Part shown: in pieces, positions 1 to 64,000 of the stretch
How the letters are laid out: each line of letters begins with the position of its first letter
How positions within the stretch are numbered: the first letter of the stretch is position 1
Origin: Rhynchopus sp. YZ270_cl-10
Taxonomy: Eukaryota
DNA: 64,000 bases
Direction: 5' to 3'
Assembly (NCBI GenBank): GCA_964035575.1
Contig: OZ037839.1
Span: forward strand, 806,001 to 870,000
The notes under the pieces: model-generated
Databases searched by the model: none
The model's input: the letters and a program-made list of their open reading frames with translations, nothing else
Told to the model about the DNA's origin: nothing
Program-made: the position numbers and the translations under genes

Positions 1-119
1 TCATAAAGTTATCATACCTTGTGTCTTCAGTCTCTGCCCTTCGGTTTCTAGACAGCTCAAGAATGGCCTCTTTTGTGTTTGTCAAGTGGCTGTCTGGTCA
101 CTTTTCAGTGACTGGCGGG

Positions 120-366
120 TTGGCTGTCACGACTTTTTCCTTGACAAATTCCATTTTTTTCAATGACATTTTTTTGTCAATGAAAAAATGGATTTGTCAC
201 GAAATCGAATTTTTTTTTGTCAATGAAAAAAGTCATTTGTCACTAAATTGAATTTTGTGTGTCAATGAAAAAATCGGCTTGTCACGAAATCGATTTTTTT
301 TTGTCACGAAATCGAATCTTTCAAAAAAATTCCGTGACAAAGTACCGTGACAAATCGGTGTCACGG
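120..366. repeat. Cluster of tgtcacgaaatcg / tgtcaatgaaaaaa motifs, probable TE subterminal repeats
   Basis: The motif recurs in both orientations and resembles the tgtcacgaaat core of the 55017 MITE TIR. Confidence 0.5.
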
Positions 367-601
367 GTATTTTCGAGGCCGAAATCGAACTTTTCTCTTA
401 TTTTTTTGATTATTTTTTCCCCAGGATTTATTTTAAAGGATTGCCTGCTTGGAAAAACAAGAATCCCTCCCCTCCCTCCTTCCTTTTTTTTTTTCACTCC
501 TCCTTCAACCTCCTTGGTACAAACAATGATTTCGGTCAAACCAACGTTCCTTTTTATAATCCCCTCCTCCTCCCTCCTCCTTCTCCCCACTCCACCATTT
601 T

Positions 602-3600
602 TTAAAGCAAATGTGTATAATCTTCGAAGTCGTCTTCATCGCCAGGATCTCCTGTACCTAAGGCAGGTGGTGCCGACTCATCAACCGAGCCACGGACACG
701 GTAGTCTGTGTCGATGTCCGTACAGTTGTTGATGGCGTAGAGCAGCTTCTGCTTTAGGATCTCCGCAGATGAGTAGTTCGGGAGGGAAATCCAGAAGAAG
801 CAGGTACTCGCAACGGGAAGGAATTCATCAGGCTTGTCAACAAGAAGAGGCATAATCTTCAGCTTCACAGGCGCACGCTCCCTCCCCGACACAAATCGCA
901 GGAACAGACAGCGCTCCCGAGTAGTAAACCCCCCGAGCACTTCCCAGAGATATTTGCAGCGGGTGTCATCGGGGGAAATGCCTTCATAACGCGACTGAGT
1001 CTTGAGTTCTTGGACATCCCAGACAGGAGACCCACAGACAAGACGTTCCAACTCGCAGGCATCGAAGAGGTGCGCAAAATGCTTTGGTAGCACACTGTGA
1101 AACCCATTGAGAAGCTCCTGCACTAGGTCGTCTGACTCCGCAAGGCGCTTTTGAATCGCTAGCTTGACGTAAAGGTCGCGATTTGCCCAGGTAATGCCCA
1201 CCCCAGCACCCCCTGGAAGGAGCTCCTCTTCCTCCCCGGTTGAGTTCTCTGTCGTAAAATTCCCGTCAAAAACGGAGCCAAACGTTTCTTCTGTTACCCC
1301 CTCTTCATCTAAGCGTAGCAAGCAAAGCAACGACGACATAACAGATTTATCTACCGATTCTAGATCCGTTGCGGACACAGTATCACCCGACAGAGCCTTC
1401 CAAATGAGAGGAGAAATGTACAACGGAAGCGGCTCGCATGTACGCATGCACGCTGCCATGAGCTTTCCCAAGAAGCGGCTGAGGGAGCGCAGCAGCTGGG
1501 TGGGTTTTGTGTTTAGCACCATCCGATCGCGGTGGCTGCCGATGTTGTTTTTCGAGTTTGGTGAGGGGCGGAATAAGGGAATAATCTCTGGGGTCATCAG
1601 CTCGCTGCATAGCTCTGCCAGACACTCGCGGTACGGCCCTCCTACATCCTCTGCACCTTCCCCTTGAAAGGACACACTCCAGAACCTCTTTGAAGAAAAA
1701 AACATCGACTGCGGCTTTCCAGACAACAACGAATGCAACTGCCCAAACAGCGTTGACTCGATTTGCCCCTGCTGCTTCAGACGCCTATTCAAAATTACCT
1801 TAGGCTGTTGAGGTTCTACAAGAGAATTTGTTAAAAAGACGTGAGCCTGAAGCAACGTCGACGTTGTAGTAGACAACAGAAGCGACTTCATGCGTAATGC
1901 AGCCTCTGCCAGCATCCCCTTAGGCCGTACTGTCTCTGTCAAATCTAAGAATGGGTAAATTGCGCGGAAAATCTGATTAAAATGCCGTAAAATAACTACT
2001 CTAGTGTACAACTGCTCAAACGCGACACCCTGCAGACCAAAAGAGCGAAGAGATGACGCATTCAAAAGCTCCTTCAAACGGAGATTAAAAATATTCTGTC
2101 TGCTAGCATCACAAAGAGAGTTTACCAACGAAACAATCGCAACGTCTTGAGTAAAAACGCTCTTATAAGGCCAGGTATCCGGTAAAGCGGACGAATCCGC
2201 GACGTTCCATCCATCAATTTGCTGTAAAATCGGCCATTTTACTCCCATCCCTTTATACCCATGGGGAAGGTAGATGAAGGGTTCTGCACCGAAATTGAAT
2301 GCAACGCTGTTGTCAGGATCCATCGAGACTGCTGGGTAGTACCATTCATTGACGGAGAGCCCGGTGAAGGCTTCGCATGATTGACTACGTGTAATTGGAC
2401 CCCCGTTGAGCGTGAATCGCATGGACATTGCATCAAGGTCGAGAAGACAACCTACTATATCCCCTTCACGCCAGGTCCGAGATCCAGCTTGGTGATGTTC
2501 TTTTCGATGACGAAGGAGGAGACGGCATCCATCATATGCCCAAGACTTTGCATCATCGCCAACCCCTTTCGCTCTGACCGGGTCCGGTTGGAATGCTTCT
2601 GTAACCCACCCAAGCTGTACTAAGCCATCTGATACCATGGTAGCCTCGTAGTACCACTTTCCTGAGCGAGATATTTTGCATGAGGCGCGTGCAGTGCATG
2701 CTGTCGCAAGGGATTTGATGTGTGTCATATTGTCGATTTTTGGCCGGCCATCCAACGCAACCATCTCCACCACGTCAACCCCTTCCCTGGTCAATCTATT
2801 CGGCATATTATCCTTCTCCATTCCATTAAAGAAGATCGGAAGCGGCTTTCCATGCAACATCGCCTCGCTGGTTGACAGAAACGCCATGAACCTTTGTACC
2901 GGCATACCCGGCAAAACATTTGCATAAGAAAACGGCAAATAATCGGGGCCCGGAAGATACGAAAACGGGGTATCCCCAAAGTTGACATCAACGGAAGAGG
3001 ACCCCACCGTGATTGTTGGGAAGAACGCAATATTGGGCAACGCGGTGAATGCTGGGCCTAGTGGTCGTCCATTGATGGCATATGAGATTTCGCGTGCATA
3101 CAGATCGATATAGCAGCCTACAACGTCACAGCCCTTCCACTTCGTTGCCTTATCGGTATCTGCGGGGTACAGCGCCCTGTCACCACCATGATAACGGTAG
3201 CCTCTATTCCCGCAAAACGCCCATGAGTTTTGACATTCACCGCACGCAGTGTCAATCTGCTCGCAGGCCCACCCGATGTACACCGGCTCCGGACTCATCA
3301 GACGAACCTCAAAATACCACTTCCCCAGGGTAACTCCACTACTGCCTTGAACCGTTCGCCAGACCCCTTCGGAAAATACTAAAGATTTTCCTCGAACGGT
3401 GGTTTCACAGACACAGTGTAATGCAGTGTTGAGTGACGGTGGGGCATTTTGTAAGGAAGGTCGAATTGAAGGTGTAAGATAACAACGTTGTTTAGCCTCT
3501 TGTAAAGTAGGGTCCGGGAGGTTGTAGGGGTTTTTGCGTTCGAATATTTGAGAGGATATTTCGCAGGAAACTGCAACCTCAGCGAGGGTTTGGATCTGAC

Positions 3601-6600
3601 GGGAAAGACCTTTTGCGCAGGATGGGGGGATTCCGGAGACATTTGATCGTTCTTGTTTGAGCTGTGCGTACGAAGTGGATTGGAGAGCGCGGAGCATCGG
3701 TTTGAGATCTGGCAGGGCAGTTGCCGCAAAGGAAGCGGCATGCTTCCCTAACAACACCGCAAGCAGCTCTAAGGGAAGCTCCCGTCTCCTGCCCACCTCT
3801 CTGTGAGCGACAGCGATAAGATGTGCTACGGTCGTTGATGTGCAAAACGCCTGCTTATCAATCACCTTATCACATCCCAACAGTGTATGCAGCATTTCGC
3901 AAGCAAGCTCTAACCTTGGTGTTTTCGCCGACACCGTAAAAAGATACCCCCAATAAGAAGGCGCAGAGCAATCTCCTGTAAACCTTATGCAAAATGCTGG
4001 GGATTTCTCAACATTGAGTGACGTCCAATTTCCTTGCGCATCCGGGAATTTTGAGATTTGGGATTTCTGCGTTCTGTCCCCATATAGGTAAAGGTAATCA
4101 AGCGTCTTGCATCGCGCATCAAAGTCTAACGTATACGAAGAAGTTCCAGGAACATTAATGGTTCTGAGAATGACGTCGGTTGGCGAATATGGGTGTGTTG
4201 GGGTTTCGTAAATGTAACGATCAGGTCCACTTTCCATGAGGCCAAGACATCCTGAGACAAATGCACTGACAGATTCTGCATCGGGTTGTGTGGCGGCCCA
4301 GGATTTAACGGTGGTTTGAATTGATGAGATTGCCCCGTCAGCGAGGCCTGTTGTTGAGAGTTTCGCGAAGGAGGCAAGCGTTGAAGGTAAGTGCAGGGCA
4401 CTTTCCGCTACATTGTCGAAGAAGTGTTTTGAATCAACGTCCCAAAGCTTTGATTGTTCGCTTCCGAGAAGAACGTCGGAGAGGGAAGAAAGAGCTTGGC
4501 GTGCGTGGAGGACACATAGTGTTGTGTCTACACTGCACACCTCCTGCGCAATTTTCCCTAAAGAGGAGGTCGCGGAAAAGGCGGCAATCCATTCTGTACG
4601 CGGAATGTCCGGTTCTGGCGCTTCCTCTGTGAGAATCACAGCGCGGAGTGCATCTTCCGTCTCCCAGACGAGCTTCGCTGCGCCAACCTCGGGCACCATT
4701 TTGGGCAGCCCAATGCACTCCCATCGGAACCCTTTTGATAGAATCGCAGTACTCTCCGAGGCATCGCAATGCAAAGTATCACCACACCCCTCTTTCATTG
4801 AAAAGCAGAACACAACGTTCTCCGTATGCATCGGTCGAGGGAACTCCGCAAACGTAACTTCATCCGATAGAGCCTGAGCGACCCCCGACGGAAGCTGCAC
4901 ATCCCACATCCGCACCAACGAAAACGCTATGCTCACGCACGGATGCATCTCCGTCACAGCCTCTGCCAACCCCGGTCCTAATGTCACCTCTTCCCCTTCT
5001 CCCATCGAACCTTCCACCCGGAACACCGGGGTTTTATCACACCACACCTCAGAGTATTCTCCGCTCACAACAACCAGATGCACCCATCCTGCCCTCACCG
5101 GAATGCTCCCTTCAAATCCATGACACGAAACGACAAGAGATGTTTCGTTTACCACGACCTCCAGGGACCCGGTGGATAAGACTCGAAGAGGGAGAATCGG
5201 GGGAGCATCGGGGTGCAGGCTGGTTCGGTTAAACAATCCTTTTCCTTCTATTTTGATGAAACATTCTAAGGTATATCCGGCCTCCGGTTTGCGTGAGAGA
5301 GGAATTGAAAGTGATCCGGTCGCAGTTGGTCCAAAAGAAATGCAGTGTTTTAAGGGCGTAGGGGTGAGCGTCTCGCAGGCAGGGAGCGAGGAAACATCCT
5401 GGGCGCGCCGTTCTTCGACCACCAAATCCATTTGCACTGCGGCGGCGATACTGTCAGTATTATCCATTAACAGGGCCGCAGCTTTGTCGCTGTCATCTCT
5501 AGTCATTTCCAGCGCTTTTGTACATAATGGAACCGAAAACCCATGCAAAATATGGCTTAAATCCTCTGCCGCCGCTTTTCTCGCCTTTTTCTCTGCAGAT
5601 TCCACAGTCGGTAATGAGACTACAGGGGGTACTGCGCGTTGCATGGTCGGTCGGTGTACCGGAACGGCTAACTCCTCCTCCGCTGCTTTATCCTTCCCGG
5701 CAAGCAATGAATGTAAATACAACGACTTCGCCTCCATCTCGTCTGCCGTCCCTGCCTCTCTTTGCGGCTCCCTGCTTAAAAAGGCAAGAATCTGGAGGAC
5801 CCTACCGTCTGAATCTCCTCTCATTTTCCCGACCAAACTCACAGCGCAAGCAGGAATAGACATATACAATGCCAAACACCGCAACACCTTCGATAAAACG
5901 TACGACGTCGTCAAACACTGACCCAAAATTTCTGGAAAAAATTGGGTCGAAGAAATGGTATCCGGCGCGAGACTGAAGAGGAGATTTGAGGCCATATCCA
6001 AAATATCAGAAAAGGTGGTTCCATCGAGGTGAGGAGCTGGGGTGGTACGGAGGGTGTTGATGCTGACCTCGGTTTCTGGGGAGGAAAGACCGAGATCTGC
6101 GCCGACGATGGTCGCGGTGGGTCCGTTTACGTCTACGACAACGACATTCGACTTTGTAGCGGGGGGCATGGGGAGGTGCTCGGCTTCTACTCCAGCACGC
6201 AATGACGTCGCAGATCCGGCCACAACATTGATTGCAAGAATAAAAATCTTCACCTTCTTATCATTCAACCCCAAAGCAAAGCTTGGTGGAGATGCCAGCA
6301 CCGACTTCACCCACGCTCCTACAAAGGCCTGCCAGGTCCGATTTTTCAAAAATAATTGTTGCAGCAGCGCCTGCGCTTCATCTCCTGCCGACATCACATG
6401 ATACCCCCCTTGTACCTCTTCATCTGCACCAGCATTCGGCGTCGTTAACGTCCCAGCCGCAATTTCAACCAACAAACGAATCACCTTTGCACCCCCTGTC
6501 GTCTCCAATGATGCCTTCCCTTTCCCCACTGGTAATGCGGTTTTGGGGAAATCTGCAGCCTCCGGTAGATCTATATCCGCAAGACCTTGGTCAGCTTGTT

Positions 6601-9600
6601 CAATGGAAAGATGTTGGAGGAGCACGCGAATGTTTGTCATCGCGTGTTTGCTGATTTTCGCGAAATGAGCGGGGAGGAAGACGCAGGCGGTTAAAAGGGG
6701 CAAATATTCTACGAGGTTAAGCCCTTCGTACACTCCGTTTGAGACTGCTTGGAGAACGCCAGCGAGAACGGTCAGGAGGTACTGTATATGGGCAACGTGG
6801 GTTTCGACTCTGGAGGTGTCCGTGGTAGGTTCGCGGAGGACTTCGATACTGTGTTTGAGGTCGTGCGAGATGCATTCTAGGGTTTGCGCTAAGAACCGCG
6901 ACGTCGCCTTCATCAGACCAGGATGCACATTGTTCTGCAACGCCATCGCCGACTGCAACGCGCACGCATTAAACAGCGAAGCCGCAACCCGCACTGTGGT
7001 TTCATTTCCATTATCCTCAATCCTTTCTTCCCCATCCTTCCCCCATTTTGACACAATATTGAATAGCAAAACCGGCAAATTGATGGACCGGAGAAACGCA
7101 AAATCCATGACATCCCATCTACAATTCAACATCCGTAACACCAAATTGCATTGAACCTGCGAGATAGAGTCAGTAGGAGGCAACGACGAGGCGAGAGGTG
7201 CCACAGCTATTTTGAGCAACGTATAGACCCCTTCTTGCACAATGCTGGAAACGGTAGGACCAGCTCCTTGGATTCCTGAGGTATAGTGAAAGGCAGCAAG
7301 CACCTTTGCAGCCACCCGAAGCGACTCCAACCGGGTTGCGCACGACCCGCTCTCCAGAGACTGCGTGAGGTACTCCAATCCCTCTGCCCGCAGGGCCCCC
7401 TGCTGCTGCCGGAGCTGCACCTCCGCCTCAATCTCCTTCTCCTGCACCCTCGCGGAAAAATACTTCAGCAGCAGGTCCAGCCCCGTATCCTCATCCTCCT
7501 TGCTGTTCAACACCAATAATCTCTGCATTTTCTTTATCGCACGCCATCCATAAAACATCGACCTCCAGCTATTCGGCGGCAATACCTTGGACTTCCTCTT
7601 CGAGGCAGACAGCAACGCTTTCAGCACTACTTTGTTCTCCAAAGGGCTGGGTGCGTGGTGGAATTTTAACACAAATTTGCACATTTCGGTGATTTGAAGC
7701 AGTGCGGTGCCGTCTTCAGCTTCGACAATGAATTCCATATCCATAATTGGCGGGGGAATGTCAAAGGTTGATGTAGCTGGCAGCTCTCTCTCATGTCTTA
7801 TGTGCATTAACCAGCCAATCAGCATTTCTACCTTTTGAAAACGCCATTTTAGGCCTTGAGGGATGGATTCGGGGCAAATAGGTTTTCCTTGCGCTTCGGG
7901 AAAATCACAGCGAGAGTCGCGGACAAGCACAGCGTAGATATGCCGCATTGTGTTTTCAATTTCATTTGCAACAGCAGGGGTGGATGGAGGGGAGGCAGTA
8001 CCTCCTTCATCCGACGTGGTGCTCGACCTCCTGAAGATCTGTCCACCCGACGCTGTCGTTGACGTGCTTTTCAGATGCGCCCATAATGCTGCACCATCTC
8101 CTGTGTTCTGTACAATCTCATCGCAAAGCCGCAACCTCGGAGATGGTGAAGCCTCCGACGGGGTCTCCCGCAGGCCGCCAGAAAAGAGAGACGACGAAAC
8201 CCATCCAGCAATCGCTTCGTCTCCAGTCGTGGTTTGCTTTTTGCCACCGCTCTTTCCCTCAAAATCGATCATTTGCCCTGCAATCCTTGCCGCAACGTAT
8301 CCCATACAGAGTTTAAAGGTAAAAAGCCAGTGTGGTTGATCTTCTGCACCCAGGCTTTCGTCAGAAGAAGGGTTTTGGTCTGGGGTAGAAGGGGACTCCC
8401 AATTTGCATCCCACGATTGTTCGACGGAAATGATCTGGTCTCGGATGCAGTCCAGCTGGCAAACACTCTCAAGCTGTTCTGTGATGTCCCTGAGCAATGA
8501 GAGGGCCCGCTTTCGAGATTCAAACCCAGAAAACAGTGGTAAAGATATAGCGGCGAAACCCAACGCTCTCGCAGGGGCTGACCACTGTAGGAGGCTGATA
8601 CCAAAGGCTTTGTCCGCACCCTTATCAGCCTCCTTCACCATCCGACAGACGTGAGTTAATAACTCTGCATGCAGTTCGATGATCTTAATGTAAAGTTCTT
8701 GAGCCTCAGGGCGTGCCTTCTGTCTGCTGATTCTCCCCAAGATGGCGGTCTGGAAACTCACAATGGCGGAGGAAATTGAAGATGGTTTTCCTGGAATTAT
8801 TCCGTTTTCTTTGACGGATTGTAGTTCTGAGAATGAAGCCTGGGTTAAAAGCTTTAAAAAGGATTCGATCCCTTTGGTATCATCGCCGAAGGAGAGGAGG
8901 ACCTCCATTGCTTGTTGAAATTCGGCAACGTGGAGGCATACGACTTCGATGATTGGGGAGCATGCCAGCGAAGCTTTTGAGAGCAGATCGCAGATGAATG
9001 TCAGCATTTCCTTCGCAGGGCGGAAGAAGAGTTGCAGCCCTTCCGCAAGCGCCTCGCTTGCCTCCCTCCCTTCACGACTCCCCTTCTCCTCCATCAACTC
9101 CAGGAGCAGCTCGTACAAACACCTACCTGTATTCGCTGTCCCATCATGCTGTAGGTTGTAAACAGTAGGGTCCACTCCGGTCTTCCTCAAAACCCTAAAA
9201 TTCGCTCTCAAAACCCTTAAACATGATAACAGAAGGGTGCTTTCATTACGCTGTTTGATGCACACCGTAATAAGCTTCTGAAGCAATGCGAAGAGCTCCG
9301 CGCAAGGGTCAATGGAGAGAATCTGAAACGAAACCGCCCATTCATAGGTCATATACTTTGACGCCCTGTCGTTCAGCGCTTGGGCAAGCTTTTCTACCGC
9401 GTATTCTGAGGTGATTGTTTGGCCCACGGCGTAGTCTTCACTTGAAGGCATAACCGGGGTTGGTACAGAGCACGGTGCAGGCGTCCAGCAAAGAACCTGA
9501 AAGGTCGTAGAAGAATACCAGACTCCGTTGTGAAGACAGTCGAAATGGCATGCACTGTCCACGGGAGGTGCGACCAGCTCCGATCGTGCTAACAACGTTC

Positions 9601-12448
9601 CGTCTTCAAGAGAAAAATACATGGCAAGACCATGTTTCTGCCCGGCCCCTGCATCCTCAATATCGGGCACCAACACCATCAACTCCCTCCCATTTGTGCA
9701 CATCGCACTCCGCTCGACGGAGGGGAGGAAGACAGACCAGGGAGACACCGTGGGGGTCTCGTCTTCATCAAATTCTGTTTGCGCGACGGGGAGGTCGTTG
9801 GCGTCTTTCCAGATGGGTTTGGGCTTGTGGGAGATCCATCCGTTGAGACGCTGTGCGTTGTGCGCCCAATCGTACACGGCGCGGCCTTCGCCTTCATCGA
9901 GAGGCCAGTACGCGAGGAGGCCGGTTTCGTTTCCTTGGAGGCTGCTGTGGAGGTCGCGTTGGATGACTGCTGCAGGGCGCGCACCACGCCAGATCCTAAG
10001 CTCAGCGATCCCTCCAGAATACGACGCAGCTGCAATCCACCGTTTCGTTGGGCGTGTCACAACCACCGGTGTATCTTCCGAGCGTGACACCCCGGCAACA
10101 CTGCCGTTAATAAGAATCGACCAAACCCCATCAAACACCAAAGCAACATGCACCCACACCTTCGCAGGAAGCGATGCCACCGCCCCGCAGGAGCGCACAC
10201 CATTGCGCACATCAACCCTCGCACCCCCTTTGATGTACCATCCATTGTCGACAGAGTGGATGTCAATGAAAATCTCTCCGCCACAGGATTTGTCTCCATG
10301 CACATAGACATTCTTAGACTCATCGGGCGCACCAGGAATGAGCCACATCTCAATGGTGATGTGCCCTGACGCAGAGCACAGCTGCTCAGCGACCGGTCCA
10401 AAATCGATGTAGGTGTCTTTGCATAAATGCAGACTCTTCCTCCGTCCAGACGACTGCGCCTTCGCCACCGCGGAAGGTCTTGGTCCGGACAAAACGATTG
10501 TCTGCAAACACCGGAAGTTTTTACTCGGATCGAATACGGTGACGTGAATAGGCTCTTCAGCGCTCCGGCATTGACCCGGGCAGGTCGGTGGATATGGCAC
10601 TCCAGACTCATCCTTAGGAATAGCATGCGGAACACCGGAGATGATGTACAAAAAGGTTCCGTCCGTAATAAGCTTTGACTCAAGGGCACGTCTCCCCTCC
10701 TGCGCTTCCTCCATAGGCAATGGGGTGTGCCGGTTGTCCTCCGTTGGAATTGACCCTTCACCATCTGCGGATATATATCCAATCACCTTCAACGTTTCTG
10801 GACTGACAACAAGAATGTCGGTGTTGGCGCGTTCTTCTTGCGCTGCGTTGTATGCAGCATGAAATGCGTGAGAAGGCCTGCAATACAAAAGGCCCCCCAG
10901 CAATGCAACAGAGACGGGCTGTCCTTTAAAATCCTCAGAATTGCGTGCCGTGACTTCATTTGGTACAGAACGTTTTCCGCAGCCCATTCTGATCAACCCA
11001 TCCGCCGTCGCGAGATACAATGAATCACCATCCGAAGCGATAGAATGAACAATCCATTTGTCCGTCTTTTCATCGGTCCCCCAGATCGATGCGGGGGTAC
11101 GCCTTGTAGTTTGACGCACCTCAATTCGTTCGGTGTCATCCCCAAAGCGAAGAATCGGTAAATTATACTCTGCAGGACTCTGAGACAAACGGGTTACAAA
11201 ACGGCCTACATTTAGCGAAGCTTGCGGGGCTTCCATCAACGCGCAAATGGTACGAAGTGCTTCGGTTGCCTCGCCACGGAGGACGGCAAGAATGACGAGA
11301 AGGCGGAGGGCTGGGGGTGTCAATGAAGTGCGCGCCGCGAGGCTGAGCTTATCCAACGATTCGAGGGGGATCAGAGGACTGCCCGGACCATCCGCAGCGA
11401 GCGAGAAGAGGGGCTGCTTCTCAAGCTGCACACTCAACATCTCAAAAACTGCATCGGACACCCCTGGGGTCCCCGACACCGCACCCAACAGTGATAGACA
11501 GAGCTCCAACCCGCATTCTATGACTCTCTCCTCTACGCTTAAACGTGTCCTTCGCTCTTTCAGATGTCTCGCATGGTACGCAGATGGTGTACGTGTCGCT
11601 GTTGTCAATGAGCCTACCCCACTGCAAACGCTTTGAACCACCTCCTCACGCAAGGAGTAGAATGACTCCCATTTGGACGTTCCAATCGCTTCGGTGGTGG
11701 ATTCGACGCCTCGACCAATGAGCTGGTCGATGCGGGTGGACAAATGATCTCTTGTCAAATGGCAGATGATATCGCAAGAATGGTGCAGACTCTTTTGAAA
11801 CCACCCGGTCTCCGTGGTTTGACGCTGCTTCAACCGTCTAGTATCGAAGTAGATGTGCTGTTGGCGGTAGTGCAGTGATGCGGCCGGGAAAACCTCTGGA
11901 GTTAGCTTTGCAATTTCGCCGACAACAAAACGGTCCCCTACGGTAACTGTCAGCCGAGCCGTTTCGGTGTCTAGCTCAAACACCACGGTGTCTCCGGTGC
12001 CAAAGACAAGAGGGGTGGAGGAACCTACCCCTTCGACCCGCTTCCATTGTCCGTAGAACTTTCCGGCGCGGCTCAGACACCATCCGCCGCCCTGAGAGAT
12101 GAAGGAGTCGTAGCGGCAGAAAGACCGAGGGGCGACACCAAGCATGAGGCCCGAGCCGTCGCTTGTCTCCCCTTGGTTTTCGATTTTGATAGACCATTCG
12201 TGGGTGCCAGAGGAGATGGGTTCCGTGGCGTGGACTGTGACCCATCCGGTTGCGGGTTTGATAGCGCGGTTTTCGTTGATCAGAACGTCGCCGTGTGGGG
12301 TGGTGGCATCAATCAAGAAGGATGCAGTGCGCTGCAAGGCGACCCGTGAAGGAAGCTTCGAGGCAATAGCGGAGACACGGAGGCGTGGGCCAAATGGGTC
12401 GACCTGCGAGGCACGCTCCAGCCACGTTACGTCGTAGTCCCCACCCAT
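602..12448 (-). CDS. Giant HECT-type E3 ubiquitin ligase (SPRY, LamG/ConA-like, UBA-like, two further SPRY, C-terminal HECT), 3948 aa, single exon
   Basis: C-terminal HECT motifs (VSFQGEGAEDVGGPYRE, FLRFVSGRER, LPVASTCF with catalytic Cys, LPNYSS); SPRY motifs (GTHEWSI, GKWYFEV, GKWYYEA, GDIVGCLLDL); LamG-like (WVHVALV, LLAYWPLDEGEG); UBA-like GFSVPLCTKALEMTRDDSDKAAALL. Confidence 0.95.
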   Translation of the reverse strand: MGGDYDVTWLERASQVDPFGPRLRVSAIASKLPSRVALQRTASFLIDATTPHGDVLINENRAIKPATGWVTVHATEPISSGTHEWSIKIENQGETSDGSGLMLGVAPRSFCRYDSFISQGGGWCLSRAGKFYGQWKRVEGVGSSTPLVFGTGDTVVFELDTETARLTVTVGDRFVVGEIAKLTPEVFPAASLHYRQQHIYFDTRRLKQRQTTETGWFQKSLHHSCDIICHLTRDHLSTRIDQLIGRGVESTTEAIGTSKWESFYSLREEVVQSVCSGVGSLTTATRTPSAYHARHLKERRTRLSVEERVIECGLELCLSLLGAVSGTPGVSDAVFEMLSVQLEKQPLFSLAADGPGSPLIPLESLDKLSLAARTSLTPPALRLLVILAVLRGEATEALRTICALMEAPQASLNVGRFVTRLSQSPAEYNLPILRFGDDTERIEVRQTTRRTPASIWGTDEKTDKWIVHSIASDGDSLYLATADGLIRMGCGKRSVPNEVTARNSEDFKGQPVSVALLGGLLYCRPSHAFHAAYNAAQEERANTDILVVSPETLKVIGYISADGEGSIPTEDNRHTPLPMEEAQEGRRALESKLITDGTFLYIISGVPHAIPKDESGVPYPPTCPGQCRSAEEPIHVTVFDPSKNFRCLQTIVLSGPRPSAVAKAQSSGRRKSLHLCKDTYIDFGPVAEQLCSASGHITIEMWLIPGAPDESKNVYVHGDKSCGGEIFIDIHSVDNGWYIKGGARVDVRNGVRSCGAVASLPAKVWVHVALVFDGVWSILINGSVAGVSRSEDTPVVVTRPTKRWIAAASYSGGIAELRIWRGARPAAVIQRDLHSSLQGNETGLLAYWPLDEGEGRAVYDWAHNAQRLNGWISHKPKPIWKDANDLPVAQTEFDEDETPTVSPWSVFLPSVERSAMCTNGRELMVLVPDIEDAGAGQKHGLAMYFSLEDGTLLARSELVAPPVDSACHFDCLHNGVWYSSTTFQVLCWTPAPCSVPTPVMPSSEDYAVGQTITSEYAVEKLAQALNDRASKYMTYEWAVSFQILSIDPCAELFALLQKLITVCIKQRNESTLLLSCLRVLRANFRVLRKTGVDPTVYNLQHDGTANTGRCLYELLLELMEEKGSREGREASEALAEGLQLFFRPAKEMLTFICDLLSKASLACSPIIEVVCLHVAEFQQAMEVLLSFGDDTKGIESFLKLLTQASFSELQSVKENGIIPGKPSSISSAIVSFQTAILGRISRQKARPEAQELYIKIIELHAELLTHVCRMVKEADKGADKAFGISLLQWSAPARALGFAAISLPLFSGFESRKRALSLLRDITEQLESVCQLDCIRDQIISVEQSWDANWESPSTPDQNPSSDESLGAEDQPHWLFTFKLCMGYVAARIAGQMIDFEGKSGGKKQTTTGDEAIAGWVSSSLFSGGLRETPSEASPSPRLRLCDEIVQNTGDGAALWAHLKSTSTTASGGQIFRRSSTTSDEGGTASPPSTPAVANEIENTMRHIYAVLVRDSRCDFPEAQGKPICPESIPQGLKWRFQKVEMLIGWLMHIRHERELPATSTFDIPPPIMDMEFIVEAEDGTALLQITEMCKFVLKFHHAPSPLENKVVLKALLSASKRKSKVLPPNSWRSMFYGWRAIKKMQRLLVLNSKEDEDTGLDLLLKYFSARVQEKEIEAEVQLRQQQGALRAEGLEYLTQSLESGSCATRLESLRVAAKVLAAFHYTSGIQGAGPTVSSIVQEGVYTLLKIAVAPLASSLPPTDSISQVQCNLVLRMLNCRWDVMDFAFLRSINLPVLLFNIVSKWGKDGEERIEDNGNETTVRVAASLFNACALQSAMALQNNVHPGLMKATSRFLAQTLECISHDLKHSIEVLREPTTDTSRVETHVAHIQYLLTVLAGVLQAVSNGVYEGLNLVEYLPLLTACVFLPAHFAKISKHAMTNIRVLLQHLSIEQADQGLADIDLPEAADFPKTALPVGKGKASLETTGGAKVIRLLVEIAAGTLTTPNAGADEEVQGGYHVMSAGDEAQALLQQLFLKNRTWQAFVGAWVKSVLASPPSFALGLNDKKVKIFILAINVVAGSATSLRAGVEAEHLPMPPATKSNVVVVDVNGPTATIVGADLGLSSPETEVSINTLRTTPAPHLDGTTFSDILDMASNLLFSLAPDTISSTQFFPEILGQCLTTSYVLSKVLRCLALYMSIPACAVSLVGKMRGDSDGRVLQILAFLSREPQREAGTADEMEAKSLYLHSLLAGKDKAAEEELAVPVHRPTMQRAVPPVVSLPTVESAEKKARKAAAEDLSHILHGFSVPLCTKALEMTRDDSDKAAALLMDNTDSIAAAVQMDLVVEERRAQDVSSLPACETLTPTPLKHCISFGPTATGSLSIPLSRKPEAGYTLECFIKIEGKGLFNRTSLHPDAPPILPLRVLSTGSLEVVVNETSLVVSCHGFEGSIPVRAGWVHLVVVSGEYSEVWCDKTPVFRVEGSMGEGEEVTLGPGLAEAVTEMHPCVSIAFSLVRMWDVQLPSGVAQALSDEVTFAEFPRPMHTENVVFCFSMKEGCGDTLHCDASESTAILSKGFRWECIGLPKMVPEVGAAKLVWETEDALRAVILTEEAPEPDIPRTEWIAAFSATSSLGKIAQEVCSVDTTLCVLHARQALSSLSDVLLGSEQSKLWDVDSKHFFDNVAESALHLPSTLASFAKLSTTGLADGAISSIQTTVKSWAATQPDAESVSAFVSGCLGLMESGPDRYIYETPTHPYSPTDVILRTINVPGTSSYTLDFDARCKTLDYLYLYGDRTQKSQISKFPDAQGNWTSLNVEKSPAFCIRFTGDCSAPSYWGYLFTVSAKTPRLELACEMLHTLLGCDKVIDKQAFCTSTTVAHLIAVAHREVGRRRELPLELLAVLLGKHAASFAATALPDLKPMLRALQSTSYAQLKQERSNVSGIPPSCAKGLSRQIQTLAEVAVSCEISSQIFERKNPYNLPDPTLQEAKQRCYLTPSIRPSLQNAPPSLNTALHCVCETTVRGKSLVFSEGVWRTVQGSSGVTLGKWYFEVRLMSPEPVYIGWACEQIDTACGECQNSWAFCGNRGYRYHGGDRALYPADTDKATKWKGCDVVGCYIDLYAREISYAINGRPLGPAFTALPNIAFFPTITVGSSSVDVNFGDTPFSYLPGPDYLPFSYANVLPGMPVQRFMAFLSTSEAMLHGKPLPIFFNGMEKDNMPNRLTREGVDVVEMVALDGRPKIDNMTHIKSLATACTARASCKISRSGKWYYEATMVSDGLVQLGWVTEAFQPDPVRAKGVGDDAKSWAYDGCRLLLRHRKEHHQAGSRTWREGDIVGCLLDLDAMSMRFTLNGGPITRSQSCEAFTGLSVNEWYYPAVSMDPDNSVAFNFGAEPFIYLPHGYKGMGVKWPILQQIDGWNVADSSALPDTWPYKSVFTQDVAIVSLVNSLCDASRQNIFNLRLKELLNASSLRSFGLQGVAFEQLYTRVVILRHFNQIFRAIYPFLDLTETVRPKGMLAEAALRMKSLLLSTTTSTLLQAHVFLTNSLVEPQQPKVILNRRLKQQGQIESTLFGQLHSLLSGKPQSMFFSSKRFWSVSFQGEGAEDVGGPYRECLAELCSELMTPEIIPLFRPSPNSKNNIGSHRDRMVLNTKPTQLLRSLSRFLGKLMAACMRTCEPLPLYISPLIWKALSGDTVSATDLESVDKSVMSSLLCLLRLDEEGVTEETFGSVFDGNFTTENSTGEEEELLPGGAGVGITWANRDLYVKLAIQKRLAESDDLVQELLNGFHSVLPKHFAHLFDACELERLVCGSPVWDVQELKTQSRYEGISPDDTRCKYLWEVLGGFTTRERCLFLRFVSGRERAPVKLKIMPLLVDKPDEFLPVASTCFFWISLPNYSSAEILKQKLLYAINNCTDIDTDYRVRGSVDESAPPALGTGDPGDEDDFEDYTHLL

Positions 12449-13850
12449 AGTTGGTGGGGGGGGAAGGGGATTTTTTAGAGTGTAAAAGTGGTTAAGATAT
12501 TATTTTCAATCGAAAGATGGAGTTTTATCCAGCGTCGTCTCCTCTTTTTTTTGTGTAAAAGTGAAAAAGAGAAGATGAAATTAAAATTCTGTGGTGGGAT
12601 TGTAGCAGGGAAGGAGGGGGGCGAAAGAGGGGAGGGGAAAGTTGTTAAATGTGATATGTCACATCTATAAAAAATGTTGGATTATAGTGGTCTATGAAAA
12701 ATGGTAACTCTGAAAGGGAAAAAAAAAGGGGGGGGTTTTTTTTTCGTTGGTTGCTGTAAGTAATACCCAGTTGGAGGGGGTGATTGGCGGCCGAAACAAA
12801 GCGGTTATCATCTGCAATCAAACCCCTAAGGAATACTCCATTTGATACCCGAACAAAATTATTTCGCATCCACTCGACGTTTGGATAAGGAAAACTAAAG
12901 ACGAAAGGGGGGGTGTGACTGAGTGTGTGAGATGGGGAGCACGGGAGGAGAAAACGACTCGCGGTTACTGAAAAATTTCACTACCGAAATGCACCACACG
13001 TCTTATAAAAAAAAATAAAACGGCAAGGGGCCATTGGGGGGATCCTTTTTTTCTCTCAATTCAACGTCTATTATGCAACTGTAGGGTCTGAGGTGGGATG
13101 GGAGGATGGGATGGGATGGGGTGGGATGGGGTGAGCTAACGAAGCAGCAGGTGGTGATAAGAAAGCTCTAACAAATGATAATTCTGGTCAAGGATTTTAT
13201 CATCAAAAATCGCACAAAATAAACAAAAAAAAGTTGACTTGAAATACAAAGCCCTCTCGTGAACAGTGTACCTATAAAAAAGGCAGGGAAAGAAAAGGTT
13301 TTATAAGATGAACCTAAGCCTCTCGTGCTTAGTCACCTTGATCAGAAAAAAAAGAAAAGGAAAAACAAAACTGCGGGGTGCGTTCTGTACCTTCAAATTC
13401 AGCAGCAGGGATATTGTATTCCTCAAAGTTTCAAACTACATTCGTACTCCCATCATGGGGGGAAGGGGGTCACCCCTGGAGGATGAGTGATCTGTGTATA
13501 CAGGGTGATGCAGCTAGCCGTGCGAGGGACAACCCTGTCTTTTGGGGAGAAAAAAAAACCCCCCCTTCCTTCTGCCCCGGACCGATAAGAGTGTGCCTTG
13601 GGATTGAGAGGAATTTCATGTTTTTTTTTTTTCAAAGAGGTAAAATGAGGGGGGGAGAAAACGTGAACGTACCTCGCATGCACTAAAAGCTAACACCACT
13701 TCTCTCTCTTTAAAAGGCAAGTAAAAAAAAGCAAACATAAACATAACACATAAAGTGGATCTGACAACGTGCAGACACACCGCACATTTCTAAATAAAAT
13801 CTAAGTGATTGTCCCTCCCTGCCTCTTCCTCCTTCTCTTCCCTCCCCCTC

Positions 13851-16800
13851 TCAAATCTGCCTGGAGTATGTGGGGTACTGCGGCTTCTGGTAGGTCGAAT
13901 CGAATGGAGGGGAGTGGACAAGGCCTGCTGCGGGGTGGGCTTGGGGCAGGCGCATGGCAGCGTGCGACTCTGGTGGCGGTGGGACGGACTGTTGGCGGAC
14001 GAGCTGCTCTGCGTTGTAAGCGGCACGTGCCGCGTCACGTGACGCTGCTGCACGGCTTTGTGCTTGCATGTCGTTCTCTTGTTGCCGCTGTCTGTCTAGC
14101 ATATGCTGAGTCAGTTGGACCTGCTGGTCAACAAGGTAGCGCTCGAGGCGTCCAGACTGCTCCTGCTGGCGTCCTCGGGCCTCTTCGACCTCGTTAGCAC
14201 GTACACTGGTCTCTGCTTGCATTTGCAGTGCGCGCTTCGTCTCGTCCTCCAGCTGCTTCCGCTGGAAGTCCTGCAGCTTATGGAGATCGGATGCAGCCTG
14301 TCTCTCGAACGAAAGTGTCTGGTTGGCCATCTGTGCAGCGGTCTCGTCGATTCTGCTTTTCAAGTCTTTGATTTGCTGTTCCTGGAAGTTCTGTTGTGCC
14401 TGCACACGCTGCTGCTCAACGATATCGCGTTTTACATCGCTGTGAATTGAAAAAAGAAAAGTATTTTATTCACCGAAATAAAGTCAAGCCAAATTGCTCA
14501 GGAGGGACGGTGAAGTGGCAGTATTTCTCACCGTGCATCGAGTACGCAGCGTGCTAGAATAAATAAAATACGAAAATCAAATAATTGATTTGAAATACGA
14601 CAGCCCGCTCGTGGGAGTGTATGTCCTTGGTATGACCGGTGTATCAGGGGGTGGTCACCCAACGCAGTCCTACATTCCGTCATCAAAATTGTGTGATAAA
14701 ATAAAACCGGTAAAAAAGGGGGTGTTTTAACGAAGTGTCTTTGCTGTTCTGGTTGCGAAGAACATTTCATTCATGATAAAGGAAATTTTATTTTTCCTTC
14801 CTTCAAAACTTCACACACAACGCTTTTTTGGTTTTTGGGAGACACACAAGGTGCCAGGTTCTATGATAAGCACGGAACCACCCTGCACCTGTTTGTCATA
14901 TTGTTTCCCGTGCAATACATGGAGAAACGTTTCGCACTCGAAACAAGGGCAAAGCTTTTTGATAAAAATTAGCGAAATACAAAAACCAGCGCGTGTGGAA
15001 GAAAAAAGGAGAGGAAAATATTTTTTCTGATTCAAAGTGGTGTTTACGTTTTGGGTACGGGGCGGAGAATAAAATCTGTTCGATAAAAGAAACGCGAGCT
15101 TATTGTTTTATCTTGTTCAGAGAAAAAGAGAACACTATGTATACCTGACGTGCTGGCGCAGCTTGAGACACTCCTCCTGCAGATAGGACACTTCTTGGTC
15201 GGGGATGGGGTCAATCACGCTGAGGCTGTTGTTGTGGTGGTGGTGAGTGGATGCCTAGTGAGGGTAATTCTTGCGCAGAATATGGCCCTTGTGGTGGTAG
15301 TGTATTGCTACGCACAAAGACGTCTCTTTGTTGCGTCTCTCTGCTTCCCATATCTCTTTAGCGTGGGAGTCCGTTTTCGATGCATGTACCCCTTATCCGA
15401 GGTGATACAACACATCGTTTCCCATGTTAGCTTTGCAGCATACGATACAATAAAATGCAAACACAGATACGGAACGCCGAAAGGAAAGGCGGACGAGAAG
15501 AGCATCTCCTCGTCAAAGGAATCCCCAAGACGACACATCCAGACGACGTCATCACCGCCCTGAACGAGACTGGTTTTACACCAAACTGGCGACAAAGACA
15601 TGGGCGATGAAGCTACGCACCCGGCACGAGAAACCCACCACACCATACGTGATCAACGACCACACCCACCCAGGAGGCCAGCCCACAACACCGCTTCAAG
15701 AAGCGCGAACGGAAGGCAGGCAGGAAACCACTCGACGACTCCAACGACACGAAGGGGACACGACTACACGCCCCCAACTCCAACACCCGGTGCCCTGGTG
15801 CCCGGGTCCACAGCACCTATATTTACTATTTTGGCAAACAGTGAACAAAAAATGGGGGTCTTGTGTGAGCTTACAGGCAAAAGAAAAAGAACGCGTAGAG
15901 AGGAGACATACTTCATAGGGGCGATGCCCTGCTGCACGACACCCTGTCCTGGGACCGTCAGACGGTACGCAGTATCCCGCCCGCCCAGGCCGGACGTAAG
16001 CGATACACCCTGTAGATAGAGGAATTGATTTTTGAAAAAAATGCTTTTTGTGTCTCTCTTTCTTTAGATCGTTCTTGGTCTATTGATCCACACACTGTAT
16101 GCCCTTTTAGAAATATTTTGTTTTGATCTCATCATTGCAAATTGACGTATTCCATAAAACATCTTCACCCAACTTCACTCTTAATTCTAACATACCGCAG
16201 GGATGTCTGCTTGTGGAATCAACGTCACTTGGTCTGCACTACAGTGAACCGATGCTGCAGGTGTGTAGCGTCCATGCGGAATGGCAACATGCGCAATGCA
16301 TTGCTTGTTGAAGTACAATCCGACACGGTCCATATCCAGATCCAGGAAAATGCCAACAAGCGACCCGGGGGTCCATTGCGGACACTCGAGGGCCATGGGG
16401 ACCACACCACTGAGCTTATCGACACACCATGCGAGCCCCGTCTGCGACCCCATGGACTCCGAGCCCTCCTCCACGAGCCCGACGATGGCGTGCGTGCCAA
16501 GCATGTTGTCGTTGTGCAGCGAGTCGAGCCGCACCTCCCAGTAGTGCTTGCCGGCCTCGAAGGTCACTGTCGCCTTGAACAGAACGTGGCCGGACCCTGG
16601 GCTTGCGTAGGTCGCGGTGAGGTTGTTGTTGTTCAAGACAATCGGGGAGTTGCCTTGCAGCTCTCCTGTTGGGTGCGCATCGGGGGGGCCTAGTGTAGCG
16701 GTGTCCTGCCCGCCTCCGTTGAACGGTTGTGCCCATGTAAAGTTGAGACGGTCCTTGGCAGAGAACAGTGGGTGCTGCAACTCACGCATCTCGAGGTATG

Positions 16801-19573
16801 AAGCCATCGCGATCGGGGCAGGTGCCTTGACCAAGAACAGCTTGGCGTAAAGGTCGTCTGTGGTGACGTCGTTTGTGTACTTCAGGTTGGTGTAGTTGGG
16901 GATGACGATGGGGTGGTTTGCGGCATCGGCAAAAGCGTTGGCAATGGTGGAGCGTACGTTCATGATGCCCTGGGCCCAGCGTTGTGAGTCCTCTGGCGTC
17001 ATGCTGTCGGGGTTGGCGCTGACGTAGGAGTCGATCTTGTTTGCGACCTTCGACAGAGAGTGCTTGAGCTGTTTGATTCTCTCGTCCGGTGCGTTGAAGA
17101 GTTGGTGCTGTGCGGCGGCATGCCCCTGAATGCGCTTCACCATGCTGTCTCTGTCAAGGTTGGGGTTTAAAAAAAGGGCGCAAAACAAGAAGTGCGAATC
17201 AGCCCTCGAATTTGGTGTGGGGTAAAAAAAGGTGCGCAAGAAGTGTGAAACACCTTCAGCCACACCAAGGGTGGTAGTGTCACCCTTTTGTTGGGATAAG
17301 GATAGTGGCTCAGTGTGGCTTTTGGACAGTATGTTGATTTAACAGAAAAAAACGGTCGAAAAACGACGTGATTTGCAGAGAGAGGGTTTGAGGGAAACCC
17401 AATAGCAACACTGCTGAGGCAGCGAAGAGAAATAGTAACTTCTGGCACTACGTGGAATGGAGCTTGCAATGGAGGGAGGGAGGGAGGGAGGGGCATACTT
17501 GTGCCCATCGAGTTCAGCCTTGAGCTGGTCGATGGAGGACACACAGTTGTCGATCTGCTGCTGGTGGTAGTCGTCGATGTTCTGGTGCACCTCCTCCAAC
17601 GTCAGTTTCGAGTCATCAAGCTTCCCACTCACGGTTCCTGCGCGCATCTGTGTTGTGGTAGTGTGGTGTTGTGTGTGGGGTTAATGAAAACGACTTGGTT
17701 GGTTCTCTCTGTATTGCTTTGGCTTTATGCTGTTTTTTTGCCAAAAAAAAAGGAGGGCATTGCTGTTTATGTTGCAAAATGAACCCCATTTCTTTGTTTG
17801 TTGTTTGTGGTTTGTTGCATCGCATCGCATCATTCTTGCGCATGGGGGGATGATTTTTTTATGGAAAAAAGCGAAATGTGAAGTGCAGCAAGAAGACTAT
17901 GCTCAATGGAGTGTCAAATGTGGACATACCTGCCAGTCCTGCAGACCTGCACACTCCTTCCGTGCGGACTCGGCGAGAGGCATGAACGGGTGGTCCTGTG
18001 TGTGGGGAACGCATTTTGTTTTTTTTGCTTCAAAAAATTTAGAGAAAAAAATCAGAAAAATCAGATAGGTGATCGAGAAACTCCTCCCACCGCTTCCCTT
18101 TTTCTTCAGGTTCCTTTAAATAAGGACAAATAGAAGGAACACGATTTCAGAACCCTTTCTGTATTTTCTTTTTCTCGCAAAAAAAAACTACAAAAATAAC
18201 ACTACCTTATGAAACCCTGTAATATGGCAAAGCGAGCAGACCAGCGACTCGCAGTTCACGCACCAGAACTCTACGGGCCTTTCTGGATGCGCCGCGCACT
18301 TGAGAAGAGGCTCGAACCCTTCTTCGTCAAAGTTCGACTCTGATGCGGGCTGTGCGGAGGGGTTGGAGACCCACCCGGGCCCCTTCCAGTTGGGCCATCT
18401 GTGGAGCTGCGAGGGGTCGATGAGGAGAGGTTCGTTCTTGAGGTTCGTTTCTGTTTCGTAGGCTATCTGGTTTGCGTAGGGCAGCGTGGCGCCTGTGGGT
18501 GGTCCGAGGATGTCAAGCGGTGTGGCCCGGAAGTCCACTTCGCTGGGTGTTTCGTCGGTCAGCATCGGGCGAACGTCTGGTTTTGGGTCTTCTTCTACCT
18601 TTGGTGCAGCCGAGACAGCGTTGGTGCCGTACTTCGCAGTGAACTCCTGCAGCAGTCTTGCGCGCTCGAGAGGGTTGAACGCTAAATAGAGTAGCACCTT
18701 TTCGAAGGTGAGTGGCGTGCATGTGGCAACGTCCGCTTCACTCAAACCGCAGGCCGCCAGGCGCTCTGTCAGAGCAGGCCACAGCGACGCATCCACCCGC
18801 ATCCCCAGCTCCGGGTACGGAATATTCGGCTCGACAGCAGCCGGCTTCTCCTTCTCCTTCTCCTTTGGCTTCTCCTTTTCCTTTTCCTTTTCCTTAGGCG
18901 GGTCGGTCCGCTCCGACTCTGGAGAGCGCAGCTGCTGCAGTGCATTGTCGAAGTCCTTCTGCCTCTCATCAGGTACATGCGAGCGCAGCACCTTAAGCAC
19001 GTCGTCCATCTGCTGGATCTCCTTTTCCATGAGGCCCTGTGTGTCGCGCAGCACGTCGTCGTCCTGCAGGCCCGTCACCGACGTCGTAAGCTCCGCATAG
19101 GTCACAGGCTCGGGAGGAGTGGGCACCGGGTCCTCCTCCACCACCGGCTCCGGTACAGCGGGGACCGGTTCTACAGGGGCTGCTACTGCTGGCACAACTG
19201 GGGCTGCAGGCTGTGGCTGTCCTGGTTGCAACAACACCGACAGCGGGGCTCCACCGAACGGAGGCTGGGAAGCTGGCACCCCCGCCCCCGGCTGGCCCGG
19301 AGGTGGCTGCTGCACGACAGGGAGAACAGCCGAGGCTGGTGCTGCGACGGGCTGTGCGGGCTGTGTAGGTTGTGCAGGCTGTGCTGCAGCAGGCACTGCG
19401 GGCTGGGTTGCTGCGGGCGCATGAGCCTCGACATTGGGGTTCTTATGGTACTGCACCTTGCGACACGACGTGCAGAACGTGTCCGTCCCCTTCCTCGTCC
19501 GCCACGAAGGGTGGTTAAACAACTTCTTGGTATCGCATACTGAGCAGTTGAAGGTTGCCCCTGCTGCAGCCAT
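13851..19573 (-). CDS. TRIM-like Zn-finger/Pro-rich/SAM-like/B-box/coiled-coil/SPRY/coiled-coil protein, 7 exons, about 1101 aa (exons 18206-19573, 17930-17995, 17499-17647, 16196-17150, 15912-16009, 15145-15225, 13851-14439)
   Basis: All six introns are GT-AG with matching phases; the joined exons give 3306 nt in one open frame. The B-box CAAHPERPVEFWCVNCESLVCSLCHITGFHK|DH is completed only by splicing. SPRY motifs GKHYWEVRLD and GSLVGIFLDLD; Q/E-rich coiled-coil last exon. Confidence 0.85.
14786..15119. repeat. Dispersed repeat in an intron of the TRIM-like gene, homologous to the interior of the 54765-56560 element and to about 31582-31745
   Basis: Shared cttcaaaacttcacacacaacgc...gagcttattgttttatcttgttca. 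Confidence 0.85.
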
Positions 19574-20527
19574 GCTGTCCCCTTGTGTGTGGTGTTGGCT
19601 TTCACCTGCAGGGGTGGTGTGTGTTGAGGGAAAAGGAGGTCAATGCCATACTGTCATAGGATAGGACATTACAGAGCATAGTGAGATGTCGCAGAGAATT
19701 TCGGAGAAAATCAATACGATTCTGATAGAAATTGACAGTGGAGAGATTGCGCGACTGTGGCAACACCGAGGCAACTACACCACTCCAACAATTTATCAGA
19801 AAAAGAAGAAGAAAAAACAAAGAGTGGAGGAGAGAGGCTGCATTAATAGGTTAGTTGACGCCACGGGTCGGTTTAGGAATTTTCTGGGAAATCCTGTTCC
19901 GTACCATCCCGTACCGCCCTCGAACTCTCCCAAATCCCCCCATACCGTCCCATACCCTCCCGTACCCTCCCACACTCCGTCCCATACCGTCCCGTACCGC
20001 CCCCCTAATCGGTGTGGGAGTTGCTCTCTTTTGCGTGCGAATTGTACACGAGAACTGCAAACCGGGCCGGTCTGGGTTTGAGGTATACGGAAAGGCCATA
20101 TTTTGTGAATTTGCAGCTGGACGACGGCAAATTGACCCCACTACAGCGCGGACAGATTCCGGAAATGCCAATCGCGGTATGTTTTGGGGCTGAAAATTTT
20201 TCACCTGAAAATTTTTTTGAGCAGCATTTTTTGGCCGAAAATGGGCCCCAGCTATTAGTGACTGGGCTCATATTTTCAAAAATTTAAGTGGTCAAAAAAT
20301 TGTCCAATTTTCGACATCGACCCCACCACTTTCTGGACGGATTCCGGAAATGCCAAAAAACTGTGTTTTGGGTCACCCGTTTTTGGGGCCCCTGAGGCGA
20401 TTTTATATAAAAAACCCACAGGATCACCCTGTTCCCACAACTTTTTTTCAAGAAAAACTTTTTTTTTTGCGCGCGCGCGCATTTTTTTTTCAGGGTCAGC
20501 GAGCGGGAAACGAAAAAAAGAAAAGTT

Positions 20528-21945
20528 TATAAGATGATCCTAAGCCTCTCGTGCTCAGTCACCTTATCATATTCGTTATCGCACAGCTTCAGCTGCGCTG
20601 GCTTCTACAAGTTTGTTGTCAGGGATGATGTCATTTCCCCAGCCGGAGTTCGTAATTTTGGCACGTACGATGACGTGTTCGAGCATGTGCATAGTGTAGC
20701 GCGGGTACGTAAAAACTGGGCGACGGTCGTAGCCAATAAGTCCGGGTGCGCCAATGGACCGGAGGCCCCGTGAGGAGGAGATGGCAGATGCGGGAAATGG
20801 GTTTTGAATCCCAAGGGCTTTGCACAGGCGGTGAAGCTTGTTGAGCAATGTGCGCAAGGCGGCGGCCCGTTCTCTAATGTTAGAGGTTGGCCGGAGAACG
20901 TAGATCCTGTGGAAAATTTCCAGGTCAATGGCAAGTTCCACGCATGTCACAGGCAGGTTGGCGGTGCTCCATTTCAGGGAGGAGGCCCATAGGAGCATTT
21001 GCTTCAGTTCGCGGCGCTTCTGCTTGCATCTCGGATCATCGTCCTTCCCAAAGAAAGGGGCGAGCTGCCGGTAGATGGCCTCCTGGTATGGGGGCGCATC
21101 GAACACTTCAAAGTCCATACGCCATGGGTGGCGTGCAGGCGCTGTGGTCGTCCGCGAGGACAGGTGATCATCTACTGCGGTGGTGACGTCCAGCAGGTAT
21201 CTCTGCATGTCGGTTACTACGTGCTTGGGCGTGTTCGTGGGAGCTATGCCATGCATAGCCAGGCAACTCGGGGTGTTCGGGCCGATCCTGTCGAGGAGAG
21301 GGCGGTGCGCTTCCTTCACGTTAGCAGACACAGTGTGCGGGCAAGTCCACAGCAGGTGCTTCGCCAGCCCGGAGGTTGGTGTGAGGCATAAGGGGCACTG
21401 ATTCACTTCGAGGTGTATGCCACCTCTCTTTGTTGACTCGTATAGGCACAGCACCGTAGGGTGCGCGTAGAGTATCCCATCGCAGATGATACGTCGGAGG
21501 CGGTAAGCTAGCAGGGGGTGGGACCACTGCAGTTGGTCGTGCAGGTACGTGGTGTCGGCGAGGTTGACACCGTATTGAGCGCCGTCGTAAGTCGGTCTGT
21601 CCAAGGCAAGATCTGTGAACTTCTGTCGTCGGACGATTTCGCGAATGGCGTGGTGTCGTTCACCTGGCGCGAGAAGACCTAGGGCGTGTGTCTTCTCTTC
21701 TTCCACGGGGGCACTCGAGAGCTCCGTAACGGTTGTTAGGTCGTCACACCATCTCACGCCTGTCAGTATGCTAGTGGAGGTCATGTTGCCGACCGGCCCG
21801 TGGGGGCGGAAGTCCCAGCCTCCTCCTGCGTTGTACCTCTTGTGTATCGACAGGCATCGTTCTCTCAGTGTTGCGTCAAATGCTATGTGGTCAAGCACTA
21901 GTTTTCTTGGTGTGGCACCTCACATGCTTGTTTGCATACCACCCT
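20528..21945 (-). mobile_element. 5'-truncated non-LTR retrotransposon relic (C-terminal Zn-finger region and 3' end; ORF 20576-21898)
   Basis: CPLC..HLLWTC finger, VELAIDLEI and GLIGYDRRPVF match CPYC..HMWWEC, MELLIDFEV and GLAGIDCRPVF of the element at 40.7-46.2 kb. No RT core left; 5' boundary approximate. Confidence 0.8.
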
Positions 21946-22379
21946 GACCAGTGGTATACAAAATTTTGGCTCCTAACTTAGAACCCAAAACTCAAAAATG
22001 TTCGAAAACGTCTCTATTTGCGTTTTTGGAATCCGTCCGCACTGTGGTGGGGTCAATTTGCAGAATTGGGCAAGTTCTTGGTTTTTGTTAAAATGAGTAC
22101 GGTGCCAGTGTGATGTTAGTGTAGAGAACAAGTTTTCTAAGAAACCCCCTCATAGCACCTCCGGCACGCGGCCTGGTGCGCCCTCTATGTTTTGTTCAGA
22201 AAACATCAAAATCCCCGCTCCTTGCACAATCTGGAAGAAAGCTTTTAAACAAGGCAGGCGGTTCACACCCGCCCGGCGAATCACGCGATAGAAGTCATGT
22301 GGCAAATGGAAATTTGCCACATGACTTCTAAATCACTACTAAAAATCACTAAAAAATATTTATCCACATATTTATTTAC

Positions 22380-24305
22380 CTAAACAGAATTATCAACAAA
22401 GATTGAATCCTTCTTGCATTGTCTCCTGCAGGTCACAGGCAAGTACAGAACATCACAGCCCCCAGAAGACGCAACCACGTTCACAGGCGTGTGTGCTGGT
22501 TCCTTCCTCTCAACTGCCGCAACATCTTCTGCAGAGCACTCTCCCCTCATGAAGCTGCGCACTGCCAAGTTGTAGTCCTCCCAGTCCTTCTTCCCGCCAA
22601 CCACGTACATCCACTCCTCCACCACTGAGGCTGCCCTCCCTCCTTTCGGAACAACCAACTCAGCAACAACCTCCGCATCACAGCCGGCAGCAAGCTCGAT
22701 CTTGCAGGGGATCAGACGCAGTTGGTGTTCGCACTCACCGTCGCTGAAGCAGAGGCGGTTGCACAGCACACTGCACCCCAACACACGGCCGGCACGTGCC
22801 AGCACGTTCACGTCACGAGCAAGTGTGCCCACCATGCTGAAGCGGCGCATCACTTCACACCCCATGTCACCACACAGCACCTTCCCAGTCGCAACTCCCA
22901 TGTTCACATGTGGTGCGATGTTGTTGTCATCACCACGCAGCAGCAATGTGGCAGCGTGCAGTGCTGAGGTTGCGTGTGGTGCACACTGTTTTGATGTGTT
23001 GAACGAGCAGTGGATCCTGTCCCCAACAAAGACGTCCACCATCCCACGACGCAAGTCTGTTGCCTGCAACATCTTCAGAAGAAGAGTTGTGAACAGGTCG
23101 GAGAAGCGCGCACTGTCCTCCTCCAAGCGGTGCAACGTGTCTTTGATGTTCAGTGTCAGCAGTGTTGCCCTTGTTGAGGACAGACCCAGTGGCTGAACAC
23201 ACGTCGGCTGTAAAGCGGCCCTTGAGCTGTTCTGTGACACTGTTGTGTCGGAGTCACACTCAGAATCATCCTTCGCTTCCTCCTTGTCAAAAGGCAGACA
23301 CGTCTGCGGGAGGTATGCCTTGTACTTCCGCAGGTTCTCCTCTATACTCTGCAGTGCGTCCCTCATCCCCTCAGGCAGCGCAGCCTCGTGAACCTTCAGC
23401 ATCTCCGCAACCCCCTCCACGTCGTACCCCGCAAGCAGCGACGCGATCTCCTGCACAGTGCTGATCGTCCGCTCCATTGTTGCCTGCTCCTTCAGGATCG
23501 CCCTTGCAAACCCTCTCGTTGCGATGAAGTCAATCACGAACACCATCACCGCACCCAAGGTGATAGTGGCAGAAGGTATGGCACACGGGAGCTTATCACA
23601 GTTGGCCCTCTCCTCAAAGTAAGCCCTCCTCCCGAACTCACCACCCTGCGGCACAAGACCAGGTAGGTCGAAGATGCCAAACCTGAAGGACTCCTCCACA
23701 GTCATGACAGCCATCCACACAAGCACAACACACACCAACCCAGCAGTGTAACGTGTGGGCACCTGCATCACAAGCAACATATCCACAACGAGCACCAGTG
23801 GTGCCCAGTATGTATCACCGTTGCAGCGAGCAATCAGATCGGCACTCAATATTATCAACGCAATCACATAACAAACACCAACCACGACAGGTGTCGTCAA
23901 CTTCTTCTTGCACAAGGTGTGCAACACCGAGAGCAGTGACGTGACCACCCCTGTAATCGTGGACCAGCGACGCAGCCCGCCGTATTGGTAACCGGTTGCC
24001 GAGAAGAACATCATAAATACAAGCAATGTGCAGCTGACCGCAAAGAACAGCTCACGCTTCCTCCCCTCCTTTGCGTCAAGTGTGCCATCCAGCGTCAGTG
24101 CACTCCCAATGTAACGTGGCCACCGCAGCTTCATTGCGACAACCCCAGCTGTCCGTGTCAAGAATGCGACAGCCGCTTGGTCGACCTTTTCCCTTTCTTC
24201 TGGTGTCCAAACTGTGTTTTTACCTGAGGGTGCATTTTGTGGTGAGGAAGATGAACATAAAGGCGGACAAATACACAACAGACGTTTTGTTGCTTTCACA
24301 ATCAC
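22380..24305 (-). CDS. Multi-TM receptor-type class III adenylate/guanylate cyclase-like protein, catalytically degenerate (first in-frame ATG at 24134)
   Basis: About 6 hydrophobic helices, a helical linker (LRKYKAYLPQ), then cyclase-like motifs GMVDVFVGDRIHCSFN and GVATGKVLCGDMG..RRFSMVG. Confidence 0.8.
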   Translation of the reverse strand: MIVKATKRLLCICPPLCSSSSPQNAPSGKNTVWTPEEREKVDQAAVAFLTRTAGVVAMKLRWPRYIGSALTLDGTLDAKEGRKRELFFAVSCTLLVFMMFFSATGYQYGGLRRWSTITGVVTSLLSVLHTLCKKKLTTPVVVGVCYVIALIILSADLIARCNGDTYWAPLVLVVDMLLVMQVPTRYTAGLVCVVLVWMAVMTVEESFRFGIFDLPGLVPQGGEFGRRAYFEERANCDKLPCAIPSATITLGAVMVFVIDFIATRGFARAILKEQATMERTISTVQEIASLLAGYDVEGVAEMLKVHEAALPEGMRDALQSIEENLRKYKAYLPQTCLPFDKEEAKDDSECDSDTTVSQNSSRAALQPTCVQPLGLSSTRATLLTLNIKDTLHRLEEDSARFSDLFTTLLLKMLQATDLRRGMVDVFVGDRIHCSFNTSKQCAPHATSALHAATLLLRGDDNNIAPHVNMGVATGKVLCGDMGCEVMRRFSMVGTLARDVNVLARAGRVLGCSVLCNRLCFSDGECEHQLRLIPCKIELAAGCDAEVVAELVVPKGGRAASVVEEWMYVVGGKKDWEDYNLAVRSFMRGECSAEDVAAVERKEPAHTPVNVVASSGGCDVLYLPVTCRRQCKKDSIFVDNSV

Positions 24306-25766
24306 ATCACCGAGGTGTGGGTTGTGTCCTCAATGCAGGCCGACGCCTGCAACCACTTCACCTACTTCATGGTGATGACCAACGAAGCTGAAGACGCGGA
24401 GAAGAACCCGCAGGTGGCAGTGCTTGCACTGGTAGACAAGCTCGCCACAATAACCCTTTTTCACTCGTTTATCTCGTTCAAACCCGTAAACGAGGGGGGG
24501 GGGGAACAAAACATCGGGGGGGTGACCAAATTTTGAGATCCAAATCCTAGCGGAAGCCCTGGGGGGGAAAAAATTTAAGAGAGAAAAAAGGAAAGCCATA
24601 AACGAAGTCAGAACAGTAAAACAGATGCTCCGTTTTGGGTGAAATGGGAGGCCGAAAAACAAAGTTGCGCCAGATTTGCAACATTTTAGGAACGCCCAAT
24701 ATATTTTACTTAACACGACACTTTTGCATTCGCACAAAAGACACGATGAGAGGGTTACGCAACACACACGCTACACAGGTATGGGGGGCAGTGCGTTTGG
24801 CTGCCAAAGAACAGCTCGAGGTGGGGCTCATGACTCATGAAGGTTGCTGGATAGTATGGTTTTCTTATCTTCTATTTTTCCTGCATTTTTTATTCACTTC
24901 TTTTGTTTTGGTTGTTGTTAGATACGCTCAATCGCCTATCGAGTTCTGTGAATAGCACAGACAACTCCTTTTCATGTGTATCCATGGAAAGACAGTATCA
25001 TATGTGACCAGGCACTCCGCTAGGTACTAAAGTTCTGTTGATTGTCAACAGAACTTTTTGAAAATGGGGAAAAAAAGAAAAAAAAAAAAAGTTCTGCTAA
25101 GTGGTTCAGACCCGTTCTACCTGTCAAAAAAGCTCAGGAGAAGAAGATATGGAGAGGTGAGTGCTCAAACGTCCCAAAAAAGTCAAATTCGGGCGTTGGT
25201 AAAAAAAAAAGTTGCGTACCGTGCGCCTGCGGCGCAAGCATGTACCCCACCAACGTGGACCATCAACAGAATATTTTCAAAATCAGAAATCCTAGCGGAG
25301 AGCCTGTATGTGACACACAAAAAAAAAAAAATTGAAAAAAAGGTGTCGTTGAGAAAAAGCGAACAACGGACGCGCTGTGGGAACATAACGAGTGTTTCTC
25401 TGCGCATGATATTTTGTGGGGAAGAATAAAACATCGTGAAAAAAAGCTCGTTGCGTTCCCACTATCGTTTCCGCTGCGCTCTCATTAACGTTCCCACTCC
25501 ATTCGGTTTTCTCTTACTTAAGAAATAAGGGGAAATAAAAAGGGAAAAATACATTCATATACAGGGGAAAAATAAAAAGTGGAGATTGCACAACTGTGGC
25601 AACACAACCGAGGCAACTACACTACTCCAACAATTTATCAAAAAAAAATAAAAAAATCAGAACTCCTTATTCTCATTCTCACTAAGGAACAGCCCTGTAT
25701 CCATCCTCTCGCTTTTTTTGAAACTCCCAAAAGACCCTAAACCCCGAAAAGACCCTCCAACTGCCC

Positions 25767-27317
25767 TTACTTGTCATGTTCCTGCTTGTCCCCGCCCCCT
25801 AGTGCTTGCATCAAAGCTTCTCCTTCCTGTCCTGCTTTCAATGCAATACATTGTCTTGCATCTCCAGACACGTCTGCTTGTACTTCCTCAAAAGCTTCTA
25901 TCCGCACACCTCCGAACTGTTCCGTAAACCTTGCGTAAATCTCACGCACACGTACATAGAAGGTCTTCGTGAGTCCAGTGTCATGGTTCTTTTGGGCTTC
26001 ATTCGGGAGAGACATCTCGTGAATGTCGATGTTGCCTGGCAAGACGACTGTTGTGAGTGCGTTACAGTTGAGCAGGAAGTAACGCTGGATAATTGTGTCC
26101 CTGCCAAAACCTGACATGTCCAGCGTCGTCAAGGACGTGCAATCTTGCAAGAAAGATATATCAATCTGCGTAACATTGCTCATTCCTGAGAAGTCTGCTG
26201 TTGTCAACGCGGAGCACCCTTGCAACCAGCTTGGCTCAATCTCTGTGATGCTGTGCAACACTGATAAATCAACTGTTTTCAATGAAGAACAGTGACCAAG
26301 AAAGCAGTTCTTGATGTCTGTGGCACTCCCAAAAGCTGAAAGGTCGATACTTCCCAGCGAGGTGCAGATCGCAAGAAAGCTGTGCTCTACCTTTACAACT
26401 CTGTGCAGTGCTGATAAGTCAACCGTTTCCAACGAGGTGCAGCCCGCACAAAAGCAGTTCCCAATTTCCGTCACATTCGTCATCCCTGAGAAGCTGATGG
26501 TGGTCAACGACGAGCAGCCGGAGAGAAATCCGGAGCCGATCTTCGTGACACTGCCAAATGCCGACAAATCAATGATTGCCAACGAGGTGCAGTGCGACAG
26601 GAAGCTGTCCTCAATGTGCGTGATTCTGCGCCATCCTGAGATGTCAATCCTTTCCAACGACTGGCAGTTAAACAAGAAGTATGTACCAACCTCCGTCACA
26701 CTCGTCATATGGGATAAGTCAAGATTTGTGACGCCACTTTCACGGAGGAACGAGCTCCCTATCACCGTCACACCAGTGAACCCTGACACGTCAAGACTTG
26801 TCAACGATGGGCAGTCAAAGAGACAGAAACTCCCAATGTGCGTAACGTTGCACAATCCCGACAAGTCAACGGTTTCCAGCGACGCACACCCGGAGAGGAA
26901 GCCTTGCTCAATTCGTGTCACACCAGACACAGCAGAGAGATCAAGTGTCGCGAACGCTGTCTCCTGTAGGAAGCAGTTCGGAATAACAGTCGCAACCTCC
27001 GCCTGAAGAAGCAGAGAAGCCACCTCAGGATCCCTCACAGTCGCCAACCTCGCTTCGGAAATGTCTGTCTCACCCAAGGCACGAAGTGCTTCAACAGATT
27101 TGTACTTCGTCGACTTCGTCAATACGACTGTGTCTCCAGCACTCAGTTCTGTGATGTCCTCTCCTTCCTCCTTCCCTCCGAAGCCCATGCGGAAGCTGTC
27201 TTCGCACAACCCTGTTGCAGACGCCACCTTCTGCCGCATCGTCTCCGTTGTGTCGTTCTCACCCACCTCAATCACGAATTTGGTTTCATCATCGTATCCC
27301 TGCACACACAGTTCCAT
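25767..27317 (-). CDS. UBL + BspA-type LRR protein, paralogue 1 (FG tail lost or frameshifted)
   Basis: Shared N-terminus MELCVQGYDDETKFVIEVGENDTTETMRQKVASATG (beta-grasp-like); about 24-aa repeats IGxxFLxxCxSLxxxDLS. Confidence 0.88.
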   Translation of the reverse strand: MELCVQGYDDETKFVIEVGENDTTETMRQKVASATGLCEDSFRMGFGGKEEGEDITELSAGDTVVLTKSTKYKSVEALRALGETDISEARLATVRDPEVASLLLQAEVATVIPNCFLQETAFATLDLSAVSGVTRIEQGFLSGCASLETVDLSGLCNVTHIGSFCLFDCPSLTSLDVSGFTGVTVIGSSFLRESGVTNLDLSHMTSVTEVGTYFLFNCQSLERIDISGWRRITHIEDSFLSHCTSLAIIDLSAFGSVTKIGSGFLSGCSSLTTISFSGMTNVTEIGNCFCAGCTSLETVDLSALHRVVKVEHSFLAICTSLGSIDLSAFGSATDIKNCFLGHCSSLKTVDLSVLHSITEIEPSWLQGCSALTTADFSGMSNVTQIDISFLQDCTSLTTLDMSGFGRDTIIQRYFLLNCNALTTVVLPGNIDIHEMSLPNEAQKNHDTGLTKTFYVRVREIYARFTEQFGGVRIEAFEEVQADVSGDARQCIALKAGQEGEALMQALGGGDKQEHDK

Positions 27318-27635
27318 TGTTTCGAGTGACGTGTTGCTCTGTTTTGGGGTAAGTGTTGAGAAGGAGGAGGAGGGAGGCAAGATACAACAAAATAGCTTTC
27401 TTGTTTGTTTTTCACTTAACTGTGTGGTAGAAAAGACCCTGGTCTGACACGTTGTTCACAAAAAGCGGTGGGACACTCCGGGTTGTCAGAGTTGTGCACC
27501 AAACCTGCCAAATATTCCACCCCATCTCGAAAGGGAATCCAAATATGAAGTTGATATTTTCACCGAAGTGTTCTTCACACACAAATCACCAAACCCCCCA
27601 AACCCCTCTGTTCATCCAGCTTGTCCTGCTCCTGT

Positions 27636-29129
27636 TTATGCTGCCCCCAACTCTCCAAATCCTCTTTTTGTTCCTCTTTTTTGTCCTCTTTTTTTCACTC
27701 TCTTTTGTCCTGCTTTCAATGTAATACATTGTCTTGCACTTCCAGACACGTCTGTTCGTACTGCCTCAAAAGCTTCCATCCGCACATCTTCGAACTGTTC
27801 CGTAAACCTTGCGTAAATCTCACGCACACGTACAGAGAAGGCCTCCTTGTAGGTGCTCATTCTAGGGTCTCCATTCGGGAGAGACAACATCTCGTCAATG
27901 TCGATGTTGCCTGGCAAGACGACTGTTGTGAGTGCGCTGCAGTTGATCAGGAAGCGGCGATGGATCTCTGTGCTCCTACCTATACCTGACATGTCCAGCG
28001 TCGTCAAGGATGTGCAATCTTTCAGGAAACCACCATCAATCTGTCTAACATTGCTCAGTCCTGATAAGTCTGCTGTTGTCAACGCGGAGCACCCTTCCAT
28101 CCAGCCTGGCCCAATGTGTGTGATGCTGCGCAACACTGATAAATCAACTGTTTTCAATGATGAACACTGCAAAAGAAAGTTGGTCCCGATGCCACAACCC
28201 ACCTTCACAACTTTGTGCAGTGCTGTCGAGTCAATCGTTTCCAACGAGGTGCAGGCCCAACAAAAGCTGTTCCCAATTTCCGTCACATTCGTCATCCCTG
28301 AAAAGCTGATGGTGGTCAACGACTTGCAGTTGAAGAGAAACTCGGAGCCGATCTTCGTGACACTGCAAAAAGCTGACAAATCAATGCTTGCCAACGAGGT
28401 GCAGCTCGACAGGAAGTTGTTCTGAATGTGTGTGATTCTGCGCCATCCTGAGATGTCAATCCTCTTCAACGAATTGCAGGAGGCAAGAAAGTCTGCACCA
28501 ACCTTCGTCACACTCGTCATATGGGATAAGTCAAGATTTGTGACGCCACATCCTTGGAGGAACCTGTTCCCTATCACCGTCACACCAGTGAACCCTGACA
28601 CGTCAAGGCTTCTCAACGATGTGCAGTCATAGAGACAGTAGTCCCCGATGTGCGTAACGTTGCACAATCCCGACAAATCAACGGTTTCCACCGACGCACA
28701 CTTGTAGAGGAAGTAGTCCTCAATTCGTGTCACACCAGACACAGCAGAGAGATCAAGTCTCGTAAACGATGCTTGCGACAAGAACCAGTTCGGAATAACA
28801 GTCGCAACCTCCGCCTGAAGAAGCAGAGAAGCCACCTCAGGATCCTTCACAGTCCGCAACCTCGCTTCGGAAATGTCTGTCTCACCCAAGGCACGAAGTG
28901 CTTCAAGAGATTGGTATTTCGTCGACTTCGTCAATACGACTGTGTCTCCAGCACTCAGTTCTGTGATGTCCTCTCCTTCCTCCTTCCCTCCGAAGCCCAT
29001 GCGGAAGCTGTCTTCGCACAACCCTGTTGCAGACGCCACCTTCTGCCGCATCGTCTCCGTTGTGTCCTTCTCACCCACCTCAATCACGAATTTGGTTTCA
29101 TCATCATATCCCTGCACACACAGTTCCAT
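27636..29129 (-). CDS. UBL + BspA-type LRR protein, paralogue 2
   Basis: Same UBL head and LRR framework, about one repeat deleted; degenerate FG-tail remnant around the stop. Confidence 0.88.
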   Translation of the reverse strand: MELCVQGYDDETKFVIEVGEKDTTETMRQKVASATGLCEDSFRMGFGGKEEGEDITELSAGDTVVLTKSTKYQSLEALRALGETDISEARLRTVKDPEVASLLLQAEVATVIPNWFLSQASFTRLDLSAVSGVTRIEDYFLYKCASVETVDLSGLCNVTHIGDYCLYDCTSLRSLDVSGFTGVTVIGNRFLQGCGVTNLDLSHMTSVTKVGADFLASCNSLKRIDISGWRRITHIQNNFLSSCTSLASIDLSAFCSVTKIGSEFLFNCKSLTTISFSGMTNVTEIGNSFCWACTSLETIDSTALHKVVKVGCGIGTNFLLQCSSLKTVDLSVLRSITHIGPGWMEGCSALTTADLSGLSNVRQIDGGFLKDCTSLTTLDMSGIGRSTEIHRRFLINCSALTTVVLPGNIDIDEMLSLPNGDPRMSTYKEAFSVRVREIYARFTEQFEDVRMEAFEAVRTDVSGSARQCITLKAGQKRVKKRGQKRGTKRGFGELGAA

Positions 29130-29706
29130 TGTTTCGAGTGACGTGTTGCTCTGTTGTGGGGTAAAGTGTTGAGAAGGAGGAGGAGGTCAAGATACAACAA
29201 AATAGCTTTCTTGTTTGTTGTTGTCCTTCCGTAATATTCCGTACTTTTCTTTTCCCCACCCATTTGCTTTAACCTTGCTTGCATGGGGTGATCTGAGGAC
29301 TTTTTTACAATACCCCCCATTCTCTATTTTGCTGTCGTCCTCTCTTTGTTCACCGTATCCATCCTCTCTCTCTCTCTCTCTTTTTTGAAACATCCAAAAG
29401 ACCCGAAAAACCCTCAAAAACCCACGTATTGCAAGAGCTCTGTGCGAAGAAGAACTGAGAGTTGCATTACAAGGGTGGAGTGACATGAAATGAAATGAAC
29501 CGGTGACAAAAGGTGAAGGCGATCTCTGTTAATGGTATGCACTTCGTATGTTCTTCAAATGCCTACCGACTGAACGTGCTACACTATTCATGAAAACAAA
29601 AACAAAATCGACCTAAAAGGCTCAACAATTTTTGTGCAAATGAAGTTCGATATGTTCACCGTCTTCTTCACACAAGTCACCAAACCCGCCAAATGCTCCT
29701 GCTTCC

Positions 29707-31416
29707 CTACTCCTGCTTGTGTTGCTCCTGTTTGTCCCGTCCAAACCCTCCAAACCCTCCTGCTTGCAAATCTCCTGTTTGTCCCGTACCAAGCCTCCTC
29801 CTTTTCGTCCTCCCTGTTTGTCCTGCTCCAAGTCCTTCTGATAGTCCTTCTCCTGTTTGTCCTGCCCCAAACCCTCCAAATCCTCCTGCTTGTCCTCGTC
29901 CTGATGTGCTTACATCAGACCGTTCTCTCTCTTGTCCTGCTTTCAATGCAATACATTGTCTTGCACTCCCAGACACGTCTGTTCGTACTGCCTCAAAAGA
30001 TTCTATCCGCACATCTTCGAACTGTTCCGTAAACCTTGCGTAAATGTCACGTACATGTGCATGGAAGGTCTTCGTGCCGTCGCTCAAGCCCACGTTTGCA
30101 TGAATGTCGATATTGCCTGGTACGAAGAGTGTTGTGAGTGCGTTGCAGTTGAGCAGGAAGTCGCAGCTGATTGTTGTGTCACTGCCAAAACCTGATATAT
30201 CCAGCGTGGTCAAGGATGTGCAATCTTGCAGGAAATATGCATCAATCTGCGTAACATTGCTCATTCCTGAGAAGTCTGCTGTTGTCAACGCGGAGCACTC
30301 TTGCATCCAGCCGCCCTCAATATGTGTGATGCTGCGCAACACTGATAAATCAACTGTTTGCAATGATGAACACTCTTTTAGAAACGCTGACCCAACAAAC
30401 CCCCCTGACCCAATGGCTGTGACATTGCCAAAAGCTGAAAGGTCGATACTTCCCAGCGAGGTGCAGCTCTCAAGAAAGCCATACTCTACCTTCACAACCC
30501 TGTGCAGTGCTGATAAGTCAATCGTTTTCAACGAGGTGCAGTACGAACAAAATGCCATGTCAATTTCCGTGACATTGGTCATCCCAGAAAAGCTGACGGT
30601 GGGCAACGACTCGCAGCAGGTGAGAAAGTCGGAGCCGATCTTCGTGACATTGCCAAATGCTGACAAATCAATCGTTGCCAACGAAGTGCTGTGCGACAGG
30701 AAGTTGTTCTCAATGTGCGTGATTCTGTGCCATCCTGAGATGTCAATCTTTTCCAACGACTGGCAGTAGGCAAGAAAGTATGCACCAACCTCCGTCACAC
30801 TCGTCATATGGGATAAGTCAAGCTTTGTGATGCCAGTTCCTTTGAAGAACGAGTCCCCTATCACCGTCACAGCAGTGAACCCTGACACGTCAAGGCTTGT
30901 CAACGATGGGCAGTCAGAGAGAAAGAAACGCCCAATGTGCGTAACGTTGCACAATCCCGACAAATCAACGGTTTCCACCGACCTACAACTGTAGAGGAAG
31001 TGGTGCTCAATTCGTGTCACACCAGACACAGCAGAGAGATCAAGTCTCGTAAACGATGCTTGCGCCAAGAACCAGTGCGGAATAACAGTCGCAACCTCCG
31101 CCTGAAGAAGCAGAGAAGCCACCTCAGGATCCTTCACAGTCGCCAACCTCGCTTCGGAAATGTCTGTCTCACCCAAGGCACGAAGTGCTTCAACAGATTG
31201 GTACTTCGTCGACTTCGTCAACACGACTGTGTCTCCAGCACTCAGTTCTGTGATGTCCTCTCCTTCCTCCTTCCCTCCGAAGCCCATGCGGAAGCTGTCT
31301 TCGCACAACCCTGTTGCAGACGCCACCTTCTGCCGCATCGTCTCCGTTGTGTCGTTCTCACCCACCTCAATCACGTATTTGGTTTCATCATCATATCCCT
31401 GCACACACAGTTCCAT
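29707..31416 (-). CDS. UBL + BspA-type LRR protein, paralogue 3 (short degenerate FG tail)
   Basis: Same architecture; a few GGFGGFG units, then a frameshift before the family C-terminus GFGDLCEE. Confidence 0.88.
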   Translation of the reverse strand: MELCVQGYDDETKYVIEVGENDTTETMRQKVASATGLCEDSFRMGFGGKEEGEDITELSAGDTVVLTKSTKYQSVEALRALGETDISEARLATVKDPEVASLLLQAEVATVIPHWFLAQASFTRLDLSAVSGVTRIEHHFLYSCRSVETVDLSGLCNVTHIGRFFLSDCPSLTSLDVSGFTAVTVIGDSFFKGTGITKLDLSHMTSVTEVGAYFLAYCQSLEKIDISGWHRITHIENNFLSHSTSLATIDLSAFGNVTKIGSDFLTCCESLPTVSFSGMTNVTEIDMAFCSYCTSLKTIDLSALHRVVKVEYGFLESCTSLGSIDLSAFGNVTAIGSGGFVGSAFLKECSSLQTVDLSVLRSITHIEGGWMQECSALTTADFSGMSNVTQIDAYFLQDCTSLTTLDISGFGSDTTISCDFLLNCNALTTLFVPGNIDIHANVGLSDGTKTFHAHVRDIYARFTEQFEDVRIESFEAVRTDVSGSARQCIALKAGQERERSDVSTSGRGQAGGFGGFGAGQTGEGLSEGLGAGQTGRTKRRRLGTGQTGDLQAGGFGGFGRDKQEQHKQE

Positions 31417-31879
31417 TGTTTCGAGTGAAGTGTTGCTCTGTTGTGGGGTAAGTGTTGAGAAGGAGGAGGAGGGAGGCAAGATACAACAAAATAGCTTTCT
31501 TGTTTGTTGTTGTCCTTCCGTAATATTCCATACTTTTCTTTTCCCCACCCATTTGCTTTAACCTTGCTTGCACATCCCACTCTTATTTTTCCTTCTTTCA
31601 AAACTTCACACACAACGCTTTTGATTTTTTGGGAGACACAACAAGGTGCCAGGTTCTATGATATGCACGGAACCACCCTACACCTGTTTGTCATATTGTT
31701 TTCCGTGCAATACATGGAGAAACGTTTCGCACTCGAAACTAGGGCCTCCCGGCATCTATCAAAGAGGGAAAAGAAGATTATCGCACAGAATAGCTTTCTT
31801 TTTTGTTTTTCCTGGTGTGGACGACCCCCAAAAAAGCAGAAAATAGCCCAAAAATAGCACCCCCCTTCAGCCACACCAT

Positions 31880-32228
31880 TTCCACTTCTCCAGGTACTCT
31901 CCCCATATGAACAAGAACTAACAGGTACATGACATGTCTGTATGGAAACAAAGTGCTATTTTCGTTGAAACGCAGCCCTGCAGGTTGTCAAAAAGATCAG
32001 TGTGGCGCACACTGAGAATGAGGCAAACAGGACATAGATGCGTTATCAAATCATCTGAACGTTGTATTTTTTATCAGTTCCTAATCACACCATCGTCATG
32101 GGAAAGAAGGGGCAATAGCTATCGATGCAGGCATTCCTCTGACTGACCCACTGTACGATGCCAGCCATCCAGATGAAAGCACAAACCCCCTCTTGGTATC
32201 GCATACTGAAGCAGCTGAAAGTTGCACT
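31880..32228. repeat. Spacer segment shared by UBL-LRR duplication units (also about 46686-46985, 49651-49980, partly 52980-53035)
   Basis: Near-identical ttccacttctccaggtactctccccatatgaacaagaac...gccagccatccagatgaa. Confidence 0.85.
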
Positions 32229-32423
32229 TTTGATGACTCGCGTTGTGGTTTTTGTCGGGTCTCTGATCTATCTGTGCGACGGATATATTTCCCCTAACAC
32301 TCCATGTTTGGCCAGGGCCTCTCCAGCGCGTCAGTTGCAAAAAAAAAAAAAACGAATAGTGTATGAGATCACCCTAAACGTATCATACGTCGGGACAAGC
32401 GAAATAACACTTTACCCAAGAGC

Positions 32424-35400
32424 TCACAGGTGTATCCAAAAATGCAGTTCAATAGGTTCACCGAAGTGTTCTTCACACAAATCACCAAACCCTCCAAATC
32501 CCCCTGCTTGTCCTGTTCCTGTTTGTCCACCCCCAAACCCTCCAAACCCTCCTTCTTGTGTTGCTCCTGCTTGTCCTACACCAAACCCTCCAAACCCTCC
32601 TGCTTGTGTTGCTCCTGCTTGTCCTGCACCAAACCCTCCAAATCCTCCCGTTTGTGTTGCTCCTGCTTGTCCTACACCAAACCCTCCAAACCCTCCTGCT
32701 TGTGTTGCTCCTGCTTGTCCTGCACCAAACCCTCCAAATCCTCCTGCTTGTGTTGCTCCTGCTTGTCCAGCCTCCTCCTCCTCCTCGTCCTCGTCGTCAG
32801 ATCCCTTGTTTGCCTGGTACTCGGCGAGCTTGACCTGGTACTCCTTCTTCAGATCAAGCGCCTTCTCGGTGTACTCAGTCTTGTCCTCGTCGTCCATCTC
32901 CCCCCAACGCCTGCCACATTCCTTGGCGATGTCACCAATCTTCCAGTCCGGGTTCTCCTCCTTCAGCTCGGCACGGATGTCGTTGACGAAGATGAAGTAG
33001 GCGCTGAGAGGACGCTTCGGTGCGTTGGGGTCCTCCTTGGCCTTGCGCTTCTTGGGACCTTCGTCCTCCTCCTCGTCCTCGTCGTCAGATCCCTTGTTTG
33101 CCTCACACTCAGCAAGCTTGACCTGGTACTCCGTCTTCAGCTCAGCACCAAACCCTCCAAACCCTCCTGCTTGTGTTGCTCCTGCTTGTCCACCCCCAAA
33201 CCCTCCAAATCCTCCTGCTTGTGTTGCTCCTGCTTGTCCTACACCAAACCCTCCGAATCCTCCCGTTTGTGTTGCTCCTGCTTGTCCTGCACCAAACCCT
33301 CCAAACCCTCCTGCTTGTGTTGCTCCTGTTTGTCCACCCCCAAACCCTCCAAATCCTCCCATTTGTGTTGCTCCTGTTTGTCCAGCCTCCTCCTCCTCCT
33401 CGTCCTCGTCGTCAGATCCCTTGTTTGCCTGGTACTCGGCGAGCTTGACCTGGTACTCCTTCTTCAGATCAAGCGCCTTCTCGGTGTACTCAGTCTTGTC
33501 CTCGTCGTCCATCTCCCCCCAACGCCTGCCACATTCCTTGGCGATGTCACCAATCTTCCAGTCCGGGTTCTCCTCCTTCAGCTCGGCACGGATGTCGTTG
33601 ACGAAGATGAAGTAGGCGCTGAGAGGACGCTTCGGTGCGCTGGGGTCCTCCTTGGCCTTGCGCTTCTTGGGACCTTCGTCCTCCTCCTCGCCCTCGTCGT
33701 CAGATCCCTTGTTTGCCTCACACTCAGCAAGCTTGACCTGGTACTCCGTCTTCAGCTCAGCACCAAACCCTCCAAACCCTCCTGCTTGTGTTGCTCCTGC
33801 TTGTCCTGCACCAAACCCTCCAAATCCTCCTGCTTGTGTTGCTCCTGTTTGTCCACCCCCAAACCCTCCAAATCCTCCTGCTTGTGTTGCTCCTGCTTGT
33901 CCTGCACCAAACCCTCCAAATCCTCCTGTTTGTGTTGCTCCTGTTTGTCCTGTACCAAAGCCTCCAAATCCTCCCATTTGTGTTGCTCCTGTTTGTCCTG
34001 CACCAAACCCTCCAAATCCTCCTGCTTGTGTTGTTCCTGTCTGTCCTACACCAAACGCTCCAAATCCTCCTGTTTGTCCTGCACCAAACCCACCAAACCC
34101 TCCAAATCCTCCTGCTTGTGTTGCTCCTGTTTGTCCTGCACCAAACCCTCCAAACCCTCCTGTTTGTGTTGCTCCTGTTTGTCCTGTACCAAAGCCTCCA
34201 AATCCTCCCATTTGTGTTGCTCCTGTTTGTCCTGCACCAAACCCTCCAAATCCTCCTGCTTGTGTTGTTCCTGTCTGTCCTACACCAAACGCTCCAAATC
34301 CTCCTGTTTGTCCTGCACCAAACCCACCAAACCCTCCAAATCCTCCTGCTTGTGTTGCTCCTGTTTGTCCTGCACCAAACCCTCCAAATCCTCCTGTTTG
34401 TGTTGCTCCTGTTTGTCCTGTACCAAAGCCTCCAAATCCTCCCATTTGTGTTGCTCCTGTTTGTCCTGCACCAAACCCTCCAAATCCTCCTGCTTGTGTT
34501 GTTCCTGTCTGTCCTACACCAAACGCTCCAAATCCTCCTGTTTGTCCTGCACCAAACCCACCAAACCCTCCAAATCCTCCTGCTTGTGTTGCTCCTGTTT
34601 GTCCTGCACCAAACCCTCCAAACCCTCCTGTTTGTGTTGCTCCTGTTTGTCCTGTACCAAACCCTCCAAACCCTCCTGTTTGTGTTGCTCCTGTTTGTCC
34701 TGTACCAAACCCTCCAAACCCTCCTGTTTGTGTTGCTCCTGTTTGTCCTGTACCAAACCCTCCAAATCCTCCTGCTTGTGTTGCTCCTGTTTGTCCTGCA
34801 CCAAACCCTCCAAATCCTCCTGTTTGTGTTGCTCCTGTTTGTCCTGCACCAAACCCTCCAAATCCTCCTGTTTGTGTTGCTCTTGCTTGTCCTGCACCAA
34901 ACCCTCCAAATGCCGCAGTGACGGGCAGGATCTCACGCACCTGCTTCGTTGCAATGTTTGTATGCTGTGCCGTCTTGCCTCTGATGAAAGAGAAGATGAG
35001 GTGCCCCCCAAAAGCGTCTATCCGCTGCACACCTCCGAACTGTTTCCTCGCGTAAATATCACACACACGTGCATGGAAGGTCTGTCGCTTCTCCTTGCTG
35101 ATGCTAAAGCCTACTTTATTCGCGGGACACTGCTGCCTGTTCTCGTTTCTCTTGTGCGCTTCTTTTGGGAGAGACATCTCGTGAATGTCGAAGTTGCCTG
35201 GCACGGAGAGTGATGTGAGTGCGTCGCAGTTGAGCAGGAATCCGTCGACCTCGACCGTTGTGTCACTGGCTATTCCTGACATGTCCAGCGTCGTCAAGGA
35301 TGTGCACTCTTTCAGGAAATTTACACCAATCTGCGTAACATTGCTCAGTCCTGATAAGTCTGCTGTTGTCAACGCAGAACACTTTTGCAACCAGCTGCCC

Positions 35401-36479
35401 TCAATATGTGTGATACTACGCAACACTGATAAATCAACTGTTTTCAATGATGAACACTCAAAAAGAAAGTGGTGTTCGATGTCTGTGGCACTCCCAAAAG
35501 CTGAAAGGTCGATACTTCCCAGCGAGGTGCAGATCGCAAGAAAGCCGTACTCTACCTTCACAACTCTGTGCAGTGCTGATAAGTCAACCGTTTTCAACGA
35601 GGTGCAGTACGAACAAAGCTGGTGCCCAATTTCCGTCACATTCGTCATCCCTGAAAAGCTGATGGTGGTCAACGACGTGCAGGAGTAGAGAAATCGGTGG
35701 CCGATCTTCGTGACACTGCAAAATGCCGACAAATCAATGCTTGCCAACGAGGTGCAGTTATGGAGGAAGCCGTCCTCAATGTGCGTGACTCTGCGCCATC
35801 CTGAGATGTCAATCCTCTCCAACGACTTGCAGTGGCGGAGAAAGTATGCACCAACCTTCGTCACACTCGTCATATGGGATAAGTCAAGATTTGTGACGCC
35901 ACATCCTTGGAGGAACCTGTTCCCTATCACCGTCACACCAGTGAACCCTGACACGTCAAGGCTTGTCAACGATGTGCAGTCAGAGAGACAGGCATTCCCA
36001 ATGTGCGTAACGTTGCACAATCCCGACAAGTCAACGGTTTCCACCGACTCACACCTGAAGAGGAAGCCTTCCTCAATTCGTGTCACACCAGACACAGCAG
36101 AGAGATCAAGTCTCGTAAACGATGCTCTGCACAAGAACTGCTTCGGAATAACAGTCGCAACCTCCGCCTGAAGAAGCAGAGAAGCCACCTCAGGATCCTT
36201 CACAGTCGCCAACCTCGCTTCGGAAATGTCTGTCTCACCCAAGGCACGAAGTGCCTCAACAGATTGGTACTTCGTCGACTTCGTCAACACGACTGTGTCT
36301 CCAGCACTCAGTTCTGTGATGTCCTCTCCTTCCTCCTTCCCTCCGAAGCCCATGCGGAAGCTGTCTTCGCACAACTCTGTTGCAGACGCCACCTTCTGCC
36401 GCATCGTCTCCGTTGTGTCGTTCTCACCCACCTCAATCACGTATTTGGTTTCATCATATCCCTGCACACACAGTTCCAT
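32424..36479 (-). CDS. UBL + LRR + long FG-repeat tail with two HMG boxes, paralogue 4 (about 1351 aa from MELCVQ)
   Basis: Continuous ORF: UBL, LRRs, (GGFGGFGAGQTGATQA)n, two copies of PKRPLSAYFIFVNDIRAELKEENPDWKIGDIAKECGRRWGEM (HMG box), end GDLCEEHFGEPIELHFWIHL. Confidence 0.88.
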   Translation of the reverse strand: MELCVQGYDETKYVIEVGENDTTETMRQKVASATELCEDSFRMGFGGKEEGEDITELSAGDTVVLTKSTKYQSVEALRALGETDISEARLATVKDPEVASLLLQAEVATVIPKQFLCRASFTRLDLSAVSGVTRIEEGFLFRCESVETVDLSGLCNVTHIGNACLSDCTSLTSLDVSGFTGVTVIGNRFLQGCGVTNLDLSHMTSVTKVGAYFLRHCKSLERIDISGWRRVTHIEDGFLHNCTSLASIDLSAFCSVTKIGHRFLYSCTSLTTISFSGMTNVTEIGHQLCSYCTSLKTVDLSALHRVVKVEYGFLAICTSLGSIDLSAFGSATDIEHHFLFECSSLKTVDLSVLRSITHIEGSWLQKCSALTTADLSGLSNVTQIGVNFLKECTSLTTLDMSGIASDTTVEVDGFLLNCDALTSLSVPGNFDIHEMSLPKEAHKRNENRQQCPANKVGFSISKEKRQTFHARVCDIYARKQFGGVQRIDAFGGHLIFSFIRGKTAQHTNIATKQVREILPVTAAFGGFGAGQARATQTGGFGGFGAGQTGATQTGGFGGFGAGQTGATQAGGFGGFGTGQTGATQTGGFGGFGTGQTGATQTGGFGGFGTGQTGATQTGGFGGFGAGQTGATQAGGFGGFGGFGAGQTGGFGAFGVGQTGTTQAGGFGGFGAGQTGATQMGGFGGFGTGQTGATQTGGFGGFGAGQTGATQAGGFGGFGGFGAGQTGGFGAFGVGQTGTTQAGGFGGFGAGQTGATQMGGFGGFGTGQTGATQTGGFGGFGAGQTGATQAGGFGGFGGFGAGQTGGFGAFGVGQTGTTQAGGFGGFGAGQTGATQMGGFGGFGTGQTGATQTGGFGGFGAGQAGATQAGGFGGFGGGQTGATQAGGFGGFGAGQAGATQAGGFGGFGAELKTEYQVKLAECEANKGSDDEGEEEDEGPKKRKAKEDPSAPKRPLSAYFIFVNDIRAELKEENPDWKIGDIAKECGRRWGEMDDEDKTEYTEKALDLKKEYQVKLAEYQANKGSDDEDEEEEEAGQTGATQMGGFGGFGGGQTGATQAGGFGGFGAGQAGATQTGGFGGFGVGQAGATQAGGFGGFGGGQAGATQAGGFGGFGAELKTEYQVKLAECEANKGSDDEDEEEDEGPKKRKAKEDPNAPKRPLSAYFIFVNDIRAELKEENPDWKIGDIAKECGRRWGEMDDEDKTEYTEKALDLKKEYQVKLAEYQANKGSDDEDEEEEEAGQAGATQAGGFGGFGAGQAGATQAGGFGGFGVGQAGATQTGGFGGFGAGQAGATQAGGFGGFGVGQAGATQEGGFGGFGGGQTGTGQAGGFGGFGDLCEEHFGEPIELHFWIHL
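32472..34911. repeat. Coding minisatellite: 48-bp FG unit, 234-bp higher-order repeat (x3), 615-bp FG+HMG duplication
   Basis: Unit accaaaccctccaaatcctcctgcttgtgttgctcctgtttgtcctgc; offsets of 234 bp (34046/34280/34514) and 615 bp (33000/33615) visible. Confidence 0.95.
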
Positions 36480-37058
36480 TGTTTCGAGTGAAGTGTTGCT
36501 CTGTTGTGGGGTAAGTGTTGAGAAGGAGGAGGAGGGAGGCAAGATATAACAAAATAGCTTTCCTATTTAACTTGCCGGTTGTGAGAAGAGAGAAATGGAA
36601 AATATTTTAAAGATCAACCTAGGCATGCTTGAAAGGGGGCAAACGTTGGCTTATGCATTGCAGATGTGATCTGGAAGACGGGGTGTGGAAAGTGTAAGCG
36701 CCTCACCGTGGGGGTGGGGGGCAGGCGCTCAGTTCGAGCATCGTGTTCGTTTGGCTTTCAATAGACAGTGACATTGCAGTTGTGTCAACACGTTTGTCCT
36801 TGCGCAAAAGAAGGCTAGAATTGATAAAAGGACGAACTCATGTCGGCAGACCACAACTATCTTCGCAAAGAAGAAGAGATGAACAGAGAATTTGAAACGT
36901 CGTGCACACACATCATTACCACCATCGTTATCGCGCTTGGAGCACGTTGTGTTTGAAGATAGGCTGTGTCTTCATCACAAACGTGCTTTTCATGGAATCA
37001 GTGTAAAAAATCATCCGAGAACCGGATTGTGTACTTACATCAGTCTCACGCAAACCTG

Positions 37059-38135
37059 CTAAGACTGCTCCAGCTTTTTGTGGTATATTCTTATGGATCG
37101 GATCACCTGCGCCTGCTTTGCCCCAACCTTCGTGCAGCAGTAGCAGTGTTCGTGGTGACCGAGGCGCTGTCTCCTCGGCATATTATGCTTCTGCACACCC
37201 TTCTCCTTTCTTTTCGCCTTCTCCATCACTGTGTCGTCATACTCATCAGCAAGAAACGCAGGGATTGTGTGCCCCGATGCAATCAGAAGCGCGACGGCGT
37301 CACGCCTGACTGAAGGGTGGATCCGATCTGTTGCGGGGCGGGGAAGAAGCTTGAGGACGATGCCGGGTGCTGGGAGGACCACGTCTCGCACGAAGGCCTC
37401 ATCGTCAAAGAGCTGCGGTGGGAAGAAACGAACGATGCGTCTCCTCCGTTGGGCAAGCTTCTGCAGCAACACCTTGTCCTCACGCAACGCTGGGCTGAGA
37501 CAGCGGTACACCTCACGTGGCGACACATCCTTGCAGTCTGCGATCCGCACCGCCAACTCCTGAGTCCCCACCCTCCCCTTCAGGATGCGGTGCAGGTAGT
37601 TTACCTCTGGCCTCGAATCCTCCCCAGGAAGCTTCGCCGCCACCAGCCCCATCACCTCCTGCGTCAGAATCGCGTCCAGATCCTCGCCACCAAGGTAGCG
37701 CGGTGTGGCTGCGGTCAGGCCCTCGTAGCTGAGCAGCCAGACCAAGGGGTGTGGTGCGTGCCGTACCTCGGGTGGTGCGTTTCTGAGTGCTTCTGCACGG
37801 AGGTGGCGTGGGTGGGTGTCGTTCTCGAGATAGGCGAGCCAGACGGAGGGGTCGTGACGCCAGCGTGGGGGTACAGTGTCTCCTGCACGGCAGCGGTTGC
37901 GTGCGTACGTCGCGCTGTAGTCAACGTGGACAGTGTCGCCGTGCTGCAAGGAGGAGGAGCTCACGGCCGTCCCCCTCTCCACCGCCGTCTCGTCCGGCAG
38001 TGTCACCTCGACCTCCTCAGCCAGGCACGACAGCAGCTCCGCCCCAGCATCGAACACCACACCCCACACAGCAGTCTCCCCCACCTCCACCGTGCAGGAG
38101 GCGAGCAGGTCTGAGGTCTCTACTGTGACGTCCAT
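37059..38135 (-). CDS. Protein with a divergent N-terminal UBL-like domain and DUF4116-like helical repeats
   Basis: MDVTVETSDLLASCTVEVGET...LQHGDTVHVDY resembles a UBL; repeats LSPALREDKVLL, FFPPQLFDDEAFV, NAPPEVRH. Confidence 0.6.
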   Translation of the reverse strand: MDVTVETSDLLASCTVEVGETAVWGVVFDAGAELLSCLAEEVEVTLPDETAVERGTAVSSSSLQHGDTVHVDYSATYARNRCRAGDTVPPRWRHDPSVWLAYLENDTHPRHLRAEALRNAPPEVRHAPHPLVWLLSYEGLTAATPRYLGGEDLDAILTQEVMGLVAAKLPGEDSRPEVNYLHRILKGRVGTQELAVRIADCKDVSPREVYRCLSPALREDKVLLQKLAQRRRRIVRFFPPQLFDDEAFVRDVVLPAPGIVLKLLPRPATDRIHPSVRRDAVALLIASGHTIPAFLADEYDDTVMEKAKRKEKGVQKHNMPRRQRLGHHEHCYCCTKVGAKQAQVIRSIRIYHKKLEQS

Positions 38136-39235
38136 CGCAAACAAAACAAAACAAAACAAAAGCTTATGGGATGAACCTAAGCCTCTCGTGCTTAGTCACC
38201 TAAAATATGGTAGTGTGTAAGGTCCTGAAGGGGAAGCAGGTGTATAAAATGGAGCTTTTCGTGTGTATGGTGGAAAACGATGTGAGACAGATGTGTGTGG
38301 TCGTGTAGGTGTCCTTGAGTCGAAGAGGAAGTGAGCTGACTGCACATGAGTGTGCAGTTGTCGTGTGCTCTCCCATCGGGTGGCAGAGTGGGTGGTAGAA
38401 CGCAATGATTCGAAGGAACAAACAAGTAATTGCTATCGGAAAAAAAACGGGGTGTGATGTGGAACTCCACCCTATAGAAATAATCTACAACACGCCCAGC
38501 ATTCTGCTCTTCTGCAGGTATGCTAACGCTCTTCGTAAGCTGCCAGACCCACTGGGACGCCAGCATCTGAAACGTTCAAGAAGGGGGGCTGTCCTCTTCG
38601 TCCAGCACCATCTGCTCGATAGCGTTGTTGGACGTCGGATCGGCAGGCTCGGCGTGTTCCAGCTCGTTTTTGTCCACAGGCTCCCCACATTGTCGTCGTC
38701 GTTGGAGCAGTGCGGAAGGAACACAGAATGCACAGACTACAACACATCGATCACACCAGGCACATCAGCACCTCCAGCAAATCGCCAGGATGCTACGGTG
38801 GTTTCGAAAATCGCGCGGAGTTTTCCACACCACACCCGTTTTTCCTTAGCAACTACTTGTCCTTGTTGTTACTGTTGTTTTCAACCACCTTCCTTCAACC
38901 CTTGTAGGGATCAGTTGTTATTTTTTTCGCGAAAACATGAAATTATACATTTCAAGAGAACAAATTAAAAAGGGTCCTTATTTGCATTTTTGGGCTCCGC
39001 CCGTGCAGTGGTGGGGTCAATCTCGAAAATTGGACAATTTTTTGACCACTTAAATTTTGAGAAATATGAGCCCGGTTGCTTATACGTGGGGCCCATTTTC
39101 AGCTAAAATTTTCCTCAGGAGGGTGTTCAAATTTCCCGTTTTTCCCTTTTCTCCCGTTTTTCCCTTTGTCTTTGCCATTTTTTTTTTCAAAAAAAAAAAA
39201 TTTTTTTTTTTGACAAGGCAATTTTCAGGTGAAAA

Positions 39236-39769
39236 AAAATTTTTTTTTTCGAAAAAATTTTGGCCCCCTGGGGTGGGTCTTGGGGCACCGAAAAATGCCA
39301 AAAAACGCAAAAATCGGCTGTTTTGACCATCTGTGGTTACACCATATACACGTCTCTGAACAAGCCTATACTATACCCAAAAGTGGCTAGGCAAGGCCGT
39401 GTTTGACCAAAAAAAAAAATTTTTTTTTTCACGAAAACCGAGTTTTCGTCACCTGTGGGTGGTCGTAGGATCGAAATTTGTGAAAAATTTTCACTTTTTT
39501 TTTTTGACCCAAAAAAATTTTTTTCGACAAGGCAACGGGAAAAATGACTAAGGGGAAAAGGGAAAAAAGGGAAAAACGGGAATTTTGAGGATCCTCTATT
39601 TTGAGGATCATTTTCACAGTCGCATTTTACCTTAGCAAAATCTGAAAAAAAAATTTTTTTTTTCGAAAAATTTTTAGACCCCTGGGGTGGGTCTGGAGGC
39701 ACCGAAAAATGCAAAAAAACGTAAAAATCGGGTGTTTTGAGCATCTGTGGTTACACCATATACACGTCT
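39236..39769. repeat. Imperfect direct repeat of about 120 bp (39236-39356 and 39650-39769) in A/T-tract-rich TE-like DNA
   Basis: cctggggtgggtct...gcaccgaaaaatgc...catctgtggttacaccatatacacgtct occurs twice. Confidence 0.75.
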
Positions 39770-40769
39770 GTAACCCCACATAGGCCCATTACCATGGTTT
39801 CGTTAGCCCTTGTGACATGCCCTCCTGCAGTTTCCTGCTCATCGGCGGCCTCTAGTCCGTGTGGACTTGGGCCACTACCAGCTTCCGGAGGAGCGACGCT
39901 CACGTGCGACCGTCGGACCGGTCACTGCTCTGGGTGCCATGTGCTCTAGCCAATTCTTGACGAGGATGGGGGTGCAGACCGCCAAGTCCGGACGGTCGGA
40001 GGGAACCTTCCCCACCGCACGTCAGTTCTCCTTAGCTCTTTGTGACTTGACTCGTGCCGGTGCTGGTGTCTACAAGCTTCAACCTCTTCTTGTGACCCAC
40101 CGAGCACGCAGCCAACAGTGCGTCAAACCCTCAGGATCCACAAATCAATGGTTGCCAACGAAGTGCAATAATAGAGGAAGTTGTCCTCAATGTGCGTGAT
40201 TCTGCGCCATCCTGAGATGTCAAGACTTTTCAACGAGTTGCAGTAGGCAAGAAAGTGTGCACCAACCTTCGTCACACTCGTCATCTCGGATAAGTCAAGA
40301 TTTGTGACGCCACTTGCTTGTAGGAATAACTTCCCTAACACCGTCACACCAGTGAACCCTGACACGTCAAGGCTTGTCAACGATGTGCAGTCATAGAGAC
40401 AGTAGTCCCCGATGTGCGTAACGTTGCACAATCCCGACAAGTCAACGGTTTCCACCGACGTACACCTGTAGAGGAAGCCTTCCTCAATTCGCGTCACACC
40501 AGACACAGCAGAGAGATCAAGTCTCGTAAACGATGCTTCGCTCAAGAACCAGTTCGGAATAACAGTCGCAACCTCCGCCTGAAGAAGCAGAGAAGCCACC
40601 TCAGGATCCTTCACAGTCCGCAACCTCGCTTCGGAAATGTCTGTCTCACCCAAGGCACGAAGTGCTTCAACAGATTGGTACTTCGTCGACTTCGTCAACT
40701 GTAGGGGTCCGTTTTCGATGCATGCACCCCTATCCGAGATAGGTGATACAATACATCGTGGAGGTGATG

Positions 40770-43700
40770 TTACATAAGTCCATCACCGCCCCTGCTGTGT
40801 CCATCCTTCTGCTTCTTCTTGCTGAAGAGGCCTCCCAACGTCGTCTGTCGCCCCCCCGCAGTGTCGTGGTGGCGGCGGCAGCAGTGGTCCAGGGTTGTCT
40901 TGTCCCGCACGCAATTTCCGCATCTCGAGAGTCTGTGTCGTGTGCACGCCTCGTGTCGAATGGCCAGCCCATCGCCGTCGGAGTGGTGCGCATAGCAGCA
41001 GTGCCTCAGGTCTGCCATCTGGTCCTTCGCACAGGCGTCACATCGGGCCTTCCGGTGCTGCACACAGATCGCAAATGGCCCAATCGAGATCGCTCCTGCA
41101 GGTGCCTTCACAGGCGCGTCTCCTGGTTTCACGTGCTCATCGTGCCTGTAACGTATGGGCACGTTCTCCTCTTCTGCCTGCTCGAAAAAGCGCAGCGCCC
41201 TCCTTCCCCTCTCGTCTGCGGGGGGGTATGCCGTCTCAGCAGCGTACTCCCCCATCCACGTACCCCTCGCTCTACCGTTGCCCCTAATCTCCCCCTCCGT
41301 CATGCCTTCCGTCTTGCGCTGCTGTCGGTACGCCGTGCCAGCGTCGAAAAGTGCACGTAGAACACGTATGGTCTCTTCACCGCCGGCAAAAACAGGACGG
41401 CAGTCGATACCGGCGAGACCGTGTGCCCCGAACGACGTCAGTGTCATAGCTATCTTCGGCTTACCCGGATGCAGTGGCGTTGCAGCATGGGTTCGGAGAG
41501 TAGACAGCATGTGACCAAAAGTGGTCGCTTTCGCCATTTCGTTGTGGGGAAGAGCTTCTGGCATCACGTCGTCGCCGTCGCCGTCGTCGCTGCCACCCTC
41601 CCCACCCCCGTCATCCATTTCCCCGTCGCCACCCCCACCACCATTGACCACGCCCCCAGCCCCGTTCCCCGGTTGCTTCACTTTTGGCGGCTTTTTTCCA
41701 GTCTTATCTCCGGGGCGGATGTCCATCCCCGTGGAGACCTCGAAGTCAATGAGGAGTTCCATGTGCGAGACTTCGCGTCCAGCCTCGTTGCTCCACCGTA
41801 GGCCTCCCAGCCAGTAGGCAATCGCCAGCAGCAACGCACGTCCATACGGCCATTTCTTCACTGGGAGGGTGCAGCTTCCTAACACATTCGGATACTGCGT
41901 CGTCGTGTCCGCATCCGGTTCCCATGTCCACGGATAACGCTCTTGCTCCAGTTGCGGCTTCATCTCTTGTGTCCTGTTTTGCCGGTATCGCTCGATGAGG
42001 ATCCTCACCATCATCATCTGCAGGTCTGCAACACGGGCGGTGGCCAAAGGTGTTTCCGGTGTGCACATTCCGCAGATAGACAGACAGTTCGGCCAGTTCG
42101 TTCTGTCAATGTTCAGGAGTAAGGGGTAGTCCGTGCGGATGCTTTCCCATGCGACACACTCCCACCACATATGCTTGGGATCCTCATCCACCCCTGCAGC
42201 ACAATACGGGCAGGTGGCCGTTTCTCGTAACTTTGCCCTCGCAAGTCGCACCCCCGTGAGAGTACCGTCAGCCACGATGTGTCGTAACGTCCCCGCCTCG
42301 TAGTCCGACAAAACTTTGCTCTTGGTAAGCGCCAGTGTCTTCTCCTTGTCCACCCCTGCTCGGATCCCCCGCAGGTTAGCTCTGCCTCCGCCTTTTGCAT
42401 TCACGTCTGTCTTCGTACTGGAGAGCCGTACGAAGAACATGCGCTCCCGCACAAGATGGCCGAGTTCCCCTAGCTCAATGGTCTTCACATCGATGAGGTT
42501 CCCGTCGTGCGTCGTCACTGTCGTGGCGCTCTCCCATTTCCAGTTGAGGCGGAGTAGAGCGCGTGCAACCAACCCGATGGGCCCCCCAGACTTCGCTTGC
42601 TTCCGTTTCGCTCGTACCCTGCAGTTCTCAAGCAGTGCACAGATCTCCTCCGACTTGCGCGTCATCTTAGCCCACGTCATGATCCGTCTGTAGTCGAAGG
42701 CCACCCCGGGGTCGAGTAGGTGGCCTTTCTCGAAGAGATTCAACATGACCCTGGTACTCCGTCGGCTCACCCGATTAGCGCCGTGTATTCCTCTCTCCAT
42801 CGCATTACCCAGGGTGGTCTCACAACAAACGTTAGGGTCCTGCACTGTGATCCCGTACACCGACTTGGACATCACTGCGGCCTGCATGATGCCCGCTTTT
42901 TCCCCTTGCGTCAACGGAAGGCGGCCTACCTTATCTGATAGTGGACCACATTCCCTGATCGTCTCTTCCAGTTTCGTCGGGAGCGTGGGCGCACCAGCTT
43001 GACGGGCCTGCACCGTCGCCCCCAGGCAGACCGACTTCTCGACGCGAGTGAGATCGGAGCCGTTCATCTGCACAGTTTCTTCTTCGTCAGGGCGATTGCT
43101 CTGCCACGTGCTCTTCCCCACGTGGATGCGCTGTCCCGTCAAGTCTGCGAAGTGTCCGGTGAAGGTGACTCCCGTTCGTAGCTGACTGAGTGTTTTCGTC
43201 AGGAGATTGGTGTCGTCTGCGTATGCCAATCCCTGCGTGCCCGTTTCCCTCTCTACCCCGTTCATCCACACCGCCACCAACGCATTCAGGAAGATGACAC
43301 TCAGCGGGCATCCTTGGAGGATACCGTTCGTCGCAAACCACTCTTGTCCAAGACCAGCCGGGAGTTTAAAACGCCTCCCCAGCTTCTTGTACATCCCACG
43401 GATGGGTCGCATCATATTCTGCGGCAGGCCTAGCTGTTCGACCAGGCGGAACATAATCTCCTGTGGCACTCTGTCAAAACACTTTTGGTAGTCGAAGGAG
43501 GCTAGATAGATAGGTGTGTTGTCTATCAGAGCCTCCTCCATCTTCGCACAAAGATACCACAGTAGGTCTTCGGTTCCATGCTTGTTGCGGAAGCCGTGCT
43601 GGCGTTGGTGTATCCACGACTCTTGCCACGCTGCTACTTTGCGGAGACGAGTCGCCGCCCATAACCTGTACATCACACTGGTGATGGTAATGGGACGCTG

Positions 43701-45770
43701 CTTCAGCGGTTCCTCGCCTTCTCCTTTGGGGATGAGCACCACCATAGCCCTCGCAATTGCCCTGGGCCAGTTTCCTGTCTCCTCAATCACGTTCAGGCAG
43801 CACGCTAGCTCTTCCAGCATTAACGGAGGTAGTTCCTTCAGCTCCTCCACTCTCCATCCATCGAGGCCTGCCGCCTTCTTCCGCTTCATCTTGCCGATGG
43901 TCTTGCTGAGGTCCTCGCCGGTCAAAGGTCCGCAGTCACAGGGTGCCCCCTCGGGAATGTGCTCCTTGAACCTCTCGAAGAAGGTCGCCCATGCAGGTTC
44001 CTCGGATTCGCCGTACATCCGGAACACCCCTCCCCACGCCTGGTCACCCATAAGAAGCTCGTCCATCTCCTTGAGGTTGGCAGTCACAGTGCCGTCCTCT
44101 CGTTTCAGGAAAGTCGTGTGCGAAGACGTGGCTTTTCTTAACGTCTGGAAGACCTTCTCGGGGCTTGACGTCATGTGTTCCTTCATGGAGCGACGCCATT
44201 CTCGGATGCGTTTCTGTCGTCGGCGCTCGAGTAAGGCCAGCCCTTGCTTCTTTAGGCACCCAAGGAGACCACACAACGCTTCTACGTCGGGGTGTTCGAG
44301 ACCCCAAGTGTCGTTCTGCAGAAGATGTCGTTTCGCACGCGCTTTCGCCCACAGGTGTCTCTCATCCACCGATTCCGCAGAAGGTTGGCCGATGCGCTTC
44401 CTCCGTCCACCAATGAGTTGTTCCAGTTGTCGACACGTCTTCTGCAACTGAGCCGTCTCCAGGTTCACAGCATCAGGCATGTCGGGGTCCGTGCGAGCCG
44501 ACCGATGTCGCAATACATCAGGTTTCACCTCACCTCTCCCCCTGTGGCGGTGCTGTTTTGCCTCAATCTCACCCCTCCGCAGGAAGTAGTCCTCTGCAGT
44601 TTTGCAAAAGCGAGCCCAACGCTCCTCAACAGATAGCTTCTCGAGTTCGGCGTCGGTGAGTGCGTTCTCTTGCAGCACCTCTCTCGCAAGCACCTTCTCC
44701 TTGGCAGCCGGCCATTTGGACCAATCCTCGCCAATCAGGGGTAGGGGAGGACGTGCTTGGGGAGCCTTCTGCTCGTAACACTCGAGGTCCAGTGTCAGCA
44801 CCACCGGCCTGTGGGTGGAGATGCAGCTGTCAGTCCAGACCTCCACTTTGGAGATTGCAGGAGCAGCCACGTGGTTCGCCAATACCAGGTCGATGCGGCT
44901 GCCAGAAGATGTGGAGGTGTAGCACGTTTTCTCCACTTCCGTACCCGACTGCTGCGCGTACGAGTCTGCTGCATCAACCCATTTTCCGGAGGAGATTGCC
45001 GCTCGGATGACAGCGCTCTCCTGTGCCTCGACGTTGAAGTCTCCGGCAATGAACACCGGTATGTCCCCAAGGCTGGCAGCTTCCTCCAGGATGTCTGTCA
45101 GGAGTAGTTCCGTGCGGGCCTTGTCGTCACACACACCATAAAACGAGAAGACAGAGATGTTGCGTCCTCCGTTCCCATAAGCCACCTGCGCATGTGACAG
45201 ACGACATTCCTCCCATGCTTTCTGGGCACCCTGCGGCGGTACCGCTCTGGTTGGTATGTCTGCGCGCGACATGATCGCAACCCCACCGTTTTGTGTCCGT
45301 GTGCGCAGGTCGGATCCTCGGCTTCGTCTGCAGGGGGCACCAAAGAGGATCTGTTTGGCGCCAAACTCCTTAACGGCAAGCGCAGCACCCTTCATCTCAT
45401 CCGCTGTGAGGCGCACTTCCTGCAGCGCGCAGATGTCCAGATCCCATTCCCCCACCGCGAAGTGTGCCGACAAGGATGTCACATTCGCAGTGCCAAGCAT
45501 CATGGACGGACCCGGATTCTCCTCCACGTCTCCACATGTCAGCAGTGACCCCCTGCCCAAAAACGCCCCCCGTCGCCTCCCTCGACGCACTCTTTGTCGA
45601 GCCCCTCGACCCACCCCTCTACGTGTTCTACCCTTACCCCTAGTCCCCGACAGCATACAGCCCGCAGAGCGCAAACGATGCTGACCCCTTGTTGGGGAGA
45701 CAGTTTTCACAAAAACGTCTCGTTCTCCAACTACGCACGAAGAAGCCAATCCTGTGCCGTACCCTTCCAC
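40770..45770 (-). CDS. LINE pol ORF: 2A-like peptide, AP endonuclease, reverse transcriptase, CCHC finger, C-terminal Cys/His repeats
   Basis: GDVEENPGP; APE motifs (ANV, LQEV, AGDFN, SRIDLVL, STHRPV); RT motifs (AAGLDG, QRPIT, QHGFR, FDYQKCFDRV, GILQGCPLS, YADD, CLG); CPYC-x9-H-x4-C. Confidence 0.95.
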   Translation of the reverse strand: MEGYGTGLASSCVVGERDVFVKTVSPTRGQHRLRSAGCMLSGTRGKGRTRRGVGRGARQRVRRGRRRGAFLGRGSLLTCGDVEENPGPSMMLGTANVTSLSAHFAVGEWDLDICALQEVRLTADEMKGAALAVKEFGAKQILFGAPCRRSRGSDLRTRTQNGGVAIMSRADIPTRAVPPQGAQKAWEECRLSHAQVAYGNGGRNISVFSFYGVCDDKARTELLLTDILEEAASLGDIPVFIAGDFNVEAQESAVIRAAISSGKWVDAADSYAQQSGTEVEKTCYTSTSSGSRIDLVLANHVAAPAISKVEVWTDSCISTHRPVVLTLDLECYEQKAPQARPPLPLIGEDWSKWPAAKEKVLAREVLQENALTDAELEKLSVEERWARFCKTAEDYFLRRGEIEAKQHRHRGRGEVKPDVLRHRSARTDPDMPDAVNLETAQLQKTCRQLEQLIGGRRKRIGQPSAESVDERHLWAKARAKRHLLQNDTWGLEHPDVEALCGLLGCLKKQGLALLERRRQKRIREWRRSMKEHMTSSPEKVFQTLRKATSSHTTFLKREDGTVTANLKEMDELLMGDQAWGGVFRMYGESEEPAWATFFERFKEHIPEGAPCDCGPLTGEDLSKTIGKMKRKKAAGLDGWRVEELKELPPLMLEELACCLNVIEETGNWPRAIARAMVVLIPKGEGEEPLKQRPITITSVMYRLWAATRLRKVAAWQESWIHQRQHGFRNKHGTEDLLWYLCAKMEEALIDNTPIYLASFDYQKCFDRVPQEIMFRLVEQLGLPQNMMRPIRGMYKKLGRRFKLPAGLGQEWFATNGILQGCPLSVIFLNALVAVWMNGVERETGTQGLAYADDTNLLTKTLSQLRTGVTFTGHFADLTGQRIHVGKSTWQSNRPDEEETVQMNGSDLTRVEKSVCLGATVQARQAGAPTLPTKLEETIRECGPLSDKVGRLPLTQGEKAGIMQAAVMSKSVYGITVQDPNVCCETTLGNAMERGIHGANRVSRRSTRVMLNLFEKGHLLDPGVAFDYRRIMTWAKMTRKSEEICALLENCRVRAKRKQAKSGGPIGLVARALLRLNWKWESATTVTTHDGNLIDVKTIELGELGHLVRERMFFVRLSSTKTDVNAKGGGRANLRGIRAGVDKEKTLALTKSKVLSDYEAGTLRHIVADGTLTGVRLARAKLRETATCPYCAAGVDEDPKHMWWECVAWESIRTDYPLLLNIDRTNWPNCLSICGMCTPETPLATARVADLQMMMVRILIERYRQNRTQEMKPQLEQERYPWTWEPDADTTTQYPNVLGSCTLPVKKWPYGRALLLAIAYWLGGLRWSNEAGREVSHMELLIDFEVSTGMDIRPGDKTGKKPPKVKQPGNGAGGVVNGGGGGDGEMDDGGGEGGSDDGDGDDVMPEALPHNEMAKATTFGHMLSTLRTHAATPLHPGKPKIAMTLTSFGAHGLAGIDCRPVFAGGEETIRVLRALFDAGTAYRQQRKTEGMTEGEIRGNGRARGTWMGEYAAETAYPPADERGRRALRFFEQAEEENVPIRYRHDEHVKPGDAPVKAPAGAISIGPFAICVQHRKARCDACAKDQMADLRHCCYAHHSDGDGLAIRHEACTRHRLSRCGNCVRDKTTLDHCCRRHHDTAGGRQTTLGGLFSKKKQKDGHSRGGDGLM

Positions 45771-45782
45771 CGCACCACACCG

Positions 45783-46195
45783 TCACCGCACCACATCGCG
45801 CAGGGTGTTGCGGCCTACTATCCTGTTGTCCAGTCCCTGGACGGGACGAAACGCGATCTCGATGACGCCCCCCGCCACCTTCACGACAGTCACCGGGATG
45901 GCTGCGCCGTTGCCTCCCTCCTCGCAGTACTCCATGGAGTCGCCAGCCTCCAGCACTGCGTTCCCGTACGACTCCTCGTTCTTCTCGTTCCCCTCCGCCT
46001 GCTCTTTTGCGGGGACTTCCGTCCGTATCCTGCGCGGCGGACTCAGCAGCGCCACCGTCTCACCGGACTCACTGCGGTCTTCCCGCTTGCCCGCCAGGGT
46101 CACAGCAGGTGGCGCCACCGGCACTCTGGGAGCTGGCGAGGTCTCCGCGTCCTCCTCGACAGCCGCACATTCTGGCGAAGTCTGCACCGGCAGTG
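45783..46195 (-). CDS. 3' remnant of LINE upstream ORF (ORF1-like), in frame with pol
   Basis: Open from the element's 5' junction to TGA at 45785-45783; acidic/Pro-rich stretch, then a short beta-rich segment. Confidence 0.55.
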
Positions 46196-47250
46196 TTCGT
46201 CGACTTCGTCAACACGACTGTGTCTCCAGCACTCAGTTCTGTGATGTCCTCTCCTTCCTCCTTCCCCCCAAAGCCCACATGAAAGCTGTCTTCGCACAAC
46301 CCTGTTGCAGACGCCACCTTCTGCCGCATCGTCTCCGTTGTGTCGTTCTCACCCACCTCAATCACGTATTTGTTTTCATCATCATATCCCTGCACACACA
46401 GTTCCATTGTTTCGAGTGAAGTGTTGCTCTGTTGTGGGGTAAGTGTTGAGAAGGAGGAGGAGGGAGGCAAGATACAACAAAATAGCTTTCCTTTTTTGTT
46501 TTTGAGTATACGAGAATCGTCATATAAAAAATAAAACTCTGTTTTTAGATCTTGCGCCGAATTACTCCCCATACTCATTCACTCAGGACAGTAATTCGAG
46601 CGATCAACGAAAAAACCTATCCTCTTTTTTTCCACGATTTCGTTTGTTTTGACTGAATATCTATCTAAAAAAGGAAGAGTTTTGTTTTCCACTTCTCCAG
46701 GTACTCTCCCCATATGAACAAGAACTGACAGGTACATGACATGTCTGTATGGAAACAAAGTACTATTTTCGTTGAAACGCAGCCCTGCAGGTTGTCAAAA
46801 TGATCAGTGTGGCGCACACTGAGAATGAGGCAAACAGGAAATAGATGCGTTATCAAATAACCTGAACGTTGTATTTCTTATCTGTTCCTAATCACACCAT
46901 CGTCGTGGGAAAGAAGGGGGAATAGCTCTCGATACAGGCATTCCTCCGACTGACCCACTGTACGATGCCAGCCATCCAGATGAAGGCGCAATACAATAAG
47001 CAGCTATCGCGAACAATGAAAGAGTTTTTTCAGGCAAGGTATGTGGTAAGAGGAAGAATAAAACATTACGAACAAACCTCCACCCTCATTCGCAAGCTTC
47101 ACTTCCGCTTTGGTTTTCTCCTCACATGAAACAATTAAATTACTGGGGTAGAATAATTTCGTTCCTTTGTGAATGCAAAAATCCACACCAAAGATTTTAT
47201 CCTCCACGTATCATACGTGGGACAAGGGAAATAATACTTTACCCAAGAGC

Positions 47251-49386
47251 TCACAGGTGTATCCAAAAATGCAGTTCAATAGGTTCACCGAAGTGTTCTT
47301 CACACAAATCACCAAACCCTCCTGCTTGTGCTGTTCCTGCTTGTCCTGCCCCAAACCCTCCAAACCCTCCTGCTTGTCCTGCTCCTGTTTGTCCTGCTCC
47401 AAACCCTCCAAATCCTCCTGCTTGTGTTGCTCCTTCTTGTCCTGCACCAAACCCTCCAAATCCTCCTGCTTGTGTTGCTCCTTCTTGTCCTGCACCAAAC
47501 CCTCCAAACCCTCCTGCTTGTGTTGCTCCTTCTTGTCCTGCCCCAAACCCTCCAAATCCTCCTGCTTGTCCTGCTCCTGTTTGTCCTGCTCCAAACCCTC
47601 CAAATCCTCCTGCTTGTGTTGCTCCTTCTTGTCCTGCACCAAACCCTCCAAATCCTCCTGCTTGTCCTGCTCCTGTTTGTCCTGCACCACACCCTCCAAA
47701 TCCTCCTGCTTGTGTTGCTCCTGTTTGTCCTGCCCCAAACCCTCCAAACCCTCCTGCTTGTCCTGCTCCTGTTTGTCCTGCACCAAACCCTCCAAATCCT
47801 CCTGCTTGTGTTGCTCCTGCTTGTCCTGCCCCAAACCCTCCAAATCCTCCTGCTTGTCCTGCTCCTGTTTGTCCTGCCCCAAACCCTCCAAATCCTCCTG
47901 CTTGTGTTGCTCCTGCTTGTCCTGCCCCAAACCCTCCAAATCCTCCTGCTTGTGTTGCTGCTGTTTGTCCTGCTTTCAATGCAATACATTGTCTTGCATC
48001 TCCAGACGCGTCTTGTCCTGCTGCCTTAAAGCGTACTACCCGCACACCTCTGGACTGTTTAGCAAACATTGCGTACATTACACGCGCCCGCACATGAAAC
48101 GGTACCGACCTGCACCGCAGCATGCTACGCTCCTCATTTGATAACTTCTCGTCAATGTCGATGTTGCCTGGAAAGACGACTGTTATGAGTGCGTTGCAGT
48201 TGCGCGGGAATTGGCTTCCGACCTGCGCGTCGATCATCGTGTCCCTACCTATTCCTGACATGTCCAGCGTCGTCAAGGATGTGCACCCTTGCAGGAAATA
48301 TTCTTGAATCCGTTTAACATGGCTCATTACAGAGAAGTCTGCTGTTGTCAACGCGGAGCAGTTAACAAGAAAGTAGTGCCCGATGTCTGCGACACTGCCC
48401 AAAGCTGAAAGGTCGATACTTCCCAGCGAGGTGCAGCCCTTCAGAAAGCCTTGCCCTACCTTCATAACTTTGTGCAGTGCTGATAAGTCAATCGTTTCCA
48501 ACGAGATGCAGTCCCTACAAAAGCTGTCCCCAAGTTCCGTCACGTTGGTCATCCCTGAAAAGTTGATGGTGGTCAACGACTTGCAGTGGCCGAGAAAGTC
48601 GGAGCCGATCTTCGTGACACTGCAAAAAGCTGACAAATCAATGGTTGTCAACGAGAAGCAGCTCTGGAGGAAGTTGCCCTCAATGTGCGTGATTTTGCGC
48701 AATACTGAGATGTCAATCTTTTCCAACGATTTGCAGCTGAGAACAAAGCCTGCACCAACCTTCGTCACACTCGTCATCGCGGATAAGTCAAGATTTGTGA
48801 CGCCACTTCCTGCGAGGAACCTGTTCCCTATCACCGTCACACCAGTGAACCCTGACACGTCAAGGCTTGTCAACGATGGGCAGTAAGAGAGACAGGCATT
48901 CCCAATGTGCGTAACGTTGCACAATCCCGACAAGTCAACGGTTTCCACCGACGCACACCCGTAGAGGAAGTAGTCCTCAATTCGTGTCACCCCAGACACA
49001 GCAGAGAGATCAAGTCTCGTAAACGATGCTCTGCACAAGAACTGCTTCGGAATAACAGTCGCAACCTCCGCCTGAAGAAGCAGAGAAGCCACCTCAGGAT
49101 CCTTCACAGTCGCCAACCTCGCTTCGGAAATGTCTGTCTCACCCAAGGCACGAAGTGCTTCAACAGATTGGTACTTCGTCGACTTCGTCAACACGACTGT
49201 GTCTCCAGCACTCAGTTCTGTGATGTCCTCTCCTTCCTCCTTCCCTCCGAAGCCCATGCGGAAGCTGTCTTCGCACAACCCTGTTGCAGACGCCACCTTC
49301 TGCCGCATCGTCTCCGTTGTGTCGTTCTCACCCACCTCAATCACGTATTTGGTTTCATCATCATATCCCTGCACACACAGTTCCAT
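47251..49386 (-). CDS. UBL + LRR + FG-repeat tail, paralogue 6
   Basis: UBL head, LRRs, about 13-14 AGGFGGFGAGQxGAxQ units (about 47299-47970), same C-terminus as paralogue 4. Confidence 0.9.
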   Translation of the reverse strand: MELCVQGYDDETKYVIEVGENDTTETMRQKVASATGLCEDSFRMGFGGKEEGEDITELSAGDTVVLTKSTKYQSVEALRALGETDISEARLATVKDPEVASLLLQAEVATVIPKQFLCRASFTRLDLSAVSGVTRIEDYFLYGCASVETVDLSGLCNVTHIGNACLSYCPSLTSLDVSGFTGVTVIGNRFLAGSGVTNLDLSAMTSVTKVGAGFVLSCKSLEKIDISVLRKITHIEGNFLQSCFSLTTIDLSAFCSVTKIGSDFLGHCKSLTTINFSGMTNVTELGDSFCRDCISLETIDLSALHKVMKVGQGFLKGCTSLGSIDLSALGSVADIGHYFLVNCSALTTADFSVMSHVKRIQEYFLQGCTSLTTLDMSGIGRDTMIDAQVGSQFPRNCNALITVVFPGNIDIDEKLSNEERSMLRCRSVPFHVRARVMYAMFAKQSRGVRVVRFKAAGQDASGDARQCIALKAGQTAATQAGGFGGFGAGQAGATQAGGFGGFGAGQTGAGQAGGFGGFGAGQAGATQAGGFGGFGAGQTGAGQAGGFGGFGAGQTGATQAGGFGGCGAGQTGAGQAGGFGGFGAGQEGATQAGGFGGFGAGQTGAGQAGGFGGFGAGQEGATQAGGFGGFGAGQEGATQAGGFGGFGAGQEGATQAGGFGGFGAGQTGAGQAGGFGGFGAGQAGTAQAGGFGDLCEEHFGEPIELHFWIHL

Positions 49387-50092
49387 TGTTTCGAGTGAAG
49401 TGTTGCTCTGTTGTGGGGTGGTGTTGAGAAGGAGGAGGAGGGAGGCAAGATACAACAAAATAGCTTTCCTTTTTTGTCTTTGAATATACGAGAATCGTCA
49501 TATAAAAAATAAAACTCTGTTTTTAGCTCTTGCATTGCCGAATTACCCATACTCATTCACTCAGAGACATTAATTCAAAACTTAGCCTCTTTTTTTCCAC
49601 GATTTCGTTTCTTTTGACTGAATATCTATCTAAAAAAGGAAGAGTTTTGTTTTCCACTTCTCCAGGTACTCTCCCCATATGAACAAGAACTGACAGGTAC
49701 ATGTCGTACTATTTTCATTGAAACGCAGCCCTGCAGGTTGTTAAAATGATCAGTGTGGCGCACACTGAGAATGAGGCAAACAGGACATAGATGCGTTATC
49801 AAATAACCTGAACGTTGTATTTTTTATCTGTTCCTAATCACACCATCGTCGTGGGAAAGAAGGGGGAATAGCTCTCGATACAGGCATTCCTCTGACTGAC
49901 CCACTGTACGATGCCAGCCATCCAGATGAAAGCACAAACCCCCTCTTGGTATCGTATACTGAAGCAGCTGAAAGTTGCACCCCCTGCAGCCATGCATCCA
50001 TGGGAGATGAGGAGAGGCTTCTATCTGACTAAACGCTCTTTTGAAAGACCTGCATATGTAGGAAGCTGGACACATGCACACACAGCACCTCT

Positions 50093-50980
50093 TCAGCAAC
50101 ACCCACAGTCCCCTGAGGACTCCTTGGACCTTCTTTTCTTTGTGGGCTGTGCTGCAGGCGGCTCGCCACAAAGCTCTTCCCGTGTCAGGACGGTGCCGTC
50201 ATGCATGGTTGTGGACTCACCTATGGATAGCAGATTCGCTAACGCACGCCTAGCTTCTTGCCTTCTTGGGTATAGAGCGAGCGCATGCTTGATGAGATCC
50301 ATCTTGGAGAGCGTGGTGCCGTCCTCGAGAGTTGTCTTGCGTGTTGGAGGGAGCTTCAGAGCAAAGTGGTAGTAGCAGTAGGAGTTCTTGGGTTGCAACG
50401 CAATGCCACGAAGAAACAGTGCCTCTTGCCTCATATGTGTCCCATCCGCAAGCGTCGTACCCGTTTCCAGTGATCCCAGCAACCACGCCAGCTGTGTGTA
50501 CGCGGCGGCGTATCCCGCATTCAGGTGAATTGCATGCTTCAACAGCGCAGCCTTTGTCATGACACGACCGTCCAGCAACGTTACCTCATGCCCCTCCATA
50601 CCACCTGCCAACGATGCGTACGCTACACAATGCGCTGGTACCGCAGCAATAACCCGTTTGCATCGTTCGGTTAAGGACATCTCCGGGTGTGCCTTCTTCA
50701 GGTCATATACCTTTTGTATCGAACGCACTCCGTCGAGCTCAGGAGCCAGGCGCACTGCAAGCGCAATAAAGTCCATCTGCGAGCCCTCTGTCCCATCGGG
50801 AAGCATGCTCCGCGAGGTGTGGTTGAAGGTCATCAGCTCGCAGGTCTCCAGAAGAGCTTCTGCACGCTCTGTGTCCGTCTGTGGTTGGGGTCCGCCTGCA
50901 GGGCTGCGTGGAGCGGCATCAGCACCGTCAACTCCATGAGTTGGCTCGTGACCGCCTGGAGACACACCTTTTGCGTCCAT
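50093..50980 (-). CDS. TPR-like repeat protein with polybasic + CGCC C-terminus
   Basis: Repeated TLxDGxxMxxxxLxxxAIxLxPxxxxAYxxLAxxL units; ends KKRRSKESSGDCGCC. Confidence 0.7.
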   Translation of the reverse strand: MDAKGVSPGGHEPTHGVDGADAAPRSPAGGPQPQTDTERAEALLETCELMTFNHTSRSMLPDGTEGSQMDFIALAVRLAPELDGVRSIQKVYDLKKAHPEMSLTERCKRVIAAVPAHCVAYASLAGGMEGHEVTLLDGRVMTKAALLKHAIHLNAGYAAAYTQLAWLLGSLETGTTLADGTHMRQEALFLRGIALQPKNSYCYYHFALKLPPTRKTTLEDGTTLSKMDLIKHALALYPRRQEARRALANLLSIGESTTMHDGTVLTREELCGEPPAAQPTKKRRSKESSGDCGCC

Positions 50981-51513
50981 TTAAAAAAGAAAAATGAATG
51001 TCACTAAGGATCTAAGCGTGGAGATGATAAGGTTGGGCAGAAGATCTCTTGAGGAGGGGGGGAAACTTACTGTGGTGTGGCTGCATGGAGGGGTGCAAAA
51101 AGTGCGAATCAGCCCCCTTCTCACTCAGGCTTCAGGCCCATCATATGTGGTGCGATTTTCTCAAAAATTCGGTGTAAAAAAATATCCTTCTCGGGTCCTT
51201 TCTGGGGTGTCCCAAGTCACATTACGTATAAGATGATCATCTCTCTGAAAAGTGCTTCTCATGAACACGTCTAAAAAAAGAGTAGTTGAAACGTGCTAAA
51301 ACGCAATCTCAATCGATCGAAATCGATAAATGCAAGGGTGATTAGATAAAGCCTGAGAGAGTCTCGTGTGTTTCGTCAAGCTTGATCGCAATCGTTATTG
51401 CACAGCATTCACGCTTGTATGGAATTGCACAAAAAGAGTAGTGGAAACGTGTTAAAACGCAGCTCAGTTGAGTTCATGCCAACTCTATGGTGCCGTAGGT
51501 GCTCAACACATCG

Positions 51514-52482
51514 CTACTGCACAGGGTGGCTGAAGTATATCTCCAGTGCACGCTGTGGTGCTGCGCTGAGACCACAGCCCTTTACCGCGTATGGCGGACG
51601 CAGTGTGTCGAGGGCGAACACTGCTGGGGTGACCGCGCCTGGGCTGCTGCCGTGCACTGCGACACCTGCGACGGTGGCACCAACACAGGCACCTGCTTCG
51701 CTTCCCTCACCCTCTCCACCCTCTGCCTCTGTCTCTGCATCTGCACAGAGGTGCCGTCCATCCACCCAGCACGCCGCATCCACCTCCTCATGCGAGAACG
51801 TCGTGTCACGCAAAAACGCGTCCCGTCCAAACCCATCCATCCGCAGCACATAGAACACAACAAGCGTAAGCGACGTTGGCACCCCATCCCCACCCGCGCT
51901 CGACTCCCACAGGCACAGCGGTGTCAGCGTCGCCCCCGCCACGTCCAGCCCCACCTCTTCGTGCAACTCGCGCAGCGCTGCATCTGCAAGCGTCGCGTCA
52001 CCCACGTCGACCATCCCACCAGGCGGCACCCATGCACAGGGGAAGGAGCGCATCGTAGCTGGGCGGCGTGTCAGCAGAACGTGCGAGTCGCAGACAACAA
52101 GCACAGAACACGCCACACGTGCCGCACGTTGCGCAGCGCACAGTGCAGCCACGTCCGCTGCGAGCTGCGGTGCACGACATGCAGCAAGCATGGGACACCC
52201 GCCATCGGCAACACGGTGGCACAGTGGCAGCGGCAGTGGCAGGGTGTGTGGGGTGTGCAGGGCAGCAGAGGCAGAGGAGGTGAGCACAAGGCAGTGGTCG
52301 CGGTACTCCATGTACACCGGGATGCTGGCAAGCACGTCAGTGGTGGTGTCCTCAGTCTTGCCGTGCATCTTGTGCACCAGACATTCACCCGCAAAGACCT
52401 GTTCCCCGTCCACCCACACAGCCGGCCGTTCTTGTGTCATTGTGAGTGTTGCTGTGGGTGTCTGGTGAGTGGCATTAGACAA
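51514..52482 (-). CDS. Nudix hydrolase, NUDT17-like (probable ATG 52440)
   Basis: Nudix box GGMVDVGDATLADAALRELHEEVGL preceded by LLTRR..MRSFPCAWVPP and followed by PLCLWES. Confidence 0.85.
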   Translation of the reverse strand: MSNATHQTPTATLTMTQERPAVWVDGEQVFAGECLVHKMHGKTEDTTTDVLASIPVYMEYRDHCLVLTSSASAALHTPHTLPLPLPLCHRVADGGCPMLAACRAPQLAADVAALCAAQRAARVACSVLVVCDSHVLLTRRPATMRSFPCAWVPPGGMVDVGDATLADAALRELHEEVGLDVAGATLTPLCLWESSAGGDGVPTSLTLVVFYVLRMDGFGRDAFLRDTTFSHEEVDAACWVDGRHLCADAETEAEGGEGEGSEAGACVGATVAGVAVHGSSPGAVTPAVFALDTLRPPYAVKGCGLSAAPQRALEIYFSHPVQ

Positions 52483-52651
52483 GCCTCATTGTGGGCGAAA
52501 TACAGGCGCCACTTCTAGAGAAGGCTTTGATGTACAATGGGGTGATTGGGGGGCTTTCTTTTTCAGGAAAATTCACTTGAGGTTCGCATAAATCCACAAA
52601 GCCTTCACAAAATATTCACTATCGATATCGAGTAATTTCTTTTTCTGTACC

Positions 52652-52778
52652 TACCCTCCCCCGTGCATAAGTCCGACCCCCATTACCCGTGCATAAGTCC
52701 GGGCAGATTTGGGCTCAGGATCGGACTTATGCACAGGCCGACTTATGCACCGGTTTTGTGTACTGGTACTGAACCACC
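52652..52778. mobile_element. Small foldback MITE-like element
   Basis: Two gtgcataagtccg copies followed by two inverted gacttatgcac copies. Confidence 0.55.
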
Positions 52779-53580
52779 AATATCCCGGACCACATCGTTG
52801 ATTCTTCAATGCTATGCACTTCGCATTGTTCAAATGTACACCACAACCTACTCAACGTGCTACACCATTGATGAAAACAAAAAAAAAAAAAAAAAAAACA
52901 AACAAAAAAACAAAAAAATCGACCAAAAAGAAGAAGAAGAAAAAGGAACACAATGACGCAAAGATAAATCGTGGCCATTGATGCAGACATTCCTCTGATC
53001 GACCCCCTATACTCAGCCATCCGGATGAAAACACCATAGAGAAATTGAAAGCGCGAATGCTTGGATATCAGGCAGTCATCGGGCGTTGGTTATACCATGA
53101 GATATGGAGCACAGCACACCCAGAGCACTGTGAGTATTGTATACACAATACCGACAAAACAAAAACCATATTTGGCACGTTAAATGGACACAGGAGAAAG
53201 CCTAGGGTTCGATGCCAGTCATGACCAGTGTACTACACATTGGTCATCCCCGCAGTAAAATAAAAAAACAACCAAAAAAAATATTATTGAGATGAACCTA
53301 CCGGGAGTGAAAAATACGGAAGTAACAAAGTGGAATGGCATGAAGAATGCCGGCGGAATGTGAAGTGGTGTGAAGTGAAGGAAAGAGAGTTGAAGTGAAG
53401 GACACGCAGAGAGCACAAGAGGAACTGTGCCCTTGATCCGACCCCAAAGAAGTGTCCAATGAAGGTGGGTGGTACAGTGGGGATGATTTCTTGCTCACTC
53501 AACAAAACACTACTCGACCCGCCCAAACACACAGAATAATCCTAACACCCCAATTCCCACTCCCGCTTTCTTTACTGCCC

Positions 53581-54663
53581 CTAAAAACCAACGTCACCTA
53601 GTCTGCTGCGTACAACGTTGCTACACTTGTCCAGTCCGTCGACTTTCGACAACGTTCTGCAGTTGGAAAGAAACCTGTAACCAATCGTGGTGACTGCTTG
53701 CAGGCCGGTGAAGTCCACTTCCGACAACGATGTGCAGTTGGAGAGAAAATAATCACCAATCGTGGTGACTGCTTGCAGGCCGGTGAAGTCCACTTTCGAC
53801 AACGATGTGCAGTAGGAGAGAAAACTGTAACCAATCGTGGTGACTGCTTGCAGGCCGGTGAAGTCCACTTCCGACAACGATGTGCAGTTGTAGAGAAACC
53901 CGCCACCAATCGTGGTGACTGATTGCATGCCGGTGAAGTCCACTTTCGACAACGTTGTGCAGTTGGAGAGAAACCTATCACCAATCGTGGTGACTGCTTG
54001 CAGGCCGGTGAAGTCCACTTCCGACAACGATGTGCAGTCGGAGAGAAAATCGTCACCAATCGTGGTGACTGATTGCATGCCGGTGAAGTCCACTTTCGAC
54101 AACGTTTCGCAGTTGGAGAGAAACCTATCACCAATCGTGGTGACTGCTTGCAGGCCGGTGAAGTCCACTTCCGACAACATTTTGCAGTTGCAGAGAAACC
54201 CGTAACCAATCGTGGTGACGCAGGGTAATGCAGGCAGGTGCAGTGTGATGCCACAGTTGTCATCCACATTGGGTACGCAACTGAAACCAATGCGCGTTAC
54301 GTCACTACCTGAGAAGAACTCTTCTGGAATCTCAGTCGCAACTTCTGCCTGAAGAAGCAAGCTGGCCACCTTCGGATCCTCCACCTGCTGCAACCTTTCT
54401 GCTGTGATGTTTGTTTCACCCAATGCATGAAGAGCTGATATGGCTTCGTATTTCGTCGTTTTCGTCAACACGACTGTGTCTCCAGCACTCAGTTCTGTGA
54501 TGTCCTCTCCTTCCTCCTTCCCTCCGAAGCCCATGCGGAAGCTGTCTTCGCACAACCCTGTTGCAGACGCCACCTTCTGCCGCATCGTCTCCGTTGTGTC
54601 GTTCTCACCCACCTCAATCACGTATTTGGTTTCATCATCATATCCCTGCACACACAGTTCCAT
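53581..54663 (-). CDS. UBL + LRR protein, paralogue 7, with a distinct homogenised 72-bp LRR array and no FG tail
   Basis: Same UBL head, then about 8 near-identical repeats VDFTGLQAVTTIGxxFLSNCTxLSx. Confidence 0.9.
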   Translation of the reverse strand: MELCVQGYDDETKYVIEVGENDTTETMRQKVASATGLCEDSFRMGFGGKEEGEDITELSAGDTVVLTKTTKYEAISALHALGETNITAERLQQVEDPKVASLLLQAEVATEIPEEFFSGSDVTRIGFSCVPNVDDNCGITLHLPALPCVTTIGYGFLCNCKMLSEVDFTGLQAVTTIGDRFLSNCETLSKVDFTGMQSVTTIGDDFLSDCTSLSEVDFTGLQAVTTIGDRFLSNCTTLSKVDFTGMQSVTTIGGGFLYNCTSLSEVDFTGLQAVTTIGYSFLSYCTSLSKVDFTGLQAVTTIGDYFLSNCTSLSEVDFTGLQAVTTIGYRFLSNCRTLSKVDGLDKCSNVVRSRLGDVGF

Positions 54664-54764
54664 TGTTTCGAGTGACGTGTTGCTCTGTTTTGGGGTAAGT
54701 GTTGAGAAGGAGGAGGAGGGCAAGATACAACAAAACAGCATTCTTTTTGGTTTCCATTTCTCTA

Positions 54765-56560
54765 GGCATACTTGTCCCCTCATAGGGGAGACCCCATGTA
54801 TGGGGGAAATATGGGGGGCCCAAAATATCGGCCCCCATATGGGGTTTTTTCATCAAATATGGGGGATTTCCTACAGGAATATGGGGGAAATATGGGGGTA
54901 TTTTATTTTTCCTTCCTTCAAAACTTCACACACAACGCTTTTGGTTTTTGGAAGACACACAAGGTGCCAGGTTCTATGATATGCACGGAACCACCCTGCA
55001 CCTGTTTGTCATATATCAGTGGCTGTCACGAAATGTGGTAATTCATGTGGCCCGCCTTTAACTAATTAAAATTTTGGACTTTTTGCTCGATTTTTTTTTT
55101 CATTTTATTGCGCGGACCTCGGAAATGCAGTTAAGCGCATTTTCGACTTCCGGAAAAATTCCAATATTTCCTGGGATAAGGGGATGAAGACCGAAAAAGT
55201 GACCTGGAGAAGACGTGTCCTGGACAATAGCTTTTCCTCCAAAAAACGCCGAAAAATATTTCGTTGGATTCAGCGGACCGAAAACGTGCAATTCCGTACC
55301 CCCTTTTTTTGTTTTGACACCCCAGGACTCCACCCCCAAACCTCCCCAAGCACCCTCAAACCCACTTTTCAGTCACATTTTGGTAGGGAATTTCACTTAA
55401 ATTTCGCCTAAAAATGACCCAAAAGGACCGGTGTGCCATGATGTCTGCCCGTTTCTTGTGCGCAAAATTGTCAATCTCCCCACCTACGTGGCAAAGAGTC
55501 TGTTCGTGTCACATAGCAACACTGAACCAAAGACCTGGATATGCCTAAACCCTCACTGCCAAAGGGGTTTTTGTGCCTCCTAATATGGCAAACGGGTAAC
55601 GGTTACACAGGCTTGTTCAGGGCAAATCCTTAAGAAATCGTGCTTTTTTAACCGCACCGATAACCTGGTACAGATCATTCACAGAGGTTCAACTAGGATT
55701 TTTTTATCATTTATTTATTTTCAAAGATTGTGAAAAGATCTTTCAAAAGGCACCATTTTTGAGTTGAAATACCAATTACTCCCGGGTAGAGTGTGGCCGC
55801 AAAGCCAAAACAATTGTCCGGTCCTTAAGGGGTTAATAAACATACAGGGAAACAGTGAAATACTGTGTGGCCCGCCTTTAACTAATTAAAATTTTGGACT
55901 TTTTGCTCGATTTTTTTTTCATTTTTTTGCGCGGACCTCGGAAACGCAGTTAAGCACATTTTCGACTTCCGGAAAAATACCAGTATTTCCTGGGATGGCT
56001 GCGAGAATATCCGAAAAAACGATGATTTTTGAACTGAGCAAATAAATTTCTGAAAAAAAAAAATCGAGAATCGTTTCGTTGCAATCAGCGCATTCCGCGC
56101 AATGCAAATAAAAAAAAAATCGGTGAAAAAGTCGAAAATTTAGTCATTTTACTCAAAAATGTTGAAATTACCACATTTCGTGACAGCCACTGATATATTG
56201 TTTCCCGTGCAATACATGAGGAAACGTTTCGCGTCGAAACTAGGGAAAGCTTTTTGATAAAAATTAGCGAGATACAAAAACCAGCGCGTGTGGAAGAAAA
56301 AAGGAGAGGAAGATATTTTTTCTGATTCAAAGTGGTGTTTACGTTTTGGGTACGGGGCGGAGAATAAAATCTGTTCGATAAAAGAAACGCGAGCTTATTG
56401 TTTTATCTTGTTCATTTGTATTGTATTTCACTGTAGTAACTTTGTAAGTCGAGGGTAGGGGAGTCCTATAGGCTATTCCACCCATATTGGGATTATGGGA
56501 AATAATCCCCCATATTTTCCCCATATTTTAGGGCTCCCTATTTGGGGGGACAAGTATGTC
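54765..56560. mobile_element. Non-autonomous TIR element inserted at a CTAG/TA site
   Basis: Ends ggcatacttgtcccc / ggggacaagtatgtc with atatggggg subterminal repeats; flanks rejoin to the empty-site spacer seen near 46686-46722 and 49651-49688. Confidence 0.75.
55017..56192. mobile_element. Nested MITE with 27-bp perfect TIR
   Basis: cagtggctgtcacgaaatgtggtaatt / aattaccacatttcgtgacagccactg, flanked by atatat; empty site at about 14890-14910 and 31685-31705; internal direct repeat of about 140 bp (55047/55867). Confidence 0.88.
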
Positions 56561-56606
56561 TAGGTACTCTACCCATATGAACAAGATGCGACACAGGGAA
56601 CACACG

Positions 56607-58746
56607 CAGGGCTATTTCTAAATATGGGGTCTGGGGGGTCCAAAATCCAATCTGGCAAATTTTTTGGCAGATTTATTTTGTGCCAAAAACGTCCTTATTT
56701 GCATTTTTGGGATTCACCCGCGCAGTGGTGGGGTCAATCTCGAAAATTGGACAACTTTTTGACCACTTAAATTTTTTGAAAATATGAGCCCGGTTACTAA
56801 TATGGGTCAGTCCATAAACCCCCCCACCTGAAAGGTAACCTCAGCAACTATTTGGATATTATCAAATATGTACTAGGACGTTCTGTTCGATTTTTGTTTT
56901 AATGGATTCAGAGTAAAGTTTCTGAATTCATTAAAACAAAAATCGAGCAAAAAGACCGAGTACATATTTGATGGATCACCCCCGAGAGGTAAATAAGTTA
57001 CGGTAACCCGAATTACCGGTAATTCCTTAAGGATTCCTTAAGAAACACGGAAAAAAGCAAAAAAACATCAAAAGAGGGGGGACTTTAATTTATCATTTGG
57101 AAACCCTTCCCACTTTACGCGTTGTTCATTTTTGTCTTTTTTATTCTCAAAAAAATCGGTTCATCCAATCGTGCCGGTTGCCGAGAGGCAGACCAGGGTC
57201 CTCCTCTTCTGCAATCTCAGGTGCCTTTTTCGTTTTCATAGTTGTGTGGGCTGATGTCGGGAGGCACTTCCAGTCCAAAGAACTTTTGCATTTTCTCCTT
57301 TTCAAGTTTTGTACAAAACCCGTTACTGTTAACTATTTTTGTGAAAAACATGGGAAAGACGGGCGGGACTTCTATTTTGGAGTCGTGTCCAGACATTTGG
57401 AGGATATCAGTCGTTACGGAGCTTGTTACAGTAGATGATGTTGCCTTGCACCTGTCCAACATTGCTCATACAACTGGCATTGCGTTGAAGTTGAAGGACT
57501 CAACAAAATACACTATAACCCGTGTAGAGTGCAACTTCTTCACTGCTCTTTTTTGTTGGCAAAGGAATACAGAAAAAACTGTGCTTGCTTCCATGCTCTC
57601 CCATCCGCAAGAATTTGTGGAGGTGGCTTACACGATTTCTTCTGAAAAGACCACAAGGAAAACGAAAAAGGCACCTGAGATTGCAGAAGAGGAGGACCCT
57701 GGTCTGCCTCTCGGCAACCGGCACGATTGGATGAACCGATTTTTTTGAGAATAAAAAAGACAAAAATGAACAACGCGTAAAGTGGGAAGGGTTTCCAAAT
57801 GATAAATTAAAGCCCCCCCTCTTTTGATGTTTTTTTGCTTTTTTCCGTGTTTCTTAAGGAATCCTTAAGGAATTACCGGTAATTCGGGTTACCGTAACTT
57901 ATTTACCTCTCGGGGGTGATCCATCAAATATGTACTCGGTCTTTTTGCTCGATTTTTGTTTTAATGAATTCAGAAACTTTACTCTGAATCCATTAAAACA
58001 AAAATCGAACAGAACGTCCTAGTACATATTTGATAATATCCAAATAGTTGCTGAGGTTACCTTTCAGGTGGGGGGGTTTATGGACTGAGCCATATACATT
58101 TTCGGCCAAAAAATGCTGCTCAAAAAAAATTTTACACTGAAAATTTTTCAGCCCCAAAACATACCGCGATTGGCATTTCCGGAATCTGTCCGCGATGTGG
58201 TGGGGTCAATTTGCCGAAATGGCCAAGTTCTTGGTTTTGGTCAAAATGAGTGTAAGGTAAAGGAGCCAAGGTAAATCCCACAACCCAGATTTTCTCCCCC
58301 AGATGCTGAAACATGAAAATGCGCGAATACACTGGCATTTGCATTTCCAGAATCCGTCCGTTCTGTGGTGGAGTCAATTTGCAGAATTGGGCAAGTTCTC
58401 GGTTTTTGTTAAAATGAGTACGGTGTCAGTGTGATGTTAGTGTAGAGAACAAGTTTTCTAAGAAACCCCCTCATAGCGCCTCCGGCACGCGGCCTGGTGC
58501 GCCCTCTAGGATTTTTCAGAATACACCAAAACCCCCGTTATTTGCACAACCTGGAAGAAAACTTTCCAACAAAAAAAAAAAAATCGGCAACTTTCTTCAA
58601 GCAGAAAGCCCATCCCCCTCTCTTGGTAAGTACTGAAGTACGTGCAATTTTTTTGGCAGCCCTGTATATAAGCCCCGTGCAAATTTTTTGGCAACTTTCA
58701 TTTTCCAAAAATCAGGGACAGGGACAGGTTTTTAGAAATAGCCCTG
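56607..58746. mobile_element. hAT-like non-autonomous element
   Basis: 16-bp TIR cagggctatttctaaa / tttagaaatagccctg; 8-bp flanks aacacacg / aacacaca; gtggtggggtcaat repeats also at about 20100-20360, 22020-22250 and 38975-39110. Confidence 0.75.
56803..58092. mobile_element. Long-TIR foldback element: 435-bp near-perfect inverted arms, 420-bp core, TA-flanked
   Basis: 56803-57237 is the near-exact reverse complement of 57658-58092; TA at 56801-56802 and 58093-58094. Confidence 0.92.
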
Positions 58747-60026
58747 AACACACACGCGGGCAAAAAAAAAAAAAATTGAAAAAAAAATTGAAAAAAAAAT
58801 GCCCACACACCGTTCATCGGGGCACTAAAAAAAGAAAATACGTTGGGAGCGGTGTTGGTCGGATACACGACCAGTATCTGATCTGGAACATACGAAAGCA
58901 AGACTTGCAGGCTATGCTATGCCTCACCATGCACACACGTCTTCCTGCTGTGCCTTAGACGTCTGTACTCTCAAAGGTTCTCATGCAGAGCAGACACGAC
59001 TGCTGTGCCCGCAATGGACAGATGCCAGCGCATACACACGAAACGGAGCGGGGAGAGAGGGAGAGAGACAGGGGAGGGGAGGGAGGATCGCTTCGGTTGC
59101 TTGTTCTTGCTTTTCTTATCGAAAAGAAAATCCGTAAAAAAATAAATAAATAAATCGAGACAAGCCTTGTTTTGCTGAGTAGGGGGGTAGCGAAGCACAG
59201 AGAACTGTGCGTGTGGGGGTGACGCATAAAAACTAAAAAAAAAAAAACAAAAACAAAAAATTTTAAAAGCGTATTTCTACGTCAGTAGGGTACTGCACTA
59301 ACATACGAATAGCGAGTATTTGAGCAGTACTCAAAAGTGTAAGAGTGAAAGATCACAAAAGAGGGCTGCGAAGAGTACCCGTTGCGTAGACCAAAACAAG
59401 AAGCCGCAGTACGCGGCAGCACCAGGGAAAGGCATTGCAGGCACACAAAACGTTCAACCCGCCTACTCGCAAGGTAAATCGTACAAAAAAAAAATACTGT
59501 GGAAATCAATTAGACGATGGGCATCGTTTTCATTGGGGAATAGCACACCTGATTTTACCTGAAATTTGGTGGAGTTTTTGGTTTAAGAATCAGTTTAATA
59601 CCATTAACCTCCACCAAGTTGGTGGAGTTTAGTCAGGTGGTAAGTAAAAAAACAAAAAGGTTGCAAGATGAACCTAAGCCCAGCTTCGTAGGCTTAGGCT
59701 TAGCCCCAAAAGAAGACGCCATCAGGACAAGAGGGGGGGGTCTAAATACAGTCACACAAAAAAGAAAGTAAAAGGAAACGTTGGTATAGTCTGAAATAAT
59801 ACCTCACGTAGTGGAGTCCAAAAAATGGAGCATCTGGAAAAATACACACGCGATGGGTGCTGTAAAGTGCAGGGGTCCTGATTCCGAGTTGCGCCAATGA
59901 GAAACAACAAGACAACGAGCGCAGCGTGTTGTCATAAAAGATGCAACTCGGTATCAGTACCTCGTTGAGTTGCTGCGTAATTGGCATTAAGGAAAATGCC
60001 AATTACCTACGCATTTGTGGGCATGA

Positions 60027-61670
60027 TTAACTCTTCGGCTCTGCTCTGCAGCTGACACACATGTGCATCCCTCTTGATGACTGGAGCACAGGAACGGCTT
60101 TGGGAAGAGGGACAAATCCCTCAGGTGTGTCCAGGCGGAACTCAGCCATGACAGCCGCCATCAAGGTCTTGGCCTCCATAGCTGCCATCTTGCGCCCAAG
60201 GCACGTTCTCGGACCAGCATTGAACGCAGGGTACGCAAACCCACGCTCGTCGTACCTCTTGCACTCGCCGCCCTCGTCAATCCACCTGCGTGGGTCGAAC
60301 GTAAGCGGGTTCTCGTAGTTCGCAGGGTCACGTCCATGCAGGATCGGTGCGTACACAAGCCCCTCCCCCTTGTGTACAGGTGTCCCGCAAGGCAGCACGT
60401 CGTCCTCCACACAGAACTTGATGTCAATCGGGACAGATGGCCACTTCCGCAGCGTCTCCTGGAACACAGCCTGTGCAAAGTGCATGTCCTTCACGTCGTC
60501 TGTTGACGCAACCTCAGCCTCAAGTGCGGCACGGTGTTTGCTGTTCTCTGCCTGCGACAACTCAAAGAACGCCCACGTCATTGCCGACGCAGTTGTGTCG
60601 CGGCCGGCAATTGTGAAGTTTGTGATGAAGTCGATGATCTCCTCGTCGTTGTACACTTTCCCCTCGCCGGCACGGTTCGCTTCGTTCTGTGCCTCAAGAA
60701 GCGAAATCAGGTCTGCCGAGTCGCAGTAGCTCTGCCCCGCACCTTCCTGCCGGCGCTCCGCAAGCACGTCACGCACGTAGTTGCGGATGGTTGCGATAGC
60801 GTGATTGGTCTCCTGCTGGTTGATGTTGAGTGTCTTCATGAGCTTCCATCCAGGGAAGAGGAGGCGCTCCACCACCTTCGCCCCCACACAGTCGAAGGCC
60901 TTCTGGAAGTCGACGTCCTTCTGCTCGCCACCCAACGAGTTCACCGCCTTCCCAAACGCAATCTCGTAGATGCAGTCAAACGTATAGCACAACAGCATCT
61001 GCTGGATGTCCACCACAGCACCCTTCTTCTCCCGCAGCACCTCGTTGAACTGCACTGCATGGCGCTGGAAGACCTCGCTCATGCGGTTCTCAAGCTGCCA
61101 CGAGGTGAAGAGGTGTGCCGATGCACGCCGCTGCGCCTTCCAGCTGGCACCGTCGCTGTTGAAGATCCCATCGCCAAGCGCGTCGAAGAAGACATCGTGG
61201 AGGAGAGGACCTTTTACATACGCCGCAAAGTTTGTGTCCAACACGTGTCTGATGTTCTCTGTGGAGGAGACGACCACGGCGCTGAAGGCGGAGAGGGGGA
61301 AGTGGAAGGTTTTGTAGCCCATTGCGCGGTGCATTGATGTGACGTGTGTGAGAAGCACTTCGGGGCCAAAGATAAACGCATCGTACCACATGCGGAGACG
61401 GCAGTACCCTGCATAACCATCTGCTGACAACAGCGGCGCCAACGACGCCCGAACTCTATACCTCTGCCTCATGGTATGCACGAACAACACGCCAAACGCC
61501 CCCATCAGCACGTACCCCACCACCACCGCACCCAACATGAGGCACACACACCCCACCACAGGAAGCCAAAACATCAACAAAAACACACACACACACGAAC
61601 GCACCTTCTTCCACATCGGCACCCCACTGTAGTCAAGAGAAAAGATCCGCTCATCAGGAATATTACCCAT
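60027..61670 (-). CDS. Cytochrome P450, CYP704/CYP86-clan-like
   Basis: GDGIFNSDGASWKAQR, I-helix AGRDTT, ETLR, FDPRRW, heme motif FNAGPRTCLG, N-terminal TM segment. Confidence 0.95.
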   Translation of the reverse strand: MGNIPDERIFSLDYSGVPMWKKVRSCVCVFLLMFWLPVVGCVCLMLGAVVVGYVLMGAFGVLFVHTMRQRYRVRASLAPLLSADGYAGYCRLRMWYDAFIFGPEVLLTHVTSMHRAMGYKTFHFPLSAFSAVVVSSTENIRHVLDTNFAAYVKGPLLHDVFFDALGDGIFNSDGASWKAQRRASAHLFTSWQLENRMSEVFQRHAVQFNEVLREKKGAVVDIQQMLLCYTFDCIYEIAFGKAVNSLGGEQKDVDFQKAFDCVGAKVVERLLFPGWKLMKTLNINQQETNHAIATIRNYVRDVLAERRQEGAGQSYCDSADLISLLEAQNEANRAGEGKVYNDEEIIDFITNFTIAGRDTTASAMTWAFFELSQAENSKHRAALEAEVASTDDVKDMHFAQAVFQETLRKWPSVPIDIKFCVEDDVLPCGTPVHKGEGLVYAPILHGRDPANYENPLTFDPRRWIDEGGECKRYDERGFAYPAFNAGPRTCLGRKMAAMEAKTLMAAVMAEFRLDTPEGFVPLPKAVPVLQSSRGMHMCVSCRAEPKS

Positions 61671-62029
61671 TTTGAAATGTGTCCAGTTTTTCTCCTTAAA
61701 ATATGCCTGGAATGTGCTGGATGTATTGAGTTATGACCAAAGCTCAGCTTTGTAAGGTGCGGTTTTGTTATGATGGAATATGGTCTTGGCTGGCCTGGCT
61801 AGAAGAAAAAGGGAGGGGAAAACCCCTCCCTCAAAAACGTTGCGGATCGCTTAAAATTGTTGGGGGGGAGCAAAGGAGGAAGGGTGCCTTTTGCGCTTTT
61901 TTATTTTTTGAAAGCTTTGGTTTTTTTTTTAGGTTGGTTGTGACCTTGTAGAAGAGAACTCTTCACTGAGGCGCTTAGAGGAATACACGACACAGAAACA
62001 CTGAAGAAAACATTGAATCCGCGCACCTA

Positions 62030-62155
62030 CCACCTGATTTTTAACCCGCGTATAGGCGCGTAAAGGCCCGTATAGGACCGTATAGGCCAAACCCCACCTA
62101 TTTTTCCCAGCCTTTACGCGCCTTTATGCCTTTACGCGGGGTAAAAATCAGGTGG
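62030..62155. mobile_element. Short MITE-like inverted repeat
   Basis: ccacctgatttttaacccgcgta / tacgcggggtaaaaatcaggtgg with internal gtataggc-type repeats; similar cacctga/tcaggtg ends at about 59546-59640. Confidence 0.6.
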
Positions 62156-62467
62156 AACTAGCAGTAAACCAAAGTGTATGTGTAAGCAAAGGTGGGAGTG
62201 GGTTAACGTTGCGTCGAAGGGGGGGAGTCTCGGATCGGGGGGATGAACTGCATTGGCCAGCCTGCAGTGCACACCTCCCGCCCCCCCCTCTTTACTGTGG
62301 TACATCGATAGATCGATATATGGTAAAAACAAAAGAAAAGGCAGAGCAGATGAATGAGTCTCTCACGACACACATATCTTCTGAGGGAACGAAAGAAAGG
62401 TTATTTTTTTTTTGTAACAGGGGAGGTTTTTTTTTTTTTTTTTTGAAAACTTGGTTGTTTTAGTGTA

Positions 62468-63320
62468 CACGGTGGAGTCTACCCGGGGGGGAGTTACTCT
62501 TTTGGGGTGTCGGATTAGGGGGACTCCATAGTCCCCCTAGGCATACACTCGATGCGAGTCGCATTATCGCATTATCGCACAACTCTGGTCTGGCGAAAAA
62601 TTATCGCACAATTATCGCACATTATCGCACTATTATCGCACGTTCTCGCACGGTTCTCCGTGGTCAAGTACGTGGAAAATACACTTCCCTCAACGCTTTT
62701 TTTATGTTTTCGGGTCATTTTTAACTGTAAGGGAGACTCCCGAGAAGAAAACCTGTAATTTTCAACAAAACACGACGCCCATATACCCACAGCAACACAG
62801 TACACAGTACACAGTACACAGTACACAGTACACAGTACACAGTACACAGTACACAGTACACAGTACACAGTACACAGTACACAGTACACAGTACACAGTA
62901 CACAGTACACAGTACACAGTACACAGTACACAGTACACAGTACACAGTACACAGTACACAGTACACAGTACACAGTACACAGTACACAGTACACAGTACA
63001 CAGTACACAGCGGTTAGAGGGGTTGGGGTGTTGGGGGATACGGGAAAATGGGGTTACTTCATCTATTTTGCGACAGAAACTTCCCCTGGACACTACATGT
63101 CCCCAAAAACGAAACACAGGCCAGGCCTTCCCTTGTACCAAAATCCTCTACGTGTGCGATAATGATTATCGCATGCGATAATGGTGCGATAATGGTGTGC
63201 GATAATGCGATAATGATTATCGCATGCGACTCGCATCGAGTGTATGCCTAGGGGGACTCTTTGAGTCCCCCTTTAAGTCCCCCCCAAAGAGTAACTCCCC
63301 CCCGGGTAGACTCCACCGTG
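62468..63320. mobile_element. TA-flanked MITE containing a nested TIR element (62540-63248) and a microsatellite
   Basis: Outer ends cacggtggagtctacccggggggg / cccccccgggtagactccaccgtg; inner ends ggcatacactcgatgcgagtcgca / tgcgactcgcatcgagtgtatgcc; attatcgca subterminal repeats. Confidence 0.85.
62795..63010. repeat. Perfect (ACACAGT)n heptamer microsatellite, about 31 units
   Basis: Read directly. Confidence 0.98.
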
Positions 63321-63680
63321 TAGACACCCGAAGATGGACTCCACTATTTATTTTTGAAAAGACCTGAAGAGGACAAAAAAAACAGTCAAAAGATGAGGAT
63401 GTCTCGCACACACATCTAGACAAAAAAATAAGAACAAGAGAAGAGGGAAGAGGGAGGGGGAAGAACGCCACACAGGGTTTTCTATGTGTGTTTGAAAATA
63501 GGTGTGGGTTACACAAACAAAACAGAACCCCATTGAGTTGGGGCGTGTTCTTTTGCATATCGGGTTCTGTACAAAAACACTGTGTAAAAAAAGGGGGAGG
63601 GGGGCTTTAAAGAGGAACCGACTGTAATAATCCAAATGGAAATGAATTTGAATCGAGGTTGGCATCAGACTTTGTAGTCC

Positions 63681-63939
63681 CCCTGAATCCGCCAAAAAAA
63701 ATTCCACCAAGACCCAAGACGGACTTGAGGTGGACTTTTGACTGAGTCCGCCCAGACTCGGAATTTTGACCGGGTCCGCCATAGTCCGTCTCAATTCCGC
63801 CAAAACTCGGGAGGACTTGAGGCCGACTTGAGATGGACTATGGCGGAAGAGGAAGACTCAGTCAAAATTCCGCCTCAAGTCCGTCTCGGGTCTTTGTGGG
63901 ATTTTTTTTTTTTTTTTTTTTGGCGGACTCCGAGCAGGG
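63681..63939. mobile_element. Foldback/MITE-like imperfect palindrome
   Basis: agacggacttgaggtggacttttgactgagtc pairs with gactcagtcaaaattccgcctcaagtccgtct; ccgccatagtccgtctcaa pairs with ttgagatggactatggcgg. Confidence 0.7.
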
Positions 63940-64000
63940 CTCTCGCCAATCACCCCTTTTGGCCAAAATGGGGGGTGATTTGGGGTCCCCGAGCTTTCCC

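Follow-up and report, generated by a model that had tools for sequence, protein, structure and literature searches.

In plant NLRs and lamprey VLRs, LRR paralogues are clustered, selection acts at fixed repeat positions, sequence is exchanged and repeat number changes. In TRIM restriction factors and F-box/LRR adaptors, the C-terminal module used for recognition varies while the ubiquitin-system module that carries it is constant, and the combination of a UBL with LRRs is known in TBCE. To our knowledge, the recognition of viruses and endobacteria by free-living protists is still a largely open question. The BspA-like genes described for Trichomonas amount to 911 entries with clusters of up to 17-18 genes, and extracellular roles were proposed for their products, dN/dS being left untested in the accessible part of that paper, the main text of which does not contain the word ubiquitin (PMC2843621). 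As regards the FNIP/FGxxFN repertoires of Cafeteria roenbergensis virus and Dictyostelium, the available portion of the source has the most variable residues next to a conserved Phe motif and away from the canonical strand (PMC9525666). Diplonemids are reported, in the part of the source consulted, to be among the most abundant marine eukaryotes (PMC10161547); for D. papillatum, LRRs go unmentioned in the main text, as do BspA and PF13306 in the 7 supplements. The literature covered, mostly outside subscription journals, yielded no account of a family joining a UBL to BspA-type repeats, nor of such a family being targeted by an OTU-bearing LINE.

The window considered here, namely a stretch of 64,000 nucleotides from Rhynchopus sp. 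YZ270_cl-10, probably a diplonemid, contains a minus-strand array of paralogues with seven heads between positions 25767 and 54663, six copies being intact and one being split by a LINE. Each paralogue runs from a ubiquitin-fold head through a three-helix linker into BspA/TpLRR repeats, with one LRR framework common to six copies and a different LRR subtype in g7. The features, in window positions, are the following.

25767..27317, minus strand: g1, intact, 516 aa, with UBL (aa 1-70), helical linker (70-105), 13 TpLRR repeats and an alpha/beta C-cap
27636..29129, minus strand: g2, 497 aa, with an in-frame deletion of one repeat and a basic C-terminal tail
29707..31416, minus strand: g3, 569 aa, with a short and degenerate FG-rich tail
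32424..36479, minus strand: g4, open frame of 1351 aa, UBL-LRR with altered C-cap and a long tail of 48-bp FG repeats (about 34913-32480)
32769..33145, minus strand: HMG-box insert 2 of g4, with 2/377 nt differences from insert 1
33384..33760, minus strand: HMG-box insert 1, in frame in the FG tail of g4
40123..40698, minus strand: g5 body, a pseudogene with linker and LRR repeats 1-6 followed by unrelated sequence
40682..40699, minus strand: 18-bp target-site duplication, second copy at 46196-46213
40700..46195, minus strand: 5'-truncated LINE, with the last 136 codons of ORF1 (46193-45786), a TGA, then ORF2 in the same frame (45782-40770)
46196..46407, minus strand: g5 head (UBL), cut by the LINE at its last codon
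47251..49386, minus strand: g6, 711 aa, with a deletion of one repeat and an FG-repeat tail whose last ~22 residues are as in g4
53581..54663, minus strand: g7, 360 aa, of a different LRR subfamily

The fifth copy is a pseudogene, split by the 5.5-kb LINE and ending early after repeat 6. The head of g7 shares 97.6-99% nucleotide identity with those of its neighbours, compared with only 71-73% for the linker. FG-rich tails terminate g3, g4 and g6, the two HMG boxes lying in g4. In the g4 tail, 7/19 of the unit variants are silent when read in the FG frame vs. 0.28 expected; this tail is read in another frame in other paralogues, and GGFGGF repeats form the C-terminal end of a distant family member, P0201. 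The FG tail may be regarded as candidate coding sequence. Besides, the array is interrupted by three unrelated genes, and the neighbouring genes include a cyclase-like gene and a SPRY gene, the homologue search for the latter returning one relative (76%). The gene at 37059-38135 gave no match to the head profile (1.1 bits).

The initial annotation took the head for a beta-grasp fold, which structure prediction and structural search bear out, the ubiquitin fold being the best structural match of the model (Z 10.3, rmsd 1.8 over 66 residues). The Pfam ubiquitin profile hits the window heads under its cut-off (E 2e-4 to 5e-3), and an ESM Atlas query with the N-terminus gave only leads under 0.9 (ubiquitin+DUF285 clusters). 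The head is found in 120/120 top homologues and, among window copies, the pairwise non-synonymous difference is as low as 0.008; its omega of 0.6 does not differ from 1 (p 0.38), so that the evidence for constraint on the head is confined to the long-term conservation of core residues. The near-invariance of the window heads reflects homogenisation rather than demonstrated constraint.

A coupling of this head to the proteasome or p97, as first proposed, now looks doubtful. The Ile44-centred patch is important in UBL proteasome shuttles such as Rad23/Dsk2, and an FPR-type loop motif marks UBX-type p97 adaptors. In the family heads, the column of ubiquitin Ile44 is occupied by G (91), S (90) or T (20), which is what makes canonical proteasome coupling doubtful, and Val70 is replaced by Thr by strand register. 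The C-terminal di-glycine of conjugatable modifiers is absent, the head sequence LTKSTK continuing into the linker. By eye, no FPR-type motif is seen in the head, which UBX domains match at Z 8.0-8.6, as other UBLs do. A shuttle of the Rad23/Dsk2 or midnolin type, in which the LRR would bind a target as a variable substrate arm and the UBL would deliver it to the proteasome/p97, is a special case of the recognition reading favoured below and is itself rather unlikely. It draws on the ubiquitin fold as best match, on the UBLs of Dsk2, Rad23, Nub1 and midnolin matching at Z 8.0-9.5, and on the Leu8 position being mostly Phe/Tyr. Against these stand the loss of Ile44 and Val70, the strongly acidic character of the head (16 D/E vs. 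6 K/R), the lack of any UBA or UBX match by Pfam in the window copies, and the scores of SUMO, UBX, PB1 and TBCE domains, which lie within about 2 Z units of the best, so that the head fold names no partner.

The BspA-type identity given to the repeats holds, with LRR_5 (PF13306) matching 6/6 intact copies at 95-109 bits vs. a cut-off of 27.7. The rod was modelled at pLDDT 90, and its top VIA match is 4fs7 (Z 29.7, rmsd 3.7), followed by 4fd0, 4fdw, 4gt6, 4h09 and PcpA (4cp6), entries which we take to belong to the TpLRR class; the TpLRR structure 6mlx scores Z 19.6 (rmsd 2.9). On the strength of the model, the rod is predicted to be a BspA/TpLRR-class solenoid. Repeat number varies in the family from about 8 to 15. 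A viral fold search produced generic LRR matches only, and no NB-ARC, NACHT or TIR domain was matched by Pfam in the window copies, nor any NB-ARC or NACHT in 19 relatives also scanned. Takkouche and colleagues are said to have described, in 2023, a flipped curvature of TpLRRs.

Regarding the variation itself, the residues originally quoted around FL..C read as stated, both in repeat 1 (NCFLQE in g1, NWFLSQ in g2, HWFLAQ in g3, KQFLCR in g4 and g6, NWFLSE in g5) and in repeat 2 (QGFLSG, DYFLYK, HHFLYS, EGFLFR, EGFLYR, DYFLYG), the variable positions of each repeat being -2, -1, +2 and +3 (and +5). Compared in pairs, the copies show a non-synonymous difference of 0.47 at the 32 flank codons in repeats 1-8 vs. 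0.05 in 148 framework codons. With repeat anchoring corrected, 11 paralogues from outside the window vary at the same positions (Spearman 0.80), with ~2 bits at the flanks vs. <=0.8 elsewhere, +5 excepted (1.1). Codon tests were based on the six DNA copies of the window: M2a improves on M1a by a 2dL of 158.8, with omega 13.7 on 14% of 300 codons, and M8 on M8a by 158.7. By codon class, positions +8 onward being one residue out of register in two 24-residue repeats, omega is 6.15 for the flanks (p 1e-4), 0.56 for the framework (p 0.02) and 0.61 for the canonical LRR strand positions, which are therefore not positively selected. The flank value reaches 7.24 in repeats 3-8 (p 6e-5), which the initial annotation had not used, and the selection result is the same in repeats 11-12 of four copies (LRT 8.9). 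On these codon models, four positions per repeat are under strong diversifying selection. Of the refuting outcomes named at the outset, neither dN/dS <=1 nor a head lacking the beta-grasp fold was observed. The analogy drawn with VLRs and NLRs stands as far as selection at fixed repeat positions is concerned; the positional likeness fails because the canonical strand is not under positive selection. The variation avoids this strand, where 77% of residues are Ser/Thr and Tyr is absent in the family repeats, the flanks of 607 family repeats containing Tyr (9.2%), Asp (11.8%), Asn (10.7%), His (5.8%) and Gly (11.8%).

A recombination incompatibility test (p 0.003-0.007 at 15-40 nt) indicates that the paralogues swap short tracts. 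The synonymous difference is raised near variable codons (0.18 vs. 0.07 distally, p 0.01) and, in the 7 internal repeats of g7, flank pS (0.33) equals pN (0.35), so that en-bloc replacement or local hypermutation contributes. Together with the frequent multi-nucleotide codon differences (178/440 pairs differing at 2-3 positions), the pseudogenes and the frame-labile tails, these synonymous differences speak for a neutral birth-and-death process, accompanied by local hypermutation or by conversion of short tracts from diverged donors and not involving adaptive recognition. Such a process, already weakened, is very improbable as the whole explanation. Those codons for F, L and C that lie among the variable ones remain conserved (pN 0.06), and omega above 1 persists when the synonymous rate is shared with neighbouring core codons (flank omega 7.5, LRT 61.5) and when double and triple mutations are allowed (LRT 15.0, in a model with a high fitted double-mutation rate and omega at its bound), while 0/120 null simulations of recombination, in which each repeat was given a random tree, attained the observed value. 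A diversity-generating retroelement was considered and rejected, since all codon positions vary (0.53, 0.50, 0.23) and self-comparison of the window contains no template-like copy. The family genes are complete germline ORFs with no sign of somatic assembly.

The UBL-LRR family is large, with 207 head-bearing proteins from long ENA contigs, 154 of them intact; searches of JGI metagenome, viral and prokaryote contigs yielded no relatives. Additions are specific to clades and consist of CaaX, NLS-like or B-box elements. CaaX-like C-termini end 30 of the 154 intact members and bipartite-NLS-like ones 42/154, because of which the qualification of the family as cytosolic is too narrow. B-box matches precede the UBL in at least five proteins (P0019, P0082, P0192, P0201, P0222), all five without a RING match, and the window copies show neither B-box nor, by Pfam, RING or F-box. 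An offensive or surface role, as adhesins or effectors on prey or hosts, has been proposed for the BspA proteins of Trichomonas and Entamoeba. It would fit the shared repeat class, the hydrophobic C-terminal segments of a few members and the CaaX-bearing Entamoeba BspA reported at the cell surface in the accessible text of PMC2843621. We consider it quite unlikely here: as initially noted, the six intact window copies show by hydropathy neither an evident signal peptide nor a TM segment (19-residue Kyte-Doolittle maximum 1.25-1.55), the TM tails come after the LRR with signal peptide missing, and the N-terminal UBL and NLS-like tails point inward.

The element in g5 encodes in ORF2 a 2A-like GDVEENPGP (about 45557-45507), APE, RT and a Cys/His-rich C-terminus. 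It is assigned to the APE-type non-LTR retrotransposons because it combines an ORF with APE and RT with a target-site duplication. In full-length copies, ORF1 of roughly 1200 aa contains an OTU domain with intact-looking motifs and is in frame with ORF2 across one TGA. LINE sequence occurs in 11/210 head-bearing proteins, a count that covers such proteins, six cluster members being ORF2-only. The junction lies at aa 70-73, i.e. the head end, in 10/11, and the 11th also has foreign sequence from there. The several different 5' truncation points among the 11 imply independent insertions, so the LINE has repeatedly broken family genes at one spot, target-specifically within the family. Two further recurrent junction sequences lie at about aa 94-96 in 5/7 cases. 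These recurrent junctions, the OTU domain and the NLS-like tails have suggested an intragenomic conflict, in which the family would restrict mobile elements and the LINE would counter ubiquitin-linked restriction and disable genes by targeted insertion. This is improbable, since site-specific LINEs ordinarily find a safe target in conserved, multicopy sequence, according to the part of the source available (PMC4640811), and since OTU domains are also carried, without any such link, by other transposons in the text accessible (PMC2836005).

Weighing the above, the family is rather probably an intracellular variable-recognition family engaged in an arms race; its members are likely receptors for fast-evolving foreign proteins because the same four positions of each repeat are under strong diversifying selection. 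The -2, -1, +2 and +3 (and +5) residues would stack as one exposed stripe along the solenoid, since they recur in register between F, L and C residues that point inward and have polar or aromatic character, and through this predicted stripe the rod would bind such proteins. As antagonists usually drive such selection, the ligands may belong to a virus, an endobacterium or a selfish element. CaaX, NLS-like, FG and TM tails could post subfamilies at membranes, the nucleus or the pore, and the constant head might pass the bound protein to a host factor, which plausibly belongs to the ubiquitin system, though not via the canonical Ile44 patch. A bolder synthesis, which we hold to be a long shot, would see a marine flagellate lineage as having built an intracellular immune repertoire encoded in the germline, in which UBL-TpLRR receptors number in the hundreds, bear a paratope-like stripe and are posted by interchangeable tails to nucleus, membranes and nuclear pore (the FG repeats and HMG boxes of g4 as possible decoys), and which is countered by a deubiquitinase-armed retrotransposon inserting precisely between head and rod.

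The family constitutes a concrete candidate repertoire with putative binding positions already mapped, so that ligands can be sought by pull-down. The dN/dS evidence called for in the Trichomonas paper is supplied for BspA-type expansions in another lineage, a scaffold that is constant apart from four free positions in each repeat amounts to a natural binder library, and the targeting of a protein-coding gene family by an OTU-bearing LINE is an oddity in its own right that can be tested.

Compared with described systems, the family resembles the BspA-like families of Trichomonas vaginalis and Entamoeba in its PF13306 repeats, hundreds of paralogues, tandem clusters, pseudogenes and, for some Entamoeba proteins, CaaX tails, but differs in having a UBL at the N-terminus, NLS-like tails, fusions to B-boxes and site-specific selection that has been measured. 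With the FNIP/FGxxFN repertoires it has in common a large intracellular LRR repertoire whose top variable residues adjoin a conserved Phe motif and lie outside the canonical strand; the repeat class is different, a UBL head is not mentioned in the accessible text of that paper (PMC9525666) and, unlike the viral repertoire, UBL-LRR relatives were not found in viral contigs. All four features listed above for NLRs and VLRs recur here, whereas NB-ARC, NACHT and TIR domains and signs of somatic assembly are lacking and the canonical strand is conserved. The LINE is like the 2A-bearing L1Tc and ingi elements in its 2A-like motif just upstream of APE, and like them and target-specific LINEs in its target-site duplication; unlike ingi-clade elements, which lack ORF1 in the part of the source seen (PMC3708506, likewise for the 2A position), it has an OTU-bearing ORF1 in frame with ORF2 across a TGA and, unlike all of these, it inserts inside a protein-coding gene family. 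As in TRIM and F-box/LRR adaptors, a variable C-terminal module follows a ubiquitin-system-like constant one, with a B-box before the UBL in the five proteins listed, although TRIMs combine RING, B-box and coiled coil. As in Rad23/Dsk2, midnolin and TBCE, the ubiquitin-fold domain is integral and non-conjugatable; unlike these single conserved genes, the UBL-LRR genes have neither Ile44 patch nor UBA and form a large and variable family.

The UBL-LRR array is a real feature, made up of seven paralogues in which an N-terminal ubiquitin-fold head (UBL), a linker of three helices and a rod of BspA/TpLRR repeats follow one another:

g1: 25767-27317, minus strand, intact
g2: 27636-29129, minus strand, intact
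g3: 29707-31416, minus strand, intact, FG-rich tail (putative coding)
g4: 32424-36479, minus strand, intact, FG-rich tail (putative coding)
g5: head 46196-46407, body 40123-40698, minus strand, pseudogene split by a LINE
g6: 47251-49386, minus strand, intact, FG-rich tail (putative coding)
g7: 53581-54663, minus strand, intact, other LRR subfamily

The repeat cassettes quoted in the initial annotation are all present in these copies and its seven UBL heads each return a weak Pfam ubiquitin match (7/7), while the six intact copies score 95-109 bits for LRR_5. Immediately 5' of the ATG, a pyrimidine-rich tract and AG are identical across family copies, and every long window ORF with Pfam support lies on the minus strand; excerpts of PMC10161547 describe unidirectional gene clusters with trans-splicing in Diplonema papillatum. 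The host is probably a diplonemid. Two near-identical HMG-box inserts of 377 nt each lie in frame within the g4 FG minisatellite (32769-33760, minus strand), possibly a captured fragment or an integrated decoy.

Regarding structure, in the AlphaFold model of g1 (pLDDT 90) a beta-grasp head is followed by three helices (70-105), by 13 repeats that are each 24-25 residues long and have two short strands, and by an alpha/beta cap. Modelled in isolation (pLDDT 69), the head has ubiquitin as its best structural match (Z 10.3, rmsd 1.8), the Foldseek rows being nearly all ubiquitin and Dsk2, ISG15, TBCE, SUMO, UBX and PB1 domains scoring just below, and TpLRR-class structures rank first for the rod (4fs7, Z 29.7). 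The head is acidic and has no di-glycine; in the alignment to ubiquitin (reference taken from the fetched protein P0165), the Leu8 column is mostly Phe/Tyr and the Ile44 column Gly, Ser or Thr.

Selection at the positions flanking the conserved Phe of FL..C (-2, -1, +2, +3) is well supported. Over codons 1-300 of six copies, using our own GY94 implementation of the site models, M2a is preferred over M1a (2dL 158.8, omega 13.7 on 14% of sites) and M8 over M8a, and 22 of the 28 sites with posterior >0.9 fall at these positions. Taken as an a-priori class, the 32 flank codons give an omega of 6.15; framework positions stand at 0.56, canonical strand positions at 0.61, and head plus linker at 0.6, not different from 1. 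The variation pattern extends beyond the repeats quoted in the initial annotation (omega 7.24 at the 24 flank codons of repeats 3-8), repeats 11-12 agree, and so do 11 paralogues outside the window at the protein level. The signal persists with double and triple mutations allowed (LRT 15.0) and with the synonymous rate shared with adjoining core codons (omega 7.5); with a random topology per repeat it was matched by none of 120 null simulations, run with a multi-nucleotide share of just 0 or 3.5%. Two observations count against pure selection, namely a synonymous difference higher inside the variable windows (0.18 vs 0.07, p 0.01) and, among seven internal g7 repeats, a flank pS equal to pN with a framework devoid of synonymous change. 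We read both as conversion homogenising everything but the selected windows, though en-bloc replacement or local hypermutation may contribute.

Exchange between copies is apparent at short range: among 35 informative sites, compatibility is greater for close than far pairs at 15-40 nt (p 0.003-0.007), not significantly so at 100 nt, and the nearest partner copy switches between successive repeats. The near-invariance attributed to the head holds as similarity within the array but is largely homogenisation, since identity between g7 and its neighbours is 97.6-99% in the head but only 71-73% in the linker. Family-wide, heads are ~50-95% identical with core residues fixed, and within the subfamily the number of repeats ranges from ~8 to 15.

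Beyond the window, 800 of 7993 candidates scored reach E <= 1e-5, and the head is present in all 120 matches listed, which come from ~40 long contigs, one of them the window's own; P0027 among them is g7. The proteins fetched from ENA contigs include 207 with a head, 154 of them intact. By our own patterns, and without a chance baseline, 30 of the intact proteins end in a CaaX-like motif and 42 in a bipartite-NLS-like one; both CaaX and the common NLS tail are absent from the window copies. These tags are clade-bound (20 changes on a 125-tip tree, where shuffling gives 53 on average), which shows inheritance only, because kin share labels. At least five members bear B-box domains N-terminal to the UBL and a few have hydrophobic tails. 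No relatives were found in viral, prokaryote or JGI contigs; P0226, from Rhynchopus euleeides, is related to the head less closely, at 57% over 61 residues, and has no LRR.

The element splitting g5 (5.5 kb, 40700-46195, minus strand) is flanked by an 18-bp duplication. Among longer proteins, a search retrieved three different heads, each fused to the same OTU-bearing ORF, the last 136 residues of which match the 5' end of the window element at 96%; the window copy is therefore a 5'-truncated member. In a search seeded with the head and covering predicted proteins, LINE sequence occurs in 11 of 210 head-bearing proteins: five full-length in-frame UBL-OTU ORF1 fusions (P0121-P0123, P0270, P0271), four near-identical truncated copies differing in their 5' ends, one being g5 itself, and two diverged ones. 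The junction lies at aa 70-73, where the UBL ends, in ten carriers, the eleventh is foreign from about the same point, and no other junction was seen. ORF1 stops at a TGA, after which the same frame continues into ORF2, which encodes a 2A-like motif, APE and RT; read-through of this TGA is our guess. OTU domains occur in Ginger and Helitron transposons (PMC2836005, in part), and 2A-like motifs are known from L1Tc, ingi and further LINEs, most of which lack ORF1 (excerpts of PMC3708506). Two further kinds of foreign sequence recur in the family (P0124, P0168, P0174, P0211; and P0171, P0172, P0242), joining the linker at ~aa 94-96 in five of the seven proteins, which suggests further elements with site preference. 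Besides, the g5 body stops abruptly past repeat 6 and gives way to unrelated sequence (~39700-40140, minus strand), probably a second insertion, and a degenerate fragment (20576-21919, minus strand) shares 25% identity with the C-terminal portion of the LINE ORF2.

The neighbourhood, all on the minus strand except the inverted repeat, includes:

602-12448: HECT E3 ligase, 3948 aa, single ORF, SPRY and LamG domains, separated from the array by 13 kb
16187-19573: B-box, coiled-coil-like and SPRY ORFs, apparently the exons of a single TRIM-like gene whose GT-AG introns were placed by eye
22380-24134: multi-pass membrane protein, adenylate/guanylate cyclase-like in its Atlas features (0.93-0.94), no Pfam match
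37059-38135: gene within the array, head UBL-like by eye, without a match in Pfam or to the family profile
50093-52440 and 60027-61670: TPR-like repeat protein with a C-terminal GCC, NUDIX hydrolase, cytochrome P450
56800-57245 / 57650-58095: inverted repeat, 446 bp, 98.9% identity, 400 bp apart, possibly a MITE or DNA transposon

An intracellular variable-recognition family is the reading towards which we lean. Judging from selection, composition and motifs, the stripe of selected residues would bind changing foreign ligands and the tails would determine location; the head, for its part, may engage a constant host partner. TpLRRs are reported to have flipped curvature, which would place the stripe on the concave face. 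Variable recognition by the LRR, as initially proposed, is the likelier part, and the coupling of the UBL to proteasome or p97 is weakened by the Gly, Ser or Thr in place of Ile44, direct delivery to either being rather unlikely. Endobacteria that possess secretion systems and LRR proteins live in diplonemids (10.1101/719211, in part) and would be a plausible selective agent. No description of the UBL-TpLRR architecture was found in the literature searched; a parallel to the flank variation is offered by FNIP proteins, for which variation beside a Phe motif is documented (excerpts of PMC9525666). The UBL-LRR family would work like plant NLR or FNIP repertoires, yet it belongs to neither.

Follow-up and report, generated by a model that had tools for sequence, protein, structure and literature searches.

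Repeat exchange within and between loci has been described for the NWD/HNWD genes of Podospora (het-d, het-e), whose repeat number varies and in which four codons per repeat are positively selected (PMC1805685). The candidate immune receptors of Ectocarpus, LRR-ROCO and NB-ARC-TPR, evolve through birth and death, with shuffling of their repeats and diversifying selection on them, and somatic recombination has been proposed for them (PMC3341825). Trichomonas vaginalis and Entamoeba contain very large expansions of BspA/TpLRR proteins (PF13306), many without a signal peptide; CaaX prenylation has been discussed for these proteins and a pseudogene reservoir suggested (PMC2843621, PMC5349171). In the trypanosome RHS family, a site for the retroelements ingi/RIME in the 5′ coding region splits genes, and conversion and unequal crossover have been invoked (PMC7563717).

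The window (the whole 64,000-nt stretch of DNA analyzed) contains seven related gene copies, and all features given below lie on its minus strand. Copies 1 to 6 are tandem genes, about 90% identical, that encode a ubiquitin-like domain and BspA-type LRRs. Copy 1 (25767..27317; 516 aa) consists of the ubiquitin-like domain (residues 1 to 68), a helical linker, 12 BspA-type LRRs, and a C-terminal cap. Copy 2 (27636..29129; 497 aa) has lost one repeat in register, and repeat 10 of copy 3 (29707..31416; 569 aa) carries a 6-codon insertion. The tail of copy 4 (32424..36479; 1351 aa) is built of Gly/Phe-rich 48-bp minisatellite units and two HMG boxes, which are encoded by a 381-nt in-frame insert (33381..33761) and a second insert (32766..33146) that differs from it at 2 nt. 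Copy 5 is in two pieces, without stops or frameshifts: the 5′ piece (46196..46407) encodes the ubiquitin-like domain and ends at a LINE target site, and the 3′ piece (40140..40699) encodes the linker and about five LRRs and is truncated thereafter. Copy 6 (47251..49386; 711 aa) is short by one repeat and has a 48-bp minisatellite tail. Copy 7 (53581..54663; 360 aa) has the same ubiquitin-like domain as copies 1 to 6 and a different type of LRR. Copies 1 to 6 are part of a large family, with 17 close members (6 window copies and 11 on two contigs), of which DNA was compared for six and the other 11 were compared as proteins; members have gained or lost 1, 2, 3, or 5 repeats in register. The ubiquitin-like module was present in 120 of 120 homologues examined. 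A search of JGI metagenomes for related loci gave 597 pattern matches, none of which was confirmed.

We consider gene conversion and unequal crossover, combined with diversifying selection, to be probably the best reading of this tandem ubiquitin-like/BspA-type LRR family. It resembles NWD/HNWD in exchange of repeat units, varying repeat number, and positive selection at a few codons (five here, four there); copy 7, like NWD/HNWD, is homogenized within the gene (75-bp units, framework pS 0.000), and its LRRs vary at the same five positions as those of copies 1 to 6. NWD proteins have WD40 repeats on NACHT NTPases, whereas here BspA-type LRRs lie behind a ubiquitin-like domain without an NTPase; furthermore, the framework of copies 1 to 6 is position specific, which argues for in-register exchange between paralogues, unlike NWD. 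The Ectocarpus receptors are likewise a nonanimal, nonplant family with repeat shuffling and diversifying selection on the repeats, but their repeats are single exons and accompany a GTPase or NB-ARC, while ours lie in single open frames with no signaling NTPase. Pfam detected no NACHT, NB-ARC, or Roc-COR domain in the window copies, and no NTPase is among the families listed for 41 longer LRR relatives. Most of these 41 relatives seem unrelated beyond the repeats.

Trichomonas and Entamoeba BspA proteins share with ours the repeat class (PF13306), the expansion, and members without a signal peptide; those are parasite surface/adhesion proteins, many with transmembrane domains, whereas here the relatives are free-living flagellates and the ubiquitin-like module is universal in the homologues examined. 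The words "ubiquitin" and "gene conversion" are absent from the main text of the T. vaginalis BspA paper (PMC2843621). RHS, too, is a multigene family of euglenozoans in which retroelements insert at a site in the 5′ coding region, but the host protein is unrelated: the window copies gave no Pfam match to the RHS domain with its ATP/GTP-binding motif. The LINE family found here has an ORF1 with an OTU domain, which full-length copies mostly carry fused to the ubiquitin-like domain. Literature searches on diplonemid LRR/BspA families and on hypervariable, converting BspA proteins yielded no published account of the present family; "LRR" and "BspA" are absent from the main text of the D. papillatum genome paper, whose supplements could list such families. 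No description of the LINE hot spot was found by the one search aimed at it, which was directed at RHS, and one may be in print. The exchange mechanism is a known one, found here in a ubiquitin-like/LRR family and beside a LINE hot spot that did not turn up in these searches.

All six whole copies score 95 to 109 bits against PF13306 (LRR_5 profile; cut-off, 27.7). The AlphaFold model (pLDDT 87) forms a TpLRR-type solenoid, with 4fs7 as its best Foldseek match (TM 0.41/0.53), and its residues 2 to 68 have the strand/helix order of a ubiquitin-like β-grasp. PF00240 matches four of the six whole copies with E values of 3e-4 to 7e-4 and a score of 20.7, below the cut-off of 25.4, and polyubiquitin chains rank first in a sequence search of the PDB. 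Ubiquitin-like modifiers and proteasome shuttles are marked by a C-terminal di-Gly and an Ile44 hydrophobic patch. Here, the Ile44 position is Gly in the alignment, the last strand of the domain is not followed by a C-terminal di-Gly, and the Pfam ubiquitin score is below cut-off, so a classical proteasome-shuttle role for these proteins is doubtful. A search for viral folds returned generic LRR matches only. ESM Atlas matches were all <0.9; among them, clusters combining ubiquitin and DUF285 are a mere lead.

The paralogues differ mostly at five positions per LRR, numbered −2, −1, +2, +3, and +5 relative to each Phe-Leu, which in the AlphaFold model occupy the loop between the short strand and the main strand. 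At these five codons dN/dS is 2.50 (95% interval, 1.72 to 3.88), compared with 0.54 for the remainder of the LRR and 1.11 (0.85 to 1.48) over the whole LRR, by counting with bootstrap; the positions were initially chosen by eye on the tested alignment, and dN/dS is 1.90 when they are defined on the 120 homologues. Where residues at variable codons are shared, the codon is identical in 94 of 100 cases. It is likely that diversifying selection maintains differences at five loop residues in each repeat, and the predicted binding face of BspA-type LRRs is likely this loop, which follows the short strand, rather than the concave main strand. DGR-type mutagenesis was rejected as a source of the variation, which is spread over all bases (variable sites: A, 42/57; C, 28/53; G, 31/42; T, 22/28) and is not adenine specific; the reverse transcriptase (RT) in the window is of the endonuclease-plus-RT LINE type.

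The initial annotation had proposed, from motifs shared between different pairs of paralogues, that copies 1 to 6 are mosaics hard to fit on one tree, produced by short-tract gene conversion or recombination that shuffles LRR cassettes. Every cited sharing occurs in the sequence, with the same copy numbering (copy 1 falls just short of the range given for the observation, which closes with the end of copy 6 at 49386), and, taken together, the conflict among copies exceeds chance in PHI-like, ILD, identity tract, and silent-site tests. The recombination signal that the initial annotation had named as its check is present at short range (PHI-like P, 0.0002 to 0.002): 46% of informative-site pairs are incompatible among the six copies, with compatibility higher between close neighbors (P = 0.0002 at w = 2; codon-block permutation P, 0.0005 to 0.002) and no significance at the widest windows (w = 10, P = 0.19 for the six copies; codon w = 4, P = 0.07). 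The ILD value is 13, versus 7.2 to 7.6 after reshuffling (P = 0.006).

Without exchange, one tree of duplications or a burst would have to explain these data, with the motifs being ancestral states retained in some copies, plus convergence at a few selected codons with a small residue alphabet. In favor of this explanation, the tree ((2,5),(4,6)) is optimal in three of seven partitions, costs 184 versus 171 steps, and accounts for the 4/6 and 2/5 sharings, much of the list, with no exchange needed. Several of the cited motifs are also majority states. FLYG in repeat 2 occurs in 6 of 17 members, Gly preceding FL in 9 of 17, and the YG of KVEYGFL in 5 of 9 members with that repeat intact; because these are common family states, the IEDYFLY, IEEGFL, and KVEYGFL sharings, all present, each hang on one or two codons. 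The FLAIC sharing of copies 1 and 4 is present and not significant (global P = 0.14), and KQFLCR, shared by copies 4 and 6, gives a global P of 0.0015 to 0.17, depending on the set. The GNRFLQGCG sharing fares better: it lies within a 113-nt tract in repeat 4 that is identical in copy 2 (28496..28608) and copy 4 (35849..35961), and the match extends through 24 consecutive polymorphic sites (global P, 0.0002 to 0.01). On the overall tree this tract requires just 3 additional steps; it could have been retained from an ancestor.

Other observations are at odds with a single history. Copies 4 and 6, which have the same repeat-1 cassette (36112..36143 and 49016-49047), are nearly identical in their 5′ part: up to nt 607, 14 of 69 polymorphic sites distinguish them, against 58 of 97 beyond it (P = 0.001), where they are as distant as any pair; MaxChi was not significant at 0.05 for 7 of 10 pairs. 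Silent third positions, one of several lines that support shuffling, show a parsimony excess of 5 on the best of 105 trees, versus means of 0.1 to 2.1 in clonal simulations (P, 0.002 to 0.09; ≤0.025 in five of six models), and their splits group copy 2 with copy 1, copy 3, and copy 5 by turns. The P value of 0.09, obtained under a resolved tree with strong rate variation, is not significant and fits a history without exchange. Among the 17 close proteins, 10 pairs share identical four-residue cassettes where 2.3 would be expected (P = 0.002); for linkage to the following repeat the count is 1, again against 2.3 expected. Linkage thus exists inside repeats and not across them. Mantel tests between blocks were nonsignificant in 19 of 21 cases, and a star-like radiation would give such flat values as well. 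With the in-register changes in repeat number, these results support in-register, short-tract exchange between paralogues on a scale of about one repeat, and they leave a history without exchange unlikely.

Under conversion, crossover, and selection, ordinary homologous recombination would exchange repeats between paralogues through gene-conversion tracts of ∼30 to 150 nt and unequal crossover over evolutionary time; any family member could be the source, with no dedicated donor. Selection would hold the five loop residues per repeat apart, giving each copy its own binding surface, and exchange and selection together likely build a varied set of predicted binding proteins. The suggestion that broken copy 5 acts as a donor found no support: the tracts have no readable polarity, any member elsewhere is a possible source, and the copy was broken recently by the LINE, whose 18-bp target-site duplication is perfect and whose ORF2 is open.

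The LINE in copy 5 is a recently inserted non-LTR retrotransposon (40700..46195; 5496 bp), 5′ truncated and without a poly(A) tail, flanked by the two copies of its target-site duplication (5′, 46196..46213; 3′, 40682..40699). The end of ORF1 (45786-46193) is followed by TGA and, in the same frame, by ORF2 (40770-45782), which encodes a 2A-like motif, an APE endonuclease, and an RT; no stem-loop was found 3′ of the ORF1 stop (z = 0.24). The same LINE family occupies the same codon in six family members, copy 5 and five divergent paralogues, with the site known from the protein level in five of the six. The five ORF1 fusions begin after one identical codon, and their ORF1 is 100% identical over 700 aa, while their host domains are 68 to 94% identical and the nearest relative of each is an intact gene; the window copy of the LINE is 96% identical. 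The element has thus inserted independently at a single relative site in a multicopy target, an RHS-like hot spot. Full-length elements, whose ORF1 carries the OTU domain, are fused in frame to the ubiquitin-like domain in five of six ORF1 proteins retrieved, in a search that used the host domain as query and therefore favors in-frame fusions; the ORF1 P0321 lacks a host part. 3′ transduction of LRR DNA by the LINE was rejected because the target-site duplication directly adjoins the element, with no LRR DNA between them. Mantel tests gave no support to a recombination hot spot at the site that the LINE targets. Most likely, the LINE parasitizes a conserved, many-copy target and does not drive the shuffling.

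The LINE and the broken copies could instead form one coupled diversifier: the LINE would nick each member at one codon, its OTU-bearing ORF1 would borrow the host start and ubiquitin-like domain, and broken copies would remain as a cassette archive, yielding an anticipatory immune repertoire of hundreds of ubiquitin-like/LRR receptors reshuffled, one repeat at a time, in clones. We regard this as quite improbable. Programmed gene-conversion systems (VSG, vlsE, VLR) have a silent cassette archive, one expression site, and new combinations within a clone. Diversification of this kind, in which silent or LINE-broken copies feed cassettes into expressed ones during growth, perhaps via LINE endonuclease nicks, would suit a fixed framework with swappable cassettes and at least six members in which a very young LINE interrupts the same codon, and pseudogene reservoirs have been proposed for RHS (PMC7563717) and T. 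vaginalis BspA (PMC2843621). It is very improbable here: six of seven window copies have open frames and near-identical 5′ flanks, and the window shows no store of promoterless cassettes; linkage is maintained across the LINE target site, between the ubiquitin-like domain and the linker (Mantel r = 0.37, P = 0.024); the LINE carries no transduced LRR DNA; variation is not restricted to adenine; and no more than 9 differing places were listed over 11.5 kb in four runs, from contigs, which drop rare variants.

That the mosaics are artifacts of assembly or polishing, chimeric joins between copies that are ∼90% identical, is the least probable explanation, since short-read contigs confirm the cassettes at 100% identity, without phasing them (among the contigs listed, none bridges two adjacent cassettes, a point in favor of chimeras). 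The copy 4 LRR region has 100%-identity depth in 29 of 30 (X4) and 26 of 30 (X2) bins from two studies, the bins without cover (1/30 and 4/30) being uninformative. Depth, a hint of copy number only, is 100 for pieces with cassettes private to copy 4 (X4), as for unique flanks (98-99), and 243 for those common to copy 4 and copy 6 or 2 (X4); X2 pieces with shared cassettes have depths of 220 and 588 versus 60 to 150. Low-depth joints with 21- to 30-letter sides were excluded from use. The window lies on a 1.49-Mb contig, which suggests a long-read assembly, and the other 11 close members, located on two contigs, show the same pattern.

Diplonemids, marine predators that are abundant and harbor bacterial endosymbionts, have no described recognition or immune genes in the literature searched. 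The ubiquitin-like/LRR family of this likely diplonemid host, with an arms-race signature at defined residues, offers a concrete candidate recognition family in a group that includes a transformable model species (PMC10161547). The 19-residue hydropathy maximum is 1.25 to 1.55 in the six whole copies, indicating neither a signal peptide nor a transmembrane anchor, and is ≥1.8 in 12 of 120 homologues; 24 of 120 end in CSVS or CVCM. It is possible, at a little under an even chance, that the proteins are cytosolic, partly membrane tethered via CaaX ends, and recognize foreign proteins that change rapidly, while the ubiquitin-like domain serves for docking and stays fixed; candidate targets would come from bacterial symbionts or parasites, or from viruses. 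The initial annotation did not mention the diversifying selection at five codons of each repeat, the size of the family, or the family-wide LINE hot spot. The LINE deserves attention in its own right: it is young, it inserts at a single codon in a family of protein-coding genes, and it is found joined in frame to that target. Its hot spot is apparently an independent parallel to those of trypanosome RHS.

The long open reading frames of the window lie on the minus strand, in intron-poor eukaryotic DNA. Six tandem genes (copies 1 to 6; 25767 to 49386, minus strand) share 87 to 93% DNA identity over their common parts, and every one carries a weak ubiquitin-like domain and BspA-type leucine-rich repeats (LRRs). 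The same ATG context marks their start and that of copy 7 (53581 to 54663, minus strand), in which the same ubiquitin-like domain precedes an LRR array of another, internally homogenised kind. For copy 1, AlphaFold (pLDDT 87, pTM 0.80) predicts the ubiquitin-like order of strands and helices in residues 2 to 68, then three helices, a solenoid whose repeats each have one short and one main strand, and finally a cap; the model's top structural match was BspA-type 4fs7.

The initial annotation proposed that short-tract exchange shuffles LRR repeats among these copies. Every motif sharing it quoted was found in our alignment, but the sharings differ in weight as evidence: a single tree, ((2,5),(4,6)), explains those of copies 4/6 and 2/5, and some motifs are common. 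Among 17 close members (the six window copies and eleven from the homologue search), repeat 2 carries FLYG in 6 and Gly before FL in 9, while YG occurs in five of the nine members whose repeat 9 is whole.

Several tests asked whether the pattern exceeds chance. In a PHI-like compatibility test of six copies over nucleotides (nt) 1 to 753, with 128 variable sites of which 50 were informative, 46% of site pairs were incompatible, and neighbouring sites were more compatible than shuffled ones (P = 0.0002, 0.003, and 0.19 at w = 2, 5, and 10); whole-codon shuffling gave P = 0.0005, 0.002, and 0.07, and five copies followed to nt 1329 gave P ≤ 0.0075 in 6 of 6 settings. From the dependence of these P values on window width, the signal fades over a distance of roughly one repeat. 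Partitioning the alignment by repeat saved 13 parsimony steps versus 7.2 to 7.6 expected (P = 0.006). The clearest tract is 113 nt over which copies 2 and 4 are identical (global P = 0.0002 to 0.01 in the four sets containing both); the repeats on either side show 7 and 9 nt differences between these copies. Global P was 0.0015 to 0.17 for the copy 4/6 tract and 0.14 for the copy 1/4 tract. Of the polymorphic sites, 14 of 69 before nt 607 distinguish copies 4 and 6, compared with 58 of 97 beyond it (P = 0.001); over 10 copy pairs, this breakpoint test gave P < 0.02 in 4 and P > 0.05 in the remaining 6.

Selection was set aside by using 215 silent third positions (24 variable), which required 5 extra steps on the best of 105 trees versus 0.1 to 2.1 in clonal simulations (P = 0.002, 0.002, 0.025, 0.002, 0.005, and 0.09). 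Among the 17 proteins, 10 pairs agree at each of a repeat's four core variable residues, versus 2.3 expected (P = 0.002) or 4.0 if halves are preserved (P = 0.009); identity that spans the junction with the following repeat occurs in 1 pair versus 2.3 expected. In 19 of the 21 Mantel tests, distances showed no correlation between blocks, and repeat number changes in register (−1, −3, −5, and +2). With six DNA sequences no individual test is decisive; taken together, they support in-register exchange between copies at a scale of about one repeat.

An assembly artifact was addressed with contigs from short-read runs of two studies. Across the copy 4 LRR region, 29 of 30 bins in one study and 26 of 30 in the other were covered at 100% identity; private cassettes (the variable residues of one repeat) lay on contigs with unique-flank depth and shared cassettes on deeper ones. 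None of the listed contigs joins two neighbouring cassettes, so cassette order rests on the assembly. We consider the mosaic probably real and best explained by known processes.

Copy 5, suggested earlier as a donor, has a 5.5-kb non-LTR element (40700 to 46195, minus strand) inserted at codon 71 and flanked by an 18-bp target-site duplication; the gene itself is cut short after about five repeats. Because its pieces lack stops and the element's ORF2 is open over 1670 codons, the interruption is recent, and no feature singles out copy 5 as a donor. Its 3′ piece stops abruptly at 40140; the adjoining DNA (39080 to 40140) contains a ∼124-bp direct repeat (39232 to 39355 and 39646 to 39769) and A/T runs; no cause for the truncation was found.

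Searching longer proteins with the N-terminal module, which favours in-frame fusions, yielded three fusions to a ∼1,200-aa OTU-domain protein; the end of this protein matches the ORF1 remnant of the window element at 96% identity. Cluster members gave two further fusions and one ORF1 lacking any host part. At the protein level, host sequence gives way to ORF1 at the same codon in all five fusions; DNA junctions were seen for copy 5 only. The ORF1 parts are 100% identical over 700 residues and the host parts 68 to 94%, each nearest to an intact LRR gene (P0319 narrowly, 0.96 versus 0.94). These LINE insertions are independent, very young, and at one site. The five fusions among P0318 to P0323 (ORF1 proteins from outside the window) and the window element together place a young LINE at the same codon in six family members. 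Linkage across the target site is retained (r = 0.37, P = 0.024), so the LINE is apparently not the driver of the mosaic.

ORF1 of the element stops at a TGA that precedes CGG, and ORF2 continues in frame after a 2A-like motif; read-through in this type of context is known from viruses. No stem-loop was found after the stop, nor a poly(A) tail at the single junction seen (copy 5). A frame at 20579 to 21919 (minus strand), which lacks a Pfam match, ends by eye in a Cys/His motif like the LINE ORF2 C terminus and is probably a remnant of a related element.

Variation clusters at positions −2, −1, +2, +3, and +5 around each repeat's Phe-Leu, where dN/dS is 2.50 (95% interval, 1.72 to 3.88), versus 0.54 elsewhere in the LRR, 0.57 at exposed main-strand positions, and 0.45 in the N-terminal module; picking positions by entropy in 120 homologues gave 1.90 (1.31 to 2.88). 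In the model, these positions are predicted to fall in the loop between short and main strand and would form one surface. Variable sites are not limited to adenines. dS is also higher at variable codons (0.26 versus 0.11 and 0.04), as expected if old variants were retained while the framework was homogenised. The 75-bp repeats of copy 7 have zero silent framework differences and a pN of 0.35 at the same five positions: concerted evolution within one gene. Framework identity among a protein's own repeats is at least 0.75 in 15 of the 120 homologues listed. A recognition role may reasonably be proposed for the family.

Copy 1 matched 445 proteins at E ≤ 1e−20. The 120 matches listed, on ENA contigs of some 40 distinct lengths (counted by eye), all have the N-terminal module and presumably come from one genome. 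In one short-read run (X4), framework contigs reach depths of 2,750 to 4,644 versus 100 for private ones, hinting at some tens of close copies. Identical nine-residue cassettes also join members on different contigs and, because the family is large, donors need not sit in the window array. Twenty-four of the 120 listed homologues end in CSVS or CVCM, both matching the CaaX pattern; neither CaaX ends nor hydrophobic stretches were found in the window copies. For Entamoeba BspA proteins, PMC5349171 discusses CaaX ends. P0233, P0252, and P0284 carry an N-terminal B-box ahead of the ubiquitin-like/LRR part, a TRIM-like layout, and in P0187 a similar LRR protein is fused to a RINT1/TIP1 domain. Flectonema neradi also encodes a similar LRR protein; together with the best match of a neighbouring P450, this makes a diplonemid other than Diplonema papillatum the likely source of the window.

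In its mode of working the family resembles the Podospora NWD repertoire (PMC1805685) and Ectocarpus LRR-ROCO genes (PMC3341825), but without their NTPases; Trichomonas repeats are likewise BspA-type (PMC2843621), and trypanosome RHS genes (PMC7563717) also receive insertions at one site. The literature searched, including few subscription papers, contained no description of the family, nor of diversifying selection on a large ubiquitin-like/BspA-LRR family combined with a target-specific, in-frame-fusing LINE; a term search of the main text of the Diplonema papillatum genome paper did not find the family described.

The tail of copy 4 (32424 to 34911, minus strand) is a 48-bp minisatellite reading like nucleoporin FG repeats, which also occurs at the ends of other copies, read in different frames. 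A pair of 381-nt HMG-box inserts that differ by 2 nt lies in frame within it; the HMG-box insert is a captured gene piece and, speculatively, possibly an integrated decoy domain. Between LRR genes, 25500 to 25880 and 31640 to 32410 show very high summed contig depth and are short, high-copy interspersed repeats. Neighbouring minus-strand genes encode a 3,900-aa SPRY/HECT-like ligase (605 to 12499, by eye), an adenylate-cyclase-like membrane protein (22383 to 24329, by eye, without a Pfam match), a TPR protein (50096 to 50980), a Nudix-like frame (51517 to 52485, by eye), and a P450 (60030 to 61670) whose best species-named match is from D. papillatum (46%). A perfect 7-bp tandem repeat of 31 copies occupies 62795 to 63010.

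Follow-up and report, generated by a model that had tools for sequence, protein, structure and literature searches.

Several described systems come close to the genes reported here. T. brucei Nup158, an FG protein with 10.3 FG per 100 aa and G/A/Q/T spacers, phase-separates (PMC4283134), and FG domains can also act as perinuclear addresses: C. elegans GLH-1/2/4, RDE-12 and DDX-19 carry one, and its deletion from GLH-1 impairs perinuclear localisation; the main text of that review names no LRR, UBL or HMG protein among its non-nucleoporin FG proteins (PMC8311347). NUP98 fusions form chromatin-associated condensates, as described in a source that lists the HMGB3 fusion and gives condensate data on the HOXA9 and NSD1 fusions (PMC11423334). 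Among leucine-rich repeat proteins, members of the BspA-like families in Entamoeba and Trichomonas are assigned to the cell surface, with a proposed CaaX anchoring (PMC5349171). The window analysed here, the whole 64-kb stretch (64,000 nucleotides) of Rhynchopus sp. YZ270_cl-10 contig OZ037839.1, contains a single gene family in seven copies (p1 to p7), all on the minus strand:

25767..27317, minus strand: p1, ending in a +1-frame-like remnant of a 48-bp unit
27636..29129, minus strand: p2, with a degenerate remnant of the 48-bp unit at its 3' end
29707..31416, minus strand: p3, with two FG units ahead of a frameshift; the C-terminal motif falls after the stop, in a different frame
32424..36479, minus strand: p4 ORF, 1351 aa, UBL-LRR-FG-HMG-FG-HMG-FG-C-terminus
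40140..46407, minus strand: p5, interrupted by a non-LTR retrotransposon that is marked by an 18-bp target-site duplication; the 3' part is truncated
47251..49386, minus strand: p6, 711 aa, UBL-LRR-FG tail with 25 FG and no HMG; sister of p4
53581..54663, minus strand: p7, a more distant, tail-less UBL-LRR gene

In all six intact copies Pfam finds LRR_5 repeats and, weakly, ubiquitin. An AF2 model of p6 residues 1-470 (mean pLDDT 88.4) places a header of beta-grasp-like topology (pLDDT about 70-85) before a helical linker and an LRR solenoid, and its best PDB fold matches, 4fs7 and 4gt6, are bacterial BspA-type proteins; Pfam, model and fold match thus agree on LRR_5 repeats forming a solenoid, the mark of BspA/TpLRR proteins. 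The initial annotation had called the header a UBL: the Pfam matches fall below cut-off (E 0.0003-0.005), but the beta-beta-alpha-beta-beta domain in the p6 model would fit one.

Other elements share the window with these genes. The retrotransposon in p5 (element about 40700-46180) carries a minus-strand ORF (40770-45656) with APE endonuclease and RT domains (Pfam) and, near its N-terminus, a 2A-like LLTCGDVEENPGP motif, which we take to resemble the 2A-like sequences of L1Tc/ingi. Between p4 and p5 sits a minus-strand ORF of 358 aa (37059-38135) with no Pfam match, for which a UBL-like start was considered and found unsupported (E 0.15), and a 300-350-bp intergenic element has three copies close to the paralogues, 90-95% identical (31879-32227, 46686-46991 and 49651-49980). 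Three further minus-strand ORFs are an uninterrupted one of 3948 aa (602-12448), presumably a SPRY/HECT ubiquitin ligase to judge by its motifs; one of 584 aa (22380-24134) with several hydrophobic stretches and no Pfam match, whose C-terminal part bears what we take to be a likeness to a degenerate nucleotide cyclase; and one of 547 aa (60027-61670) with motifs that we assume to be cytochrome P450-like. A perfect 7-bp tandem array of ACACAGT (30.9 copies, 100% matches) occupies 62795-63010.

The longest FG tail belongs to p4, which reads as follows from its upstream region to its stop codon:

36480..36555, minus strand: region upstream of the p4 ATG, with a polypyrimidine tract and an AG about 22 nt before the ATG
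36282..36479, minus strand: ubiquitin-like header, aa 1-66, Pfam ubiquitin E 0.005, below cut-off
35190..36119, minus strand: BspA/TpLRR-type solenoid with hypervariable positions, Pfam LRR_5 E 7e-29
34911..35189, minus strand: linker, partly unique to p4, with a donor-like CAG/GTGCG at 34940
33759..34910, minus strand: FG block 1, 384 aa, 53 FG, 0.3% charged
33384..33758, minus strand: HMG module 1, 375 bp, 125 aa
33144..33383, minus strand: FG block 2, 80 aa, 10 FG
32769..33143, minus strand: HMG module 2, 375 bp, 125 aa, 2 nt different from module 1
32490..32768, minus strand: FG block 3, 93 aa, 11 FG
32424..32489, minus strand: 21-aa C-terminus and stop, common to p6

The polypyrimidine/AG element, which is likewise present upstream of p1, p2, p3 and p6, appears trans-splice-acceptor-like. 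Behind the header, a short helical linker (aa about 67-110) leads to a solenoid of about 12 LRR units of 24-25 aa each; in FG block 1, the 48-bp unit is arranged within a 234-bp higher-order repeat; and HMG module 1 runs from the end of one box through an acidic linker and KKRK to a full HMGB-type box and an acidic tail. Pfam finds HMG, a leucine-rich repeat and weak ubiquitin in p4 and nothing else. The HMG_box match (PF00505, E 2.6e-43) falls in two in-frame stretches and spans positions 1-68 of 69, a full box, and the best PDB match of the module is HMGB1 (E 9.7e-26). The aligned Phe and Ile of HMGB1 box B, which we take to be the intercalating residues of that box, are kept in p4. The initial annotation had thus described only half of this tail: the FG repeats it saw as an uncharged, nucleoporin-like run are real, and the FG blocks are 0-1.8% charged, but it missed the two in-frame HMG boxes that interrupt them, and because these modules are about 50% charged, the tail as a whole is 15.9% charged. 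It had also pointed to a conserved short C-terminus. The last 23 aa are indeed identical between p4 and p6, but this reflects recent copying, since their near-identity continues about 50 bp beyond the stop codon; in p1-p3 the corresponding DNA is either degenerate or preceded by a stop or frameshift.

The 48-bp arrays were recovered by TRF (scores 366-1709) where they had first been reported, in frame with the UBL-LRR ORFs of p4 and p6:

33760-34911: p4 array, 24.4 copies
33146-33384: p4 array, 5.0 copies
32483-32768: p4 array, 6.0 copies
47312-47973: p6 array, 13.8 copies

They share the consensus unit GGFGGFGAGQTGATQA, present in frame in 43 full copies (30 in p4 and 13 in p6), and at the level of sequence its nucleoporin-like character holds, both in the GGFGGFG core and in an FG density like that of Nsp1/Nup62 and Nup54. 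The core is common to the p4/p6 unit, Lacrimia lanifica Nsp1 (P0198), Nup54 (P0331) and P0256. FG density amounts to 13.8 per 100 aa in p4 block 1, 11.3 in p6, 13.5 in Lacrimia Nsp1 and 12.0 in Nup54 P0331, and charged residues make up 2.3% of the p6 slice and 0% of both Lacrimia Nsp1 and Nup54 P0331, so that p4 and p6 have the dense, low-charge FG domain (11-14 FG per 100 aa) expected of an FG nucleoporin. The composition of their tails fits that of phase-separating Nup98-type FG domains (PMC4283134). Since a Pfam scan finds no pore-anchoring domain (Nsp1_C, Nup54 coiled coil, Nucleoporin2 etc.) in either protein, p4 and p6 are, judged by their domains, not nucleoporins.

No nucleoporin with the exact unit appeared among the 123 hits of a phmmer search of 1.84 billion representatives, nor among the 29 hits of a word search (7986 scored, proteins of 423-2000 aa). 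The sole close match is an ankyrin-repeat protein (P0188) whose C-terminus carries the p4/p6 unit (GQTGATQ-GGFG). A GGFGAVRT variant in P0188 does not occur in the window but appears in a loose contig end of short-read runs X1 and X2, which hints that P0188 belongs to the same lineage; an ESM Atlas search with P0188 gave generic ankyrins only. In P0311, DUF4116 repeats are followed by a C-terminal FG tail built from a unit unlike that of p4/p6, possibly an independent gain; a UBL header considered for this protein is unsupported (E 0.09). Searches of metagenome and viral contigs returned 0 matches to the 48-bp unit pattern and no related loci, and ESM Atlas hits for the UBL-LRR part were all under 0.9.

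The origin of the HMG modules can be traced more closely. A stand-alone two-box HMG protein of 210 aa (P0122) resembles the donor: it is 90% identical over 92% of the p4 module, and the match begins with the last part of box A and takes in the acidic linker, the basic linker, box B and the acidic tail. The nearest named relatives come from Rhynchopus euleeides and Diplonema papillatum, which makes a diplonemid the likely host of the locus, and HMGB/Nhp6-type proteins in general (R. euleeides P0123, D. papillatum KAJ9444422.1, HMGB1) share with p4 the HMGB-type box, basic linker and acidic tail; unlike the two-box proteins, p4 keeps just box two with its flanking parts, in two copies set among FG repeats. 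Both p4 copies lie in a 615-bp tandem duplication and differ at 2 of 375 nt, both changes altering a residue. The junctions read FGA/ELK and EEA/GQ. In run X2, a loose contig end carries an HMG acidic tail ending EAGQKKRKT, which agrees with the window as far as AGQ. Ala-Gly-Gln is thus common to a donor-type tail and the repeat unit, which suggests that the HMG module was captured by recombination at microhomology. Both junctions keep strand and frame, an outcome expected about once in 18 times by chance, although microhomology could also set the phase.

Short-read contigs support the p4 region as genomic: the linker (34929-35304) is present letter for letter in X1 and X2, which come from two studies, one of them possibly the source of the window, and three of the four runs compared contain an exact HMG core, which could derive from the donor gene. 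The HMG1-specific base at 33025 was seen in X2 and X4, and contigs of X1 and X2 join the HMG acidic tail in frame to the FG repeat as an E-V-G-Q variant. The comparison omits 32729-32802 as repeat; over 33129-33144 neither X1 nor X2 has a contig, and that of X4 has 6 differences, and the X4 contig at 34890-35299 enters the array by about 20 letters, too few to bridge it. Contig support for p4 hence covers the linker, the HMG core and a junction variant, as distinct from the window's own junction letters and the two-copy state.

The family to which these genes belong is large. Of 7994 candidates scored in an LRR search, 297 were hits. Among the 120 matches listed, 104 have the full header, all of them ENA gene calls from long contigs; the named Flectonema and Papus hits lack it. 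The exact p4 and p6 sequences are absent from the protein collection searched, and its closest members are 73-85% identical to p1-p4 and p6 of the window. Motif rules sort the C-termini of 110 members with a header into predicted classes: 46 are NLS-like (bipartite), 18 CxxX and 4 TM-like, and these ends (including P0012-P0108) cluster on a quick version of the family tree. In that tree, p1-p4 and p6 form one clade of 15 with ten database proteins (SH-aLRT 99), in which p4 and p6 are sisters (support 86) and the only two members with a long in-frame FG tail; GGFG occurs in none of the ten database members, and five of these close with words read in the +1 frame of the unit. Variation in the LRR is concentrated: across the five window paralogues, 5 of the 25 register positions have pN at 3.5-5.7 times the pooled pS, and the remaining 20 stay at 1.5 or less, most of them under 1. 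A diversifying binding surface shows such a pattern, to which gene conversion may contribute.

A long in-frame FG tail is the minority state in the subfamily, seen in 2 of its 15 members, and this favours a possible explanation that we take seriously, namely that the tail is a neutral by-product: a 3' coding minisatellite of a birth-and-death family that expanded by slippage, fell by chance into the FG frame in one branch, took up an HMG fragment and stayed unselected in whatever protein is made. The frameshifted remnants in p1-p3 and the disruption of p5 by the retrotransposon agree with it, as does the unit itself: all six frames of its consensus are open, so that the open FG frame proves little. 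In the FG frame, 9 of the 25 distinct variants of the unit are synonymous (P 0.22), and although the GGFGGFG part alone reaches 6 of 10 (P 0.018), two others of the 18 frame/part combinations tested score lower (P 0.004 and 0.005); because other combinations do as well or better, the variants give no convincing sign of codon-level selection on the unit. What a by-product leaves unaccounted for is the match between the p4/p6 unit and the nucleoporin FG core of the lineage, the intact, in-frame state of the HMG modules (with the in-frame junction variant in two studies) and the passage of 43 units and the internal indels of p4 and p6 without frameshift or stop, though here the periodicity of the unit favours multiples of three.

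We regard it as doubtful that the array goes untranslated, as an intron or as DNA beyond the mRNA end, leaving the gene to yield a plain UBL-LRR protein. The donor-like site at 34940 stands just before the p4 array, and in D. papillatum gene-adjacent tandem arrays are described as lying outside the mRNA (PMC10161547). However, p4 and p6 both read into the array without meeting a stop, the acceptor-like sites within the HMG modules (33619 and 33004) are out of phase with the donor at 34940, and p6 is without such a linker, its conserved QCIALKAGQ running directly into the units.

If the tail is translated, what could it do? A role in localisation, as proposed from the start, is plausible because the other C-termini of the family are NLS-like, CxxX or TM-like; the proposal had missed the HMG modules, which point p4 toward chromatin and not just the pore. 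The best reading is that FG (and HMG) constitutes another address tail in a recent chimera. The suggestion that the tail is a nucleoporin decoy fared less well. Extended to a defence function, it holds that viral or symbiont factors which engage FG nucleoporins or DNA are lured by the FG tail, and by HMG in the role of DNA sensor, to the variable LRR and the ubiquitin-like handle; the diversification of the LRR would fit host-parasite conflict, and FG tails occur on three types of solenoid, yet a bait under conflict should itself diversify and the p4/p6 units are homogeneous, and Pfam identifies neither a partner nor a catalytic effector domain. With no direct support for it, we consider the decoy highly improbable.

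Our tentative preference is for a history in which p4 and p6 may well be recent copies of a lineage-specific UBL-LRR family whose 48-bp unit expanded in the FG frame, with p4 likely capturing its HMG module from a two-box HMG gene and the tail likely serving as a nuclear address if translated. We infer that one subfamily carried the unit at its 3' end and that the expansion took place in the ancestor of p4 and p6; ectopic recombination at short matching codons (probably Ala at the 5' junction and Ala-Gly-Gln at the 3' junction) would then have imported 375 bp of an HMG gene, and the 615-bp tandem duplication would have doubled the module. In the resulting proteins, the hypervariable LRR is predicted to bind variable ligands, the KKRK linker to give nuclear import, the HMG boxes to bind bent DNA with no sequence preference, and the FG blocks either to engage transport receptors or to enter FG phases. 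Lacking an anchor domain, p6 would be only loosely associated with pores, and p4 might, by analogy with NUP98 fusions, form chromatin-bound FG puncta.

The FG tails of two further solenoid proteins, the ankyrin protein P0188 and the DUF4116 protein P0311, speak for this account. In a bolder, rather unlikely version of it, the lineage would swap C-terminal address modules on intracellular variable-LRR sensors, with FG added repeatedly on LRR, ankyrin and DUF4116 proteins, and p4 would be the natural counterpart of NUP98::HMGB3, nucleating chromatin-bound condensates with a hypervariable LRR and a ubiquitin-like handle and possibly guarding the nucleus against viruses or symbionts.

The UBL-LRR-FG-HMG architecture is real in the DNA, and its function is a prediction. 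It had been noted as unfamiliar, and the combination was not found in print, in a literature search that covered few subscription papers. As it stands, p4 appears to be a domain capture in progress, with donor, junction microhomology and tandem duplication all still readable. Should the tail prove not to be made or selected, the locus counsels caution, for FG-like tails can then arise from a minisatellite open in six frames; if the p4 protein is made, diplonemids become a place to test FG repeats as portable nuclear addresses, and a test ground for intracellular LRR recognition in these abundant protists.

Set against the described systems, each part of p4 and p6 has a counterpart. The channel FG nucleoporins Nsp1/Nup62, Nup54 and Nup58 share the core, the density, the near-zero charge and the G/A/T/Q spacers, but diplonemid channel Nups have A/S spacers where the p4/p6 unit has a Q/T-rich one, and in p4/p6 the FG region stands C-terminal to UBL-LRR, with no Nsp1_C, Nup54 or Nucleoporin2 domain. 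The C. elegans GLH, RDE-12 and DDX-19 proteins join FG to DEAD-box helicases, unlike the UBL-LRR of p4 and p6. Like the UBL-LRR family, the BspA-like families of Entamoeba and Trichomonas have LRR_5 repeats and about 100 paralogues; here many ends are NLS-like, whereas for those families the consulted text of the source describes no UBL header and no FG or HMG tail (PMC5349171). Crinkler/RHS (CR) proteins likewise combine an N-terminal Ubl header with variable C-termini, according to the parts of the source consulted (PMC5289972), a likeness of headers by description; in p4 and p6, Pfam detects no NTPase, REase or kinase domain, nor the enzymatic C-terminal toxin domain of a CR effector. The closest parallel to p4 is found among the NUP98 fusions, notably NUP98::HMGB3, where an FG domain is likewise joined to an HMG-box DNA-binding module, by analogy rather than homology. 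In contrast to that fusion, p4 is encoded in a protist genome assembly, alternates FG with two HMG modules and has UBL-LRR in front; should p4 be expressed as protein, nature would have produced an FG-HMG fusion on a diversifying LRR, and FG-HMG fusions were found in print only among leukaemia translocations.
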